From: Prorocentrum cordatum
Taxonomy: Eukaryota
Assembly (NCBI GenBank): GCA_963575745.1
Contig: CAUYUJ010000325.1
Span: forward strand, 372,001 to 436,000
Length of the DNA stretch: 64,000 bases
Direction of reading: 5' to 3'
Shown here: positions 1 through 64,000 of the stretch, piece after piece
How the letters are laid out: every line of letters starts with the position of its first letter
How positions within the stretch are numbered: the first letter of the stretch is position 1
Notes under the pieces: model-generated
Database searches by the model: none
What the model saw: the letters and a program-made list of their open reading frames with translations, nothing else
What the model was told of the DNA's origin: nothing
Translations under genes and position numbers: made by a program

Positions 1-1712
1 TCCGCTCCCCTTCTTGCTGAAGGTATCGCGGCGGGGGCTGCGCGAGCGCTGGCGGAGGACAGGGCTCACCGGGGTCCGTGGCTTCGCCGCCTCGCGCGCC
101 GCGACGCGTGCTCGCGCTCGCGGGGCGCGCGCGCGCGGGCTCGCGCCTGGTCGCGCCGGTCGTTGCCGCCTTTCTTGCCCCCGCCCTTGGCGAACGCCGC
201 CTGGCGGTCCGACTGCTGGACTCTCTCCTACAGCGCGCAGCGCGATGCACGATGCCAGGGCGGCGGCCACTCAAAAGCGCTGCGCTCCTTGGCGGCGCGC
301 AGAATGTCCCACGACAACGCAGTGAACGAGGCCGTCGCATCCTCGTCGCCGTGTTCCAGGTCTTTCGCCACTTTCTGGCGGAGAAGCAAATCGTACGTGT
401 AGGAAACCTGGACGCGGCGCGGGCTCCCGCGCGCGGCTCCCTGGGCATCGGGCCCGCCGCTCCGCGGACGCGCCTTGACGCCCCCGTGCTCCTCGCTCAC
501 GCGCGCGAGCTGGTACATGTATCCCAATAGCACGACGGGATCAAACACTTTGGACAGGATGCAGCGAAGCCCCCACTCCATTACGTGGGCCTCGCGCCAC
601 GGGGCGCGCGTGGGCGCGCGCGCTGCGCTGCGTCGCGCGCGACCTGGAAGTGCGCATAACCGAGAAAATCCATTCGGTCCAGGGCCGCACCCGCGCGGTT
701 CGCCGCGGTGACGGCCGACGCGCGATCGCGCCACGAGCCCGCCCCCGCTGGCACCGAGTCCAGCTTCGGCATTCGCGCCCATTGGGGCTTGCAGTGGTCC
801 TGCGCGCGGAGCAATCGGCGAAACGGAAGCTTGTCATTGCACGTGCCGCCGAGCAGGGAGCCTGCAGGCTCTCGCCCTCGGCGCTCCCAATGTATGAGCG
901 GCCATGGGACTGGGCCGTCCGGCCCGCGGCCGCGAATTTGCGCATCGACTCCTCGGTCGGCAATCCCTCACGGGGGAACTTGCCGAGCCAGACCTCGCGC
1001 ACGCGGTCCTGCCGAGGCGCGTATCCCCGAACAATGCCGCCCGCGCATGCGAAAACGCGGCGCGCCTCCATGGCAAACGCCAGCGGCTTCTCCCGCTTTT
1101 CTTCGAGCAATTCCTTGCTGGCCTTCACGTATTCTTCCATTGCCGCCGCAATCCGCGTCGTCTCCTCCGCGGGCTTGGCGGCCGCCTCCGCCGGGGCCGA
1201 TTGCTGACCCTCCTGGCGGCACGCCGTGCGGCGGCCCGCGTCCTCGCGCACCAACGGGGCGGGGGCCTTCCGCCCGAAGGCTTCCATCGCTCGCGACTGT
1301 GTCCGCAGCGCCATATTGATGCGGCACGGCTTAATCGCGAAATCACGCCACTCCGCGGAAGAATCGCCCGCAAACGGCTTCGCGCCTGGCTTCAGGGCCG
1401 CAATCAACACATCGCGCATGGCCGCATCCGAGTAATCAATCGGGCGGACCGCCCCGATCGCTTCGGCCATCAGGCGCGCGACCGTGGTGCACAGCACCAG
1501 CTCGGGAGCTGGCGATGCGCCCCCCTCCGCCGCGTTGGCCGCTGCGACGAAGAGGACCCAATCGGCCTTGCGCGCCGCTGCGAGTGGGCTCATGCCCGCG
1601 GTAGACGCACGGAGACGCGCGCGCGCGCCCTGATGGCATTTTTGTCGGCGCCGAATGCGCCAGCAGGCAGATCGCCAAGCAACTCAACGATGTCTGAGCG
1701 AGCCAGCGCCAT
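1..1712 (-). CDS. Spliced gene, 9 exons, >=414 aa, runs off the window; unknown protein, weakly DIRS/Ngaro gag-like
   Basis: Exons 1712-1629, 1566-1267, 1212-1066, 1008-862, 799-644, 590-474, 407-288, 227-147, 90-<1 join into one stop-free frame (MALARSDIVELL...MEWGLRCILSKVFDPVVLLGYMYQLARVSEEHGGVK|VSYTYDLLLRQKVAKDL...RSRSPRR). Introns are 53-66 nt, with GC/GT/GA donors and AG|G acceptors. The product call is inference from the YDxxxR motif. Confidence 0.75.
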
Positions 1713-1796
1713 GGATGCTGCGCGCGCGTCGGAAAGCGCCGTGCACGTATCCCCCTCGGCGTCCTTATCGCGCGCTGGCGGTTGCACATGACATAA

Positions 1797-2360
1797 CCCG
1801 CAGGCATCCAGCGCAAGAGGGCAGGCAAACGCACGCCGCAGGCATACTGCGCACCGGGGCTGACAGGCAGCATCCGCAGGCATACTGCGCACTGGGCCGG
1901 CATACGGCAACCGCAGGCGTACTGCGTACAAGGGCCGGCATACGGCACACACTTGCAGGCATACTGCAACGCACGCAGGCATACTGCGCTATGGGGGGGG
2001 GGGCCGGCATACGGCACTCGCAGGCATACTGCGCTTAATGGCCGGCATACGGCGCCCACTTGCAGGCATGCAGCCGCGCGCGCAGGCATACTGCGGAGAG
2101 GGGCTGACAGGCAGCAATCGCAGGCATACTGCGTACAGGGCCGGCATTCGGCATTCGCAGGCACACTGCGCACAATGGCCGGCATACGGCACACACTGCA
2201 GGCATACTGCACAGAGGAATGATTGCCGGCGTACGGCATCCGCAGGCATACTGCGCACAAGGGACCAGCATACGGCGCGCACTTGCAGTACAGCGCAGGG
2301 GACAAGTGGCCGGCATACGGCATCCGTCGGCACACTGCGCACTGGGTCGGCATTCGGTCG
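1797..2360. repeat. Degenerate minisatellite of GCAGGCATACTGCGC and GGCCGGCATACGGCA modules
   Basis: The two modules alternate repeatedly across the interval. Confidence 0.85.
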
Positions 2361-2570
2361 GAAAAACGCATCCCGCCAGCGGGGCGGCCACGCGTGAGAC
2401 AAATCCCATTCACCTGCGACGAGAACGCGCTCGCGGGCGCGCAGGGTGGGGATCCGCCTCAGCCGTGAATAGCCGTCCCGCAGCATTAGAGACAAGCAAG
2501 AAGATAGCCAATAGGGGCCACGACGCTCGCGCGACTTCTCCCCGCGCTCAAATGCTGCCCAGAGCGCCCA

Positions 2571-2650
2571 TAACAACAACAACAACAACACAACAACAAC
2601 AACAACACCACCACCAACAACAACAACAACACCAACAACAACAACAACCA
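2571..2650. repeat. (CAA)n microsatellite
   Basis: Direct reading. Confidence 0.95.
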
Positions 2651-3049
2651 TTTTAAGGCTGTGCGCTCTTACTTGCCCGCGAGTCATTCAACGCGTATAA
2701 TTACCCTACACCCTCGATGCCCGCCCTCTTCGTCTTCGATCACACCCCTTTCGGGGGGATTATTTCTCTTTGCTGGGGCCGGCGGGCTTAGACGCACGGG
2801 CAAACCGGAACGGGCGGACAATCCTTCGGGGGCGTGCATCTCTCTACCCGCCATTGGAATTGGCGCGGGCCCTGCAAGAGGAGGAGGGGAAGAACGAGGG
2901 AGAGTGGGAGGAAGGGGGGGGAAAGGACGAAGGAAGAGGGAAGATACCTTGTGAAGGCGTCCTTGGCGCGTGCGCGGTTCCTGAGCGCCGAAACGCAATT
3001 CCAGAATAATTTGTGAGGACGTCGCACGCGAGAGCGCAGTCCTGAGTAC

Positions 3050-3445
3050 ATTGTGAGGAAATCTCAGGCGGAAGTGGGGGCCCTGACTAAGTTGCGAGGA
3101 AGTCTCAAGCGGGAGCGCCGTTCCTGAGCAAATTGCATGGAAGTCTCAAGCGAGAGCGGGGGTCCCCACTAAATTGCGAGGAAGTCTCAGGCGGGAGCGC
3201 CGTTCCTGAGTCAATTGCGCGGAAATGTTAGGCAGGAGCGGGGGTCCTGAGTAAAATTCGAAGAAGTCTCAGGCGGGAGCGCCGTTCCCACGTAAATTGC
3301 ACGGAAGTCTCAGGCGGGAGCGGGGGTCTTGATTACATTGCGAGGAAGTCTCAAACGGGAGCGCCTTTCCTGAGTAAATTGCGCGGAAGTCTCAGGCGGG
3401 AGCGGGGGTCCTGAGTAAAAATCGAGGAAGTCTCAAGCGGGAGCC
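3050..3445. repeat. ~40-bp tandem repeat (GGAAGTCTCAGGCGGGAGCG...CCTGAGTAAATTGCG), about 10 copies, two alternating variants
   Basis: GGAAGTCTCA(G/A)GCGGGAGCG recurs about every 40 bp, followed alternately by CCGTTCC or GGGGTCC. Confidence 0.85.
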
Positions 3446-3577
3446 GTTGTTGTTGTAGCCCGGGGGGCAGGGGCACAGTTTGAGCAGGAAGACTTTCCTT
3501 GAGAAAAAACAGAAAGTGCGAGCCCCGGGGCTGGCACTTCAATTGAAAAAAATCAATGTGCACCGGTGGGGGGGATC

Positions 3578-4507
3578 AACAATAATTATTCTTCAAGAAT
3601 GAGAGTTCAACAACAACAAACAACAACAACAACAACAATAACAACAACAACAACAACAACAACAGCAACAATCATTTTACCCGAACGCGTGGTGTTCTCC
3701 CCAGTGCCAGGGTTTTCATACGACACCAGGCAATACCCCCACTTCGTGGGGGGGCATTACAAGCTCGACCAAATATCCAAACGACTCTTCGCGACCACCC
3801 AAACCCAGCTTCCCGCCCTATGACGTTGGGACACTTCACTTCGTGGCGTGCGGACGACCGTGGCTACTACACTGGCGTGGGGTACACACCCACAGAACCC
3901 AATGGTTTTTGGAGATTTCGGCGTGCGCGCGCGAAGAAAAAAACGAATGTGTCCCGCATGGTATTATTTGACAGGGATGATGGCCCTGGCAGGTGCGCAA
4001 CCGTTGTCGCAGAAGTTCGAAAAAGTTGCTCGCAAAAGCCCGTTTGACAGAAATGTTAAAAAGTGTTGGGTTTCCTACGAATCCGCAAGAGCGCGCGGGA
4101 TGAGATTTTGACATTTTTTTGTTGAAAAACCATTGGTTTTTTGATGTTTTTATGTTAAAATCGCTCCGAACACTAAGCTTTTGGAAGGATTTCGTCTTGC
4201 GCGCGCGAATGTCCACTTTACCATATTTTTTGCAAGGGATTCTTGAAATTTGATTATATTTGAACAAGAAATTTCATTTTATAGTGTTTTTTGCAAGGGG
4301 AAGCGGATTACAACAAAACAACCGGATCTTGATCACCTCGAATTACCTGAGGCTTCCTCCCGAAAATGATGAAAACGTGGCTGCGGCCTAGGCGCGGCGG
4401 GGGGGGCGCGCGCCAGGGGGCCCAACAATAATTATTCTTTAGAATTAATAATGTTCAACAACAACAACAACAACAACGACAACACCAACAACAGCAACAA
4501 CAACAAC

Positions 4508-4538
<31 letters not shown>

Positions 4539-4672
4539 CATTTTACCCGAACGCGTGGTGTTCTCCCCAGTGCCAGGGTTTTCATACGACACCAGACAAT
4601 ACCCCCACTTCGTGGGGGGGCATTACAAGCTCTACCAAATATCCAAACGACTCTTCGCGACCACCCAAACCC
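3578..4672. repeat. Direct duplication of a ~230-bp block containing (CAA)n (about 3578-3807 and 4424-4672)
   Basis: CAATCATTTTACCCGAACGCGTGGTGTTCTCCCCAGTGCCAGGG...GCGACCACCCAAACCCA is near-identical in both copies. Confidence 0.9.
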
Positions 4673-4846
4673 ACAGCAACAACGAGAATCCGCACCGCGG
4701 AATCCCACTTCAGCCACGCACCCAGGGACAGTGAATGACCGTTCGGTCCCCTCACTCTGACCTTGCGAATGGACGCAGCAACACGAGTGCAGGGCTGGCG
4801 ATCGAAGGATTCGTGCTGCCCCGTGAAAGGGCTTCCTGGGAGGATA

Positions 4847-5492
4847 CGAGCGAGGTGCTCGACGGGTGCGTGACGCCGCGAGGTGGCGGCGCGTGCGGCG
4901 TGACTCCCTGCATGTTGATCGCCCGCTCCTTTGGTCGTGGGTTTTCTCGTGCTCGGGTTTGGAGGGCGGTGGTTTTCGTTTCTCTCAAGGCCCTTTTCAA
5001 GTATCCTTCTTCCCTCCCACCCGTGAGACCATATAGGCCTTACCAGTAGGACCGCCATAAGGCCTCACACCCTCCGCAACTGCCATCATAGGGGCTGAGA
5101 GGCCAAATTCCCACGATCCTAGCACCGACGACGGACGTCGAGGACCACGACTTCGGCGACGACGATGACCGCGACTAGGACTTACCATTACGAGTGGGCG
5201 CAGCTGCACGATTGCGGGGGTGCACAAACGTGGTACTTGTACTGCCTCCTAAAGGGCTGCTCAAGGTGATGGGAGCGAGGTGTTCGACGGGGGCGTGAGT
5301 CCGCGAGGTGGCGGCGGATGTGGCGTGACTCCCCGCCTGTGGGCCGCCCGCTCCTTTTGATAGTGGATTCTCTCGTGCTTGGGTTTGGACGGTGGTTTCA
5401 ATTTCCCTCACTGCCCTTCTCAGGTGTTTTTCCTTCCCCCCCATCTGTGAGGACCATCATAGTCCTTTCTTTCAGTGAGGACTGCCATAAGG
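4847..5492. repeat. Diverged direct duplication (about 4847-5062 and 5273-5492)
   Basis: Shared GAGCGAGGTG(C/T)TCGACGGG...CCGCGAGGTGGCGGC...GTGACTCCC...CTCGTGCT(C/T)GGGTTTGGA...AGGAC(C/T)GCCATAAGGC. Confidence 0.7.
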
Positions 5493-5904
5493 CTATAAGG
5501 CATTACTTTTGAGGGCCGCCACAAGCCGCGGGGGGCACACCCCCGCGAACCTGGCACCGCACGCGCAATGCCAAGAGTGGCGGCCCGTCATCCCCCCCAA
5601 CCGCCATAGGGGGATGCGAAATCCCTGAAGACGGGACGGGGTGGGCACGAGTGGGCATCATAGCCAGCTCGGAATCAAAAGGAAACATCATCGCCTCATC
5701 GTTCATCTAATTGTTGACTTCATTCCATGCGCAGCATGCTCTCCCCAGAGGTCTGGACCCCAGGACCGGCTTGTAATCCCGAGTCGTTTTTGACGGTCCT
5801 GGTGCCCAGCGAGGCCCCCAAAGGCCGAAACTGTTCGAGAACTTCCCGTCGCGATTACTTCACGACACGAAAGGGTCTGTTTGCACGCCCGAAGCGGGTA
5901 CGAA

Positions 5905-6341
5905 AAGCTGACTGGACAAGACCGGGAAGCGTCGCTCCTGTCCACTAGGTATGTGGAGTATGCTCTTTTGTTGGTCTGCTGCGCAGATATGTCGTGGCGT
6001 GCGTGCGTTTGCGCGTGCGCGTGCGTGCGTGGAAGATGTGCATGTGTGTCCGAGCGTGGTGCTCCGCGGCACTGCTGTGTTATGCCGTGTTCTGCCGTGC
6101 ACCTGTGGGTTCTGCCGTGCTCCTGTGTGTACTGCCGTGCTCCTGTGTGTTATGCCATGCTGCTCTGCCATGCTCCTGCGGTCTGAGTGAACGTATGTTG
6201 CCTCTCTGTGTGTGCGTGTGTGTGTGTGCGTGTGTACGTGCCTGTGTGTGCGTGTGCGTGCGCGCGTGCGTGTGCCTGCGTGCGCGTGCCTATCTGCGTG
6301 TGCCTGCGGGTGCGGCTGTGTTAATAGATGTTCTATGTGTT
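5905..6341. repeat. Host repeat: unique head plus TGTGTTCTGCCGTGCTCC satellite and (GT/GCGT)n
   Basis: The head GGACAAGACC...GTCGCTCCTGTCCACTAGGTATG...GCGCAGATATGTCG recurs at about 15240-15350 and, diverged, at about 20240-20660. Confidence 0.8.
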
Positions 6342-6508
6342 GAAGTTGAAATTGAAGACGGGGCCTTAAAGGCAAAAGGAAAACACGGACAGGGCCAGAC
6401 GGGACCCGCGTTCCCGAGAGACGCCGCGCCCAACAGGGCACCGAGGGCGGCGGAAGCCTGCTCCCAAATGGAGCAGCTGGCGCGAGCCACAGCGATGCAA
6501 TCCTTCAC

Positions 6509-9480
6509 TCACTCACTCACGGTGGGGCCGCCACGGTGCTCCATGCGGCGGCGCACCCTGCGGCAAACCTGGGCGCCGCCTGCAGGGCCGGCTGCGGCGG
6601 CGGGGTCCTCCTCGCTGACCCCGCGCGCCCCAAGTCGCCCTGCTCTCGCTGCTTCTGGGCGCCGCAGAGGCAGGCTGGCAGCGTCCTCAGCGGCTGCCGC
6701 AGCCGCTGGGGCTCCACTAGGGCCCGCGGCCACTTGCGGCTCCGCTGCCGCCGCTGGGGCGTTGCCTGTACTGCTCGCAGTGGCCGCAGAGTCTGCAGCT
6801 GGCTCCGCTGCAGTTCCCAGCCACTCCAGGCACCGCTCCTGCGCTTGCTCAGGCACTGGACCCTGCGAGCGCAGCGCTGGGATACCCTCTCCTTTCACTC
6901 TGTGCCCGGCAGTCCGCGACCCCTCCTGCCTCCTGCCTCCAGGATGGAGTCCTCGTTGCCACAGGCTGCACTGGTTCCTGCCGCCCCTGTCGGTCTTGTC
7001 GCCTGGGCAGCGCTCCTTAAGGCGAGGCCTAATCCCTGAGCGGCCGCCCAACGTCACGTAGGCGCCGCACTTGGAGCATGCCACGTGCCCCTGGGCGCCC
7101 TTCCCTTCCCCAGCGCAGGCGTAGGACAGGGCATGCCCCAGGATGCAGAAGGGACTGCACTAGCCGAGAGGGCAGCCGAGCTGCTGCCTGTAGAGCGGCC
7201 ACTCTCCGAGCGTGGCCGCGTCCAGGCTGCAAGGTCCTCGCCGTCCTTGGCCGTCTGCTGCGGGCAGCGGTCGCGCCAGACGGCGCGGTAGACCCCTGCC
7301 TCCAGGTTGCCGTCGTCGTCGCACTGCGCAAAGGCCCAGCCCTCACAGCGGAAGGCGCCGAACTGCGGCTCGAGCACCGAGCCATCGAGGCACAGCTTGC
7401 CGTTGAGCTTACCAGCTGGCCTGCCGACGCATTGCACCCACATGGCGTCGTTGCGGCGACCCTGCTGAGGCCCTAGTGTGGGCAACCGGCAGCGGCCGCA
7501 GCCGTCGCCTGCGCGCCCGCCTAGGGCCCGCGCTCGTTCTGCACCCTGCTTCGGCCGTGTCGACACACAGTCGCGCCGCTGGGCCCCGAGCACGGGGCAG
7601 CCGAACAGGCGGTGCCACAAGGTGTCTCTCTCTGCTCTGCAGCAGCCGCAGCGCGCATGTCCTTGTTCACATGCCTCGAGGAGCATGGCCCGCGTCCAGT
7701 GCGCGTTGGTGATGCAGGCCCCGAGCACAATCTGTTCCCTCACTCTGGGCCCGCCGCCTCGCCCGAGCTGGCGTCCGATGGCGCCCCAGCGCAGTGGCAG
7801 CTGCAAGCGGGCGTCGTGGCTGAGCTTCCGCGTCACGCGACGGGCGGATGCTCGCCGAGCGCCAGGGCCAGCCTCCGAGCCCAGCTCCCGAGACCAGAGG
7901 TGCACGAAGTCGAGCTCATCGCCAGAGCCCGTGACCATGCACCGCTCGGACTTGAAGTGCCAGCCGATCCGCGCACGGGACAGCACCACCGCGTCGAAGG
8001 GGGGGGCGCAGTGCTTCCATGGCGCGTAAGCTCTTGCGCGCCTGGTCGCCGCCGCCTCCAGCCCCCGCTCAATCATCCTGGGCGGCAGTTCGCCTGTCTG
8101 CAGCAGCACCGACATCATCTGGACTGCGTGGCCAACCGTGAGGGCTGCAGAATCCAGGCTGCGCCTTCTCCTGAGCGCGGCACAGCGCAAGCACAGCCCT
8201 CGCTCCGCGCCCATGAGGAGCGCTCCTGCACTGCGGCAGGCCGCAAGCCTCCATCTGCGCGGCTCACCGTCCGCGTTGCCCGTGACCGTGCGACCGCACT
8301 CCATGCTGGCCGTGGGCCCAGCCTTGCAGATCGGGTCCTGCCTGTGAGCTCGGCGAAGCGCTCCTGCAGCTCGAACTCGTCCTTCATGCACTCCTCTCCT
8401 TTCATTGGCGGCGTCCGTGCCGATGTTCCTGGCCTGCAAGAGCTTACGGAAGGGCCAGGCTTGCGACTTCCTGGACACCCCGAGCTGGCGCCCAAGGCTA
8501 GGACGCGACGCGAGGAGGGTCGACTGAGCAGCACTGAGGGGAGGGTGCTGGACACGGAGGCGACGCGCCACTTCCAGCCCAGCGCGGCCGAGCCGTGCAG
8601 CCACCAGCTGCTCCGTGCCCACGGCCTGCATCGCGATGTCGCCGACGACGCTGCGAGCGCCCGCCAGCGGCCTGCCGCCCGCTGAGGCGGTGCGGAGGGC
8701 TGCCAGCCCAGGCAGCCTGGCCACAAAGGTGGCGCACGCACCCCCCGCCAGAACCGCCCCGTTGGTGCAGAACGACTCGGTGGCCAGGCCCACGACGGAA
8801 ACGGACCGCGGTCTCTGGTAGAATACCAGCAGCGTCACATCGCCCCCAACAGCGTCGACACCAGGAAAACGACCAGGACGCACAAGTACCTGCACCAGGG
8901 CGTCGGGCCTCACGTCCTGCAGCAGCAGCCACACAGGCTTGCGCGGGCACAGCCAAAAGCCATCCAGAGCCGAGGCCTCCCTGACGCCGTGGGCCAAGCA
9001 AAGGGGGCCCGCGAGCCCGTCGTACACGTGCTCTGCCCCTTGGGCCTCACATGTGCACTCAGCAGGCCGTCGCCGAAGGCCGCGAAGATGTCGAGGTTGA
9101 TGCCCTTGGGCCCCAGGGCGCCCTGCAGAAACAGCGAGCACGCCAGGACCAGCAGCCCAGACGCCGTGGTGACCGTGACCCCAACCAAGCGATGCCTCAA
9201 GTCACTCGGCGTCGCCCACACACCCTCCGCAGCCTGCAGGTCGCTGCGTGCAAGGGTCGCCACGCCCCCTGAGTTCGCCAGCGGGCCCTCCTGGTCCGCG
9301 GCCGCCGGCGCATGGAGGTGCGCCGACAAGCCCAAGCGCAGCACTGCTCCTCTGGCTTCTTCCAGGCGGTGCGGAGCCAGGCGGGTCTCCTCCAGCCCGC
9401 AGTGGACATCCTGAGCTGCCGTCGCGGCTTGGCCTGGCGCTGGCGGGGCCTGCGCACTCCCGAGGGCGAGGGCCCGCTTG
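6509..9480 (-). pseudogene. LINE ORF2 remnant: endonuclease-like, RT fragment, CCHC, RNase H-like and C-terminal Cys motif
   Basis: APE-like GLEETRL and GGVATLAR; CGCCRAERDTLWHRLFGCP (CX2CX8HX4C); RNase H-like LCLDGS...GWAFAQCDDDG...QTAKDGE; CSKCGAY. The region is frameshifted and appears internally deleted. Confidence 0.65.
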
Positions 9481-9546
9481 CCGCCGAGGCGGGCCGCTTC
9501 GGCACCGCCGCCCTCCTGCAGCCTAAGCCTGGCGCCACTGGCGTGG

Positions 9547-10850
9547 CTACGCGCACGACTGCCGCGGCCTCTCTCCTCCGCCGCGACTCTCAGCGGCGCG
9601 GCCAGCAGGGCGAGCAGCAAGAGGGGCCAGGTCCTCAGCCTCGGCCGCCAGCTCCCGCTTGCACGCCTGGGCGACCTTCGGCCACTCGCCGCTGGCGTCG
9701 CCTCGACGTTCGGCCTGGCCGCGCTCCGCGGCGCACTGCGGCTGCCAAGGCCTGCAGCCTCCTGCGTGGTCGCCGTCCTCACTGTCGATCTCATCCATGG
9801 GACATGACTCCGCCCAGGGCACCCTCCTCGGGGCCGCAGGGGCTTCGGCGAGCTGCGCACGCACCGCCTCCACCTGGGAGCGAATGGCCGCCCATGCCAC
9901 TTCGAAGTTGCTGGAGCCCCACGCCTCGGGCAGCTTGTCCAGCTGCATGAGGAGCCCTGGGACCTGGCTGGCCCCTGCCCACTCGGCTGCACGCTGACGC
10001 AGCTGCGCAGCGGCCTCCACTCGGGCTTCCTCCTCGGGGGCGTGGAGCGCACGGCTTGCCTCCTCCACCTCAGCATCGAGCTGCGCCAGCTCCTCCTGGG
10101 CCTTCTGCAGCTGGGCCTCGGCGATGCCACGTGCTGCTTGCTTCTGCTCCAGGCCCTGGCGCGCCGCTCGGAGGCGCTTCTCTGCCTTGCTGATGGCGTT
10201 CGCCTCCTTGTGGAGCACCGCCGACAGCGGCAGGGAGGGCGCCTTCTGCACTGCTGCCGAGCGCTGGGCCTCAACCAGCTCTGCGCGCTTGGCCTCCAGC
10301 TGGCTACAACGACGTCGGTGAAGCAGCAATCGGCCCCGTCGGGCGGCCCTGCCTGCAGCTCCTCCAGCTGCTCGACCGCCACTTGCAGCCTCTCGATCGC
10401 CGTGGCGTCGCTGCCGCTGGGCGCCCCGCTGGCTCCCTACGCCGAGGTCTGCGACTTGGTGGTTGCCGCACTCGTAGCCGCACTGCGGGCCTGCCGTTGG
10501 GCGCGGCGCCCGCGCGGCTGGTCCACCCAGCCGTCCTTGTCAGCCTGGGGCTTGGCCTTGGCTGCTGCTTCCAGGGCCCATGGCGGAGCTGCATACCCAC
10601 AGCCAAGGCACGTGGTGCGCCAGTCCCAGTTCCACCCTCCGCAGCTGCACATCCAGTACTTCCTGCTGCGCCTGCTGCCGCTTGCCGCCACCCCGCGAGG
10701 AGCGCGCCATGGCCCAGGCCGCGCTGGCTGGCAGGTCGCCCCTCCGCGCCGCGAAGGCAGAGAGCACAACAAGGAAGTGTACTGGCCCAAAGCGAGGAGG
10801 CCCTCGCGCTCGGAACGCCGCGGACGACTTGCGGTCGTCGGGTGATCCAT
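9547..10850 (-). pseudogene. LINE ORF1 remnant with zinc finger and coiled coil
   Basis: ATG lies 3 nt after the SL. KYWMCSCGGWNWDWRTTCLGCG is RanBP2-like. EANAISKAEKRLRAARQGLEQKQAARG is coiled-coil-like. The frame is broken by a stop and a frameshift. Confidence 0.65.
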
Positions 10851-10853
10851 GGC

Positions 10854-10875
10854 CTTGAGCCAAAATGGCTACGGA
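10854..10875 (-). other. Dinoflagellate spliced-leader copy, 22/22
   Basis: Reverse complement reads TCCGTAGCCATTTTGGCTCAAG. Confidence 0.97.
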
Positions 10876-11313
10876 GATGTTCTATGTGTTCTGCCGTGCT
10901 CCTGCGTGTTCTGCCGTGCTCCTGCGTGTTCTGCCGTGGTCCTGCTCTGCCGTGCTCCTATGAATTCCGATGTGCTCCTGTGTGTTCTGCCGTATTGCTG
11001 CTTGCTTTGCCGTGCTCCTATGTGCTTTGAAAGATCTGCCGCGCTCCTGTGTGTTCTGCCATGCTCCTGTGTGTTCTGCCGTGCTCCTATGTGCTCTGTG
11101 TGTTCTGCCGTGCTTCCGTGATCCTGCGTGTTCTGCCGTGCTCATGTGTGCTCCGCCGTGCTCCTGCATTTTCTGCCGTCAATGATGCCGTGCACCGGGG
11201 TGTTCTGCCATGCTCCTGTGTGTGCTGCCGTGCTCCTGTGTGTTCTGCCGCGCTCCCCCTTGTTCTGCCGTGCCCCTATGTGTTTTGTGTGTTATGCCGT
11301 GCTCCAGTATATT
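10876..11313. repeat. ~18-bp satellite TGTGTTCTGCCGTGCTCC
   Basis: Tandem degenerate copies. The same satellite occurs at 12921-13197, 14551-14705, 16293-16486 and 18798-19385. Confidence 0.9.
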
Positions 11314-12920
11314 AAATTTGAAATTAAAGGCGGTGCCTTCAAGGCAAGTGGTGGCCAGAAACGCAGACAGGGCCAGACGGGGCCCGCGTTCCCGAAAGGA
11401 GCCGAGTCCTGAGACACGCCCACCCAAGAGGGGCCACCTAGGGCCGCCTCTCGACACGGGCCAGGGAAGGCGGACGGCAAAGCCACTGGCTCTGGCCCCC
11501 AACCTGCCCACGCCAATCATGCAAGCACTGCGAGAACAGAAGCTACGCATGACCACAACCGAACTCGACTGCATTGCAAATACACCACGTGCACATTCAA
11601 ATGCAGGAGACATAAGCCACTGAACAACCACAGCCCCCCACCCCCAATGGGGAACAGACGTGCAGGGCGAAACATCACTCAGAAGGCATTCCGAACACGC
11701 AGGGAAAAGACGTCTCACGGGGGGCACTAACCACGCTGCTCCAACCACTCCTCGGATCCAAGCCTGGAGGCAGCGGCGCCCCGCCTGCAGTACCTCCAGC
11801 GCTCGCTCCTTCATCCGAGGGCGCCTGCGCCGTCGCGGCATCCGCTGCGAGCGAAGCGCGGGCGACGGCCGCCCTCGCACGCCACCAATCACGAGCCGCG
11901 ACCTCGCCACGAGCCCTGGCGCCGCCGCCCCCACGGAAGAGGGCCCGCGGGAAGGCGTCGAGGTACGCGGCGGCGGCGGCAGCAACATGTCCAGCAGGTT
12001 CGGCAGCTGGCGGCCCCCCAACCGAGCACGCGGTGGCCACGTCGGCCTCGCCGTCGAGGATCGCGCCGTCGGAGTCGGAGCACTCGCCAGCAGCGCGCGG
12101 CGGCGCCGCCATAGCGCCCGCGGCCTGCGCGAAGTCCACCTCGCAGACAACCTCCGACACCCCAGGGAAGAGAAGGGAAGGCACGTAGCAATCGCCGATG
12201 TGGGCGCCACGCCCAGCGCGGGCGCGCCCAGCCAGCTCGAACTCCATGTTAAGCTGCTGCTGCGCCTCGTCGCACTCATCGACGTCGATCTGGGCCTGCA
12301 TCCCCTGGGCGCTGCCGCCGCCGGCAACGGGGCCAACCCCGGCCGGGGCGAAGGGCCTCGCAGCCGACCGCCGCGCCGTGCGCAGGGCCACAACTCGGCC
12401 AAGCTGCGGCAGCGCCTCCGCCTCGCAAATCTCCACGTGGCACTCAAACTTGCGCTCTCGCCTCGCCCCCAGCCTGGCGGACCGCTGGAGCCGCCGCAGG
12501 GCGAGGCCACACGCCGACGCAACCCTGGCCCCAGGGGCGTCGGCGTGGAGAGCCACATTCCTCCGCACTGCATCCTCCTGCTCGGGGGCCACTCCCCGCA
12601 GCAAGGCCGTCAGCGCGGGCGCGATCGCACCCGGGCGGTCGGCCAGCTCGGCGTCGCCCACGTAGGACGCGAAGCGCCGCCGAACGGCCTCCAACTCGCT
12701 GCGCAGGGCCGCTGCCTCCGCGAGCGCTGTCTTCACTCCGTTGTCCGCTGCCTCGAGCGCCCGCCCCCGAGCCGCAGAACGCTCCGCGCGCGTCCACCGC
12801 GGCTCGCCGGGGCATGCGCGTGCAGCACCAGGAACACTGCCCAGCGTCCCCGCCCGCGCCATCATGCCCAAGCGCCCGCCGCCGAGCGCCGAGCCAGGCT
12901 TGCACCAAAATGGCTACGGA
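11314..12920 (-). mobile_element. RT-less SL-capped retroelement B1 (1.6 kb)
   Basis: SL 20/22 at 12899-12920. The 3' end is GCCTTGAAGGCACCGCC plus a TTTAA-type tail. A 14-bp TSD TGCTCC(A/G)GTATATT lies at 11300-11313 and 12921-12934, and an empty site is visible at 18979-18992. Confidence 0.85.
11675..12865 (-). CDS. B-family protein (~396 aa; coiled coil, LADR, RRNVALHA, VEICEA), unknown function
   Basis: Uninterrupted ORF starting 33 nt after the SL. Its motifs are shared with the elements at 13.2-14.5 kb and 45.0-46.5 kb. Confidence 0.6.
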   Translation of the reverse strand: MMARAGTLGSVPGAARACPGEPRWTRAERSAARGRALEAADNGVKTALAEAAALRSELEAVRRRFASYVGDAELADRPGAIAPALTALLRGVAPEQEDAVRRNVALHADAPGARVASACGLALRRLQRSARLGARRERKFECHVEICEAEALPQLGRVVALRTARRSAARPFAPAGVGPVAGGGSAQGMQAQIDVDECDEAQQQLNMEFELAGRARAGRGAHIGDCYVPSLLFPGVSEVVCEVDFAQAAGAMAAPPRAAGECSDSDGAILDGEADVATACSVGGPPAAEPAGHVAAAAAAYLDAFPRALFRGGGGARARGEVAARDWWRARAAVARASLAADAATAQAPSDEGASAGGTAGGAPLPPGLDPRSGWSSVVSAPRETSFPCVFGMPSE

Positions 12921-13197
12921 TGCTCCGGTATATTCTGCCATGCTCCTGCGTGTTCTGCGGCGCTCCCCCTTGTTCTGCCGTGCTCTGCCGTGCTCCTCCT
13001 GCTCCTTTGTTATGCCGTGCTGTTGTGTGCTCTGCCGTGCTCCTGAATGTTCTGTGTGTTCTGCCGTGCTCCGTGCGCATTCTGCCGCGCTCGTTCGTGT
13101 TCTGCCGTGTATCTGCGTGTTCCTGTGTGTTGTGTCGTGCTCCTGTGTGTTCTGCCGTGCTCCTGTGCGTTCTGCCGTGCCCCTGCGTGTTCTGCGC

Positions 13198-14550
13198 GTT
13201 AAAAGTTAAAGTTAAAGACGGGGCCTTCAAGGCGGAGTGGTGGGGCCAAAAGGCAAAGAAAAGGACGCGCTCTCCCGAGAGGGGCCGCCTGGGGCCGCCT
13301 CTCGCCGCGGGGGCCGCACTGGGCCTTCACCGCGCGGCACCGCAGGCGAGAGCAGATCTACGCACAGAATGCAACTGCCCGCCTCGCTCTTCGCTCTTGG
13401 GCCGCGTCATGCAACGCGCACGGTCCAAAAGAACGTCGAGAAGCCGCTGGCGCTCCTCGGCATCTGGACAACCTGCACCTCCGAGGCGGACGCCGAGGGC
13501 GCGGGCCTCGGCCAAGTCCAGGGGTCCAGGAGTGACTCAACTCCAGACTTCGGCCCCTTGGCCGCGCGCGCCACCGCCGCCGCCGAGAAGCCGCCCAGGA
13601 ACGAAACGAACGCGCCCTCCGAGCTCGAGCGGCCCTCGCCCTCGGCGCAGTCGACGCTGTCCGCGACCAGGGGCGGCTCCACGTCGTCGCTGACGACGCT
13701 GCTGCCGCCCAGGTGCGGCACGACGTCGTCGGCAAACTCGACGGGTCCACGCGTAGACGGCCTCGAAGAGTCAGCGTCGCTGGCACCAGCCAAACCGTCC
13801 ACGCTGGCACGACCGCCAGCACCAAAGTCTGCACTGCCACGTCCCAAGACGGGAGGCAGCGGCGCACAGCCTGCAGCGCCTCCAGGGACCTTCTGCGCCC
13901 CGAGGGCGGCGGCCACGGAGCAGGAAGAAAACGCAACTGCGCCACAAGTACACCGCATGCCCTCGAAGCCGCGCAAACAGCAAGGCTCGGCCGAAGATCT
14001 CAGCGGCGTGCGCCTCCGCAGCGGCAGACCGCCCATGAGCTTCGGCAGCGGCTCAGCCTCGCAGATCTCCACGTCGATGTCCAGGCCACCTAGCCGAGAG
14101 ACACAAACGCCGTGGTCGCCCACACTGCGGGCGCCTTTCTCCTGCGACCCCAGGCGTTGACCCTTCTGGGCCTTCCTGAGGGGTGCTGCCGCAGCGGAGG
14201 CGATCGACAGCGCCCCGTCGGCCTCGGCGTGGAGCGCCACGTTGCGCCGTAGCCGCTCCAACCAGGTCGGCCCCTCCCCCCGCACAAGCGCAGCCAGTGC
14301 GGGATTACCGCCTGGACCCGATCCGCCAGCCCAGGCACGCCGACGAGCAAGTCGAGGGCGGCCTCCACCGCGCGCAGGCGGGTCTGGGCCTCGCCAGCAG
14401 CCTCCAAGGCACGCCGCACGGCCGCATCAGCAGCCGCTCGGGCGCGCCGCGCCGCCTCGCCTCTCTCGCGCCGCGAGCGGGGGAACCGCAGAGGGCCCCC
14501 TCCCGTGACCATCCCTCGCCCAAGCAAGCTTGAACCGAGCTGGTTATGTG
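13198..14550 (-). mobile_element. RT-less retroelement B2, diverged, ORF frameshifted
   Basis: The 3' end is GCCTTGAAGGCCCCGTC plus (TTTAAC)n. A degenerate SL (14/22) lies at 14529-14550. It encodes GLADRVQAVIP, LRRNVALHA and DVEICEAEPLP. Confidence 0.75.
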
Positions 14551-14719
14551 TGTTCTGCCGTGTTCCTGCGTGTTCTGCTGTGCTCCTGTGTGTTCTGTCA
14601 TGCTCCTATGTATTATGTAAATTCTGCCGTGCTCCTCGTGCTCCGGTTTCTGCCGTGCTCCCGTGTGTTCTTTGGGTTATGCCGCGTTCTGCCGTGCTTC
14701 TGCGCGTTGGGCTGCCAGG

Positions 14720-15240
14720 ACCCGTTCAAAAAGGTTTGTTTGAAAGGATGTCTCGAGCGAAACGCTGATGTTCGAGTGGCAGTGTTGATAACCCATGGGT
14801 GATTCAATAATTTTGCTTCTTGGGCCATCTTGACGTCATCCGAAAACGTTCCAAATGGATGCCTGAAACGAGCTCTTATCGCATCCCATTGTTTCCTGGA
14901 TGTCTCAGGCAAAGCTGTCATTTTTGTCCAGGATGTTTCAGGCAAAGCTGCCGCAGGTTGTCTCAGGATGTTTCCAGGATGTCTCGGGATGTCCCATCGC
15001 AAAGTCCGAAGAGTAGAACAACGACTTCAAGATCATCATTTTCCGCGGATGCCTCAGGCGCAGCGCCCACGTTTAGCATAAGACGTCTGAAGGTACGACC
15101 CCAAACTTCGCAATGAGGCGAGGATGTCTGAGGCAAAACGCATGTTTTCTACCGATCAATGAATTTCGCGGATCAGTGTTTCGAGGATGTCTCGAGCGAG
15201 ACGCTTGTTTTTGTTAAACGCGATGTCGCTGTTTGTGGGC
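14720..15240. repeat. Dispersed repeat rich in GAGGATGTCTC(A/G)AGCGAAACGC
   Basis: The motif recurs here and at about 19440-20230 and 27860-28090. Confidence 0.65.
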
Positions 15241-15385
15241 AACCTGATCGGACAAGACCAGGAAACGTCGCTCCTGTCCACTAGGTATGCAGAGTATGCT
15301 CTTTCGTTGGTCTGCCGCGCAGATATGTCGTGGCGTGCGCGCGCGGAATAGATGAATTTGCGTCCGTGCGTGGTGGTCCGCAACA

Positions 15386-16268
15386 GTTACAGTTAAAGAC
15401 GGGGCCTTCAAGGCAAGTGGTGGCCGGAAACGCAGAGAGGGCCAGACGGGGCCCGCGCCCCGAAAGAAGCTGGGCCCAGAGACACGCCCTCCCAAGAGGG
15501 GCCACCTAGGGCCGCCTCTCGACACGGGCCAGGGAAGGCGGACGGCAAAGCCACTGGCTCTGGTCCCCAACCCGCCCAAGCCAATCATGCAAGCACTGCG
15601 AGAACAGAAGCAACGCATGATCACAACCCAAACTCGACTGCATTGCAAATACACCACGTGCAAATTCGAAGGCAGGAGACATACCCCGCTGAACAACCAC
15701 AGCCCCCCACCCCCAATGGGGAACAGACGTGCAAGGCGAACCATCACTCAGAAGGCATTCCGAACACGCAGGGAAAAGACGTCTCACAAGGAGCACCAAC
15801 CACGCTGCTCCAACCACTCCTCGATTCCAAGCCTGGAGGCAGCGGCGCCCCGCCTGCAGTACCTCCAACGCTCGCTCCTTCATCCGAGGGCGCCTGCACC
15901 GTCGCGGAATCAGCTGCGAGCCAAGCACGGGCGACGGCCGCTCTCGCACGCCACCAATCACGAGCCGCGACCTCGCCTCGAGCCCTGGCGCCGCCGCCCC
16001 CACGGAAGAGGACCTGCGGGAAGGCGTCGAGGTACGTGGCGGCGGCGGCAGCAACGCGTCCAGCAGGTTTCGGCAGCTGGCTGCTCCCCAACCGAGCAAG
16101 AGGTGGCCACGTCGGCCTCGCCGTCGAGGATCACGCCGTCGGAGTCGGAGCACTCGCCAGCAGCGCGCGGCGGCGCCGCCAGAGCGCCCGCGGCCTGCAC
16201 GAAGTCCACCTCGCAGTTAACCTCCGACACCCCAGGGAAGAGAGGGGGAGAGAGGGGAAGGCATGTGT
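15386..16268 (-). mobile_element. 5'-truncated copy B3 of the B1 element
   Basis: Highly similar to 11320-12183, with the same 3' motif and a TTTAAC/TGTAAC tail. A perfect 24-bp TSD GTCCGTGCGTGGTGGTCCGCAACA lies at 15362-15385 and 16269-16292. Confidence 0.88.
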
Positions 16269-16486
16269 GTCCGTGCGTGGTGGTCCGCAACACTGCTGTG
16301 TTATGCCGTGTTCTGTCGTGCACCTGTGTGTTTTGCCATGCTCCTGTGTGTGCTGCCGTGCTCCTGCGCATTATGCAGCGTTTCTGCTCTGCCGTGCTCC
16401 TATGAGTTATGCCGGGATCCTGCGTGTTCTGCCGTGTTCCTATGTGCTATGTGTGTTCAGCCGTGCTTATCGTGATCCTGCGCGTT

Positions 16487-18795
16487 TGTTTAAAGTTTAA
16501 AGTTTAAAGACGGGGCCTTGAGGGCGTAAGCTATGCACCAAATTACGCGCAGGGCCAGACGGGACGGAGTTCCCGAGAGACGCCGAGCCCCAGAGAGCAC
16601 AGAGGGCAGCGCGAGTCTACTCACCAACAGGCGCGAGCCTCACTGCTAACTCTCACTCACCCACGGACAGCGGCCGCACTGCGCCCGACGGCGGCGCCCC
16701 CCGAGGCTCCCGAGTGTCCCGAGCGGCCCCGCGCCGCGCTGGCCACAGGCCCAGCCTTGTGGATCAGGTCCAACTCCGCGCCCGCGGCACGGGGGCGGCC
16801 CTGCCCGCGCGCACTGCGCATGGCCCCAGGAGCTTGCACTCGGCCCTCATGCGCTCCTCGTCCCGCGAAGGCGGCGCTCATGCTGAGGTTCCTGGCCTGC
16901 AGGGTCTTACAGAAAGTCCAGCCCTGCGTCTCCCAATGCCCTCCAGGCTGTCGCGCGCCGCGGAGCCTCGAAGCGCGGGCGGCGGCCTGGGCAGCACTGA
17001 GGGGGAGGTCGCAGAACGCGGAGGAGGCGACCCACTTCCAGCCCAGCGCCCCTTGCTGGGAGGTGAACGACTCGGTGGCCAGGCCCACGAAGCGGGGGAT
17101 ACGCGGCCTATGGTAGAGCACGTGTAGACCTCGAGGAACCCGCAGGTCTACGCCATGCCCGACTCCGCACCGCCACAGGAAGCCGCGACGCAGGCTCTCG
17201 TAGAACCTGGCGGCGTCCAGGCAGAGGCAGACGGAGGCACCTCCCCGCTCGCGCGCAGGCGCGGCGCATGCGCAGTGCAACCAGCCTGCCTTCTCGTGCT
17301 CGCCGTCCACCTTGCCCCCAATGGAGAGGCGGTCGTGCTCCGCCCCTCCCAGCGCGCCGATGGGCTGCCTCGGGCGGCCCCAGATGCGCATGAGCAGCGG
17401 GGCGTTTACGATCGGTCGGACTCCTACATCCGACACGGGAAAGAAGGTCAGCATGGCAGCACGGGCGCCCAGGGGCTGCGGCTGCGCCTCCTGCGCCACC
17501 GGGGGGCCCAGGACGCCCTTCAGCGAGCAGGTCCGCCGCCCCAAGTCTGATGCAATATACACTGCGGCCTCGATCCTCCGAAGCTTGAGGTCGCTCGGGA
17601 CCTGCCGAGCAACCGTCGCTGCCCGCATGGCGCAGCGAACCGAAGGCACGACGCTGCCTGCGCGAACCAGCGGGCCCTCCATGCCCGAGGGCGCGAACAG
17701 GCAGGGGAAGAACGTGCACCACCTGCGGCGCGCAGCTCCTCTGGCCTCCTCTGGGCGGCTCGGGGCGACGCCGGCCTCCTGACGCCGCGCCTGGCTGGGC
17801 TTGGCTCCGCGCCGACAGACGGAGGCCTCAGTGGCCGCTAGGCTCCACCTCCTGGCGTCGCTGTACAACTCCAGCACCTCCTGCCCGCGGAGGCAGCCCT
17901 GAGGCGCCGCAGGGGCCTGGCCTGGTGCCGGTAGGGGCGGCTCGCCCCCGAGGACGTGGAGCCGCTTGCTGCCGCAGCAGGCCACCTCGGCGCTGCCGCG
18001 CGCGCACAGGCGTGGTTCCGCCGCACTGGCCCCGCTAGGCGCTCGTCCGCCCTGGCTGTGCTCCTCCATCGCTGCCTCCAGCTGCGTGGCCAGCAGGGCG
18101 AGCAGCCAGAGGGGCCAGGGCTGCAGCCTCAGCAACCAGCTCCCGCTTGCATGCCTGAGACACCTGCGGCGCCGAGCGCGCTGCCATGCCGCTCCGCTTG
18201 GCCTCGTTCCACGGCGGGCTGCGGCTGCCAGGGCCCACTGCTGCCTGCGAGCTCGCCGTCGTCGCTGCTGATCTCGCCCGCGGAGCAGGACTCCGCCCAC
18301 GGCGCTCGTTTGGGGGCCGAGGGGGGCCCTGCAAGCTGCGCCCGCACCGCCTCGATCTGGGCGCGAATGGCCGCCCATGCCACCTCGAAATTGCTGGAGC
18401 CCCAGGCCTCTGGCAGCTTGTCCAGCTGCGTGAGGAGCCCTGGCACATGGCTGGAACCCACTCGGCCGCGCGCTGACGCTGCCGCGCCTCTGCCTCCTCA
18501 CGGGCCGCTTCTTCGAGAACCTGGAGCGCTCTGCTGGCTCCCTCCACCTCGCCGTCGAGCGCCGCGAGCTCCCCCTGGGCCTTCTGGAGCTGCACCTCCG
18601 CCAGGTCCCGCGCCGCCTGCTTCTGCTCAAGGGCTTGGCGGGCTGAGCGGAGCCGCTTCTCCGCCTTGCTGATGGCGTTCGCCTCGCAAGACAGGAGTGA
18701 ACTGGCCCAAAGCTCGGAGACCCTCGCGGTCACGGCGCCGCGGACGAATCGCGGTCGTCGGGTTCTCCATGGCCTTGAGCCAAAATGGCTACGGA
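16487..18795 (-). mobile_element. Internally deleted LINE A2 (A1 family), SL-capped
   Basis: Perfect SL at 18774-18795 followed by GCCATGGA, as in A1. Has the ORF1 coiled-coil homologue and RT motifs GVRPIVNAPLLMRIWGR and LCLDAARFYESL. Tail is (TTTAAAC)n. A 14-bp TSD TGATCCTGCG(C/T)GTT lies at 16473-16486 and 18798-18811. Confidence 0.85.
18774..18795 (-). other. Dinoflagellate spliced-leader copy, 22/22
   Basis: Reverse complement reads TCCGTAGCCATTTTGGCTCAAG. Confidence 0.97.
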
Positions 18796-18797
18796 TT

Positions 18798-19385
18798 TGA
18801 TCCTGCGTGTTCTGCTGTGCTCCTGCGTGTTCTGCCGTGCTCCTGCATGTTCTGCCATCAAATATGCCGTGCACCTGTGTGTTCGGCCGTGCTCTTGTGT
18901 GTGCTGCCGTGCTCCTGTGTGTTCTGCCGCGCTCCCCCTTGTTCTGCCGTGCCCCTATGTGTTTTGTGTGTTCTGCCGTGCTCCGGTATATTCTGCCATG
19001 CTCCTGCGTGTTCTGCCGCGCTCCCCCTTATTCTGCAGTGCTCCGCCGTGCTCCTCCTGCTCCTGTGTTCTGCCGTGCTGCTGTGTGCTCTGCCGTGCTC
19101 CTGTGCGTTCTGCGTGTTCTGCCGTGCTCTGGCATGTTATTCCGTGTTCTCTGTGTGTTCTGCCGTGTTTCAATGCATGCTGTGCGTTCTGCCTTGCTCC
19201 TCGTGCTTCTGTGTGTTCTGTCGCGCTCCTGCGCAGTCTGCCGCGTTCGCGCGTGTTCTGCCGTGTACCTGCGAGTTCCCGTGTGTTGTGCCGTGCTCCT
19301 GTGTGTTCTGCCGTGCTCCTGTGTGTTCTGCCGTGCTCCCGCGCGTTCTGCCGTGTTCCTGCGTGTTGGTATGCCGTGCTCCTGC
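18798..19385. repeat. TGTGTTCTGCCGTGCTCC satellite; uninterrupted paralogue of the block split by B1
   Basis: Matches about 11120-11313 joined to 12935-13190. Confidence 0.85.
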
Positions 19386-20705
19386 CCATCTTCTGACGAT
19401 TTCTCGGGCGTGAAGCTCACTTTTAACACGCGCTGTATTAACCAACAGCTTCAACACCTTATGTTTTCGAGGATGTCTCGGGTGATGGCCCCATTATCAC
19501 GAGTTTGGTAAGTTCGCGACTTTCAATTTCTGGTGGAGTTCAACGGCGAAACGCTTGCTTTTGTAAAAGACGGCGCTGCGAACAACTCGTTGTTTGTGAG
19601 GATGTCTCCAGCGACGTGCTAAAGTTGAGGAATATCGAGAGCGCTCTACTGGGCCCCTTCTGGGGCTCGTTTGGTGCTGCCTCGGATGCGTAAAAGCACG
19701 CCAGTCCGGCGTCAGCTTGTCAGGAATGGTTCCCAAACGAAATCGGAACAGCAATGTTCAAAACGATGCTGTGGCATGGTTCATTGTTTTGAAGATGTTC
19801 CTAACGAAATTGTCACCATCGGCAGTCTTCAGGGCGCTCTTGGAACCATATTGAAGTCCTTGTTGGGCTCTCATTTCGTCATGCGGGAGGACTTCAAGAA
19901 CGATGTCAAGACAATGTTGAGAACATGTCATTTTGTCGAGGACGTCCCCAGCGTTGTCAGCCGTGCTATTTTTGGGCGTCTGCCGTGCTGCCTGTCATTT
20001 TCTGAAGATGGCCCGAGCGAAAACATAACTTTCAACGAAATATGGAATACTTTAACTCCGTCGACATCTCGGTTGGGCTAGAATGGGCCGGGCGGAGCGC
20101 CAAGTTTTACATCTTGGCGAATTTCGCGGGCCCCAGTGTTTCGAGGATGCCACAAGCGAAACGCTTGTTTCTGTTAAGCGCGATGTTGTGAATATAGCAT
20201 GTGTGTGAAGATGTCTCAAGCGAAATCGCCACATTTAACAACCTGACCTGACAAGAACGGGAAGTGTGGTTTTTGTTCACGATGTATGTGAACTATGATG
20301 TTTTGCGGATATGCCGCGCAGATATGTCGCGGCGTGCGTGCGTTTGCGCGGGCGCGTGCGTGCGTGGAATGTGTGCTTGTGTGTCCGTCTGTGGTGGTCT
20401 GCGGCACAGTTGTGTTATGCCGCGTTGCTCTGCCGTGCTCCTGCAGTCTGCGTGAACGTATGTTGTCCATTTGTGTTTGCGTGCGTGCGTGCGTGCGTGC
20501 GTGTGTGCGCGCGTGCGTGTGTGTATGTGTCTGTGTGTGCGCGTGCGTTTGCCCGTGTGCGTGCGCCTTTTTGCGCGTGCCTGTGGGTGCGGCTACCTGC
20601 GCAAATGTTCAGTGTGTCATGCCGTGCTCCTGCGTGTTCTGGCGCGTTCTGCAGTGCTCCTCTTGTCACTGCGACGAAACGCAAACTGTCTGACGCGCCT
20701 CTGAC

Positions 20706-23700
20706 TGTTGCGATGCGTGACAGTGGCAGCGGTAACGAATAGAAGGATCGCGGGATGTACTTGTCCAGTGCGCGTTCGGCCTGGCCTTGAGCCTTGGGCC
20801 AGGCCGCGAACAATTCTGCTCGCGTGACACAGCATCTACTCACACGCTCTGGGTCCTGGAACCGATCGAAAGGAAGCCCTCCCGACAGGTCTCCGGACGT
20901 CTGCACCCAGAGAAGGGGTCGAGAGCCCAAGGGGGAACAAAAACTACCCAGGCAAGGACGGGGTCGAGAACCCCTGGGGCGTCGCGCCTCCAGCGCGCTT
21001 GAGCGCGCGTTACGATGCCGAAAACCATTAACATTAAAGATGGAAGGATAAAGCGCGCCCCTCGAGGTCTGGCTTGTGTCAGCATCATCGCCTTGCGTCG
21101 CGCCAGCAGGGTCTCTCTCCTCGCAGCAGTAGCGTTGCACCCTCCCTTGGAGGGAACCGGCCTGGTCAGGAAGCGCTGCTATTTCCACCGAGAAATGAAA
21201 CCCGAAAATCTTCGCGCCGAAGAGGGAAATAGTTCTAAACGGTAAAACAACGGGAACGGAATCCGTATGTAATCGGAGCATAAGAACTATCATGTACACA
21301 ACGCTTCAAGATGCTGCGCACGTGATTACGCCTTGCTACCCTGCTCGCGCTCTCGAACGGACGCCCGCTCGACCACTCGCCTGCTGCGGAGAGAAATGCG
21401 CGGGGCTCAAAGGATTCACGCGCTCCCATCAGCCGCGGCTCCGGCGGCCGCAGCCGTGGACAGTCTCCGCGAATCGCCCCGCGCCTTCGCTGCCTTCGCA
21501 GCCCGGCGGTCGTTCGCTCCAGGCCAGCACCGTTTCTTGCCGCGCCTGCGCTAATTGGCTGGAGCACCGGGTGGAGCCTGCTCCTGCGGGTCGTCGTTGT
21601 CCTCGTGGTCCTCCTCCTCGTCGCTGTCCGGGATCGCGGCAGCGACCTGCTGGTGGCCCGTAACCTCGGAGGCATGCTCCTGGACAAAACGACACACACT
21701 TGAACGCAGCTGGTCGTTGCTGAGCAGGTGGGCCTTCACGAACATGGCGCACCAATCCTTCTTGGGTTCCCCTTTATTGGTTGCATAGTTCCGGAAGCTT
21801 GTCAAGCGAGTATTCCGCGCACAACAAGTGAAATATAACCTCCCACAAAAGATCGTCGTTATCGAAATTCGGGCACATCATGGGGCACTCAATCACTGCT
21901 GTCTTCCAAGACATGGCCTGGGCAGGCGCAGGTTTCACTCTCCAAAGCTCGATGACATTCCTGGGGGTCGCGGAGCCATGCACAGAACGCCCCCCCGTTC
22001 CCGCGGAAGCTGCGCTGTGCCCCAGCGAAGAAAAGGAAGCGGCATCACGACGTCCATCGGAAGGTTGCCCTCCCGACGGGAGCCGATCGGAAGGTCGCCC
22101 TCCCGACGGGCTTCCTGACGCCGAAACCTGCCTCCGCGGTGCTGGGCCATCGCCTGCGACGTTTCCACGGTTCCACGGACCAGGAGAGACGGAGGTGCGA
22201 TGGTGGCCCTGTTTCGCCGCGCCCTGCCCCGAGCCTTGATGCTCAGCCCGTCGCGCTCCTGAGTCTTCCTGCTCGACAATTCTCTCCGGAAATGCACCGT
22301 CCACGGCGTCGAGAAACGCGAGGATGACCGCTTTCGTCTCTGGCTTCGTCAAGCAGTCCGCGATCGTGCCATACATTGGACAATGCAAAAGCTCTGCTGC
22401 TCCACGTTCGCGTTGTTCGCGAAGCCTGCGTGCCCACGCGCGGTGAAAGAACGCGCCCTCCAACTAGCGCAACGCATTGCTATGCTCAGAGCAGCCCGGT
22501 TCTCTATTAAAACCGTCACTTTGGGGATCTCGGCGCCGAAGCTGGAAAGAAGATGCCTCCGACCATCCGCAACTTGCCATCCCAGCGTGGCACTGTAGAG
22601 CTCTGCTTCTGCTGTCGGCAAAATTGAAACCGATTGTCTGGAAGAGCGCCATGCCGCGACGCTCCGAACCCACGCCGCGACCAACCCGCTCTGAGCCAGG
22701 GTGTCAGCACCGTCGTACACGGCATCTCTGTCCACGCTTCCAATGACTCTTCGCCCCCTGCCCTCGTCAACAGGATCCCTCGGGGCGCCGCGCCCTTCAG
22801 GCGCCTCGGTATTCTGGGCGAGTTCCACACTCCAAGACGAGAACTTTGAGCACGAAGAATCCAATGACGAGGCGTAGTATGATATGTCTGGGCGCGTTCT
22901 TGTGGCAAGCCAATTGCATTGCCCACTATATGCTTGTAGCTGCCGGAGAGCAGGCAAAGCAGGTTCGTCGGGTTCCGTTGGCAGCGGCCCCATTTGGACG
23001 CAATTGGCGGCATCGCAGTTTTCCACGCCGTATTTCGTCAAAGACTGCCCACGAATCCTGGCGAAGCTCGATGTCACCATTGCGCAGAAACACCGATGTC
23101 CATGCCCACGAAAGCGAGAAGCCCGGTTACCTCTAGCACGGCCTCCTTGACGAGAGTCCACATTGATCCCACTGCGGCCAGGAAAGCGGAACGCATATAT
23201 CCCATCTCTGTCACCATGAGAATCTCATCGACGCAAACAACCAGCACGTCCAACACCTGTTTCGAGGTGCTTGTGGAGTCTGCGACGCACAAAACTTGCG
23301 AATCAGCACTGCGCCGTTCGTGGCAATGGGACTTACTCTTCCCAGAGGCCGGGCCTGCCCAGCGCAAATCGCGAAGGTTCTTGTCTCGCCCCTCTGCCCG
23401 GAGCTTCGGCGACTCGCGCGAGCCGCGCACCGCCGCGCCCAAAGTCCAGTTGATGCCAGTCTTCACAAGACCCCAACGCACCCACTGAGCCGGAGGCAAC
23501 TACGACGAGCTTGTCTTCGGGCACGTGCGCGTTGAGGAAGGCACCCTTGACGTCGCGCCTGCTCGCGGTCCAGCCGCGCATCGCGCCGACCTTCAAAGAA
23601 GCGAGCAGCGAGGATGGTTCGGCCTGCGCGGTCCAAGACTGCATCTTGGGGTCCGGCTCGGCGAAGCTACCGCGCGCGCAGGCTCGGCATTCGTGCTTCT

Positions 23701-24600
23701 CGTCGCTCTTGGACCACGCGCGCGTCGTCGGCAGCGGCCGCCCATGCGCGCGGGACGCGCCCGCGGTCGTCCCGTGGAAACGCCCCGCCGAAGAAGTTGC
23801 CGGTCAACTCCGCCTCTGCCGCGAGTTTCCAGTTCATCAGCTCCGCCCCGACGCTCTTCGCGACCTCCTGGGTCGGCGCGATCCGCTTCTCCGGCCCCTT
23901 GTCGATCAGTTGCTGCAGCGCCTCCTTATGCAGGAGGCGGACGTGGCCTTCTGCCGCCTGCGCAGCAGCTCCGGCGTAGTCGAAGCAGACGGGATAGTAG
24001 TGTCCTTGCTTGCATTGCTGTTTGAAGCGCCTTCGTTCCTTCCGTTTGCGCCTGCCTCGCCGCGCGGGTGCTTCTGGGCAAGGTTCGCCCACGCCCGCGC
24101 CCGCGTCGCCACGGTCATCTTGGAACGCTCCGGCATTGAGATCATGGCCATCATCGGCCTGGCCCGGATGATCAGCGCGACCCGCAAGAGACATATCGGG
24201 AACGACACATCCTCCGTGCACAGCCCACTCGTCATCAATGTCCGAATCCGCGTCGTCATCGTCGGAAGCGCGGCCCACACTGCCCTTTGCGCCCAGGCCT
24301 CTGTGTCGCCAACATGCGAAAAGTCTTGTTCAGCTGAGCCCCAGGTGACCGCTTCGGATAGAGGAAGGCACGCGCGGGGGGGCACTCCGAAAAAAGCATT
24401 CAAGGACGTTGCCTCGCACGCGCGCCGAGTCTCGCCAGAACTTGCCGCCGCCTTCGCGGCGACCGGCGGCGGCCCCCCGCGATCCCCCCGAGGATGTTTC
24501 GCGGGCTCCCCGTCTGCCTCGTCGGCCAGCGGAGGTCCTTCAGCAGGTACGTCGAGCACGGGCCCTTTGCGTTGCCGGCGGGGGCGGCGGTGCCTTGAGA
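20706..24600 (-). mobile_element. Decayed Ty1/Copia-type retroelement (RT, RNase H and 3' extension; 5' part missing); boundaries approximate
   Basis: RT: DVKGAFLNA, GSRESPKL, VVCVDEILM, GQCNWLATRTRPDISY. RNase H: WRSSRQSVSILPTAEAEL, IENRAALSIA, IADCLTKP. Many frameshifts. Confidence 0.85.
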
Positions 24601-25005
24601 CGCCCCCCCAGACCAGATCACGGCACCAACCACAACAACAAGAACGACGACGACGACAACGACAACAAAAACAACAACATCAACGCAACACGCAGAACTC
24701 GCACCACCAATCCCCCATTCATCCATGCACCCAGAGACAATGAATGACCGTTCGGGCCCCTCACTCTGACGCTCCCCTCCGGGCCCAGAACCAGCGTCCA
24801 TCGCGCGAACCTTCGAGTCTAAGCGCGCTTCCCGTCATCCGCGACGCCCCGCTGGAGGGGCGATCCCGCCGCCGCCCCCCCCCCCCCCCCCCCGCGGGCC
24901 CCGTCACCTGATCAATGCCCCCCCCCTCCGGGCCGATAAGCAACCATCATCGCGCGACCCCATCGAGTCTAGGGGTGCATTTTCCTGAAGACGCAATCCC
25001 TCTCT

Positions 25006-26651
25006 AAGAGGTCTCGCGAGCTCCCGCGTAGCCAGGCACAGGACCGACTAGCGCGCGCGCGTCCGCAGACGCCGCGTGCGAGGCCACCGCCCACTCGTGG
25101 AAAACCCGCGCGAAAGAACGCGGCGCTCTGGCCGAGCGCCGACGGCAGGCCGTGGATTCAAACGGCGCAACGCGCAGCGTGCAGGATCAGCATAGCACAG
25201 CGTCGCAGGAGCCGCCATTGACAGAAGATGCGGAGTCGGCAAAGCTCGACGTGGGGCGCGGAGAGGCGGCAGACAGCCAGGTCGACCACCTGCCCGCGGC
25301 TGCGGGCCGAGCCAAACTCAAAGTCACCGAGCAGCGGGCCTAGGAACTGAGACAGAGAAGACGAGAACAGGCGTTGGGAAAACAAAAAAAAAAAAGAAAA
25401 ACACAAACTGAAACAAATGATGGTCGGTGCATCACCTGGCGCGGCTGGGGCGCGGGACGTTGCGGGTCGCCGTGGCCCGCGGGGTCAACTGTCCGCTCGC
25501 GCGTGCCCTGAGATCCCTGAACTGCGAGCAGTGCTCCGCCATGGCCCAGCGCAGGTTGACCGAATTGAAGCCGCGTCACCGAGACGAGTAAGTGTCCCAT
25601 ATGCGCCGCATTGCGAACGAGATCCGCGCCTTCCGATGCAGCGTAGACTTCGCTCGCGAAACGGCCCGGAAATCCACGTCGTCGAGGAAGCGCTGAGCGC
25701 GCGCCGACAGGCGCCGTTTAGCAGGTGCAATCGCAGCGGGAACAAGTGTAGATGGCATCTGCAAGCAAAGGCATCGAGCCAAACGCCCGCGCTGGAGCAC
25801 CACCGCGGCGAGTACACTGCCCCACGTGGCAGAAAACATTAGACGCCGACCCGCGCGCCAGAACCCATCCATTCGTCTGTGTCACGCCGTGAGATGGATC
25901 CACTGAGCTTAGCTGTACCACGACGCCCTGGTCATCAGAAAAAAAAAGGCCCTGACCCATGGCCGCCCCCTGGCGGCCAGGGGCCGGCTGGCGCGGTGAT
26001 AGCTCCTCATGCTGCGCGCTGGCTCGCTCCCGTCATGAGCGGCGCCCGACGGCGCGGAGCTCCGCGGCGGTCGCGCCGCCACCGAACGCTCGGCCCTCCA
26101 GCGCTGCGCATTTCGGCCAGCGATGGCGATCAGAAGAGAAGCGAAACACAAGATGCCCCGCCGTCCACTGAGAATCATGCTGCGCGGGGGGGCACCCCGC
26201 TGACACAGGAAAAATGCACAATCGCTCGAGCCAGGGCCTTCTCAGCGCGCTTCTTTTGAAAGCGCAGCCCCACTCCAAGAGGTCTCGCGAGCTCCCGCAT
26301 AGCCAGTCACAGGACCGACTAGCGCGCGTGCGCGTCCGCAGACGGCACGCGCGAGGCAGCCGCCCACTGGCGGGAAGCCCGCGCGACAGAACACGGCCCT
26401 CTGGCCGAGCGCTGGCGGCGGGCCGCGGATTCAAACGGCGCAACGCGCAGCGTGCAGGATCAGCACAGCGCAGTGCCACAAGAGCCGCCCCCACCAGCAG
26501 ATGCAACATCGGCAACGCTCGACGTGAGACGCGGAGAGGCGGCAGACAGCCAGGTCGACCACCTGCCCGCGGCTGCAGGCCGAGCCAAACTAAAGTCACC
26601 AAGCAGCGGGCCAGGGAATTGAAACAGTAAAGACCAGCGCAGGCGCTGGAA

Positions 26652-26694
<43 letters not shown>

Positions 26695-27520
26695 ATGATG
26701 GTCGGTGCATCACTTGGCACGGCTGGGGCGCGGGAATTTGCGGGTCGCCGTAGCCCGCGGAGTCAACTGCCCGCTCACGCGCACCCTGAGATCACTGAAC
26801 TGTGAGCCGTAGTCCGCCGCGAGACAGCGCAGGCTGACCGAATTGAAGCCGCGCCACGGAGACGAGTGCTCCATACTTGCCACCTTGTGAACGCGATGCG
26901 TGTCTTCCGATACAGTATAGACTTCGCTCGTGAAGTGGTCTAAAGCTCCACGTCGTCGAGGAAGCACTTAGTGCGCGCCGACAGGCGCCGCTTCGCAGGT
27001 ACAATCACAGCGGGAACAAGCGCAGATGGCATCTGAAAGGCCTCGAGCCAAACGTCCGTACTGGGGCACCGCCGTGGTGAGCACAGTCCCACGTGGCCAG
27101 AAACATTGAACACCGACCCGCGCGCCAGAACCCATCCATTCGTTTGTGTCACACCGTAAGATGGACCCACTGAGCTTAGCTTTGCCACGACGTCCTGGAC
27201 TTCCGAAAAAAAGGCCCTGACCCATGGCCACCCCCTGGCGGCCAAGGGCCGGCTGGCGCGGTGATAGCTCCTCATGCTGTGCACTGGCACGCTCCCGTCA
27301 TGAGTGACATCCGACGAAACGGAGCTCCACGGCGGTCGTGCCGCCACCGAACGCGTGGCCCTCCAGCGTTGGGCATTTCGGCTAGCGATGGCGATCAGAA
27401 GAGAAGCGAAACACAAGATGTCCCGCCGTCGACTGATAATCATGCTGCGCGGCGGGATTGCGACCCCGCTGACACGAGGAAAAACGCTACAATCGCTTGA
27501 GCCAGGTCCTTCTAAGCGCG
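25006..27520 (-). repeat. Two diverged tandem copies of a ~1.27-kb unit, possibly a LINE RT relic
   Basis: AAGAGGTCTCGCGAGCTCCCGC starts both copies (25006, 26277) and they are colinear throughout. Translations VTQTNGWV and (C/R)FLDDV resemble RT motifs. Confidence 0.8.
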
Positions 27521-28568
27521 CTTCCCGTCATCCGCCACGTCCCGGTGGAGGAGCGATCCCGCCAACACTCCTCCACTGGACCCCTCCACTTGATAAATAT
27601 GTTTCCCTCCGGGCCCATAGCCCTATAGCCCCATGGCCCTGAAACAAATATGATTGGGTGTTTTCCGGTATTATGTATTAGATATGCTGCAGACACAGCC
27701 ACAACGTTCAGCTCGCTTCTCGTACCTCGAAGACGCTTCCCGTCATCCGCCAGGTTCGAAGGTACCCCGAACCCTTCCCCCTCAGACTCCCCCCAGTTGA
27801 TTTTGCCTCCAGGTCTAAACATGCGTTCATCGCGCGACTCTTCGAGTCTGAGCGCGCTTCCCGAGGATGTCCCTAGCGAACACGCTGTTTTCGGCATGAG
27901 CGGCAGTAAAACACCTCCGTCGACAACTCCTTGTTGTGAGGATGTCTCAAGCGAAACGCAAAATGCACAGATGAATTAATTTCGCGGCGATCAGCTTTTT
28001 GAGGGCATCTCTGGCAAACCGCTTGTTTTTGTTAAACGCGATGTCGCGGAGATGTCATTCTTGTATGAAAGTCCCAAGCGAAATCGCCAATCGTGGGGAT
28101 CCGCTAACCCTATCTCCCGTGTAGCCAGCCACCCACTATTAGAAAGAGATTTTCAGATATGTTGCATATTCAACCACAACGTCCAGCTCGCTTCTAGTAC
28201 CTCGAAGACGCTTCCCGTCATCCGCCGACCCTGTCGGCGTGTGTGAGGGCCTTTTCCGTTCGAGCCGGGCTTTTCCGTTGGAGTCGTCGTCTCCGTCCTC
28301 CTCCGTTCCATTTGCCTGGGCCCTCTTCCTCACACGCGCCGTCCTGAGCAAAATTCAACAACATCGGAGTGTGATCAAAGGGAAACCCCTTCCCTTTGAT
28401 CCCTTCCCCGCGCCAGGGGGGAGGGGAGTCCTGGTGGGTCCTGGAGGGGTCCTGGCGGGTCCCAGGAGGTGTCGCCACCCAGATACGTTTTCCCCCCGCG
28501 CCCCGGCCCAGCCCCGGCCCCGGCCCCGGCCCCGGCCCCGGCCCCCCCTCCGGCCCCGGCCCAGCCCA

Positions 28569-30012
28569 AAACGGTTGTTCCCTCTATTCGGGTTTCAAGA
28601 CAATCGGGTTTTGGTATGCGATGGTCTCGTTCGCACCGCTCATGAGGCGGAGGAGGATAACGAGGACCATGATACGAATGATCACATATCGGCATTGATG
28701 TATAGTGATCAATGAAGTACACGCACACTTCTTGTCTTCCTGACATAGAGAACCATGCACGCATCCATACGTAAATCACAAAAACTGGTGCCAACTTTCA
28801 TATGTTTCAAATCCTTGCATATTCCCCAAACCGTGCTTGCACGAAGGAGTTCTCACTTCGTGTTCGAACGAATTCGCCCCGTCAGCCGGCGTCGCCAGGC
28901 GGAGGGAACAAGAGAGGGGCCGTCCGCTCCCTCGCCCCCGCTAGGGGGAGGGCTGTCCACCCCCTCGCCGACGCTAAGCGGATCGACGCGGGGGCCAGGG
29001 CGAACGAGGGGGGGATGAGGGAAGGAGGGAGGGAAGGGATGGGCGGGTGACAGGGAGGAATAAAAGGATGGAGGGAGGGGGCAGGGAGGGAGGGCGGGAA
29101 GGAGGGAGGGAGGGGAAGAGGGTTGTCGCTGCCGCCGCCCCCCCTCCCGGCGCTGCCGCCGCCGATGCCGTTGTCGCTACTGTTCCTGCTGTTTCTCCTG
29201 CTTCTGCTGCTCCTGCTGCTCTTGATGCTCCTACTGCTGCTCTTGCTGCTCCTGCTGCTGTTGCGTCTGCTCCTCCTCCTCGTCCGCCTCCCCAGGCCCC
29301 TCTCCTCCTTCTCCTCCTCCTCCTCCTCCTCCTCCTCCTCCTCCTCCTCCTCCTCCTCCTCCTCCCCTCCTCCCTTTTCTTCTCCTCCACTCCTCCTCCT
29401 TCCTCCTCCTCCTCCTCCTCCTCCTCCTCCTCTCTCTCTCCTCCTCCTCCTCACTTCCTCCTCCTCCCTCCTCCTCCTCCTCCTCCTCCTCCTCCTCCTC
29501 CTCCTCCTCCCCCTCCCTTCCCATCCTCCTCCTCCCCCTCCTCCTCCTCCCGGTCGGAAGGGTTGCGAGCGTCCAGGCACGCGAACGCCTGGAGCCGCAG
29601 CTCGTCAACATACCTGCCTCGTCACAGCGTGCGCACGCGGCACGCTCTCTCTCTTCCCCTGCCCCTCCGTTCCCTCCCCTCCCTCCCTCGCTCCCTTCCA
29701 TTTTCCCTCCCTCAGCCCCCTCCCCTCCATTCCCTCCCCCATACTTCCCTCTCCCATTCCCTGCCTGTTCCTCCTTGTCCCCCTCCTTCCCGTCGTCGTC
29801 TCCTCGTCGTCGTCGTCATTCTCGTCTTTGTCGTCGTCGTCGTACTCCTCCTCCTCCTCTCCTCCTCCTCCTCCTCCACCTCCTCCTCCCTCCTCCTCCT
29901 CCTCCTCTCATCGTCGTCTCTCGTCCGTCGTTCGCCGTCCTCCTCCTCCTCCTCCTCCTCCTCCTCCTCCCCCTCCTCCTCCTCCTCCATCATCATCATC
30001 AAAATCACATCA

Positions 30013-30085
<73 letters not shown>

Positions 30086-30151
30086 ACATCATCATCATCT
30101 TTATCATCCTCCATCCGCCTCCTCCCTCCTCATCCGCATCATCAGCATCAG

Positions 30152-30182
<31 letters not shown>

Positions 30183-30198
30183 GTCATCATCATCATCA

Positions 30199-30248
<50 letters not shown>

Positions 30249-30382
30249 TCATCAATCATCATAATCATCATCATCAGATCATTCATCATCGTCCATCATC
30301 ATCACCATCATCAGCATCACAGCATCATCGTCGTCACCCACCACCACCCACCACCACCACCACCACCATAATCATCATCAAT

Positions 30383-30417
<35 letters not shown>

Positions 30418-32338
30418 ATCATCATCATCAACAACATCGTCATCGGTCCATCGTCATCGTCATCATCGTCAATCACATCGTCATCATCGTCACATCTCAT
30501 CATCGTCATTATCTTTGTTTCGTCCTCGTCAGGCTCCTCCTCTTCCCCCCCATCCCCCTTCCCCTCCCCTCCTCCCCCTCCTCCTCCTCCTCCTCCTCCT
30601 CCTCCTCCTCCTCCTCCTCCTCCTCCTCTTCCTTTCTCACTGTTCCTGTTCTCTCCTCCTCCTCCTCCTCGTTCCTCCTCTTCCTCCTCCTGCTGCTCCC
30701 ACTCGTGCTCCCGCTCCTACTCGTGCTCCCCCTTCCCCCTCCTCCTGCTCGTGCTCCTGCTCGTGCTACTCGTGGTCCTGCTCGTGGTCCTGCTCGTGGT
30801 CCTGCTCCTGGTGCTGTCGTTGCTGCTCCCGCTCTTTCTCCTGCTCCACATCCGCCACCGTGCCGCGAGGCACGAATTGTAGTGTCCTCAGGTCCCTTGT
30901 AGTCCTCAGTCTTCAGTCCTAATGATTGAGTGTTCAGGGGCCCAGACCCCAGATTCTTAAATTTCCTGGGCCATCCCGTGGCTTTCCCTTTCCCAGGCCC
31001 CGGCAAGTGTTCCCTTTTTCGGAGTTGGGAGGGCCCCGCAACGAGTCCAGGGCCTCAAGAGGCCCCCAAGACGGCCCAAGAGGGCCCCGAGTCGCCGAAA
31101 CATCGCTCCAAGACGCCGAATATGGCCTCCAGACGGCCCAAGACGCCTACCGGAGGCCCCTAGAGGCCTCCGAGAGCAATCCCAAGAGGGTCCCAAGAGG
31201 CAAGATGCACAGATTTCCCATAATTTTGACAAATTTGGGAGTTCTCGCCCTTTCGGCTCCCCGACGCTCCAAAATCGCCCAAGAGGCCCACAAGAGGCCC
31301 CCAGAATAGCCAAAGAGACCCCTAAGAGAAGGCGCCAACACGGCCCAAGAGGCCCCCAAGACGGCCCCAAGAGGGGGAACCCCGAACGGGCATTTCGAGC
31401 CTTCCGCTCCGAGATGGCCCCAAGAGCTCCACGAGGCCGGTTGCCTCCTGTTGCCTCCTGGCCGCCACGTAAAGCCAGGCATGGAGGTTTCCGTAGAAGC
31501 CCGGCTATACCAAGTGCGTTTCACGAAGCCCTCCCCCCTTTTTCTCCATCCCGGTCGTCTCTAAGTGCCGATAAATAAAAAACTAACGCGTTTTTGGTTT
31601 TGTTGCTTCCTCCCCTCCTTTTTCCCCCCTTGGGGCATGCCCCCCAGGAGGCCCCAAGGGGCGCCCAAGAGGCCCCCAAGGAGGCCCCGGGAGACCCCCA
31701 CGGGGCCCCAAAGAGATCCCCACGAGCCCTCCCAGAGGCCCCGGGCCCCCGACCTACAACCCGGGCGCGGTGGCGGGGTGGGCCGAAGGCCACTAGATCA
31801 TCACCCCCCCTCCTGTCCGCCTCCCCGCCGCCGTTTCGTCTCAAGCTCTGCCCGTCGGGCCAGTTCCTCGGGCCGGGGCCATGGAGCCCCAGGCGCGCGC
31901 CGCCGCGACGCGCAGCGGCGGCGGCGCTCGCGGCGCAGCCGTTGCGCTGACGCAGGACGAGTTCCCGGTCGTGTTCGGCGCGTTGGCCCTGGTGGCCGGC
32001 ACGCCGCACGCCGTGGCGTTCGCCCTGGGCCTCATGCTCCTCGAGAGGGTGGACTTGATCTGCAACCTACGTCGCGACGACGTGCGCGACTCTCGAGCAG
32101 ACCCGGAGCGCGGCACAGTGGCGATTCGGTCGGTGAACAAGAAGACAGTCCCTCGGAACGGTTGGATGAGCGAGTGGGCGCAGCAGATCTTCCAGAAGGA
32201 CACTATGAGTATACCAGCCCGCAGCGTGGCGCGCGGGAAGGAGGGGAGGCAATCGCGGCTCCGAGCAGACCGCGCCGTCGTCCTGGGTCGCCCCCAAGAG
32301 GAGCGAGGGGCAATTCCAGGCGTGGGCGCCAGTGCGCG
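28569..32338 (+). repeat. Left arm of a large inverted repeat
   Basis: Reverse-complement match to 37017-40290, including unique segments such as ACGGTTGTTCCCTCTATTCGGGTTTCAAGAC and colinear (CCT)n and (CAT)n tracts. Confidence 0.92.
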
Positions 32339-33678
32339 AAGACGTGGCTGGCAAGCGAGGGCCAGAGATAGCGCTCGCGCCCAGGGGCGGGCTCGTGGGG
32401 ATCGCGCGGACGGAGGAGGGCTGGCACGGCGCGAAGGTCCGACCAGGCCCGCGCATCCTCGACGGCGCCACCGGGTGGGCCCCCGTGCCCATCAGCGCGA
32501 AGTTCCGCCGCGAGGAGCGCAAGAGCCGGAAGGACACGATCGCGAACGTCGGCAGCGTGCCGCTCTTCCCCGGCTGGGAGCCGCAGGACCCCCAGCTGGG
32601 CAAGCGGGTCGTCTCGCTGAAGCCGATGGACGTCCAAGCAGGCCGCTGGACAAGCGATAGGACCGACTTTGAGGTTTTGCTGTCGTCTGCCCGTCGGGGG
32701 GCAGGTGGGCGGGCGGGGGCGGGGGGGGGGGGGAGGGGCGGGCGCCGCGGCCCAGAGAGATAGGGCGCGCCCCCAGGACGCTGCCGTCGGGCCCTGATGG
32801 CGGAGCGGGCCCAAAGGCATGCCCCTCCGGCGGAGGCCGCCGGGGAGGGCCCGGCCGACGGGGGCCAGGACCAGCGCAACCTGTCGCGGATCTCGAGCCT
32901 CCTCAGCCAGCTGGACGGCGCGCCGCTGTCGAAGATTCGCACCCGCAGCATGCGATATGGGAGCCTCCGGCTGGCGCCGCGCGCGACTCCCCGCCCCTCG
33001 GGTGGCCCCGCGGCAGGGGCCTTGGCGGGCGGGCGGACACGGCGAAATCAGCCAGACGGTCGACAGCGGGGCGCCCCCCCCCCCCCCGAGGCACCCCTCG
33101 GGTGGCCCAGCGGCAGGATCCTGGCGGATCAGCCAGATGGTCGTCCGCGGGGCCGCCCCCCCCCCTCCCCGGCACCGCGTCGGGCGGCCCCGCGGCAGGG
33201 GCTTGGCGGACATTCTGGGATCAGCCAGATGGTCGACGGCGGCGCGGACATCGACCTTGCCGGCGCCGTCGCCGGGCATAGGGTGGGCCCCGAGGTGGCG
33301 CGGCGGATCTACAACCAGGCGACGCTGAGCCGCCAGAAGACCGCGACGCAGGCCTCCGCGGGCGCGCGCCTGGCGGCGCGCGGGCGCGCGGTGGACGCGC
33401 TCGGCGCGCCGGCCGCTGGGGGCGCCGCTGGGGGGCGCGCGGAGCCAGGGGGCGCCGCGGCAACCGCCTTGGCAGCTGTGGCGCCCGCCGCGGCCGGTCC
33501 GCGGGCCCTCGCAGGGGCGCGCCGCGAGGCCCCTGAGGGCGGCGCCGCGGCAGCGGCGGCCGACGTCGAGCAGGCCCTGGCGATGCTGCGCGCGGCGCGG
33601 GCCCTAGTCGGCACGGCGGCCTTCGAGGATGCCCTGGCGAGGCTCCGGCAGGGCGACCACCCGGGGGCAGCGGCGTAG
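31881..33678 (+). CDS. Tyrosine recombinase (phage-integrase-family catalytic domain), interrupted; possibly Crypton-like or pseudogenised
   Basis: Motifs in order: LTQDEF; LLERVDLICNLRRDDV (box I R, 32046); VAIRSVNKKTVPR (K); PLFP; IRTRSMR then HSGISQMVDGGADIDLAGAVAGHRVGPEVARRIY (GH 33274-33279, Y 33310). There is a +1 G near 32241 and a putative GC-AG intron at 32642-32776. Confidence 0.7.
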
Positions 33679-34439
33679 AGCGAGGACTGCATGGCATGGC
33701 CTGCCTGGCCAATGATTAAGCATGCAATGCATGACCGGCGCCCAGCCATAGCGGCGGGCGGCCGGCCCCCCTTGTCAATGACTCCCCGCCCTGACTCACT
33801 GCAAAAAAAATGCAGCGCATGGGTGCGACGGGGGAAGCAGGGGGGGGTGGGGCCCGGCTCGGGGGCGAGGAGGGGGGAGAGGGATGGGGGGGGGCCCGGC
33901 GACCCCCGCCCCGCACCGCCCCGCCCCCGCCCCCCATGGGCCAGAAGAGAGGGGCACTTTCACGATTCGACTCCGTTTTGAAAGTGCCACCCCGCCCACC
34001 CAAAGTGCCCCGGGGCGCCGCCCCCCCCCCCCCCGCCCCGCCCCGCCCCGCCCCGCCCCGCCCAGCCGAGCACTCGGGCCGTGAGAGACCGCGCGGAGGT
34101 CCCCCAATGGGGGGGCCCGGGGAGCCCCCAAGAGGGGAGAGGGCCGTCAAGGGGCCGCCAACCGGGAAAATCTGCGTGAGAGAGGGGGGGCCGGAGAGGG
34201 AGAGAGGGCCGTCGGTGTCGCCGCCGAAGTGCCCGCAGCCTCGTTGCGGGTAGCTCTTCTCTCCTGGCCCCTGGCCCGGCCTGTCTGCCGGCGATTGCTT
34301 CCCTCTCCTTCCTCCTCTCCCCCCCTTTTCTCTTGCTCCCTGTCTTCCAGCGCCCTCTCTGCCGCTTCGAAGGGGGGCCCGCCTGCGCGCGCGCTCCCGA
34401 GAGGGGGGCCCCCCAACCCCCATGGGGGGAGAGAAGAGA

Positions 34440-36098
34440 ACCCTTCTCCTGCCCCCCCCCCCCCCCCCCCCCCGCACACGCGCTTTTACGCGGCCAACTC
34501 CGCCTCGCCGCAAATGGGGGGGGGAGAGGAGGAGAAGGAGGAGGAGGAGGAGCAGCAGGGATGGGGAGCAAGAGGAAAGAAGTGGAGGAAGAGGGGGAGG
34601 AGGGAAGGAAGGGGGGGGGACAAAGGAGGGGGATGAGGTGGAGGAGGGGGAAGGGAGGGGGAGGAGGAGGGGGAGCAACGTTTGTCAACGCGAGCGATGC
34701 GGACACCGCCCACCAATCCCCGCGCCTACACTCGGCAGACTCGCATTGAAAGCCCCGGAGGAGGACGAGAAGGGGGAGAACGAAGGCGAGGAGAAGGGCG
34801 AGGGCGACGACGGGGGCGAGGATGAAAACGAACAGGAGGACGATGGCGAGGAGGAAGATGAGGGCGACGACGGGGCTAGAGCAGGAGTGGGAAGAGGATG
34901 GCGAGAAGGAGAAGGACCAGGAGGGGCGGAGAGAAGGGGGGGGAAGGAGAGGAGGAGGAGGCGGGGGGGAGGAGGAGGAGGAGGCGGAGGAGGAGATTGC
35001 GGAAGGGGAGCGGCAGGGGGGGGGGGGAGGAGGAGGAGGAAAGGAAAACGCGGATCATGGGGGCAGGAGAATCAGGATAGGAAGAGGAGGAGGAGGGCGA
35101 GGAGGAGGAGAAGGCGGAGAGGGAGGAGAGGAGGCGCGGCGAGAGAGGAGGAGGAGGAGGAGGACGGGACGAAGAGGAGGAGGGATGCGGATGGCGATGT
35201 CGGGGTGGAAGGGGTCAAGGGCGTGGGGAACGGGGCAGGAGGACGAGGAGGAGGAGGAGGAGGACGAGGAGGAGGGAGAGGAGTGGAAGAGGAGGAGGAG
35301 GAGGAGGAGGAGAAGGAGGAGGAGGAGGATGGGGGAAGAGGGGAGGAGGGGGAGAGGAGGTGGATGTGGAACCAGAATCAGAAGTACGATGTGAGAGGAA
35401 GAGGAGGATGAAGGGGAAGAAGAGGGGGGGGAGGAGCAGGAGGAGGAGGGGGAGGAGGTGGGGGCACGGGAGGGGGAGGAGGAGGGGAATGAGCAGGCGC
35501 GCGAGGAACAGGAGGTGGAGCACGAGGAGGAGGCACCGCAGGAGCAGGAGGAGGGCGGGGGCATGGGGGTGAGGCAGAGGCGGATGAGGAGGACGAGGAG
35601 GGCGAGGAGGCCCGACGGTTTTTTTTCTCTCTGAAGGCGGTGAGGGATGGGGGAGGAGAAGGGGATGGGGGAGGAGACGGGCGAGGAGCAACAATCGTTC
35701 GCAAAAATTATCGCTGCAACCGCGTGGGCCCCGGCACGCGTTTGCCCTTGCCTGCGCCCGGCAGACTCGTCTTGAAAAGCGCGCGGAGGAGGAGGGGGAG
35801 GACGAGGAGGTGCAGGAGGAGCAGGAGGAGCAGGAGGAGGTGGAAGACGGCGAGGAGAAGGAAGAGGAGGAGGAGGAGGAGGAGGAGGAGGAGGAGGAAG
35901 TGCGCGCAGTGGAGAAGCAGGCCCCCTCACGACGCGGCTTCCGCTGCCCTTGGGGCGCCGCCCTCTGGGCCCTCGGCGCCGCCAGCCTTCTTCCGCATGG
36001 CCGCCCGCAAAGCCTTCTTGCGCACGCTGACCATGAGCTCCACGCCATCGACGCTGACCACTTTCGGGCAGTTGCAACGGATGGGACGCGCTGGAGGA

Positions 36099-36129
<31 letters not shown>

Positions 36130-37015
36130 GCAGGGGGGGGGGGGGAGAAGCAGATGGCGGGAGAGGATGAGGATGAGGAGGAGGAGGAAAGAGGGAGTAG
36201 GAGAGGACGGAATATGAGGATGGGAGGGACAGGGTAGGACGCGGAGGAGGAGGAGGAGGAGGAGGAAGACGAGGAGGGTGGGGGGACAACGAGCAGCAGC
36301 AGCAGAAGGTGGAGGAGGTAGATGGCGAGCAGCGGCAGGCCTAGCCGGCGCAGGAGCAGGACGACCAGGAGCAGGGGGAGCACGCAGCAGGGACGAGAAG
36401 GAGGAGGGGGAAACGGAGGGGAAGGAGGGAGGCGAGGGGAGAGGGGGATTATCCCACGCGGCAGAACAGGAGAATGATGATGGACGATGATGATGACGCT
36501 GATGGGACGATGAGGAGGAGGAGGAGGAGGAGGAGGAGGGAGGAGGAGGCAGGAGGAGGAGGGGAAGGAAGATGGTGAAGGCCGTTGCTGTACCGCCGCC
36601 GTCGCCGCACTGCCTCGGCGGATTGTCCTTACCCCTCGGTTCCTTGTTCCCACCCCAGGGTCCAGCTCAAGGACGGTGTGCGCGCTCCGTCTTCCCCCCC
36701 ATCGTCAGTTCGTCCGTCGCCTCTCGTCATCCGCCAGCCTCCTCTCGCCCCCCGCCGCCCCCCTCCCCCTGTCCCTCCTACCCGCGCTGTCCACGCCTCC
36801 TCCTCCTCCTCTCTCCTCCCTCACTCCTCCCCCCCCCGCTCCAACTCTCCTCCAACTCCTCCAGGTCTTTCCCTCCCTCCCCTCCTGTTCCTCCTCCCCT
36901 CACTGCAACTACCCTCCGCCTCCCCACCTCCATCCAAATCATCAGCACTCCTCCTCCTCCTCCTCCTCCTCCTCCTCCTCCTCCTCCTCCTCCTCCTCAT
37001 ATCTCTCCTCCTCCT
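34440..37015. repeat. Low-complexity (GGA)n/(CCT)n purine-pyrimidine tracts
   Basis: Direct reading. Confidence 0.85.
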
Positions 37016-37016
37016 C

Positions 37017-37472
37017 GCGCACTGGCGCCCACGCCTGGAAATGCCCCTCGCTCCTCTTGGGGACGACCCAGGACGACGGCACGGTCTGCTCGGAGCCGCG
37101 ATTGCCCCCCCTCTTCCCGCACGCCACGCTGCGGGCTGGTAGACTCATAGTGTCCTTCTGGAAGATCTGCTGCACCCACTCGCTCATCCAACCGTTCCGA
37201 GGGACTGTCTTCTTGTTCACCGACCGACTCGCCACTGTGCCGTATTCCGGGTCTGCTCGAGAGTCGTGCACGTCGTCGCGACGTAGGTTGCAGATCAAGT
37301 CCACCCTCTCGAGGAGCATGAGGCCCAGGGCGAACGCCGCGGCGTGCGGCATGCCGGCCACCAGGGCCAACGCGCCGAACACGACCGGGAACTCGTCCTG
37401 CGTCAGCGCAACGGCTGCGCCGCGAGCGCCGCCGCCGCTGCGCGTCGCGGCGGTGCGCGCATGGGGTTCCAT
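37017..37472 (-). pseudogene. Truncated 5' portion of the tyrosine recombinase gene
   Basis: MEPHAR...LLERVDLICNLRRDDV...NKKTVPR...FQAWAPVRE, then runs into (GAG)n. It lacks the +1 frameshift of the left copy. Confidence 0.7.
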
Positions 37473-38794
37473 GGCCCCGGCCCGAGGAACTGGCCCGACG
37501 GGCAGACCTTGAGACGAAACGGCGGCGGGGAGGCGGACATGAGGGGGAGTGATTTATCTAGTGGCCTTCGGCCCACCCCGCCACCGCGCCCGGGTTGTAG
37601 GTCGGGGGCCCGGGGCCTCTGGGAGGGCTCGTGGGGATCTCTTGGGGGCCCCGTGTGAGTCTCCCGGGGCCTCCTTGGGGGCCTCTTGGGCGCCCCTGGG
37701 GGCCTCCTGGGGGGCATGCCCCAAGGGGGAAAAAGGGAGGGGAGGAAGCAACAAAACCAAACAATGCGTAGCTTCTCCTATTTATCGGCACTTAGAGACG
37801 ACCGGGATGGAGAAAAAGGAGGGAGGGCTTCGTGGAACGCACTTGGTATAGCCGGGCTTCTACGGAAACCTCCATGCCTGGCTTTACGTGGCGGCCAGGA
37901 GGCAACAGGAGGCAACCGGCCTCGTGGGGCTCTTGGGGCCATCTCGGAGCGGAACGCTCGAAATGCCCGTTCGGGGTTCCCCCTCTTGGGGCCGTCTTGG
38001 GGGCCTCTTGGGCCGTGTTGGCGCCTTCTCTTAGGGGTCTCTTGGGCTAATTATTCTGGGGGCCTCTTGGGGGCCTCTTGGGCGATTTTGGGGCGTCGGG
38101 GAGCCGAAAGGGCGAGAACTCCCAAATCTGTCAAAACTAGTGAAATCTGCGAATCTTGCCTCTTGGGACCCTCTTGGGATTGCTCTCGGAGGCCTCTAGG
38201 GGCGTCTGGGAGGCGTCTTGGGCCGTCTGGAGGCCATATTCGGCGTCTTGGAACGATGTTTCGGCGACTCGGGGCCCTCTTGGGCCGTCTTGGGGGCTTC
38301 TTGAGGCCCTGGACTCGTTGCGGGGCCCTCCCAACTCCGAAAAAGGGAACACTTGCCGGGGCCTGGGAAAGGGAAAGCCACGGGATGGCCCAAGAAATTT
38401 AAGAATCTGGGGCCCGGGCCCCTGAACACTCCATCATTAGGACTGACTGAGGACTACAAGGGACCTGAGGACACTACAACTCGTGCCTCGCGGCACGGTG
38501 GCGGATGTGGAGCAGGAGAAAGAGCGGGAGCAGCAGCAACAGCAACAGGAGCAACACCAGGAGCAGGACCACGAGCAGGACCACGAGTAGCACGAGCAGG
38601 GGCACGAGAGGAGGAACGAGGAGGAGGAGAAAGAGGAGAGAACAGGAACAGTGAGAAAGGAAGAGGAGGAGGAGGAGGAGGAGGAGGAGGAGGAGGAGGA
38701 GGGGGAGGAGGGGGAGGGGAAGGGGGAGGGGAGGGGGAGGAGGAAGAGCATGACGAGGAGAAACAAAGACAATGACGATGATGACGATGATGAT

Positions 38795-38827
<33 letters not shown>

Positions 38828-38842
38828 AACGATGACGATGAC

Positions 38843-38873
<31 letters not shown>

Positions 38874-38990
38874 GTGACGATGCTGATGGTGATGATGGTG
38901 ATGATGGTGATGATGGTGATGACGACGATGATGATGATGATGATGATGATGACAAATATGGTGATGATGATGATTATGATGATGATGAGA

Positions 38991-39021
<31 letters not shown>

Positions 39022-39052
39022 GGAGGAGGAGGAGGAGGAGGAGGAGGAGGAC

Positions 39053-39093
<41 letters not shown>

Positions 39094-40290
39094 CGACGAC
39101 GATGAGGAGGAGGAGGAGGAGGAGGAGGAGGAGGAGGAGGAGGAGGAGTACGACGACGACGACAAAGACGACAATGACGACGACGACGACGAGGACGACG
39201 ACGGGAAGGAGGGGGACAAGGAGGAACAGGCAGGGAATGGGAGAGGGAAATATGGGGGAGGGAATGGAGGGGAGGGGGCTGAGGGAGGGAAAATGGGAGG
39301 GAGCGAGAACGGAGGGAGGGGAGGAGAGCGCGCTCCAGGCGTTCGCGTGCCTGGACGCCGCAAACCGTCCGACCGGGAGGGGAGGGGGGGAGGAGGAGGC
39401 GGGAAGGGAAGGGGAGGAGGAGGAGGAGGCGGAGGAAGAGGAGGAGGAGGCGAGGGGGACGGAGGAGGAGGGAGGAGAGGACGGAGGAGGAGGAGGAGGA
39501 GGAGGAAGAAAAGGGAGGAGGGGAGGAGGAGGAGGAGGAGGAGGAGGAGGAGAAGGAGGAGAGGGGACTGGGGAGGCGGACGAGGAGGAGGAGCAGAAGC
39601 AACAGCAGCAGGAGCAGCAAGAGCAGCAGCAGGAGCATCAAGAGCAGCAGGAGCAGCAGAAGCAGGAGGAACAGCAGGAACAGCAGCGACAACGGCATCG
39701 GCGGCGGCAACGCCGGGAGGGGGGGCGGCGGCAGCGACAACCCCCTTCCCCTCCCTCCCTCCTTCCCGCCCTCCCTCCCTGCCCCCTCCCTCCATCCTTC
39801 TATTCCTTCCTGTCACCCGCCCATCCCCTCCCTCCCTCCTTCCCTCATCCCCCCCTCGTTCGCCCTGGCCCCCGCATCGATCCGCTTAGCGTCGGCGAGG
39901 GGGTGGACAGCCCTCCCCCTAGCGGGGGCGAGGGAGCGGACGGCCCCTCTCTTGTTCCCTCCGCCCGGCGACGCCGGCTGACGGGGCGAATTCGTTCGAA
40001 CACGAAGTGAGAACTCCTTCGTGCAAGCACGGTTTGGGGAATATGCAAGGATGTGAAAATATGACGTTGGCACCAATTGTTGTGATTTACGTATGATGCG
40101 TGCACGGTTCTCTATATAAGGAAGACAAGAAGTGTGCGTGTACTTCATTGAGCACTATACATCAATGCCGATATGTGATCATTCGTATCATCGTCCTCGT
40201 TATCCTCCTCCGCCTGATGAGCGGTGCGAACGAGACCATCGCATACCAAAACCCGATTGTCTTGAAACCCGAATAGAGGGAACAACCGTT
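37017..40290 (-). repeat. Right arm of the inverted repeat
   Basis: Mirror of 28569-32338, with point differences and microsatellite length changes. Confidence 0.92.
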
Positions 40291-40742
40291 CCAAGCAGGG
40301 GGCCGCAGCCCGGGTCCCGGCCCCGGCCGTGGCCCCAGCCTCGGCACCGGCCCCAGCTCTGGCCCTGGCCCTGGCCCCAGCCGCGGCCCCAGCCCAAGCC
40401 CCAATAGAGCCAAAGAGGCTCTCAAGAGAGCCCCAAAAAAGGCTCCCGAACGTCAGCGTCGTCGTCGTCGCCGCTGCCGCCGCCGCCGTCGTCGCCGTCC
40501 CCCTTCAGGGTCGACGGCACCGGCCGCGAGGCATTCTCAATAATGAGCGCGATGCCCAGCAGCGGCAAAGTGTGTCCAAAACCGACAGCGGCGGGTTGGG
40601 ACTGCGAAACTTCGCCTCAAGCTGACAACGTCCATGGCAACACCGACAGCGAATCCTGCTGAAGTGGCAGGAACTGCTTTCGGATTTCGTCTACACTCTT
40701 TTCGTACCTGTCTCAGTCCTGCAGAACCTGGGGTCAGAGGCA

Positions 40743-40958
40743 GGATCAGTCAGCATCGAATCGGAAATCAGATCGGATCGGAATGTGTGTCGGATCGGGC
40801 TGCATCGAGACGGGGTCAAAATCAAATCGGATCGCCTGCACCAAGACCTTCAGCATCGCCGTGTAAGCCTCGGACAGCATCTCATCGTGGGTACATCGAA
40901 ATCGAATCGGATCGGGGAGGTGATCGAATGGGAATCGACTCGTCAATGATGATGATAT

Positions 40959-40990
<32 letters not shown>

Positions 40991-41775
40991 CTGAAGATGA
41001 TGATACTGATGATGATGATGCTGATGATGATGGTCGTGGTGGTGATGATGAGGATGAGGCTGAGGCTTATGATGAGGATGAGGATGAGGATGAGGATGGG
41101 GATGATGATGCTGATGATGATGCTGATGATGGTGATTGTGATGATGATGCTGACGATGATTGTGATGGTGATGATGACGATGATGATGACTGTGAATGCT
41201 GATACTGACTATTACGATGATGATGAAGATGAAATTGAAGATTCATATGATGTGTTGATGATGATGATGATGCTTGTTGTGCCGATGATGATGGTGATGA
41301 GGATGACGATGATGATGGTGATTATGATGACGACGATGGTGATGGTGATGGTGATGGTGATGGTGATGGTGATGGTGATGGTGATGGTGATGGTGATGGT
41401 GATGGTAGCGAGAAGTGACGGATGATGAACGAGGTATGACAAAGTATGAATGATGAATGGTGGTTGATCGATGTTGACGGAGATCTGACGAATAACTGTG
41501 ATGATGATGATGCGGATGTTGATGATTACGCTGATGATGATGATGATGATGATAATGATGATGATGATGATGCTGATTGCTATGATGATGCTGATGATCA
41601 GGGTGATGGTGGTGGTGGTGATGGCGATGGGAATGGTGATCGTAATGGTTATGGCCTGGTGATGGTAATGATGATGGTGATGATGATGGTGATGGTGATG
41701 ATGCTGAAGATAATGATGGTGCATGATGATGGTGGTGGTGATGATGAGTGCGACGACGAGGAGGATGATGATGGC
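40743..41775. repeat. (ATCGG/ATCGA)n followed by (GAT/GGT)n microsatellite
   Basis: Direct reading. Confidence 0.9.
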
Positions 41776-42687
41776 GACTGGTGCTGTGCTGCTGCGCTGT
41801 CTCTTGCCCGTATCGAATCGCATCGAAATGGGCCCAAATGGACCCTGGCCGGAGGCGGAAGCGAGGGAAGGGCATCGGCACCGGCAAGCTCTTCCTCCCC
41901 CCGAGCGCGCGGGGCCGAGGCCGAGGCCAGCGGGGGCGCACACCGCGCGGCGGAAGACGCGCTGGGAGCGCTCGAGCAGCACCTGGAAAGGGCGCTGGCT
42001 GCGCACCGACACCGGCCCTTCGAGAAACAACAGATGGCATGCGGCGGGTTCGTATCGTGGCGACTTGCGCTGTGGTTTCAATGCGGGGATCGCTCAACCA
42101 TGAACGATCGATAATTTCCGAAACGTCGGGTCGTTCAACGATGGTCGGGGGCTGCCAGCGGCGTTCAACGTTGAACGCTGGGCCGCTGGGCGGCGGGGTC
42201 GCCGCTGGTCGGCACGGCGCGGACCTGCCGTAAACATGAACATTCGTGGGTCCGCTCGGGCTTCTTGGATCGGCGACGGAGCCCCTGGCGCGCTCCGCGC
42301 GCCAGGGATGGGGGTCCATCGCCGATGCAGGAAATTGTGTGGAACTCCGGATGATCTTGTTTGTCTATTTCCTGCTCCCCGAATGTGGACACAAGTCTCC
42401 GACGGCATGTTTTTTCAATCTGGGCGTCTTTCCTTTCATGTCGGCCTCTGGGGCCGTCATCGGGCGTCGAAACCAGTGGATCTGGGATGCCAAACTGTCC
42501 CCAGGGAATGGGTCGAGAGGTCTCTGGAGCCTCGGATCCAATTATCCCGGCAAAGCAACCTAACAGCGATGTGTATAAGCATATCTGGAAGCATTCCCCT
42601 TAAGATTCAGGTGAGAATCCAGTTGTAGAATTCTTCGGTTCTCGCAGTCGCAGTCGCATTCGCAATGACAGTCGCAGTGGCAACGGC

Positions 42688-42965
42688 CTTAGGATCCAAT
42701 GAAATCCTAAGGATTCCTCGGGATTCCTAAGGCATCCTTAGGCATCCTTAGGAATCCATTTAGGAAACCTTAGGAATCCTTAGGAATCCTGATTCCCAGG
42801 GATTCCTACGGATTCCTAAGGATTCCTGAGGAATCCCAAGGATTCCTAAGGATTCCTGAGGATTCCTGAGGATGCTTAACTATGCCTACGGATTCCTAAG
42901 GATGCCTACGGATTCCTAAGGATTCCTAGGGATTCCTAAGGATTCCTATGGATTCCTACGGATGC
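42688..42965. repeat. 10-bp GGATTCCTAA repeat with an internal inverted block
   Basis: GGATTCCTAA units flank reverse-complement TTAGGAATCC units at about 42735-42790. Confidence 0.85.
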
Positions 42966-43830
42966 CTCAGCCTGCCTCAGTTTCAGCCTCAGCCTCAGCC
43001 TGCCTCGGCTTGCCTCAGCCTCAGCCTCAGCCTGCCTCGGCCTCAGCCTCAGCCTGCCTCAGCCTCAGCCTCAGCCTGCCTCGGCCTCAGCCTGCGTCAG
43101 CCTCAGCCTCAGCCTGCCTCAGCTCAGCCTCAGCCTCAGCCTCAGCCTCAGCCTCAGCCTCAGCCTGCCTCGGCTTGCCTCAGCCTCAGCCTCAGCCTGC
43201 CTCGGCCTCAGCCTGCCTCGGCCTCAGCCTGCCTCAGCCTCCCCTCCTCCCCCCCCCTTCCCCCCCCCATTCAGCCTCACCTTGTCTCAGCTTCGGCCTG
43301 CCTCGGCCTCATCCTCAGCCTCAGCCTCAGTCTCAGCCTCAGCCTGTCTCGGCCTGAGCCTGCCTCGGCCTCGGCCTCAGCCTGCCTCAGCCTCAGCCTC
43401 AGCCTGTCTCAGCCTCAGCCTGCCTCAGCCTCAGCCTCAGCCTCAGCCTGCCTCGGCTTGCCTCGGCCTGCCTCAGCCTGCCTCAGCCTCAGCCTCAGCC
43501 TCAGCCTCAGCCTGCCTCAGCCTCAGCCTGCCTCAGCCTCAGCCTGCTTCAGCCTCAGCCTGCCTCAGCCTCAGCTCAGCCCTCAGCCTCAGCCTCTCAG
43601 CCTCAGCCTGCATCAGCCTCAGCCTCAGCCTCCTCAGCCTCAGCCTCAGCCTGCTCAGCCTCATCAGCCTGCCCCAGCCTCAGCCTCAGCCTCAGCCTCA
43701 GCCTCAGCCTGCCTCAGCCTGCCTCAGCCTCAGCCTCAGCCTGCCTCGCCTCAGCCTGCCTCGGCGTGCCTCAGCCTCAGCCTCAGCCTGCCTCGGCCTC
43801 AGCCTGCCTCGGCCTCAGCCTGCCTCAGCT
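42965..43830. repeat. (CCTCAG)n / CCTCAGCCTG satellite
   Basis: Direct reading. Confidence 0.95.
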
Positions 43831-43831
43831 C

Positions 43832-44128
43832 GGGCATTCAAAATATGGCACAGGACTGGTGTTCTGGGAACACGAAGATCACGAAGTTGCCCACAGCTGG
43901 CTCTGGGCAATCAGAATATGGTATAGGAATGGTGTTCTGGGAGCACGAAGGTCACGAAGTGGCCCACAGCTGGCTCCGGGCAATCAAACTATGTTACAGG
44001 AATGGTGTTCTGGGAACACGAAGAACACGAAGTGGCCTACAGTTGGCTCCGGGCATTCAAAATGTGGCCTGGGAATGGTGTTCTGGTGGCTCCGGGCAGT
44101 CAAAATGTGGCTCCTGGCAGTCAAAATG
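43832..44128. repeat. Diverged 73-bp tandem repeat, about 3.5 copies
   Basis: GGGCA(T/A)TCA units start at 43832, 43905, 43978 and 44051. Confidence 0.85.
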
Positions 44129-45032
44129 GGGAGTCCCCGGGTTCCCCGGCTTCTCCCGGCACCCGCCCAGACCCCCCTGGGGAGTCAAGATGCTCTCTTT
44201 TGAGACCACTAGAAATTATCAGTCTTCGCTGTTAAATAAAAAATCACATCAGCGGCTGCGACGAAAAGCCAGCCCTGCGCAAAAGGGCGGACTGCTGGGG
44301 AGCCCGCGTAAAAACACGACATAGGACCCAGGGATCCCGACGATCCTGATCCCAGGATCGGTTCGATTATCTTCGGGACGCGCGCTGGCGCCAACGCGCG
44401 CTTGTCCACAAAGCCTTCCGATGCGACGCATGCTGTGCAATGAAGGCCGACGCGGGCTGCGTGCCTAGAGGACACCCAAAGGGGTTAAGAAAAAATGGGG
44501 TCCAAGGATCGCGCCGAATTCAATATGCATCGCCGATGCATTGGCGACGCATCGGCGACGTCGGCGATGCATCGGCGACGCGGGGGTGGAGAAAACCAGG
44601 CTCCACATCGCGTCGCATCGGCGATGCGGCGCGATCCGCCGACTCTGTCTACTCGGACCCCACGTGGGGAGGCCTGGAGTGCTATCGGCGGACCTGAACG
44701 GGGTGAACACAGATGGGGCCAACAATTTCTGATCGGCGGCGCCTTGGATCCAATTTGCGGTTGTGGCTACGACAGGGCTGCTGCGGAGCGAATTAAGCAC
44801 AAAGGCGGCGAGGAAGGCCGGGAGGGAAAGGGGGGAGGACCGTGGACGGCTGAAAGCCCCCAGACGTTCCCCAGGACCGGTTTTTCATCCGGAGCCGTTC
44901 TTTGACAGTTCGGGGCTCTCGCGAGGGCCCCCAGAGGCCGAAGACAACGAAAAGCCTCCGTGCCGAATATTTCCATACGCTAGAAGTCTGAGGACGTCGT
45001 CGACGTCTTCGTCCTTGTCGTCGACGTCGTCC

Positions 45033-45054
45033 TCCGTAGCCATTTTGGCTCAAG
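45033..45054 (+). other. Dinoflagellate spliced-leader copy, 22/22
   Basis: TCCGTAGCCATTTTGGCTCAAG read directly. Confidence 0.97.
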
Positions 45055-45090
45055 CTGGCTCGAACCCCCAGGCGGGCGGCGCGGGCACGA

Positions 45091-46296
45091 TTGCTGCGGG
45101 AGGCGCCACTGGAGGGCGCCAAGCGGCGGCGACGAGGAGGGAGAGAAGGGCCTGGGCCAGGCGGCGCGGTGGTTGAGGGCGAGGGCCTCGCGGACCGTTT
45201 GTCGGCCTGCGTGCCCGCGCTCGCTGCCATGCTGGAAGGGCGCAGATCGACGGCGATGCAGAGGCTGCGGCGCAACGTCGCGCTGCACGCGGCTCGGGTG
45301 CCGCGGCGGCTGGGCCAGGCCCCAGCGGCCGCCCTGCGGGAGGCTGCCAAGGGGCCCAGGCTCGGGGCTGGCGTGGATGCAGGCCGCGGAGGCGATGACG
45401 TGGAGTCGGGCGAGCAGGACTTCGAGATGGAGGTATGCGTGGCGCAACTGGGGGCCGCGGCGTGCAAGGACCGCTGGCGGTCGGCAGTGCCGCGGGAGGC
45501 GCCGAGCCCTGGCGCCGATGTGCAGGCGATGCTGGACTGGCTGGCGGTGGATGGAGCCACCACGGAGAAGAAGCAGACAAGGAGGTGCAGGTATTCGGCC
45601 AGCTCGACCTCGAGAGTGGAAACTGAGGGGCACGTGCTCTGGGCGCTCGCGCCGGGGCTGTGGCTGGAGCCGGACACGCACCCGCAAGCCGTGGCCTTCG
45701 CTGACGGCCTGGAGGCGGGCTGGAGGCTGGCGGAGCGCAGCGCCGTGGCGGGCGCGGAAGAGAACGCGGACACCTCGGACGATGGGGCGAACGACGACGA
45801 GGACGAGCGGCAGGTCAAGGCGGGGATCGACGTCGGGGCGGCGACGGAGTTGGATGGCTTCGGCAAGACGGAGGACTCGGAGGACGAGCTGGTAGGCGTG
45901 AAGGACGTCGAGACGATCGTCGTAGACGCGGACGTCGGCGGTGAGTTCGGCGGGAGCGCCTCGGGCGACCTTGGCGCTGCGGGGGGCTGCGGGCTCAGTG
46001 GCGGCGACGTGCACGGCAACGGCGGGCTCGACGTGAGCCTCCTGGGCGAGCTCGGCGCCACGGCGGGGAGCGAGCGCGGGAGCGACTTCAATGACAAGAA
46101 CGACAGCGACGTAGAGTCGGAGGAGAGCGAGATCCGCTTCGCGGGGGTCCAAGTGGAGAAGAGCGTGGCCGTGCCGCGGACGCTGCACGAGGATCCGCTG
46201 GCAGTGGCTGACAGGCTCATCGCGGAGCACCAGGCGCGCGTGGAGGCGAAGGCGGCCAGCCGATTGGCAAGCATGGGGCGGTGGCGGTTCGCCTAG
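45091..46296 (+). CDS. B-family protein (GLADRL..PALAAMLEG..LRRNVALHA..EMEVCVA) with acidic C-terminal half; start uncertain
   Basis: 401-aa open frame whose motifs align with B1 and B2. The first in-frame ATG (45229) lies inside the conserved block. Confidence 0.6.
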   Translation: MLREAPLEGAKRRRRGGREGPGPGGAVVEGEGLADRLSACVPALAAMLEGRRSTAMQRLRRNVALHAARVPRRLGQAPAAALREAAKGPRLGAGVDAGRGGDDVESGEQDFEMEVCVAQLGAAACKDRWRSAVPREAPSPGADVQAMLDWLAVDGATTEKKQTRRCRYSASSTSRVETEGHVLWALAPGLWLEPDTHPQAVAFADGLEAGWRLAERSAVAGAEENADTSDDGANDDEDERQVKAGIDVGAATELDGFGKTEDSEDELVGVKDVETIVVDADVGGEFGGSASGDLGAAGGCGLSGGDVHGNGGLDVSLLGELGATAGSERGSDFNDKNDSDVESEESEIRFAGVQVEKSVAVPRTLHEDPLAVADRLIAEHQARVEAKAASRLASMGRWRFA

Positions 46297-46879
46297 CCCC
46301 GAGGAGAGGAGCGCGGGGCCTCGACGGTGGTGGCGGGGCCGCCCAGCCGTCGAGGCGAGGAGGCCTGGGGTGGTGGTGGGTTCGCCTAGCCCCGAGAGGC
46401 AATGGCCAAGGCCTGAGAGGGCCCGCGCTGTGCGCCCACTGCGCGAGCGCGGCGCTGCCCCGAGGGGACCCCGTCGAAAAGCGTCGAAAAGCGTCGACGT
46501 CGTCCTCGTCGTCGCCTCAGACGAGGCGCCTCGGCCCCGCCCGCGCCGCGTCGGCGCAGCGCCGAAACCGCGCCCTCCTTGGAGCAATGCCGAGGGGGGT
46601 CACTACTGTCCTCGAGACAACGCCATCTCCCGGAAGAAGTGGGTGCCCAAGATCCGCCACCGCGCTTGCAGCGGCAGGTGTGTGTCGGGCCCTTTCGCTT
46701 TTTGCGAAGCAGTGATGCCCCCCCCCCCCCGACGGATCGAGCCCAAGATGCGTTTAGTTGTCACCAAATCCCTGCGTTGTTGGCCTTCCAAGCGGAAAAT
46801 GTGCCCACATACGAAATGTGGCGAGAGAGGTTCCATGGATCCTCCACTGTCCCAAGCGCTCGCCATGGCCACAGCGGGT

Positions 46880-48490
46880 CTAGAAGGCCCCCAAACTGGC
46901 CAAGAGGGCCCCAGAGGCCCCCAAGACGCTCCAGGGGGACCCCGAGTCGCCGAAAGATCGCGCCAAGACGTCCTGGATGGCCGGGAGACGGCCCGAGAAG
47001 TCTCCGTGCCTCCCCAAGAGGCCCCCAAGAGGTCTCCAAAGAGGGCCCCAAGAAGCAGAAATCGTCCCTTTCCCTTCGGGTAAACGCTCATGTTTAGCAG
47101 ACTCGCATCTTGAGCTTTCACAACAACCAAGACGACCCAAGACGCCCCAAAGATCTGTCCGAAACGGCCCAAGAGGTCCCGAAGAACGCTCCCTAACAAT
47201 CCAAAAATGCCCAGAGACGGCCCAAGAGGCCCGTCTTGACGAGCCCAAGAGAGGGCCCGGAGAGGGGTCAAACGAAATTTCAAGCCTTCGGCCCAAGGAG
47301 GCCCCCAAAGACTCTCAAGAGGCCTCCAAAATGCCCCAAGAGGCCCTGGGGAGGCCCCCGGGCCCAGCACGAGCCCAAAGCTCCCTCCAAGGCGCCCCCG
47401 AGAGGCCTCCAAGATTTCTCCAAGAGGCCCCCGAAGAAGTCCCAAAACTGCCTCCAAGATAAGATGCCTCCAAAACGCTTTCTTCTGAACGTAATTGTTG
47501 CAAACAAGAATGTGTTCCTTGATTCTACATCTTCAACCGTCTCGAGGCGTGAGGCGATTGAACACGCTCTCACAGGCCCCCCTCGTCCCTATGGGGTGCG
47601 CGAGCGCACAGCAGCTACGCGACCGACTGCTTCTTCTTAGCGTGACTTCGGGCGAGAGCTCTGGCACAATGAAAGCACCCCAAAATTCTCCTGCCGCTAC
47701 GACCCACGAGAACGCGGTAATGAATTCGCCGGCCCAACGGGCCAGAGGCGTGCGAAGATCTCTGGAAACTGCTGAATAATACTTCCTACTTCGCGCACGC
47801 GGGGCGGCCCCTGGGCGTCCCCGGACGAACAGTACCCCGGGCGATCCCCGGCAGGGTTGGGTCAGAGATGCTTTTCCTCCTGGGCGCCGCCCCCGTGGCC
47901 CTCCAGAGAGCCCCAAGAAGGGCCACGAGGCCGCCAAGAGCCCTCCAAGATGGTTCAAGAGTGCTCCGAGATGCCACACGATCGTTCCAAGACGCCAAGA
48001 TGGCCCCCAGACGCCCCAAGAGGCCTCCAAGAGCACTCCCCAGATTGCCCCAAGAGGCAGAATTCATTACTTTTCCTTAGGTTGGCCTGATTTTGGCGTG
48101 TCCATCTTTTCGGCTTCCCGACGCCCCAAGACGGCCCAAGAGGCCCCCAAGATCGCCCCAAGAGTGCCCAAGAAGGTCCCAAGAAGGCCCCAAGATGGCC
48201 CAAGAGGGCTCCAAGACGGCCCCAGAGGCATCCAAGACGGCCCAAGAGGGGGCTCAGAGGGGCCCCAGAGGGCCCCAAGCGATGCCCCAAAGGGGGAACA
48301 CAAAACAAACTTCGAGCCCTCGGCCTTAAGAAGCCCCCAGGAGGCCTCAAGAGGCCCCTGAGAGGCCCCCAAAGCCCCCAAGAGGCCCTCAGGAGGCCCC
48401 CAATCGACGCTGACGAGAACCCCCAGCGGCCCCAAGAGGCTCAGTCATGCGAAATGGGCCGGCGGAATGAGCGAAGCGATTCAATAACTT
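46880..48490. repeat. CCCCAAGA/CCAAGACGG-rich dispersed repeats (about 46880-47470 and 47900-48490)
   Basis: Repeats of the same composition occur at about 31050-31800, 37550-38310 (inverted) and 52190-53060. Confidence 0.7.
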
Positions 48491-49451
48491 CACGCCTCAC
48501 ACGGTCTTCGCGCTGTCGATGTTATGCAGGGGCTCGTGTGGCGATGTTCGCGGTCTCTTGGCCGAGCTATGGTCGCAGTGTCGGAGTATTCGGCCGTTCA
48601 GTGAAGCTTATGAGAGCTTCTTGGGGAGCTCTTGGAGGTCAATGGACCGAAGGAGCCTGTGGGCCCCTTTGGGGGGGCTCCTGGGGGTCCCTTAGGGTGC
48701 TCTTGGAGTTCTCTGGGGAACATCTGAGGTTTCTTGTGAGTCGTTTTGGGTGGCTCTGAATCCTTCCGAAAACGATTCCACGTCGACGTTGGTTCGGAGA
48801 CCCTGCCAAAACCAACTCATGATGATGGCCTGCCAGGCTGGTCTGCCGTGCTGGTCAGTCGACCTAGTCTGCGCCTCAGGCGTATGATGGACCTTGTGGG
48901 TCGTCGAGGGCTCTGGGGGCTCTCTTCAAAACTTTGAGGAGCTCTTGCGAGCTTGGAAAGAACTGTTCGGAGCCTGATGGGAACCCCGTCGAGGGTTCTT
49001 GAGCACTCTTGGACTTCCTGGGCAGGTTTCGAGAAGCTCCCTAGGGCCATCTTGGCGCCATGTGGAGCCACCAAGGAGCTCTCCAAGACCATACGGGAGA
49101 CTCTGGCCCACAACTGCCTTGCCTGCCTCGACCGGCTGCTGCCAGGCGGCGGATATATGCGGCACTGCCACTGGATTAGGAGGCAACTCCTGGGAGGTCG
49201 TCAGAACGATTAAAGCCTAGTAAGCAAGCCCGATTAAATCCGCCGGCCCCCTTGTGGGGCCACCAGGCTGTAGGAGCGGGATTCGCAGTTTCCTGTACCA
49301 GTTGTAGCTTGCAATTTCCAGTGTTACAGTTCTGCTTCTTGCCGGTTACTGTAACTAGTTGATTGACCGCGCGAGGGGGGGGGAGGCCCAAACCAGATAT
49401 TTAGCACCTCCTGGGCGCGTTGTCTGAATTGCTGGGGAAGCTCGAAATCGA

Positions 49452-50121
49452 CACCCCTCACGCAGATCCGCGGGGTCAGGGTCCAAAAACACAGGGGATT
49501 TGCAACATTTCTGAAATTCGGTGCCACCCCTCACGCAGATCCGCGGGGTCAGGGTCCAAAAACACATGGGATTTGCCACATTTCTGAAATTCGGTGCCAC
49601 CCCTCACGCAGATCCGCGGGGTCAGGGTCCAAAAACACATGGGATTTGCCACATTTCTGAAATTCGGTGCCACCCCTCACGCAGATCCGCGGGGTCAGGG
49701 TCCAAAAACACAGGGGATTTGCCACATTTCTGAAATTCGGTGCCACCCCTCACGCAGATCCGCGGGGTCAGGGTCCAAAAACACATGGGATTTGCCACAT
49801 TTCTGAAATTCGGTGCCACCCCTCACGCAGATCCGCGGGGTCAGGGTCCAAAAACACAGGGGATTTGCCACATTTCTGAAATTCGGTGCCACCCCTCACG
49901 CAGATCCGCGGGGTCAGGGTCCAAAAACACATGGGATTTGCCACATTTCTGAAATTCGGTGCCACCCCTCACGCAGATCCGCGGGGTCAGGGTCCAAAAA
50001 CACAGGGGATTTGCCACATTTCTGAAATTCGGTGCCACCCCTCACGCAGATCCGCGGGGTCAGGGTCCAAAAACACAGGGATTTGGCACATTTCTGAAAT
50101 TCGGTGCCACCCTTCACGCAC
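49452..50121. repeat. Near-perfect 73-bp minisatellite, 9 full copies plus a partial
   Basis: CACCCCTCACGCAGATCCGCGGGGTCAGGGTCCAAAAACACA(G/T)GGGATTTGCCACATTTCTGAAATTCGGTGC at 49452, 49525 ... 50036. No spacers. Confidence 0.97.
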
Positions 50122-50439
50122 ATCCATCGCAAGGCGTGGTAACCCAAACTGCGAGAACTCCCTCGGCCCTTTAATCGCAAGGTGTGGTAACCAAGCCCGT
50201 AAACCATACACGTCTTACCAATCGCCAGGTGTGGTAACCCCTCTTGTGATCAGTTGGTTTTGCTGATTGCGAATCGGCTTCGCATGAAGTTTCGATACTG
50301 CTTCACGACAGCGCCAAGGCCTCATGACTTAGCTCTTCCATGGCCCATTCTCCGAGAGAGGGGGCCGGCGGCAGGGGGCGAAGCCCTTACGGATTATCCC
50401 AGTGCGACCCTACCTAGGAGTTGGAGAATCTAGGAAAGC

Positions 50440-51258
50440 ACATCTACATCTACACCGACAGCTACCTGAACATCTACACCTACATCTACATCTACATCAA
50501 TATCAACAGCGAGACTCACATCTACACCTACATCCACACATACATCTACACCTACATCTACATCTACATCTACATCTGCACCTACATCCACATCTACACC
50601 TACACCTACAGCTACATCTACATCTACACTGTCGTATTGGTGTTGTGGTTGCGTTGCATGATATGCCATGTTATGCTATGATTGGCTATGCTATGCTATG
50701 CTATGCTATGGTGTGTTAATACTGCGCTGCGCTATGCTGCGCTGCGCTAAGCTAAGGTAACTTAAGCTATGCGTCGCCATGCTATGCTAGGCTATGCTGC
50801 GCTATGCTATGATATGCTGCGCTATGATATGTTATGCTAGGCTATGATATGATATGTTATGCTGCGCTATGTTATGCTATACTGCGCTATGATATGCTGC
50901 GCTGTGCTATGCTGTGCCATGATTTGCTGTGCTATGCTATGCTATGCTGCGCTGTGCTATGCTAAGCAATGCTGTTGCACTGTGCTATGCTATGCTATGC
51001 TATGCTGGGCTATGCTATGCTATGCTATGCTTGGCTATGCTACGCTATGCCATGGTGTGCTAATGCTGCGCTGTGCTATGCTGCGCTGCGCTAAGCTAAG
51101 GTAAGCTAAGCTATGCAAAGCTGAGCTAAGCTAAGCTAGGCTAGGCTAGGCTAGGCTAGGCTAAGCTAAGCTAAGCTAAGCTAAGCCAGGCCAAGCCAAG
51201 CCAAGCTAAGCTAAGCTAAGCCTAGCTAAGCTAAGCTGAGCTAGGCTAGGCTAGGCAA
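50440..51258. repeat. (CATCTA/CACCTA)n then (GCTAT)n and (GCTAA/GCTAG)n microsatellites
   Basis: Direct reading. Confidence 0.92.
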
Positions 51259-53159
51259 AGCGGGGGATCCTGGGGGAACCGCGGGGCGGATGCCGGGGGA
51301 ACCGCCCGGGGCGAGGAGCACTGCCCGCCCCTGTAAGCTTATACAGTAAGAACCCTTCTAGGCAGAGCCCAGGTAGGGAAATACACTTAACCGAAATAGG
51401 CCGGATTCAGCTTGGGGCTCCCGTTCGAGCCAGCACCCCCCCAACAACGCACACCCAGACCCCCCAGAATTCCACCCCGAGAACTCTGGGGGTCACATCG
51501 GTATGGGTATGGGTGCTAATTGTCAGCTCGTGACTCGTGATGATCACCCTTGGCACTGCCCGTCCGGCTCCGCCAACGCGAGCCGCGCGGCTGACTTACA
51601 GTTGTCGGAAATGCACCCCGAACGATGCGAACAAATATGGCGCAAATTCACGCCTCCGAAATCCGCCACCGTGCCACTGCAGCACGATGTAGATTGTCAC
51701 CAGTTCCTTTGCTCAAACCTCTGAGCCTCAATTCTCAATACTGAACATTCTTCAGCGGCCCAGACCTACTGCTCTCAAACATTGCTTGGTCCAATCAGCA
51801 GGGCACCGCTCCGCGAATTGGCCTCAAATCATGCGTCCAGAGCGTGGTTGGCCCCAGTTAGCGGAGCGCCGCTCCGCTAGAGGCGGCGCTCTGCAAATTG
51901 GCCAACAAGCTAAGATTTCCCATAGCCTCGCCCCGATTAGCGGAGCGAGCTCCGCCAATGTGCTGAGACTCTCCAATCTCCAAATCAGCTCACAATCCCA
52001 CGACATCCCAACCCACAACCCAGGCCCAGTGGGGGATAGGCCGAAGGCCATTAAATCCGCCGACCCCTGTTGGTATACTCGTCTTGGTTTGGATTCTTGT
52101 TTCCCACAAAACTCCCCCCTGGGGATTCGGCCCAGCCCCCAGCCACCCGGAAGGCTTGCCCACAGGTGGCTGCAAGCGGCTATTCCGCTCCAGATGGCTC
52201 AAAGAAGGCCCAAGATGGCCTCCAAGATGGCTAAGATGGCCTTCAAGATCGCCCTAGATGGTCCAAGATGGCCTCCGCGACGGCCCAAGAACGTTGAAGA
52301 TGCCTCAACGATTGCCCAAGAATCCTCCAAAAGGGCCCAATATGGCCTCAAGATGACGGCAGGCGGCTCAAGGCCCGAAGAGGCCAACATCAGTGATTTT
52401 CAGTAGGTTTGTAGAGGATTTCGGCAGTTGCTTCATTTAGGCCTTCCGACGGCCCGAGACGGCCCAAGAGGCCCCAAAACGGCCTCAAGAGGGCTCCAAG
52501 ATGGCACAAGTGGCCCCCACGACGCCCAAAATGGCCTCCAAGACGGCCCTGCAAGAGGGCCCCAAATCGGCCAAGAGATACCCCCAAGACGGCTTCCAGC
52601 GGCGTGAGACGGGCCAGGAATACCATCAGACGGCCAAAAGGGCCCCCGAGAAGCCCCAAAATGCCCCCAAGAGGCCCAAGGAGGCCCCCAAGATGCCTCC
52701 ATGAGGCTCCCACGAAGCTGTCAGGAGGCCCCAAGGGCGCCCCCGGAGGCTCCCAAGACGCCCCCTCCTCCTCCTCCTCCTTTTCCTCCTCCTCCTTTTC
52801 CTCCCTCTCCTTCTCCTCCTCCTCCTTCTCCTCGTCCTCCTCCTCCTCCTCCTCCTCCTCCTCCTCCTCCTCCTCCTCCTCCTCCTGAGTTGCCCCGCCA
52901 TCCTCCCCCAAAAGTTCCCCGAAGGGTTTCCACAACGGCAGGGGGAACACATGGTCAGATAGTTTGGCAGAACTCTTGCCACAACGCTCGGCCACATGGG
53001 CGACTCCAAAAGGCAGGGGAGGGCGGTGATTCGCCGTAGGCGTCATCGATCCGCCGCCCCCCGTTGATTTATCACCAGGCGGCCCAGCGCGCTGAATGTC
53101 TTATGGTTTCTCCCCACCCGACAAGTTGAGGTCGTTAGATTTTAAAAGCTGACCTCCCA

Positions 53160-53422
53160 GCCCGCCCCCCTTGTATACCGCGGCCGCCAGATCGCCAGGC
53201 CCCCGATAATCCCGAGTGGTCCCATCACCCCCTGCCCTGCATACCGCGGCCGCCAGATCCCCAGGCCCCCGATAATCCATGGTGGTCCCGCCCCCCCTCG
53301 CCCTGCATACCGCGGCCGCCAAGTCTCCCGGCTCCCGATAATCCATGGTGGTCGCGCCCCCCGCGCCGTCTCGCCCACTCGGCATACTGCGGCCGCCAGA
53401 TTCCCAAGTCGCCAGATAATCC
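53160..53422. repeat. 66-bp tandem repeat, about 4 copies, each containing GCGGCCGC
   Basis: ATACCGCGGCCGCCA at 53175, 53241 and 53307, with a variant near 53384. Confidence 0.85.
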
Positions 53423-55553
53423 CTGAAGGTCTCGCCCCGCGCGCCGATTCGCCGACTTTGCATGGTTTCAAAAGGGTTGGGAGGCCCAACCAGCAGCTTC
53501 GCCGCAGGCGAATCCCAGCTCCCGCTCTGTTGTACCGTAGTAACGATAGTCCCAGTAGCAGGGGGCGAGCCATCTCAAGCAGTTTTGGCATCGCAAATGG
53601 TACACCTCCTGCCGAGGTGTAGTCAGATCTGGGCGGCCGGCCGCTTTGAGCCAAGCAGCCGCGGATGCACGCTCGTTCCCACTCACATGCAACGCCCAGC
53701 TCACTTTAGAGTCGGGGGGGAGACGAAGCGTGAACCCGCCGCCTCTATACAGCAGGTACAGCAGCGACTATTATACATAAAAGGCAGCAGAAGAGCGGGG
53801 CCGTAAGGAAAGTGGACCCGCACGCAAGTTGCTTTGCCTGCACTATACGGCGCATACGAGTACTCCTCAGGCGGCTACAGAACGAAATGTCTGGCCAGCC
53901 CGATAGGGAGCATGACGCTTTAAGTCACGTTTGAAGGACTGTGTACCTCCCATGACCTGTAGGAGCATTTCTCGGTCGATGCTCCTTTTGGTGTGACCGC
54001 CCGCAGTCAAATAGCGGGTGTCACACCACTGCATACTGCGCACGATTCCTCGCGCCATTATCTGTCGTATCCGGCTGATGTGTCCTACAAGGGTACACAC
54101 CCAGTCGGCTTCCTCAAGTCTTTGCTTGACAATGACTTTAAAACAGACTCAGCATCTATGGTCAAAGTGACCTTGATGCTCAGGCCACCCAACTCAAGAA
54201 TGTATGTCAATTGAGTGGGAGTTAGCGGCCCTGCATGGAACTCGCGCAGGGTCACGATCGTGGGACAACAGTCCTCCAAGTTGTGGGCAGCTGCTAAATG
54301 TCCTTGCTGAATAGCTCGAGCAGACCTGCAATCGGCAAAACTTGCAGTGCGCATCGGTCAAGTGAACGACGGGCTTGCCAGATTGCGTCCACGCCGTAGC
54401 AGGTTTGCCCCGCGAATATCATTGCCTTTGACTTCGTCGTCGGCGTCTCCACTCAGGCGTCGGTAACCTGAGTCGCCGTGCAAGTCAACCTCGCCGGTAG
54501 GGGTCACCGCCTGGTAGACAATCTTCTTAGGACAGGCCTGCACTTGTATATCGGTCGGTTCTTGGACGCGCTGCAGAGACACAACATGCACAATCAAACG
54601 CGCCAGGGTGATTACTGCACGCGCCAGTGCGCCTCTCAGGCCAACGAACATGTCTGCAACCATCTTGGATGCCTGAGCGTCAGCGTCGGCGCCGGTAACT
54701 TCAGGATGTTGTATAGGACGGAAACGCTTGATGTATTCGTCTTGGCCTAAAGTAACACTGCCGCCCACATCCGTGGTATATCTCACTGCGCAATAGGTGC
54801 ACGTGCTCGTTGAGTTAAACCTACCAAACGATTATTCTACGCACTTGCCACTTGTCAATCTCTTTGGCCGTACGCAGGTTGCTGCTCGTCTTGAACTCCT
54901 CGTCGTAGGACGTGGGTCTGAAATCAAAACGTCTCGTGGTCCTCCTGTGCTTTAGTGGGAAAGGTAGGGGTGCGTCTTTGGTGCCGGTGCCTGGCTTAAG
55001 GCGCTGCAAGCAGTGCTTCGACTCGTCGCTGCGTTCGAATCCTGGGGGAGTTCGAAGCACCGTGGCCGATCCAGGCGGCAGAGTAGAACACGCCACGCGC
55101 CCCTTTTCACCAGTTGCCTCAGCAAGTTCCTGGTGGGTCAACCCTTTCAGCAAAGCCATGTTGATGTCGGGGGAGGCAATGATCCATTGCTTATTGCACG
55201 CTGCCGCGCTCGCGAGCGGTCTCTGGCTCGACCGCCGCGCTGTCACCGAAAAGGCTTCCGCATCAAAGTCTCCAAGGTCTATGGGGCCTCGAGGCACCGA
55301 GCGTAATCTGATGGCACGTTCCAGTTCGCCCTTCTCTTTCTTCACGAACTTCCAGTTGTACACAGACCGCGAAGTCATGATGTTTGACGCTTTGGATATT
55401 TCTTGTAGTTTGAAGCACTTGTTGTCAAACCATGTCTTGAGTTCAGTGTGTGGGGCTCACGATGCTGTCTCGGGATTCGCCTGGACGTCAGCCTTCGCGA
55501 CGAGGTCGTCTTCCCTGAAGACCGCGGCTCGCTTTGCAGCGGCGGCAATATAT

Positions 55554-55786
55554 GACCCCGGGCTCCGGGCCCGCGGCCCCCCCCCCCCTCCCCAGATGGC
55601 GCGGCCCCAGGATTCCTCGGCCCCCCCCCCCCAGACGGCGCGGCCCCAGAGACGACGACGACCACGACGACGACAACGACGACGACGACGACGGCGACGG
55701 CGACAACGACGACGGCGACGACGAGACGACGACGACGGCGACGACCACGACGACGGCGATGGCTGCGGCGGCGACGACGCCGGCGA

Positions 55787-55857
<71 letters not shown>

Positions 55858-56122
55858 TGGACGACGACGACGACGACGACGACCTCTAAACCACCACAGA
55901 ACCACACCACATCCACCGTGGGGGGGGGGCACCGCACCGCAGCACCACGCCACGCCCACCTCTGAACCACCACAGCACCACACCACATCCACAGGGGGGG
56001 GAGGGGGGCACGGCAGCGCAGCACCACGCTACGCCCGCAGGGGGGACGGGGGGGACCATCGCGCTGGGGGGGGGGGGGGCAATGGCATCAGCATTGGCGG
56101 GGGGGGGGGCAAGCCCTGGGCC
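55554..56122. mobile_element. MITE-like insertion in the Copia pol
   Basis: ATATAT is duplicated at 55548-55553 and 56123-56128. Terminal inverted repeats GACCCCGGGCT / AGCCCTGGGCC have 2 mismatches. Removal restores RVYIAAAAKRAAV. Confidence 0.8.
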
Positions 56123-57235
56123 ATATATACTCGCACGGTGGTCACGCGGTCGGCATCTAATATCCTGCGCTGTTGTTCGGACAGGACCACCTTTGACATT
56201 TCTGCCGTGAAGCAGTTTTCCACATATTGTCCATTGTCGTCTGAGTCCTCTCCGCAACTGCAATCTTCGACCATGGAGCACAGTGGGACATGATGCGTCT
56301 CCTCGATGTCGGAGTCGCGTGGGTGTTCCCGCTTAGGCAGGTGTCCCCGCTGTTCTTCAGCTACAGTGATCAGCGCACTACTGTCTGGAATCATCTGCAT
56401 GGGTACTGTGAAAAGATCCTCTAGTGGAGTTGCCTCCAGTAGTTCCCTTTTCATCTCGTAGTTCTGTCCACCGCACTCTCATAATGTGTGCCTCGAGGTC
56501 AGCCTCCGATTCCTCGTAAATCGTGGGAAACCGTCCTGCCTCCTGTGGTGGTTCGGATTATGAGGCTTCTCTTGCGGTTCCATCCGGCGTCGGTGCATTC
56601 GCTAATTCCGCTCGAACTTTGTCACATCTTGGTCAAAGCCCGCTTGAGGTTTGGTGGACACCAGGCACTGGATGATTCTTGAATGTGCTGTTCCTGATAT
56701 ACCGTCAAATCTTTAGAGCGGTGCCTTCTACTTCATAATAATGAAATTCTGGATTCACATCGTTGTCATAGTGGGACAATGTGCAACTGTCAGCGTAAGC
56801 AACTGGAGGTAGCTCATGCATACTCTTGGCTAATCTGACCGCAACTACTTTCTCAATGCGAAAAAAGTTTCTGGCGAGGCATTCTAAAGCCAGAGGTACC
56901 TCAGGAGGTAGCGGGCTTGCACTCGTCACTTGAAGCATCCCCTTCTCGGTCGGGACATAGCCAAATGTCATAGCAGGTCCCCCCGGAGGTAAAACGGCCA
57001 CGAACGTCAACGCTGCCCGTAATGCAGTGTTGTCGGAGCCAATTTCTCTGGCTATCAAAGCTACAAGATAGAGTGAATGTCGTGCATCGCGGCATTGTAC
57101 CTGAACGTCGCGGTTTCCCACTCGAATGATGACTTGACCCCTCTCGGGATCGATTCTTACGGCTGGGAATGGGCCATTCAGCCTCCCCCGTCGTCCTTCG
57201 TGGTTGCGGGGCGACGATGACCAAATGAATCTCCT

Positions 57236-58071
57236 TCAATGCTGACCGGTGATAGTTGTCTTAGTGCGTAATGCACGATTGGTCTTGGCTACTGAAGTGG
57301 CCTGTGTAATACATTCAATGCGTACTTTGCGCATCATCTGTGCGCGGGAATGATCCGACGTTTCCGTCGGCCGTTCGTGATCCAGGATAGGCAAGTCAGG
57401 GAGCATTGCCGGTTGCCGTCCAAACAGGGCGTTGCATGGGGACACCTCACTATAGAAGGTGAACGCGTTGGCGGCAAACAAGACCTCATGCAGTAGTCGT
57501 GTGACTACAGAAGAGGTGTGTCTAACTTGTTGAGTTCAGCTTGCATGACATGAAGCAGATGGCGCAATATGTCACTTCTGGCTTCGATCGTCGTAGCGTA
57601 TTGTCCACGCGCACGTATCCTTAGTTCAATGCCCTTTGCCTGAAGGACTGCTTGCGCAGTGTCGTTGTTGAGGGTACCCTGTCCATCGGAGTAGAGTATC
57701 TTTGCAAGTCCAAACTGCATCTAGCACTGATGGTATGCATCCAGGATACTGGTCATCGTCTTGTCTGGCATCTCCATTCCAGCCGCATAACGAATGCAAC
57801 GATCGACGACATGAAGTACATGCTGTTCTTGCTTGTAGAACATAAGGTCACACTCAACTTCTTCGTTGAACTTGCCAGGCAGCGCAGTAGATAGCACAAC
57901 CGCATGCCCAGGCATGTCCCAAGCCCTGCACCCCCGACATGTGTCACAGACACCTTTAATCGGGTTGCGTCTGACGCTGTCCAGACCTATCTTGGTTAAG
58001 ACGAGTCTCATCTTAGGCTCTTTCGCATGGAACCAACGCAAGTGTAGCTTCCGCAGCTCGCGTGTTACCAC
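57236..58071 (-). pseudogene. Retroviral-type integrase remnant
   Basis: HHCC motif and D,D,E-region motifs, interrupted by in-frame stops. Confidence 0.8.
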
Positions 58072-58829
58072 GCTTGGGCCCAGGCTTCGTAAGGTTTGTA
58101 GACTAAAGTGTACGTCGGACCTTGATCAGTCTGGAAGTCGTGGTCGTGCAGCAGGGTTACCCGCGGGTGGCGGTGGAGGTGGATATCCTCCTCGCTGTCG
58201 GCCACGTCTGACTCTGACATGTGGCAGTCGGCTGTGGCCATCCGAACTCCAAGCTCCACTCGAGGCAGGTTGCCCTGCAGCAGGCTCAGCAGCATGTCTG
58301 CCTACTGTAATGTCGTGGCTGCTGGCGCCCGCCGTGGGTCCTGCTCTAGAACTGGGCATTGGTGCTCGTAGCCGCGCAAATGGTGGCGCGGCTTGCGCCT
58401 CGGGTGGTGGTGCTGCTGGTTCGGCAACAGCCGGTGGTACCTGTCCGTGATTGTCCGGCAACTTCCAAAGGTTGGCAAACTTGCATTTGCCAGGTGTCCG
58501 TCCATGTCCAGGCTTGTTTCGGCCGTGCTTCTTCTCGCAGCTCGGACATTCCCAATGGTAGTCATCCTTATCGTACCACCTGCCATGCTTGGGACTTCTG
58601 TCACGTAAAGGAGAACGCATGTTAACATTATCCGCACACGCAAAACATCCTCACCCTCCCGAGGGCGGTCTCGTGATCGAGCCGTCGGGTTGCCGAGGGA
58701 TAGTTGGAGCGTCCAAATCATATCCCCTCATGTTCGTGACTAGCACGGTGGACGAATAAGGGTGGCCATGACAGGGGTCACGGTTTACCTGGAAAAGATC
58801 GCGCGCGATCTGAACTGCGTCGACAAAAA

Positions 58830-59540
58830 GAGACTGCCTCTTTGAAGTAGAATGTGCAGCCATGGACAGTTCCTTGTTACATACCGACGCATGTTGACGA
58901 TGACCAGCACATCGTCTTCAAAAGGTGTAAATAGATGGCGGCTGTTGGCCATGATCTCGGTCGGCTTTCGTATCAATACCCCATGGGAATCACGTAAGCC
59001 AGTCGTACATTGGTCCAGATGTACCATGCAAGAACCCCGGAAGGTGGCCCACGTGGTCCATGGTGGTATCTGATTCACCCAAGTACCCACTGGTTGCTCT
59101 CGTAAATAAAACCGTCAAAGACCGTTCTGACGTATGGCAACCTTACCACAGAACTTGACATATGGAAGATGTTCCTTGTGGTGTTCATGCCAAGTATCAA
59201 AACTGCTTTGGGAATTGAAATATGAAGGTAATCCAGTCGGTCTGCACTTGGGTTGTAGTATGACAACATTGACGAAACAAACGTGTTGGTAGTGCATTGC
59301 TGCATCCTGGACACCCTTGTTTCCAAGGTCGACGTAGGAGCGTTTGTCGAAGTTTCCCCCGGAAGGCAAACCTCGGCTCAATGCTAGCTGCGACACGCCT
59401 CCCCGTCCGACACCCTTGTTTCCAAGGTCGACGTAGGAGCGTTTGTCGAAGTTTCCCCCGGAAGGCAAACCTCGGCTCAATGCTAGCTGCGACACGCCTC
59501 CCCGTCCTCCACGCACCACCAACATGTCAACCTGATTGCG
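58830..59540 (-). pseudogene. C5 cytosine-methyltransferase-like domain within pol
   Basis: VVRGGRGGVS (motif I-like), D...DL, ILQPKC (motif IV-like), FYLREQP (motif VI-like), LDQCTTGL and RKPTEIMAN. Confidence 0.55.
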
Positions 59541-62500
59541 TCGCCCATTGCATAACGTTGGGACGATGGAGAATACATCTGCGCAATGCGACGCAAGTCC
59601 CCTATTCATCGTCACTTTCCGTGTCGGAGTCTAGGGGAACGTCGGTGCAGTGCGCGCTGCATCCGAGACCTTGAAGGTCATCCCCGCAGTCGTCGTTGCC
59701 CTCTTCGGCTACCTTGGGTATCTTGCGTGGCTTGATGCCCGCTTCTTTGTCGAATTTCTGTTTTTCTTTTTGTTCGATTCGGGCATCGCTCGGCAGTGCC
59801 GTCTGTTGCTCAATATCAGGTAAACCTGGCGACGGTAATTCGGGAAAAGAAGGGGGCACGCGGCTAAGCTCAATCGAGGGGGAGGGAGGCGATCGTCATC
59901 GACGAACGCAACTCGCCTTGGGCGTGGACGTGGCTCCTCCTGTCCGATGAGAGCCGGTTCTGGCGGCTCCCAGTGTAGCCGAATAAATATGTTTGTTACA
60001 CCATTCGGTAACGGTGCATGAAGTGTACCCGATAGGCTGGCCCAGGATCTCGATGTCTTGTATAATCTGATTGTCGCCCAGGTTCATCGTTACCCGTCTT
60101 GCGACGTGGCCCCATTCAGGGCCATTCTTCGGAGACTGAACGTTTGTTCGCACTCCTGTATCCACTCGTACGTAAATGCTAAGTGCTGAGGTGTACAGCA
60201 CTCGTGCGGTTGCTCTTTGTTTTGTGTAAGTCCAGTTGATCCATCAACCTCGCGGTCATGATAGCCAACGTTTTGTTGCGCCATTCCGCCTTCTGAACAC
60301 CTCGGCCATGCCGGTCCAATTCATGCTCAGCAAGTCGGGCAAGTTCCCCTGCAGTTTGACGCGTGCATCTCCCGTCCGCTAGGCCTTTTACTTGAACGGT
60401 CGTATTCCAGACCGAAATGGCAGCATCGCATACGCTTGACCTGCCAGTCGAGATCTTCAATGGCATCTCGTATGGGACCTGTTTCCAGAAATAACCCGGC
60501 GGCCGCACAAATACAATAGACATGCGTAGAGCCCGAGCCTTGGTCATGAAATTTTGGATGCGTTGATAATGTGGCCCTGCCCGCTGCCCAGGCAACCCAA
60601 CGTGCCAGTCAGCGGGCGTGGCCGCCCGCAACAATTGATAATCCACCGAGAGTAGAGCACCCAAATACTGTGCACCAGTAGAAGTCATAACAGCTGCATG
60701 TGTAAAACGGTCACACATGTAACCGCGGGCTCGGAATTCGGCGCAATCTCTCCGCATGTTTTTCATGACAAGCGCACGAGAATGACAATGATGCGATGAG
60801 CGTTCATGCGCTGCAGCGGCCGCGCAGCCGGGTCCAATGCTGTCCATGGCAGCCGCGCGGCTGGGCTGGCCGCTGTCCCTGGCGCGCACAGCCGGCGCAT
60901 GAGCAAAGAATGCAGGTGTCCCCGCGCTAGATGACAGAACCTGAGTGTTCGGCCTGTCGGAGCAAGCGCGGGCGGCCGCGGCGCGCGCCTGCCCCGGTCA
61001 CTCATTGTCAAGCGGAAGGGGCGTCCACATGCCCGTGCCATGCTGCGCTGCAGACCCGCTGCTCGAAATAAAAATATCAGACTTCTCAGCAGCATCATCC
61101 TTTTCCGCAGGTGTCTCTGCCGTCGCGTCGGGCGGCTTCCACTTATTGCCCTCCTCGTAGATGGCCTGATAGACCTTCGCCTGCAAGTTGCGCAAGGCGA
61201 AGTCCTGGTCGGCCGAGGTGGGGATAGCCCCGAAGGACGCATTCCTGCGATGCCGGGCCCTAAGGTATTATTCACCAAAGACTGGATCGTAAAAGCGAGC
61301 GTCTCCTCGTTCATGGAAAAGCAGATGCCCTTGGTATCCTGTGACATCATATACGCATGGGCATCGCTCATAGCAGGTGCCCCTGCGGCCGGCTCTGCGT
61401 CAGCTGCCTCTTTGACGAGCAGCGGGGCATCCTGGCATTGAGGATTGGCCGCAATAGTAAACGACATTGACCCTTTGTCCTCAACTGCGGCCCCCAACTC
61501 GTCGACCTCGAGCGCCAGGTGCCGAGAAGGCGTTTTCATCAAATCGCGCACTCTGGCACCATTCCCAAGTAGGAGCGTGTACATATCAGAGCCAGGGATG
61601 ATCATCTTCTCGTGTCCCTGCTCCAGTATCAGGATAGTCCCCATTTTAGACATACTCCTCAGACCCAGGATAGCATGGAGATTTTCCCCTGAACCCTCAG
61701 CCACGATAGCTGAATATATATCAAGTCTCGGCAAAGCAGGCGCCCCCGCCGGACCTCCTTTTTCCTTGCGCGCAATGCTGCAGTGCACCAACTTGTCACA
61801 TGCAGCGGCGCCATGTCCCAGCCCGACACGTCGAGCCCCTTCGTCGGGCTCAGCTTCTTGATTTCGTGTCCATGGGAACGGGGTACCCATTCAAATCTGC
61901 CTGTGCCGTTTCTAGACCAATGAGGTTGACGTTGCTGCCAATGTCCAAAAGGATTGTCAGAATTCCATCCACCATGGCCCCATTGTTTGCGGCCAGGGCC
62001 AGTTCATGGCGTTCTCCGAATATTCCTGGCACCTCAGACAGCGTCGTACCATACATGCACTTGCGGCGCCTCTGCTGCAACACCATATCGCCCCTTGTCA
62101 GAGACGTGAAGCTTTGATGTATCCGCGGGCCTCCTCCTCCACAATGGGGTTCTTCTTGGAAATCCAAGCCGTAGGATACTCGTCATGCATGTGCGGCCAT
62201 GGTGCAGATGCGAGCGGCATGTTCAAGAACGCATCCTCGTCGGCACGCGTGCCTATCTGGCCATCTGTGTTTACCATTAAAACAGTGTGTAGCATGTCGC
62301 GCTCGGGCATCGCACTGATGCCGCTGCGCGCGCTCACTGGGCCCTCCTTCGTGCGCTGGCTGCGCAGGCGGGTGTCTCGCCCATATGGCATGTAGGTATG
62401 TGGAGATTGAAGCCGCTGCGCGCTCCTCTCGGTGGCTCTCCCCATGCGCCTCGGCCACATGTCGATGGCCGGCAACGCGGCAGGTGCAGTCGTAGCAAGT

Positions 62501-62791
62501 GCCCCTGCATGGTTGGATGTTTCCGCTATTAATGGCATAGGCGCATCCAGAGCAAGCACGGTAGCTTCCGTCGCCTGCACCGCATTGGACGATGAAGCGG
62601 GTTGCCCCGCAGGTGTTGTTGGAAGGACTGCCGCGCTACTCTGCATCATCGCCGCGACGCGGTTAAGCTCTTCGCGAAGGTCCCTGAGTTCTTTAGCCCC
62701 TCGGAGCATTCTCCACGACGATCGGCTGCATCCTGATCTCCAACAAGGGCATCATATAATGGAGCTCAGCTGTGATTATACCAACGCCCCT

Positions 62792-62959
62792 GCAAATAAC
62801 GCAGGGTGCCTCAGTTGCAGCACCTTTCATAGTTCCAGCCAACGATCCGTCCACATCAGCGCGTGCAGCTCGGCCCCAGCACTGCGCATGGAAAATGTGA
62901 CCACACTGAAGCCTCCAGACCTTGTCGCGATGCATGAAGTGGTCCAGGCATACGGCACA
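62792..62959 (-). other. RING-H2 zinc finger within the retroelement
   Basis: CAVC-x14-CGHIFHAQC-x25-CVIC, with all 8 ligands present. Confidence 0.8.
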
Positions 62960-64000
62960 CTTGTTAAAGCCACCGTCGCTGATGACTGGCGGTGTTGCCG
63001 ATGGCCTGATGCGCGTCTGGCGCTCCAGAGCAGATGCGCCAACCTCATACTGAATCGGAAGACCGACGGTTGCTGCATGGCTGCACGTGCTGCCGGTATG
63101 AATGCAGGTGCCCCTGCTGCGATTCGAATAGCAGGTTGCCCCGCGCGACCCAGCACCTTCTTTGCCTGACGCTCATGATTGCGACGCCGGCGGGCCACTT
63201 GCATTGAGAGATTGGCCTGCTGCGCGTCGTGAATGGCAAGAATCTCTGGGCGCAATTCCCCCATGGATGATTGCACTGCCAGGCCTGGGGCCTGTTGAGT
63301 CACATCTGAATCCATAGGGGTAGCCAAATATCCACGATGAGGAATCTGACCCGGCACACCTGACGCGCAACCAGAGCCGCGTGTCAACTGAGACTGATAG
63401 AAATCGTCGGCTGTCGCCCGTGCATACGGGTTCTCCGGCTGCGTTCCCACGAGGGATACCAGTCACCTAAGCAAAATAGCCAGGATACAATGGGAAGTCC
63501 ATCGGTGGTGCTGTAGGGCGCTCTGCAGCTGTCGGCCCGCATGTCGGATGATTGAAAGATGCTGGCACGTATTCGTACCTATTGGGGTTGTCCGGTGAAG
63601 GATTTGAGTCCGGGACATACTCCCAGGGAGGCGTCCGTCTAGCGCTAGGGATGTCGATGCCGCCCCTGCGCAAGCTCTGTCCGACTTAGCGAATTGGCCG
63701 GTACATCCACTCTTGCTGACCAACTGGACGCGGCGATGCGAACGGCGATGTCGCCTACAAAGCCTGGTAGAGCTCCGGGTCCATCCGAATGCTGTGGAGC
63801 CTCGCCTGTAGGCTATTGGTGCCCCCAGCACTCTGTGGAGCCCCAAATGGAGTTGTGGCCCTGCTCATGTGCAAACGACGCAGGTTTCCCTGCAGGACTG
63901 GCAGCTGCTGCGTCTGGACACGCCACGGATCGATGGCGCACAGCATATCGGTGGAAGTAATTCCACTCGATGTCATACCACTCACGTCCGCACTCTGGGC

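What the first reader, a model, noticed from the sequence alone, without database searches (positions are those of the whole stretch)
6342..18795. LINE copies whose 5' terminus is exactly the spliced leader
Seen: A1 and A2 both begin with a perfect 22-nt SL followed by GCCATG of ORF1. The SL abuts the TSD in A1 and is 2 nt from it in A2. Known: SL is added to dinoflagellate mRNA by trans-splicing, and relict SLs are known in retrogenes. Inference: the transposition intermediate is the trans-spliced mRNA. The SL ends in AG, so each integrated copy may supply a new trans-splice acceptor that regenerates a precise 5' end from read-through transcripts. This would be a promoter-less replication cycle.
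Basis: partly seen in the sequence, partly recalled or inferred. Interest (0 to 1): 0.8.

Follow-up and report, generated by a model that had tools for sequence, protein, structure and literature searches.

The report
Spliced-leader-headed LINE derivatives in a dinoflagellate
Several broken-down jumping genes of the LINE type in this dinoflagellate DNA begin exactly with the short leader that the cell splices onto its messenger RNAs, so they were copied back into the genome from spliced RNA, but whether that leader also lets them restart the cycle remains untested.

Summary
The window has six related retroposon copies. Three start with a perfect 22-nt dinoflagellate spliced leader (SL): A1, A2 and C. 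B1 has 20 of 22 SL positions, D has a decayed SL, and B2 is 5'-truncated. Target-site duplications abut SL nucleotide 1 in three of the four readable copies and lie 2 nt away in A2. Two insertions (B1, A2) also have uninterrupted paralogous "empty sites" in the window.

Two corrections apply. A1 and A2 are not full-length LINEs. Each lacks a different half of the reverse transcriptase, so they are non-autonomous derivatives. The ATG directly after the SL is probably not the ORF1 start.

Four of the six copies sit in one 20-nt satellite, in the same orientation and at the same point of the repeat unit.

Copying from trans-spliced RNA by LINE-type target-primed insertion is well supported. The "promoter-less, self-regenerating acceptor" cycle is neither shown nor excluded. 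No stacked leaders occur (0 of 5) and the SL-body junction is conserved between diverged copies. That fits re-splicing at the SL's terminal AG, but it equally fits SL-less master loci. No RNA data were available.

This scan has already reported SL-headed LINEs at least eleven times elsewhere in this genome.

The parts
6342..10875 (-). A1: an SL-headed, internally deleted LINE derivative. It has a zinc-finger/coiled-coil ORF1, the two ends of the APE endonuclease, the second half of RT, a zf-RVT-like region and a C-terminal domain. It lacks the equivalent of residues 673-1050 of relative P0020.
10854..10875 (-). Perfect 22-nt SL of A1, followed by GCCATGG (ATG at 10850-10848)
10876..10890 (-). 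A1 target-site duplication, 5' copy (AACACATAGAACATC). The 3' copy is at 6327-6341.
   Evidence: exactly 2 matches in the window
6342..6360 (-). A1 3' tail, a short tandem repeat (CGTCTTCAATTTCAACTTC) with no poly(A)
16487..18795 (-). A2: SL-headed copy of the same family with different internal deletions. It keeps the first half of RT (17460-17074) and has a (TTTAAAC)x3 tail.
18774..18795 (-). Perfect 22-nt SL of A2. The filler AA is at 18796-18797. The TSD is at 18798-18811, with its 3' copy at 16473-16486 (13 of 14 bases).
11313..12920 (-). B1: a 1.6-kb SL-headed short element (SL 20 of 22 at 12899-12920). It has an ORF with the RRNVALHA motif and the same ~110-nt 3' end as A. The TSD ATATACYGGAGCA is at 12921-12933 and 11300-11312.
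18979..18991 (-). Paralogous empty site for B1: the satellite reads straight through a single copy of the B1 duplication
   Evidence: (D5, D7)
11119..11132 (-). Paralogous empty site for A2: the satellite reads straight through a single AACACGCAGGATCA
13201..14550 (-). D: an old B-type copy with a decayed SL. GGTTCAAG is recognisable, and 13 of 22 positions match if aligned over the full length. The 3' end and TTTAAC-type tail are as in the other copies.
15383..16264 (-). B2: a 5'-truncated copy, 93% identical to B1, with no SL. It is flanked by a 21-nt duplication (16269-16289 and 15362-15382).
45033..46491 (+). C: a B-type SL-headed copy outside the satellite. It has a perfect SL at 45033-45054. 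The 14-nt TSD is at 45019-45032 and 46492-46505. The tail is (GTCGAAAAGC)x2. The start codon seen in relatives is lost.
18809..19379 (-). Largest array of the 20-nt satellite (unit GCACGGCAGAACACGCAGGA in element sense). Other arrays are at 6079-6173, 10888-11302, 12932-13180, 14552-14697 and 16300-16466. Four insertions share the junction GGCAG|AAC.

Best explanation
The region holds six copies of non-autonomous derivatives of an APE-endonuclease LINE of a dinoflagellate. Protein relatives were found only in Prorocentrum cordatum.

Shown steps:
- Each copy was made from an RNA that carried the host spliced leader joined precisely to a fixed first base of the element.
- The copy was inserted with a 10-21-nt target-site duplication and a short tandem-repeat 3' tail. 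These are marks of target-primed reverse transcription.
- The copies lack a complete reverse transcriptase. The RT must therefore have come in trans from autonomous relatives.
- The two families (A and B/C/D) share about 110 nt at the 3' end. This is probably the part the RT recognises.
- Insertion prefers one strand and one position (GGCAG|AAC) of a 20-nt satellite.

Inferred step: because a full-length copy starts at SL nt 1 and brings no upstream promoter, a copy can only be a source again in one of two ways. Either it is transcribed from flanking DNA and trans-spliced again, or it has an internal promoter. I put re-splicing at the SL's terminal AG, which restores the same 5' end, at about 0.4. 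I put SL-less master loci at about 0.3, an internal promoter at about 0.1, and mixed or other routes for the rest. The confidence given here is for the shown steps.
For: SL sites: 3 perfect and 1 with 2 mismatches, against 0 expected.

Boundaries: the duplication abuts SL nt 1 in 3 of 4 readable copies and is 2 nt away in the fourth. Uninterrupted paralogous sites exist for B1 and A2.

LINE origin: a profile of the A family finds 443 representatives at E<=0.001. Of 22 long ones scanned, P0041, P0036 and P0118 pass Pfam's cut-offs for both Exo_endo_phos and RVT_1. Five others pass for RVT_1 alone (P0129, P0032, P0038, P0094, P0146), two for Exo_endo_phos alone (P0020, P0047) and P0137 for RNase_H. 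P0005 keeps VVDDIAL at the YxDD position.

Deletions: A1 matches P0020 at residues 5-65, 496-672, 1051-1534 and 1662-1778 only. A2 keeps P0041 residues 591-719.

Shared 3' block and tails. 5' truncation of B2 with a 21-nt duplication.

SL renewal: the SL is 22 of 22 identical in A1 and A2, while the next 90 nt differ at 16 of 89 aligned sites. The chance of 22 unchanged sites at that rate is about 0.013. Older copies (B1, D) have decayed SLs.

No stacked or relict SL in 5 of 5 copies.

Satellite: the arrays cover about 1.6 kb of 64 kb, all in one orientation, yet hold 4 of 6 insertions.
Against: - No intact autonomous copy was seen. Even P0020, the longest close relative, is a gene model that lacks the middle of the endonuclease relative to P0041.
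- Pfam finds no RVT_1 in any ORF of the window, so the LINE assignment rests on transitive homology.
- No RNA evidence of any kind was obtained.
- The published re-splicing sites in retro-copied leaders are the internal AG and possibly a TG. Both leave relics (passages of PMC3229502, and PMC12014239). The terminal AG is not among them.
- Unchecked notes of this scan report other LINE copies in this genome with an SL plus a relic.
- The satellite upstream of the copies is purine- and A/C-rich and carries many AGs, so it is not an obvious outron.
- All six copies lie in one window, so the satellite preference could partly reflect local clustering.
Confidence: 0.8

Rival explanations
1. Master-locus model. 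A few fixed source genes without a genomic SL have an ordinary trans-splice acceptor just before GCCATGG (A family) or CTGGCTCG (B family). They make all the RNA. Every SL-bearing insertion is a dead end.
For: All six copies here are defective. C was already without its start codon when inserted, despite a perfect SL and duplication. A single SL at a constant junction is what first-generation copies of such masters would show.
Against: A1 and A2 differ by 24-30% and carry different deletions. B1, C and D differ even more. Several long-separated source lineages are therefore needed, and in a LINE family these normally arise by retrotransposition itself. No SL-less 5' end was seen, but only one window could be examined.
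Confidence: 0.3
2. Internal-promoter model. The SL was acquired once and is now simply the encoded first 22 nt. A downstream promoter starts transcription at SL nt 1, as in many LINEs, without further trans-splicing.
For: Many LINEs use internal promoters that initiate at +1 (general knowledge). L1Tc of trypanosomes, another SL organism, has such a promoter and makes unspliced transcripts (abstract of PMC1874656).
Against: The SL is identical to the host leader in three copies from lineages that differ at 18-29% of neighbouring sites. Two unrelated 5' regions (A and B types) would both need such a promoter. After insertion the SL decays like neutral DNA.
Confidence: 0.1
3. Template-switch model. 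The reverse transcriptase jumped from the 5' end of an unspliced element RNA onto SL RNA or another mRNA, adding the leader during insertion.
For: LINE reverse transcriptases can switch templates at RNA 5' ends (general knowledge, for example U6-L1 chimeras, recalled). A2 has 2 untemplated bases at its 5' junction.
Against: The junction is the exact exon end of the SL joined to the same element base in A1 and A2. In C and D it is joined to the same base of the B family. No SL-intron sequence is present. A jump onto SL RNA would copy its intron first.
Confidence: 0.03
4. SL-gene insertion model. The elements are site-specific for SL RNA genes, like SLACS, CZAR and CRE, and the SL is part of the target.
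For: None beyond the presence of the SL.
Against: The duplications lie outside the SL. The flanks are a 20-nt satellite or unrelated DNA. The empty sites contain no SL. The endonuclease is APE-type, not restriction-like.
Confidence: 0.01

Closest known systems
DinoSL-tagged retrogenes ('recycled processed cDNAs'; Slamovits and Keeling 2008, known to me only through passages of PMC3229502, PMC6050394, PMC7245778 and PMC12014239)
   Same: A DNA copy of the 22-nt leader sits at the 5' end of a retro-copied transcript. The idea that the leader's own AGs act as acceptors for the next round is already stated there.
   Different: Here the copied RNA is a retrotransposon derivative, not a host gene. 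The insertion marks are all visible: duplication, repeat tail, 5' truncation and empty sites. No truncated relic follows the leader. The papers read leave the responsible reverse transcriptase open or favour Ty1/copia.
L1Tc/ingi LINEs of trypanosomatids (Pr77 internal promoter)
   Same: An APE-type LINE with non-autonomous partners, in an organism that trans-splices its mRNAs.
   Different: L1Tc makes unspliced transcripts from an internal promoter (abstracts of PMC1874656 and PMC8190864). The copies here start with the host leader.
R2 and other target-specific LINEs that are co-transcribed with their target and trim their own 5' end (R2 ribozyme; recalled, not read here)
   Same: Repeated insertion at one position and in one orientation of a tandem repeat. 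No promoter is brought along. The 5' end would be defined by RNA processing.
   Different: The processing would be host trans-splicing, not a self-cleaving ribozyme. The endonuclease is APE-type. Transcription of the satellite is not shown.
SLACS, CZAR, CRE and NeSL: LINEs that insert into SL RNA genes (recalled)
   Same: A link between a LINE and the spliced leader.
   Different: Those elements cut the SL gene itself and use its promoter. Here the SL is inside the inserted DNA and the target is unrelated.

Membership tests
Non-LTR (LINE) retrotransposon, APE-endonuclease type | Reverse transcriptase domain of the LINE type | tested here: inconclusive
   No RVT_1 hit in any window ORF. The A-family profile reaches proteins with RVT_1 above Pfam's cut-off (P0041 34.4 bits, P0118 46.2 bits). 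A1 holds only the second half of the domain and A2 only the first.
Non-LTR (LINE) retrotransposon, APE-endonuclease type | APE-like endonuclease upstream of RT | tested here: inconclusive
   Exo_endo_phos passes the cut-off in relatives P0020, P0036, P0041 and P0118. A1 keeps only the parts equal to P0020 residues 496-672. It is weak in P0002 (E 0.002).
Non-LTR (LINE) retrotransposon, APE-endonuclease type | Target-site duplications of variable length, no terminal repeats, a 3' tail of simple repeats, and 5' truncation | tested here: met
   Duplications of 14-15 nt (A1, A2, B1, C) and 21 nt (B2). Tails are variants of TTTAAC, CTTCAA or GTCGAAAAGC. B2 is truncated.
Non-LTR (LINE) retrotransposon, APE-endonuclease type | Autonomy: intact ORFs for its own transposition | tested here: not met
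   Frameshifts and large internal deletions in A1 and A2. B, C and D have no RT at all.
DinoSL-relict retrogene | Genomic copy of the leader directly upstream of a retro-copied transcript | tested here: met
DinoSL-relict retrogene | The copied transcript is a host gene | tested here: not met
   The A family is LINE-derived. The B family shares the LINE 3' end. Its ORF is of unknown origin.
DinoSL-relict retrogene | A truncated relic leader behind a new leader, marking re-use | tested here: not met
   0 of 5 SL-headed copies. Only the four SL sites match the 15-nt relic pattern. Transcripts could not be examined.
SL-gene-specific LINEs (SLACS/CZAR/CRE/NeSL) | Insertion inside the SL RNA gene | tested here: not met
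   The flanks and empty sites are satellite or unrelated DNA.
Target-specific LINEs | Recurrent insertion at one position and orientation of a repeated target | tested here: inconclusive
   4 of 6 copies lie at GGCAG|AAC of the 20-nt unit, all in one orientation. C and B2 lie elsewhere. Only one window was examined.
Co-transcribed, 5'-processed LINEs (R2-like logic) | Read-through transcript from the target, cut to the exact element 5' end | not testable with these tools
   No RNA run was listed.

The most novel reading that the evidence does not exclude
Dinoflagellate LINEs of this clade carry no promoter at all. They insert in a fixed orientation into a transcribed satellite and are read through from the flank. 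The host trans-splicing machinery then uses the terminal AG of their own DNA-encoded leader to restore an exact, capped 5' end in every generation. This plays the same part as the 5' ribozyme of R2. The same machinery, acting in trans on leader-capped RNAs, would be the long-sought engine of dinoflagellate mRNA recycling.
Probability: 0.25. Interest if true: 0.8.

Novelty: new variant of a known kind. Interest (0 to 1): 0.55.

Why it matters
Dinoflagellate genomes are full of retro-copied genes that carry leader relics. The passages I read say the enzyme responsible is unknown, or guess at Ty1/copia (PMC6050394; PMC3942190). Here, leader-headed RNAs are seen inserted with full LINE hallmarks: duplications, repeat tails, 5' truncation and empty sites. 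This points to LINE machinery acting in trans.

It also shows that LINE RNA in this lineage is handled like host mRNA. That is the opposite of the trypanosome LINEs, which avoid trans-splicing.

If the terminal AG is re-used, recycling would leave no relic. Relic-based counts of retrogenes would then be underestimates.

In four searches of the paper library, and in the passages read, I found no description of a LINE that begins with DinoSL. The library does not hold most subscription journals, and I saw no supplements.

Tried and rejected
- Whole genome: none is held for this window, so no family census was possible.
- Metagenome scan with the SL-free A-family 5' pattern: one match, a chance hit in bacterial-looking coding DNA.
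- IMG/VR scan for the leader: 119 stretches were returned, of which I dereplicated 137 SL sites. 129 of the 137 follow an A, and most, as listed, lie in AT-rich contigs binned as giant viruses, so they are useless for a LINE census.
- IMG/VR scan for relatives of P0041: none.
- PDB sequence searches with the family profile and with P0041: no hits.
- Pfam on 32 other long ORFs of the window: nothing relevant.
- B-type ORF: only 2 near-length relatives, none among longer proteins (weak evidence), and no usable Atlas lead.
- 3' end fold: the consensus structure had no covariation support, so I claim only sequence conservation.
- One gene model (P0014) joins a B-type N-terminus to the LINE RT. It may be a chimeric model spanning a B-then-A tandem like the one in this window, so I do not use it to call the B ORF an ORF1.
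- Rejected readings: insertion into SL genes, template switching, and assembly artefact. The empty sites and duplications argue against the artefact.


Full report
**1. The observation**

The 21-nt core of the dinoflagellate spliced leader (SL) occurs at four places. Three are perfect: 10854-10874(-), 18774-18794(-) and 45034-45054(+). One has two mismatches: 12899-12919(-). None was expected in 100 shuffles. Each is preceded by T, giving TCCGTAGCCATTTTGGCTCAAG. The coordinates and the description are correct.

**2. Boundaries of the insertions**

- A1. AACACATAGAACATC lies at 10876-10890, touching the first SL base, and at 6327-6341, touching the last base of the 3' tail. There are exactly two matches in the window, allowing one mismatch.
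- C (plus strand). CGTCGACGTCGTCC lies at 45019-45032 and 46492-46505, again touching the SL.
- B1. ATATACYGGAGCA lies at 12921-12933 and 11300-11312.
- A2. CGCAGGATCA lies at 18798-18807 and 16473-16482. It extends to 14 nt with one mismatch. Two extra bases (AA) separate it from the SL.

The satellite arrays around these copies are paralogous duplicates (families D5 and D7). This gives two uninterrupted "empty sites".

- At 18930-19040 the array reads ...GGCAGAATATACCGGAGCA|CGGCAG... through the exact point where B1 sits.
- Near 11119-11132 the array reads ...GGCAGAACACGCAGGATCA|CGG... through the point where A2 sits.

So in 3 of 4 readable copies the inserted DNA begins with SL base 1, and in the fourth 2 bases intervene. 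None extends 5' beyond the SL.

**3. How many copies, and what they are**

A 3'-end motif search finds five ends on the minus strand between 6 and 19 kb. A sixth match is a chance hit with two mismatches. With C this makes six copies.

- A1: 10875 to 6342.
- A2: 18795 to 16487.
- B1: 12920 to 11313.
- D: about 14550 to 13201. Its SL is decayed. GGTTCAAG is recognisable, and 13 of 22 positions match if aligned over the full length.
- B2: about 16264 to 15383. It is 93% identical to B1 and 5'-truncated, with a 21-nt duplication.
- C: 45033 to 46491.

A1, A2, B1 and B2 share a block of about 110 nt at the 3' end. D shares the last 40 nt or so. C shares only CCCCGTC. All six end in two or three copies of a short unit: TTTAAC-like, CTTCAA-like, or GTCGAAAAGC in C. 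None has poly(A). A predicted 3' fold had no covariation support.

**4. Is it a LINE?**

Pfam finds no reverse transcriptase in any ORF of the window. The best hit is a weak zf-RVT match, E 0.058. The closest proteins are ten predicted proteins named as Prorocentrum cordatum.

A profile of five family members finds 443 representatives at E<=0.001 among 1.84 billion. I scanned 22 long ones with Pfam.

- Both Exo_endo_phos and RVT_1 above the curated cut-offs: P0041, P0036, P0118.
- RVT_1 alone above the cut-off: P0129, P0032, P0038, P0094, P0146.
- Exo_endo_phos alone above the cut-off: P0020, P0047.
- RNase_H above the cut-off: P0137.

P0005 keeps VVDDIAL at the catalytic YxDD position. The A family therefore descends from an APE-type LINE that has an RNase H-like and a zinc-binding region downstream of RT.

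A1 matches the 1860-aa relative P0020 only at residues 5-65, 496-672, 1051-1534 and 1662-1778. The junction between residues 672 and 1051 spans just 25 nt of DNA. The first half of RT, including the FLDISKFY motif, is therefore missing. A2 keeps that half (P0041 residues 591-719 at 17460-17074) but lacks most of the rest.

Six gene models of relatives also pass from the first half of the endonuclease straight to the second half of RT. Intron calls may affect these junctions.

Both copies also have frameshifts. "Full-length LINE" is therefore wrong. They are 5'-complete, non-autonomous derivatives.

B1, C and D encode a different protein with a conserved ...RRNVALHA... block. It has no family assignment.

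**5. The ATG**

In A1 the ATG three bases after the SL opens a 137-codon frame that contains the RanBP2-like zinc finger. The relatives' proteins start at MARSSRGGG. This corresponds to a second ATG at 10710-10708, which in A1 is in another frame. A 1-nt difference between A1 and the relatives lies between the two. Which ATG starts ORF1 in an intact element cannot be settled here.

**6. What the 5' ends say about mechanism**

The last SL base joins the same element base in A1 and A2. It joins the same B-family base in C and D, and B1 has one extra C there. No SL-intron sequence is present. This speaks for splicing and against template switching onto SL RNA. The duplications and empty sites exclude insertion into an SL gene.

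A1 and A2 are 70-76% identical where they align. They differ at 16 of 89 aligned sites in the 90 nt after the SL. Yet both SLs match the host leader at 22 of 22 positions. The chance of that at the same substitution rate is about 0.013. B1 and C differ at 25 of 85 sites in the same stretch.

Older copies have decayed leaders (B1 20 of 22; D). The leader is therefore renewed at each round of copying and is not conserved after insertion.

No relic leader follows any of the five SLs. The 15-nt relic pattern, with up to 2 mismatches, matches only the four SL sites.

**7. What this does and does not show about a promoter-less cycle**

A full-length copy brings nothing upstream of the SL. To be a source again it must be transcribed from the flank and re-spliced, or have an internal promoter.

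If re-splicing used the internal AG, as described for retrogenes, relics would pile up over generations. That description comes from passages of PMC3229502, PMC7245778 and PMC12014239. The absence of relics in lineages this diverged fits use of the terminal AG. In the A family that AG is followed by G. It equally fits a few SL-less master loci.

I could not separate the two. No genome is held, no RNA holder was listed, and the metagenome scan for the family's 5' region gave only a chance hit.

PMC3229502 attributes to Slamovits and Keeling the point that the leader favours its own presence through two conserved AG acceptor sites. It also notes that trans-splicing could excise relics. Its application to a LINE is new as far as my searches reach.

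**8. Target preference**

The 20-nt satellite forms six arrays, all in the element's orientation. By my sum of their coordinates they total about 1.6 kb, or 2.6% of the window. Four of the six copies (A1, A2, B1, D) lie in it. In each, the left edge of the duplication or the 3' junction falls at GGCAG|AAC. B2 lies about 10-30 nt beyond the end of an array. C lies elsewhere.

By my arithmetic, four or more of six insertions falling in 2.6% of the sequence has a probability of about 1e-5 if sites were random. Local clustering is not excluded.

The tails end in AAC or AAT, which matches the first bases of the target. In C the tail unit begins with the first five bases of the target. This suggests annealing of the nicked target to the RNA tail.

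**9. Literature**

I read passages only, no whole papers and no supplements.

- Retrogenes with leader relics are well known.
- The source of reverse transcriptase is called unknown, with Ty1/copia favoured (PMC6050394; PMC3942190).
- LINEs were suggested as mediators for viral insertions that carry relict leaders (PMC10235124).
- The P. cordatum genome paper mentions dinoSL in 4.95% of transcripts. In the whole-word search, 'LINE' occurred only once there, in the phrase "kinked line" (PMC10666404).
- Trypanosome L1Tc makes unspliced transcripts from an internal promoter (abstract of PMC1874656).
- Four searches listed no paper describing a LINE that starts with DinoSL.

**10. Earlier notes of this scan**

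At least eleven earlier findings on other pieces of this genome report LINEs that start with the leader. They include an RT-less derivative and copies with a leader plus relic. One finding reports the same for Euglena. These are unchecked notes. They did not enter my evidence, but they mean this finding is a repeat within the scan.

This window adds five things:
- the two empty sites;
- the demonstration that leader-headed copies of two families with a common 3' end are non-autonomous;
- the fixed satellite target;
- the decay series of the leader;
- the absence of stacking across diverged lineages.

**11. Verdict**

Copying from trans-spliced RNA by LINE-type insertion is well supported (0.8). 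The self-regenerating, promoter-less cycle remains a reasonable but untested inference (about 0.4 for terminal-AG re-use). The finding is a new variant of a known kind, of moderate interest.

Noticed in passing
L002-L120 (IMG/VR contigs), e.g. L014 5103-5123 and 7001-7021: The host leader is encoded in AT-rich contigs binned as giant viruses. 129 of 137 unique sites follow an A. Many sit right behind recurrent AT-rich motifs and a few tens of bases ahead of an ATG. L014 encodes an NAD-dependent DNA ligase and a GT41 glycosyltransferase, and two ORFs start 50 nt after a leader. This may be viral mimicry of the host leader without trans-splicing. One literature search listed nothing on it.
   Followed up: partly
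window 5905-6105, 15241-15343, 20240-20443: The 20-nt satellite arrays belong to a larger repeated unit: array, a conserved end sequence, then about 200 bp. The unit is present at least three times, so the host locus is itself a tandem or segmental repeat.
   Followed up: partly
window 28570-32342 versus 40290-37012: Large inverted duplication, 84-90% identical over about 1.7 and 2.1 kb, full of short internal repeats.
   Followed up: no
window 49452-50125: Tandem array with a 73-bp period, copies 97-99% identical.
   Followed up: no
window 24988-26253 and 26260-27524: Direct tandem duplication of about 1.27 kb, 84% identical.
   Followed up: no
window 45033-46491: Copy C has a perfect leader and duplication but reads ACGATTG where relatives have ATGATG at the start of the ORF. 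It was therefore probably copied from an already non-coding RNA.
   Followed up: partly

What the first reader, a model, noticed from the sequence alone, without database searches (positions are those of the whole stretch)
11314..46491. Family of SL-capped, RT-less, protein-coding retroelements (RRNVALHA family) that share a LINE 3' end
Seen: B1 (11314-12920), B2 (13198-14550), B3 (15386-16268) and B4 (45033-46491) have no RT motifs. B1, B3 and B4 have 14-24 bp TSDs, all four have short-repeat tails, and B3 is 5'-truncated. The three full-length copies start with an SL and keep LADR..(I/V)P..RRNVALHA..(V/M)E(I/V)C despite strong DNA divergence. Known: TSDs with 5' truncation are hallmarks of target-primed reverse transcription. 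Inference: this is a non-autonomous retroposon class mobilised in trans by the local LINE, with a cargo protein under selection. That differs from ordinary SINEs (non-coding) and from single-copy retrogenes. I do not recognise the protein family.
Basis: partly seen in the sequence, partly recalled or inferred. Interest (0 to 1): 0.9.

Follow-up and report, generated by a model that had tools for sequence, protein, structure and literature searches.

The report
Spliced-leader-capped coding retroposons sharing a LINE tail
A dinoflagellate genome segment holds RT-less, protein-coding retrocopies that begin with the spliced leader and end in the same tail as a neighbouring LINE, which points to LINE machinery as the maker of dinoflagellate retrocopies.

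Summary
The observation largely holds. B1, B3 and B4 are real insertions with 14, 24 and 15 bp target-site duplications. For B1 an uninterrupted "empty site" paralogue lies in the same window. B1 and B4 start with the dinoflagellate spliced leader, B2 with a decayed one, and B3 is 5'-truncated.

B1 and B3 share about 75-95 nt of 3' end, and B2 about 25 nt, with two spliced-leader-capped, internally deleted copies (A, C) of an APE-type LINE. All five sit in one orientation in a 20-bp satellite. A, B1, B3 and C were all inserted just after GCAG, which argues for one endonuclease acting in trans. B4 shares neither the tail nor the target.

The ORF has no Pfam family. Its N-terminal helical domain of about 125 aa defines a large family: 238 clusters at 50% identity, from Prorocentrum cordatum and unnamed mRNA-sized contigs. 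It shows no detectable homology to the LINE protein. Every nucleotide difference in RRNVALHA among B1, B2 and B4 is synonymous, so there is deep protein-level selection. Within the young B1 subfamily substitutions look neutral (9 synonymous, 22 non-synonymous). The family is transcribed in sense.

Verdict: a new variant of the LINE/non-autonomous-partner theme. Whether the protein serves the element is open.

The parts
11314..12920 (-). B1: full-length retroposon copy (1607 bp). It runs from the SL (T + CCGTAGCCATTTTGGTGCAAG, 2 mismatches) through a 5'UTR, a 396-aa ORF and a 361-nt 3'UTR to the tail CTTTAATTTCAAATTT.
   Evidence: the 14-bp TSD lies at 12921-12934 and 11300-11313; empty-site paralogue
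11675..12865 (-). B1 ORF, 396 aa and intact. Residues ~21-140 form the conserved helical N-domain that holds LADR and RRNVALHA.
11314..11405 (-). LINE-like 3' module of B1: the box CGGGAACGCGGGCCCCGTCTGGCCCTG, then GCCTTGAAGGCACCGCCTTTAA, then the tail.
   Evidence: 58/74 identical to A
13198..14550 (-). B2: an older, diverged paralogue. It has a decayed SL, a frameshifted ORF and a terminal ~25 nt plus tail (CTTTAACTTTAACTTTTAAC) like the LINE. It also shares a 48-nt 3'UTR box with B1 (40/48).
15386..16268 (-). B3: a 5'-truncated copy of the B1 type, 93.2% identical, with a frameshift and the tail CTTTAACTGTAAC.
   Evidence: the 24-bp TSD lies at 16269-16292 and 15362-15385
45034..46491 (+). 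B4: a retrocopy of another branch of the same protein family. It has a perfect SL, a different 3' end with the tail (GTCGAAAAGC)x2, and no ATG before the LADR block.
   Evidence: the 15-bp TSD lies at 45019-45033 and 46492-46506
6339..10874 (-). A: an SL-capped, TSD-flanked copy of an APE-type LINE. It holds a RanBP-like zinc finger, a coiled coil, EN, the C-terminal half of RT, a CCHC finger and an RNase H-like part. It lacks about 330 aa of the RT N-terminal half and carries frameshifts.
   Evidence: the TSD ACATAGAACATCT lies at 10875-10887 and 6326-6338
16487..18797 (-). C: a shorter SL-capped deletion derivative of the same LINE, with the same 3' module and the tail (CTTTAAA)n.
   Evidence: the TSD AACRCGCAGGATCA lies at 18798-18811 and 16473-16486; empty site
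18940..19040 (-). Empty-site paralogue of the B1 insertion. It holds B1's 5' flank, one copy of the 14-bp target (18979-18992) and B1's 3' flank, uninterrupted.
11070..11180 (-). Empty-site paralogue of the C insertion, with a single target copy at 11119-11132.
10885..11284 (.). 20-bp satellite (GTGTTCTGCCGTGCTCCTGT). This is one of six array pieces (6087-6161, 10885-11284, 12933-13195, 14550-14607, 16308-16446, 18801-19385) that received A, B1, B2, B3 and C, all in one orientation.

Best explanation
B1, B3 and the older B2 are copies of a non-autonomous, protein-coding non-LTR retroposon lineage of Prorocentrum cordatum.

Proposed cycle:
1. A genomic copy is transcribed by read-through from its surroundings.
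2. SL trans-splicing gives the RNA its capped 5' end, so no internal promoter is needed (inferred).
3. The RNA ends in a 3' module, a conserved box plus GCCTTGAAGGCCCCGTCTTTAA plus a (CTTTAA)n-like tail. It shares this module with an APE-type LINE family.
4. That LINE's endonuclease/reverse transcriptase, supplied in trans, nicks the target at N|CTGCYG. This site occurs once per unit of a 20-bp satellite.
5. The enzyme primes on the tail and copies the RNA up to the SL, leaving TSDs of 13-24 bp.

The ORF encodes a member of a large dinoflagellate family defined by a helical N-terminal domain of about 125 aa. This domain is not related to the LINE's own protein. It is under long-term purifying selection, but the copies in this window are decaying neutrally or are already broken. 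What the protein does for the element, if anything, is not known. My best guess is an RNA-binding or RNP-forming role like that of an ORF1 protein (inferred, weak).

B4 is a retrocopy of another branch of the same protein family, made with a different 3' end at a different kind of target, so presumably by another element.
For: SHOWN
- SL at the exact 5' end of A, B1, C and B4: 4 matches against 0 expected.
- TSDs for A, B1, B3, C and B4.
- Empty-site paralogues for B1 and C inside the window.
- 3' homology: A-B1 58/74 and A-B3 61/80, scores 63-68 against a shuffle mean of 21-22, sd 2.3-2.4, maximum 29 of 200.
- The 16-mer AAGGCCCCGTCTTYAA (up to 2 mismatches) occurs 5 times, only at the ends of A, B1, B2, B3 and C, against 0.03 expected.
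- B1 and B2, 43% identical as proteins, share a further 48-nt 3'UTR box (40/48) that A lacks. The tail-bearing architecture is therefore inherited, not made anew in each copy.
- In all 4 determinable cases in the satellite cluster (A, B1, B3, C) the TSD starts right after GCAG. GCAG precedes 21 of 400 positions in the array. All 5 elements have one orientation.
- A belongs to a LINE. Among 13 relatives, Exo_endo_phos is found in 4 (P0023 at 30.0 bits, cut-off 24.5), zf-RVT weakly in 2, and RVT_1 weakly in 1. A maps to P0023 residues 34-628, 960-1353 and 1529-1635.
- Transcription: 1220 of 1220 laid reads of a stranded RNA run lie in the direction that fits minus-strand (sense) RNA. Depth is 0 in 11250-11308 and starts in the bin that holds the element's 3' end.
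- Copy number: 17 annotated proteins in 4 clusters are 85-89% identical to B1 and 395-397 aa long.
- Protein selection. The AF2 model has pLDDT 91-98 over residues 21-140.

INFERRED
- Trans-mobilisation.
- The trans-splice site that renews the SL.
- The role of the protein.
Against: - Within the B1 subfamily the pattern is neutral: 9 synonymous against 22 non-synonymous among the 31 ORF differences shown (40 rows shown, 145 not shown). GC3 is not raised in B1.
- ORFs stay open easily in this GC-rich DNA: there are 62 stop-to-stop ORFs of 250 aa or more in the window. Raw alignment scores in wrong frames and antisense are as high as in frame.
- B2, B3 and B4 are defective.
- No intact autonomous LINE with this tail lies in the window. 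The RT domain is only weakly recognised: RVT_1 17.4 bits against a cut-off of 29.6, and a PDB profile search gave nothing.
- The terminal hairpin appears in only 2 of 5 single-sequence folds, without a significant z-score, and no covariation is possible.
- 13 of 20 family clusters looked up come from unnamed short contigs, so the family may be an ordinary host gene family in many species.
- No genome was available to count copies or to look for a parent gene.
Confidence: 0.6

Rival explanations
1. These are ordinary retrogenes. B1-B4 would be dead-on-arrival processed copies of highly expressed host genes of a large dinoflagellate gene family. The LINE-like 3' end would come from template switching (a LINE-mRNA chimera) or from chance capture. 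There would be no self-propagating B lineage, and the protein would have nothing to do with mobility.
For: - SL-tagged retrogenes are very common in dinoflagellates (PMC6050394 and PMC12014239, passages read).
- The substitution pattern within the B1 subfamily is neutral.
- B2, B3 and B4 are broken, and B4 has a different 3' end.
- The N-domain family is large and is found in unnamed contigs that are probably from other species.
Against: - B1, B3 and the expressed relatives keep the same junction to the LINE-like module.
- B2, a deep paralogue, has the same terminal module plus a B-specific 3'UTR box shared with B1. This argues for inheritance along a retroposing lineage.
- At least 17 near-identical annotated copies exist.
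- None of the copies has a poly(A) tail.
Confidence: 0.22
2. B is an ORF1-only, internally deleted derivative of an autonomous LINE, like HAL1 or HeT-A. The RRNVALHA protein would be the first ORF of a complete element, and B would keep only that ORF and the 3' end.
For: - 2 of 14 long LINE-like gene models (P0013, P0018) begin with a B-like N-terminus.
- A and C show that deletion derivatives of this LINE are retrotransposed.
Against: - A and C start with the SL followed directly by their own 5'UTR and the zinc-finger/coiled-coil ORF, with no B-like sequence.
- P0013 reads through an A-type 5'UTR, and P0018 joins a complete B2-type ORF to an RT that starts in mid-domain. These look like gene models that merge adjacent head-to-tail insertions, as also lie in this window.
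- The profile-profile comparison of the N-domain against the LINE protein gives probability 1.1%.
Confidence: 0.08
3. The copies arose by DNA-level duplication, that is segmental duplication or gene conversion within a satellite-rich region. The SL-like and TSD-like strings would be by-products of the repeats.
For: The satellite blocks are themselves duplicated: 11119-11313 is 91.8% identical to 18798-18992, and 12921-13195 is 81.5% identical to 18979-19261.
Against: - The duplicated satellite copy lacks B1 and holds exactly one copy of its target. The same holds for C.
- The TSDs of B3 and B4 occur only at their flanks.
- The SL sits exactly at the element starts.
- B3 is truncated at the 5' end only.
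Confidence: 0.02

Closest known systems
Stringent LINE/SINE pairs that share a 3' end, such as eel UnaL2/UnaSINE1 with a (TGTAA)n tail (recalled from my own knowledge, not read here)
   Same: A non-autonomous element carries the last tens of nucleotides and the short-repeat tail of a partner LINE. It is inserted with TSDs, presumably because the LINE's RT recognises that 3' end.
   Different: The head of B is an SL-capped mRNA with a 396-aa ORF (1.6 kb), not a Pol III tRNA-, 7SL- or 5S-derived, non-coding unit of under 600 bp. A terminal stem-loop is not established here.
Dinoflagellate retrogenes with a relic DinoSL (PMC6050394, PMC12014239, PMC7245778; passages read)
   Same: A DNA-encoded SL sits at the 5' end of an intronless, transcribed copy, in a genome with rampant retroposition.
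   Different: Those papers do not report TSDs, LINE-type tails or a partner element. PMC6050394 calls the mediating retroelement unknown and favours Ty1/copia. Here the copies carry a LINE 3' module, share the LINE's target site and form a multi-copy lineage, and the LINE itself is SL-capped.
ORF1-only non-autonomous non-LTR elements: mammalian HAL1 and Drosophila HeT-A (recalled)
   Same: They are RT-less, protein-coding non-LTR retroposons that depend on an RT supplied in trans.
   Different: Their ORF is homologous to the ORF1/Gag of the autonomous relative. The B protein shows no detectable homology to the partner LINE's protein.
Trypanosomatid RIME/ingi and NARTc/L1Tc (abstracts seen in the listing)
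   Same: Truncated or deleted non-autonomous partners of a LINE, in an organism that uses SL trans-splicing and polycistronic transcription. A and C are the direct analogue.
   Different: Those elements use an internal Pr77 promoter and give unspliced transcripts (abstracts of PMC1874656 and PMC3383444). Here the retrotransposed RNA carries the SL.
Satellite- or microsatellite-specific LINEs (recalled; compare the abstract of PMC4640811 in the listing)
   Same: Insertions recur in one phase and one orientation of a tandem repeat.
   Different: The endonuclease here is APE-type by its Pfam hits. The specificity rests on only 4 insertions.

Membership tests
APE-type non-LTR retrotransposon (LINE): elements A and C | Apurinic-like endonuclease (Exo_endo_phos) domain | tested here: met
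   4 of 13 relatives hit PF03372. P0023 scores 30.0 bits against a cut-off of 24.5; the others score 18.1-19.2. A aligns to that part of P0023 (residues 292-628). A's own ORFs gave no direct Pfam hit.
APE-type non-LTR retrotransposon (LINE): elements A and C | Reverse transcriptase domain | tested here: inconclusive
   RVT_1 is found only in P0026, at 17.4 bits against a cut-off of 29.6. zf-RVT scores 21.7 and 18.1 bits in 2 relatives, and E 0.058 in A. LDITKFYEN and VADD/VVDD strings were read by eye in P0023, P0018 and the A6 consensus. The PDB profile search gave nothing. The AF2 model is too poor to search (mean pLDDT 37.6). A itself lacks about 330 aa of the RT N-terminal half.
APE-type non-LTR retrotransposon (LINE): elements A and C | TSDs, a 3' tail and 5' truncated or deleted copies | tested here: met
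SINE (partner of a stringent LINE) | 3' end shared with a LINE | tested here: met
   Met for B1 and B3 (58/74 and 61/80). B2 shares only the terminal ~25 nt. B4 does not share it.
SINE (partner of a stringent LINE) | Short, non-coding, with a Pol III-type head (tRNA, 7SL or 5S) | tested here: not met
   The element is 1.6 kb, starts with an SL and holds a 396-aa ORF. No tRNA scan was run.
Dinoflagellate retrogene (relic DinoSL) | DNA-encoded SL at the 5' end of the copy | tested here: met
Dinoflagellate retrogene (relic DinoSL) | A parent gene elsewhere (with introns or its own locus), of which this is a processed copy | not testable with these tools
   No genome is held. Only proteins of the public annotation could be seen.
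ORF1-only LINE derivative (HAL1 / HeT-A type) | The ORF is homologous to the partner LINE's first ORF | tested here: not met
   hhalign of A5 against A6 gives probability 1.1%. BLASTP of B1 against A's coiled-coil ORF gives E 0.095.
ORF1-only LINE derivative (HAL1 / HeT-A type) | No RT of its own, with the LINE's 3' end | tested here: met
RRNVALHA N-domain protein family (unnamed) | Conserved helical N-terminal domain of about 125 aa with ADR..PAL..LRRNVALH..GPRL | tested here: met
   The profile search found 238 clusters at E<=1e-3 and 111 at E<=1e-10. Nearly invariant columns are listed. AF2 gives pLDDT 91-98 over residues 21-140. B1, B2 (after a frameshift) and B4 hold the domain.

The most novel reading that the evidence does not exclude
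In this dinoflagellate a whole retroposon community has given up internal promoters. The community comprises an APE-type LINE, its deletion derivatives and a lineage of protein-coding partners. Any sense-oriented copy in a transcribed region would be cut out of the read-through RNA and re-capped by SL trans-splicing at the relic SL, then copied back by the LINE through the shared tail. On this reading the RRNVALHA-domain protein is a retroposon-encoded, ORF1-like RNP factor that evolved independently of the LINE's own protein. Much of what is annotated as 'retrogenes' or 'dark' multi-copy genes in dinoflagellates would then be such LINE-tail-bearing elements.
Probability: 0.25. Interest if true: 0.8.

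Novelty: new variant of a known kind. Interest (0 to 1): 0.6.

Why it matters
Which retroelement makes the very numerous SL-tagged retrocopies of dinoflagellates is stated to be unknown, and an LTR (Ty1/copia) source has been favoured (PMC6050394 and PMC3942190, passages read).

This window gives direct structural evidence for the other answer. The SL-capped copies have TSDs, empty sites, a LINE-type short-repeat tail and the same insertion site as an APE-type LINE that is itself SL-capped.

- It suggests how a LINE can live without an internal promoter in a genome that relies on trans-splicing.
- It defines a large, unnamed dinoflagellate protein domain family.
- It shows that public gene models of P. 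cordatum include retroposon copies (17 near-identical proteins) and fusions of neighbouring elements (P0013, P0018).

My literature searches found no paper describing SL-capped LINEs or coding LINE partners in dinoflagellates. The library lacks most subscription journals, so this is not proof that none exists.

Tried and rejected
- Whole genome: none is held. The genome-wide census, dN/dS on a tree and the parent-gene search could therefore not be done.
- Pfam on the B ORFs and on 26 family members: 23 of 26 had no family. The RING/GT, globin and MORN hits look like merged neighbours or weak matches.
- Fold searches with the B1 model: Foldseek against PDB gave nothing at E<=0.001. VIA wide gave only helical hairpins for residues 284-353, at Z up to 7.4, below the level that means anything for helices.
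- ESM Atlas: no usable hit.
- Homodimer prediction of the N-domain: no verdict (score 0.00, controls not run).
- AF2 of A's 715-aa ORF: mean pLDDT 37.6, not searched further.
- PDB profile search with the LINE alignment: only one chance-level row, E 0.41.
- Metagenome scans: the peptide-pattern scan gave 40 pattern matches and 0 confirmed. The 3'-motif scan gave 27 loci, all without a tail, upstream similarity or SL, so they are chance matches.
- Earlier findings of this scan: none.
- Frame test by raw Smith-Waterman scores: uninformative, because composition bias makes wrong frames and antisense score as high.
- Terminal hairpin: present in 2 of 5 single folds, with z-scores of -0.9 and -0.6, so it is not evidence.
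- A similarity I thought I saw by eye between the B1/B2 upstream 3'UTR box and A was not significant and is dropped.
- B2's TSD: a 20/22 match exists but is offset by 6 nt and is expected from the 20-bp periodicity, so it is not counted.
- One literature query failed on syntax.

Full report
ORGANISM AND SETTING

The window is GC-rich (0.53-0.75) and carries the dinoflagellate spliced leader (SL). The closest proteins in the public collections are named Prorocentrum cordatum. No whole genome is held for the window. Everything below therefore rests on the 64 kb, on public protein collections, on one set of sequencing runs and on papers.

WHAT IS IN THE SEQUENCE

The 21-nt SL CCGTAGCCATTTTGGCTCAAG occurs four times with up to 3 mismatches, against 0 expected (the same four sites with the 14-mer):
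- 10854-10874(-)
- 12899-12919(-), with 2 mismatches
- 18774-18794(-)
- 45034-45054(+)

These are the 5' ends of four units, which I call A, B1, C and B4. Self-comparison and reading of the ends give six elements:
- A: 6339-10874(-)
- B1: 11314-12920(-)
- B2: 13198-14550(-)
- B3: 15386-16268(-)
- C: 16487-18797(-)
- B4: 45034-46491(+)

A, B1, B2, B3 and C lie in one orientation in pieces of a single 20-bp satellite, GTGTTCTGCCGTGCTCCTGT.

INSERTIONS, NOT DUPLICATIONS

Target-site duplications (TSDs) are as follows:
- A: ACATAGAACATCT
- B1: AATATACYGGAGCA
- B3: 24 bp
- C: AACRCGCAGGATCA
- B4: CGTCGACGTCGTCCT

The TSDs of A, B3 and B4 occur only at their two flanks in the whole window. The third occurrences of the B1 and C motifs turned out to be empty sites.

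The satellite block 18798-19261 is a paralogue of the two flanks of B1. It is 91.8% identical over 195 columns and 81.5% over 287. At 18940-19040 it runs from B1's 5' flank through one copy of the 14-bp target into B1's 3' flank without interruption. Conversely, 11070-11180 is the uninterrupted empty site of C. So B1 and C both inserted after the satellite block was duplicated.

B3 is 93.2% identical to the 3' 859 columns of B1. It lacks the 5' 0.7 kb and has a frameshift. None of the elements ends in poly(A). The tails are CTTTAA-like short repeats, except in B4, which ends in two copies of GTCGAAAAGC. B2 starts with a decayed SL (14 of 21 positions by my count). Its TSD cannot be separated from satellite periodicity.

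THE NEIGHBOURING LINE

A and C gave almost nothing in Pfam directly: zf-RVT at E 0.058 in A's 715-aa ORF, among 42 minus-strand ORFs scanned. A's ORF has 14 long relatives in P. cordatum. Of the 13 scanned:
- 4 hit Exo_endo_phos (P0023 at 30.0 bits, above the cut-off of 24.5)
- 2 hit zf-RVT weakly
- 1 hits RVT_1 weakly (17.4 bits against a cut-off of 29.6)

By eye the relatives show LQET, LDITKFYEN, V(A/V)DD, a CCHC finger and an RNase H-like DGS..G.. stretch.

The family is therefore an APE-type LINE with a very divergent RT, and the RT assignment is not formally secured. The PDB profile search was empty and the AF2 model was unusable.

A maps to P0023 residues 34-628, 960-1353 and 1529-1635, so it lacks about 330 aa of the RT N-terminal half. 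C is deleted further. Both are nevertheless SL-capped and TSD-flanked. The 'local LINE' is thus two defective copies of a LINE family whose fuller versions lie elsewhere.

THE SHARED 3' END

The 16-mer AAGGCCCCGTCTTYAA (up to 2 mismatches) occurs five times, only at the 3' ends of A, B1, B2, B3 and C, against 0.03 expected. Local alignment of the 3' regions with the tails removed gave:
- A-B1: 58/74 identical
- A-B3: 61/80 identical
- Scores 63-68, against shuffle means of 21-22 (sd 2.3-2.4, maximum 29 of 200)
- A-B2: nothing beyond the terminal ~17-25 nt
- A-B4 and B1-B4: nothing

B1 and B2 share an extra 48-nt box (40/48) upstream of the LINE-like part, which A lacks. So two B lineages that are only 43% identical as proteins share a B-specific 3'UTR plus the LINE terminus. 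This is what inheritance along a retroposing lineage predicts, rather than independent chimeras. A terminal hairpin, UUGAAGGC-NCC-GYCUUUAA, is proposed by the alignment fold. It appears in only 2 of 5 single folds, without a significant z-score, so I do not count it as evidence.

SAME TARGET SITE

With maximal TSDs, the 5' TSD copy of A, B1, B3 and C is immediately preceded by GCAG. This corresponds to a nick at N|CTGCYG on the opposite strand, once per satellite unit. GCAG precedes 21 of 400 positions in the array. Taking the first case as defining the motif, three further hits have a chance of about 1e-4. This explains the common orientation. It is independent evidence that the enzyme that inserted the LINE copies also inserted B1 and B3. 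B4's target (…CCTTGT|CGTCGAC…) differs, in keeping with its different 3' end.

THE PROTEIN

B1 has an intact 396-aa ORF. No Pfam family is found for B1, B4, B2 or their relatives. Close relatives are four clusters holding 17 sequences, 85-89% identical and 395-397 aa long. A diverged 545-aa protein has a gene model that starts with the translated SL.

A profile of B1, its relatives, B2 and B4 (A1) found 238 clusters at 50% identity with E<=1e-3, 111 with E<=1e-10 and 7 with E<=1e-30. The common part is an N-terminal domain of about 125 aa..SADRAV.KL..EL……ADR..A..PAL…G..P…LRRNVALHA..G…A…LR.AQ.GPRLE. The C-termini are variable and mostly unrecognisable.

Of 20 clusters looked up, 7 are P. cordatum proteins. 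The other 13 come from unnamed ENA, JGI or Logan contigs of 532-2060 bp, which is mRNA size. Their less GC-biased composition suggests other species, but that is an inference.

AF2 with 113 sequences models residues 21-140 at pLDDT 91-98 as a long helix followed by four shorter ones. A helical hairpin at 291-346 is moderately confident, and the rest is disordered. The structure and atlas searches gave nothing informative. The domain is not related to the LINE's protein: hhalign probability 1.1% and BLASTP E 0.095.

IS THE ORF UNDER SELECTION?

Caution is needed because the DNA is so GC-rich.
- ORFs of 250 aa or more are common: 62 stop-to-stop in the window.
- Wrong-frame and antisense alignments score as high as the real frame.
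- B1's GC3 is not elevated: 0.78/0.64/0.78 by codon position.

The deep evidence is positive. In the eight RRNVALHA codons all 14 pairwise nucleotide differences among B1, B2 and B4 are synonymous. Hundreds of diverged clusters keep the domain, including residues that GC bias does not favour.

The shallow evidence is neutral. Among the differences between the window's B1 and the expressed relatives that displayed (40 rows; 145 more not shown), 31 lie in the ORF. Of these 9 are synonymous and 22 are not, which is 29% synonymous against 27% expected at random. Also, 85-89% protein identity at about 93% DNA identity is roughly what neutrality gives.

One weak counter-hint concerns indels. At a share of 10% of reads or more, indels were listed only at 11563 (3'UTR) and 12888 (5'UTR), and none within the 1.19-kb ORF (table 4).

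My reading is that the domain is a real protein under long-term constraint. The individual copies here are dead or dying, as expected for retroposon copies. Whether the constraint acts on master elements or on host genes is open.

EXPRESSION

A stranded RNA run (raw reads, X24) gave 1220 reads on 11250-13000 at 90% identity or more: 13 at >=99%, 525 at 95-99% and 682 at 90-95%. All lie in the direction that fits minus-strand, that is sense, RNA.
- Depth is 0 in 11250-11308. It begins in the bin that contains the 3' end (11314) and falls to about 3 beyond the SL.
- Fixed differences (for example 53 of 53 reads at 11399) show that the expressed copies are paralogues, not this copy.
- Six reads join the element's 3' end through CTTT to satellite sequence, and 19 reads run from position 12724 into satellite. 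So other full-length and 5'-truncated copies sit in the same satellite and are read through.
- A poly(A)-selected marine metatranscriptome holds a 1268-nt contig over 11568-12835 with 61 differences.

GENE MODELS THAT FUSE B AND THE LINE

2 of the 14 long LINE-like proteins (P0013, P0018) start with a B-like N-terminus. P0013 continues through what in A is 5'UTR into the LINE ORF. P0018 joins a complete B2-type ORF to an RT that begins in mid-domain. I take these as predicted genes spanning adjacent head-to-tail insertions, as in this window. They are the main reason to keep the ORF1-derivative rival alive.

MECHANISM PROPOSED

Shown:
- SL-capped RNA copied to its very 5' end
- TSDs and empty sites
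- The shared 3' module
- The shared target phase
- Sense transcription of the family
- An RT-less ORF from a conserved family

Inferred:
- The A-type LINE's EN/RT acts in trans through the shared tail.
- The primer end …GTT-3' left by the nick pairs with the …AAC end of the tail repeats.
- Copies are expressed by read-through and re-capped by trans-splicing. All four copies with an intact SL carry exactly one SL rather than an SL plus a relic. If masters are themselves retrocopies, the AG at the end of the relic SL should therefore be the acceptor.
- The role of the protein is unknown. An ORF1-like RNP function is my guess. The homodimer job gave no verdict.

COMPARISON WITH WHAT IS KNOWN

SL relics on dinoflagellate retrogenes are well known (passages read). 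Sharing of a LINE 3' end by non-autonomous partners, and RT-less coding non-LTR elements (HAL1, HeT-A), are known from other organisms; this is recalled, not read here. What I did not find in five searches is any of the following for dinoflagellates:
- a description of SL-capped LINEs
- TSD- and tail-bearing SL retrocopies
- a coding LINE partner

The reviews read call the responsible retroelement unknown and lean towards Ty1/copia. I therefore rate this a new variant of a known kind, of good interest for dinoflagellate genome biology. The census of the full genome is the obvious decisive step.

Noticed in passing
6339-10874 (-) and 16487-18797 (-): Two LINE-derived copies (A, C) are themselves capped by a perfect spliced leader and flanked by TSDs. 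Both are internally deleted, so deletion derivatives of the LINE are retrotransposed too. A lies outside the finding's start coordinate.
   Followed up: yes
6087-6161, 10885-11284, 12933-13195, 14550-14607, 16308-16446, 18801-19385: A 20-bp satellite (GTGTTCTGCCGTGCTCCTGT) acts as a landing pad. Five insertions lie in one orientation, and four have a TSD that starts right after GCAG.
   Followed up: yes
10885-13195 versus 16308-19385: The satellite block was segmentally duplicated before B1 and C inserted. Each paralogue keeps the other's empty site (18979-18992 for B1, 11119-11132 for C).
   Followed up: yes
28570-32342 versus 40290-37012: A large inverted duplication, 85-88% identical over 1.7 and 2.3 kb, is embedded in low-complexity repeats that recur across 29-41 kb.
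   Followed up: no
49452-50125: A near-perfect tandem array with a period of about 73 bp, 97-99% identical between copies.
   Followed up: no
14700-15385: A unique, lower-GC segment lies between satellite and B3. It has 33-bp and 10-bp repeats (GGATGTCTCAGGCAAAGCTG-like). Nothing was identified in it.
   Followed up: no
11314-12920 (reads): Differences between the DNA copy and the RNA reads are dominated by G>A and C>T on the + strand (31 and 23 of 146 places by kind in X24). This could reflect paralogue divergence at CpG or mRNA editing. I could not tell which.
   Followed up: no
public proteins P0013, P0018, P0060, P0143: Public gene models of P. cordatum fuse B-like ORFs with LINE ORFs or with unrelated domains (glycosyltransferase plus RING, globin). 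Several models start with the translated SL (PFWLK…). This points to retroposon copies annotated as genes.
   Followed up: partly

Follow-up and report, generated by a model that had tools for sequence, protein, structure and literature searches.

A 64,000-nucleotide stretch of the Prorocentrum cordatum genome (here called the window) carries, split over three open reading frame calls, a putative tyrosine recombinase (YR), and raises the question of whether this gene belonged to a Crypton-like mobile element, to the host, or to some larger element. Mobile elements encode the YRs of eukaryotes, and DUF3504 genes that have been domesticated lose the catalytic residues (Kojima and Jurka, PMC3212892); YRs nearly always clamp DNA with both a core-binding and a catalytic domain (PMC8138268). 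Here, we describe the gene (copy A), a partial duplicate (copy B), and a small family of relatives with an architecture that is probably new.

Identity and layout of the recombinase gene

The initial annotation proposed a hidden YR with R, K, (H>R)xxR, GH and Y motifs in canonical order. All of these are found in order on the + strand (Table 1) and fall in the same columns as R109, K141, H368, R371, H394 and Y405 of P0007, an intact relative that matches PF00589, and the proposal is borne out: to judge from its sequence, the gene is a YR. The catalytic set R-K-H-R-H-Y is complete (6/6) in P0007 and present at 5/6 positions in copy A, where the box II His is Arg; the R and the K are each found in all seven family rows covering these positions. 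P0007 matches PF00589 with an E-value of 2.2e-4 (21.5 bits, under the 27.1 cut-off), phrog_216 with 7.1e-7, and a Ruminococcus plasmid integrase with an hhalign probability of 81%. The PF00589 check put forward with the initial annotation succeeded through P0007 but not with the window's own pieces, which matched no YR family in Pfam or PHROG; NCBIfam gave no YR match for P0007 or P0002. In the ESM Atlas the copy-B equivalent of exon 1 retrieved YR-clan clusters (10/10, at 0.94), and the top cluster for the N-terminal part is eukaryotic. Sequence searches of the PDB that used P0007 or either of two alignments found neither a YR nor an SH3 match, and the AlphaFold2 model of P0007 has a mean pLDDT of only 40, a quality at which fold searches are uninformative.

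Full HMMER and profile searches recovered seven relatives in all, only P0007 being full length; word-indexed homologue searches with single window pieces recovered none. P0007 (491 aa) is intronless, shares 180/405 aligned residues with the window recombinase, and has a longest contig of 2,923 nt. Relatives are present in Amphidinium carterae, a distant dinoflagellate. No locus of a relative was found in metagenome contigs, IMG/VR, GTDB genomes or phages, and the plasmid search gave a single weak integrase match (E 0.5). The family is small, probably mobile, and one of marine, dinoflagellate-like protists.

Table 1. Coordinates of the recombinase gene, its partial copy and the surrounding duplication, numbered along the window
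Feature	Position	Strand	Basis or remark
ATG of copy A recombinase gene	31881	+	start
Exon 1 up to the frameshift: short N-terminal tail followed by start of YR catalytic domain	31881..32239	+	alignment to relatives
Box I Arg codon (exon 1)	32046-48	+	
Catalytic Lys codon (exon 1)	32142-44	+	
+1 frameshift, one extra G	32240..32241	+	no counterpart in copy B; frame switch against P0002 and P0007
Insertion particular to this YR family, ~110-125 residues, within catalytic domain (P0007 163-279)	32208..32538	+	bounds drawn from alignment blocks
Probable SH3-type beta-barrel within insertion	32290..32508; best-matching stretch about 32350-32490	+	
End of exon 1, LF patch region (best-conserved part)	32539..32641	+	
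Presumed intron 1, GC-AG, 135 nt, G-rich, in-frame TAG inside	32642..32776	+	gap against P0007
Exon 2, carrying helices and box II (RSMR, 32944-55; P0007: HSMR)	32777..32969	+	
Presumed intron 2, GC-AG, 255 nt, in frame	32970..33224	+	85-residue gap against P0007
Exon 3: GH 33274-79, catalytic Tyr 33310-12, Ala-rich linker, conserved C-terminal helical pair	33225..33678	+	
C-terminal helical pair (exon 3)	about 33550-33645	+	11/32 identical to P0007
End of stop codon, copy A gene	33678	+	
Copy B: the gene's 5' third, with the reading frame unbroken at the +1 site, broken off in a (GAG)n tract	37012..37472	-	
Inverted duplication, left arm (partner 40290-37012): 3.3 kb microsatellite-/repeat-rich flank and 5' part of gene	28570..32342	+	

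All four coding segments of copy A are stop-free with a GC3 of 0.86-0.90, and an in-frame stop ending at 31796 lies 28 codons upstream of the ATG with no intervening Met. Identity to P0007 is 34/51 residues in the LF patch region (280-335, extending into exon 2) and 42/109 in the insertion. An Rfam search of 24-44 kb of the window gave no match.

Presumed introns, frameshift and decay

Two in-frame interruptions of copy A are presumed, from alignment with P0007, to be introns. The first had been annotated as a GC-AG intron at 32642-32776 containing a TAG; it (AG/GC...CAG/G) coincides with a gap of ~40 residues in P0007, but its exact ends are not fixed by homology, three other frame-preserving donor/acceptor pairs scoring within 1 point. 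The protein reconstructed with this intron alone has to be revised, because its box II is then interrupted by 85 residues that do not belong there: just after RSMR lies a further in-frame interruption, exactly 85 codons long, whose best GC-AG pair (32970-33224) scores 779 against 772 for the next. Gene models compared with P0007 score 779 with both introns, 744 with intron 2 only, 697 with intron 1 only, and 662 with neither. Intron 2 holds an 81-82-nt tandem duplication (33047-33210) that carries duplicates of its 3' junction together with the beginning of exon 3, and could instead be an unspliced tandem-duplication insertion. An alternative register for intron 2, with the gap straight after RSMR (MAFFT), gives slightly better residue matches and by eye has no GT/GC/GA-AG ends; it was rejected.

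The extra G that had been placed near 32241 is confirmed at 32240/41, both by copy B, which has one base fewer there and keeps the reading frame, and by relatives, P0002 and P0007 tracking frame 3 up to this point and frame 1 beyond it (tblastn). Copy B has 95% mean column identity with copy A over the alignment. It is the only second copy in the window and arose in a local inverted duplication that took along the 3.3 kb microsatellite-rich flank; long inverted repeats in the window consist only of this duplication and microsatellites. Public contigs of run X1 are identical to 31649-31793 and 31900-32141, with the extra G and both introns outside them, and runs X2 and X3 matched only repeats.

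The two copies differ by 14 non-synonymous and 4 synonymous changes (pN/pS 1.16), a ratio based on 18 changes only and with little power against neutrality (binomial p = 1.0); transitions at CpG number 9/14. This neutral divergence argues that copy A is a pseudogene, the relic of a YR family. Among the 14 residues that differ, relatives agree with copy B at six (41, 69, 77, 100, 118 and 137) and with copy A at five (45, 82, 111, 144 and 154), and this split indicates that both copies are decaying. RSMR had been suggested to inactivate copy A, and Arg does stand where intact P0007 has His, but the change is probably one of many post-mortem ones and not the cause of death, because copy A also has the frameshift and derived residues where relatives match copy B, and because this His is known to be less conserved in one YR subgroup, that of IntBPP-1, and is replaced by Tyr in IntDes (PMC8138268).

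Architecture of the family

Copy A had been thought to encode only the catalytic domain. This domain does begin almost at the N-terminus, but a conserved insertion of ~120 residues between the catalytic Lys and box II, and the C-terminal helical pair, are present besides; conservation spans the whole protein, insertion and C-terminal tail included. In all six relatives covering the start, a Met is found 13-25 residues ahead of the first conserved catalytic-domain motif, which argues that, barring a hidden upstream exon, the family has no N-terminal core-binding domain, there being no room for one.

It is reasonably probable, from sequence comparisons, that the insertion is an SH3-type barrel. 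Its top matches in the Atlas are SH3b clusters at 0.91, with a recognition value of 2017 (under the 2300 threshold), and among 177,635 PDB sequences two matched at E<=10, both in the SH3 region of ARHGEF16 (E 0.49 and 0.85); 1X6B is a classic SH3 domain (PMC5906684). An hhalign comparison with ten bacterial SH3 domains gave an E-value of 0.0074 in the expected register, above 60/60 column shuffles, at a probability of only 5%, and that with a narrow SH3 profile a probability of 0.3%. Pfam SH3 gave no match for P0007 or the window pieces, hmmsearch with SH3 profiles (narrow YgiM and broader) scored no better than shuffles, the P0007 insert found no SH3 domain among PDB sequences, and the insert had no tblastn match in plasmids or phages. 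The AlphaFold2 model of the insert has a pLDDT of only 38, and so poor a model gave no structural match.

The architecture of the family, a YR without a core-binding domain and with a probable SH3-like insert, is probably new; no report of an SH3 domain inside a YR was found in the open literature searched. If correct, a core-binding-free YR with a domain-sized insert, probably of SH3 type, would broaden the range of architectures known for this genome-engineering enzyme class and represent a new way of building a site-specific recombinase, possibly one targeted by a protein or chromatin mark. Dinoflagellate nuclei are largely without nucleosomes. The intact P0007 makes the proposed architecture directly testable, and the window locus, a relic, is of value mainly as a pointer to the family.

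Origin of the gene and comparison with known systems

We favor, on balance, the view that copy A is a relic: it would come from a Crypton-like, RT-independent DNA element that had only this one gene and belonged to a small dinoflagellate-like protist family. The absence of an adjacent RT had been claimed, and the ORF scan agrees: RT, RNase H, gag and viral families were detected in none of the 146/160 complex ORFs of at least 70 aa scanned across 20-46 kb, and no RT was detected within 12 kb, although an RT split by many short introns could be overlooked by such a scan. The nearest RT match is a Copia-type RVT_2 at 54.8 kb. The annotation of a Crypton-like element is upheld as to a YR without a detected RT, but no termini, dispersed copies within the window or Crypton-specific Pfam match were found to accompany it: HMMER found no DUF3504 (PF12012, at E<=10), NDC10_II or GCR1_C in P0007, nor GCR1_C in the window's C-terminal piece, no terminal direct repeats were assignable on inspection of the ends of the duplicated block, and no split direct or inverted terminal repeats of DIRS/Ngaro/VIPER type were detected in 20-46 kb. 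A CCCAAGA-rich upstream repeat was considered as an element end and rejected, having no matching arm downstream of the gene. Intact copies of CryptonA Glomhoppers are intronless, and others are intron-bearing or truncated (PMC13465315), a pattern that we count in favor of the Crypton-like reading. Such an element would add a Crypton-like lineage to dinoflagellates; no report of one was found in the open literature searched, and a Crypton family deposited elsewhere, as in Repbase, could exist.

By the established chemistry of YRs, the intact enzyme would cleave a single strand with formation of a 3'-phosphotyrosine, and strands would be exchanged through a Holliday junction and then rejoined. 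As proposed for Cryptons, it may have excised its own element as a circle, which would re-integrate at short microhomologies. More speculatively, the SH3-type barrel might replace the missing core-binding domain as a second DNA contact, or alternatively read a chromatin peptide to choose targets, and the C-terminal helical pair might hold a synaptic oligomer. Copy A would have gained or kept two introns and been partly duplicated and inverted together with its flank, after which both copies decayed. That the family is a distinct dinoflagellate lineage of YR-only mobile elements, with the core-binding domain lost and the barrel in the catalytic domain serving as a second DNA- or chromatin-binding module, is a tentative and rather doubtful proposal.

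An unlikely alternative is that copy A derives from a stand-alone recombinase of the host, domesticated or acquired horizontally, for example one resolving or inverting DNA circles or tandem arrays, and was pseudogenized here. Two spliceosomal-type introns, the GC3 of the four coding segments, relatives in distant A. carterae, conservation of the whole protein through insertion and tail, and the fact that no dispersed copies or termini were seen would all suit a host gene. However, both local copies evolve neutrally, both introns are absent from intact P0007, relatives are very few among billions of proteins although a conserved host gene should be commoner, and P0007 keeps the catalytic residues that known domesticated eukaryotic YRs lose (PMC3212892). 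It is very improbable that copy A is a working gene, with the extra G introduced by misassembly of a short G run, both introns spliced, and the box II Arg tolerated as the variation at this position in IntBPP-1 and IntDes (PMC8138268) might allow. Its coding segments are stop-free, both interruptions have GC-AG ends and a length divisible by three, and the extra base falls outside the public contigs matched; yet copy A has derived residues at family-conserved sites (e.g. 69, 77, 100, 118 and 137), a public contig that matches copy A exactly at 31900-32141, and may come from the same sample, spans three of the diagnostic sites, and comparison with copy B gives a pN/pS of about 1.

It is also quite unlikely that the gene is the detached YR ORF of a larger element, such as a DIRS/Ngaro-type retrotransposon rich in introns, an integrated virus (Polinton-like or other) or an element carrying cargo, with the other genes lost or elsewhere. 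The closest profile matches are indeed phage and plasmid integrases, and the longest P0007 contig is too short to exclude neighbors, but the flanking ORFs scanned include no RT or viral family, and IMG/VR, phages and GTDB genomes hold no relative. DIRS/Ngaro YRs usually have an N-terminal DNA-binding domain and a Trp before the catalytic Tyr, whereas this family has no such domain, and His in place of the Trp.

Returning to the Crypton-like reading, the family resembles CryptonA, CryptonI and the Glomhoppers in having one YR gene with no RT detected nearby and no terminal inverted repeats seen, animal Cryptons being without terminal repeats, and in the coexistence of intronless intact and intron-bearing or broken copies (PMC3212892, PMC13465315). 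DUF3504 occurs on 11% of members of the top Atlas neighbor, but HMMER gave no PF12012 match. Animal Cryptons lack a C-terminal domain (PMC3212892), unlike the window family with its helical pair; this family also has a large internal insertion, and its host group is not among the hosts listed for these elements. CryptonF and CryptonS of fungi, oomycetes and a diatom are likewise YR-only elements that can contain introns, and they too have an additional conserved region at the C-terminus (PMC3212892), but that of the window family has only about 30 conserved residues, GCR1_C and NDC10_II are unmatched in P0007, and 5-6-bp terminal direct repeats and TATGG termini were not assigned. DIRS/Ngaro retrotransposons share the enzyme class (PMC6681497) and differ in their RT/RNase H, split direct repeats and N-terminal DNA-binding domain, none of which was detected here.

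Escherichia coli FimB and FimE also have the catalytic domain near the N-terminus (FimB is 200 aa, with its box I Arg at 47), and their box I, Lys, box II, GH and Tyr can be aligned in the same order with those of P0007, the GH-type motif included, although hhalign probabilities against Fim invertases are low (7%, 2% and 0.2%). About 41 residues separate the Lys region from the next aligned helix in FimB and about 167 in P0007, which is also longer by ~34 residues ahead of box II and extended at the C-terminus, and its family is eukaryotic, with introns. IntTn916, IntBPP-1 and the integron IntI provide precedents, in that their insertions in the catalytic fold are functional and shape the DNA substrate (PMC8138268), but they keep the core-binding domain that the window family lacks; in Tn916 and BPP-1 the insertion is located between strands 2 and 3 (PMC8138268), whereas the domain-sized insertion of the window family follows the Lys and the next helix.

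Gene structure and enzyme identity

The broken recombinase gene in the window (copy A) was hidden because none of its pieces matches a recombinase family in Pfam or PHROG. Queried with a truncated inverted 5′ copy of the gene (copy B), a full HMMER search over 1.84 billion representatives returned six proteins (P0001–P0006) at E ≤ 0.001, and a profile search added a seventh, P0007 (491 aa, E 4e-52), the only full-length intact relative. P0005 and P0006 bear the label Amphidinium carterae, and P0002–P0004 and P0007 are environmental. P0007 retains R109, K141, H368, R371, H394 and Y405 – the full R-K-H-R-H-Y catalytic set – and matches the PHROG integrases phrog_216 (E 7e-7) and phrog_1 (E 1e-4), a plasmid integrase (81% in hhalign), and PF00589 at E 2.2e-4, under the curated cut-off. 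Alignment with a small profile of FimB, FimE, XerC, XerD and seven integrases from phages or plasmids recovers box I, the Lys and the stretch from box II to Tyr in order, at low probability, and in the ESM Atlas 10/10 best family matches of the N-terminal part belong to the tyrosine recombinase (YR) clan. Judged from these comparisons the family is one of YRs, as the initial annotation proposed, with PF00589 recovered through the relative P0007 but not from the copy A pieces.

P0007 is intronless and alignable over the entire length of the copy A gene, leaving a gap of about 40 residues at intron 1 (presumed GC-AG, 32642–32776) and an exact 85-residue gap right behind RSMR. The former agrees with the intron originally proposed, but a second in-frame interruption, with best bounds GC-AG 32970–33224 (intron 2), had been missed. 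Without both interruptions copy A encodes 468 residues and scores 779 against P0007 (180/405 identities), three alternative splice models scoring 662–744; homology to P0007 gives no unique position for the ends of intron 1. We infer that both interruptions would be spliced as introns. In Symbiodiniaceae, 25–74% of boundaries have been reported to use GC/GA donors (PMC11453091). The presumed intron 2 contains an 81–82-nt tandem duplication that repeats its own 3′ splice junction, together with the start of the next exon, two extra times, and a further, more degenerate copy of this unit lies at its 5′ edge; it is possibly a case of intron birth or growth via tandem duplication.

Domain architecture

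A Met lies 13–25 residues ahead of the first conserved motif in all six relatives covering the start, and in copy A a stop in the same frame lies 28 codons upstream; the family is therefore predicted to lack a core-binding domain, as does FimB. The distance from the catalytic Lys to the next aligned helix is about 167 residues in P0007 and about 41 in FimB. This insertion is conserved (42/109 residues identical between copy A and P0007, and also present in P0002), as is a C-terminal helical pair behind a low-complexity linker (11/32 identical), so that the earlier description of a catalytic domain only holds for the missing core-binding domain but not for these two additions.

The insertion core is probably SH3-like. 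Its top Atlas matches are SH3b clusters at 0.91, with recognition below threshold; phmmer against 177,635 PDB sequences gave two matches only, SH3 regions of ARHGEF16 in both cases (E 0.49 and 0.85); and hhalign against 10 bacterial SH3 domains gave E 0.0074, with a score of 19.3 compared with a maximum of 15.9 over 60 column shuffles. 1X6B has been termed a classic SH3 domain (PMC5906684). Against an SH3 identity, the insertion has no SH3 family match in Pfam, hmmsearch with SH3 profiles performed no better on it than on shuffles, and the P0007 insert gave no SH3 match against the PDB.

Decay, duplication and surroundings

Between copies A and B there are 14 non-synonymous and 4 synonymous differences (pN/pS 1.16, from few changes and with low power), and 9 of the 14 transitions fall at CpG. 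Of the 14 residues that differ, relatives share the state of B at 6 and that of A at 5, and both copies have therefore accumulated changes at conserved sites. Position H368 of P0007 is R in copy A. This change, earlier suggested to inactivate the gene, is consistent with decay but is no proof of inactivity alone, because the box II His is variable in some YR subgroups (PMC8138268). Overall, we regard copy A as dead.

Self-comparison places copy B in an inverted duplication (28570–32342 vs 40290–37012), whose block upstream of the ATG consists of microsatellites and a CCCAAGA-rich repeat; the repeat stops about 80 nt upstream of the YR start and its 52-nt terminal motif recurs at 52007–52057, and the duplication therefore looks segmental rather than transpositional. 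No element ends could be assigned in this region.

P0001, a EukProt record that bears the name of a green alga, Pyramimonas sp. CCMP1952, although near-identical to the window copies, matches 31881–32348 and 37472–37000. Over seven diagnostic residues its first four are those of copy A and its last three those of copy B, and it therefore looks like a merge of the two, or a third recombinant copy. The green-algal label is at odds with the dinoflagellate-like gene style of copy A (GC/GA donors, PMC11453091); the dataset may be mislabelled or contaminated, or the record may stem from a merged assembly or a recent transfer.

Other features of the window are listed below. By eye, the end of the 715-codon frame resembles a LINE RNase H-like tail, and the array of 73-nt period is a very young minisatellite. 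The CCCAAGA-rich repeat matches short public contigs by the thousands.

Coordinates of the recombinase gene, repeats and other features in the window
Feature	Position	Strand	Remarks
YR gene copy A	ATG 31881 to stop ending 33678	+	
Putative decayed Copia-type element	54361–63200	-	RVT_2 at 54824–55456; RING finger at 62696–63172
Stop-free frame, 715 codons	7057–9201	-	No Pfam match
Tandem array, 73-nt period	49452–50125		Units about 98% identical (self-comparison)
Tandem duplication, about 1.27 kb	24988–27524		84% identity
Shuffled direct repeats	9389–12177 and 15393–19167		11324–12177 vs 15393–16247 at 93%
Second pair within the same shuffled repeats	9389–10206 vs 17877–18685		76%
Tandem array, about 81-nt period	3001–3444		
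Tandem array, about 91-nt period	42687–43829		
Perfect 99-nt doublet	59310–59507		
CCCAAGA-rich interspersed repeat	30926–31800; also 37550–38440, 46900–48250, about 52000–52570		

Possible role and known recombinases

Tyrosine recombinases cut one strand via the Tyr, exchange strands through a Holliday junction, and religate. An intact enzyme of this family would follow these same steps, excising and re-integrating its own RT-free element, which we cautiously favor as the most likely role. We speculate that the SH3-type barrel stands in for the missing core-binding domain, or targets chromatin.

A host recombinase is conceivable, and we consider it unlikely. Slightly less probable still is a YR left over from a larger retro- or viral element. 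Of 160 complex ORFs with a length of 70 aa or more at 20–46 kb, 146 were scanned (omitting 4 YR ORFs, scanned separately, and 10 short ORFs), and none matched a family of RTs, RNases H, gag proteins, transposases or viral proteins, in agreement with the initial annotation that no RT is adjacent; 80 further ORFs elsewhere in the window gave one RVT_2 match (54.8 kb, the nearest) and one RING finger (62.7 kb), consistent with a separate Copia element. A working gene with an assembly error is very improbable. The extra G initially noted near 32241 is confirmed in sequence terms, copy B carrying the first 154 codons of the gene in a single frame and one base fewer at 32240/41; public contigs do not span this site, and an assembly error there is conceivable.

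We conclude that the feature is real and copy A dead, and that its architecture is new within a known enzyme class. In the literature searched (outside Repbase, subscription papers and supplements) we came across neither a Crypton of dinoflagellates nor an SH3 domain within a YR, and excerpts of PMC12130899 mention Crypton introners with no tie to dinoflagellates. The Crypton-like reading holds in the loose sense of a YR without RT, but P0007 gave no match to the DUF3504 domain of CryptonA, and neither P0007 nor the C-terminal piece of copy A matched the GCR1_C domain of CryptonF; Cryptons have been described as not forming a single lineage. Excision and re-integration by a YR is the model proposed for Cryptons (PMC3212892), and in Glomhoppers the same pattern of intronless intact copies and intron-bearing broken copies has been reported (PMC13465315).
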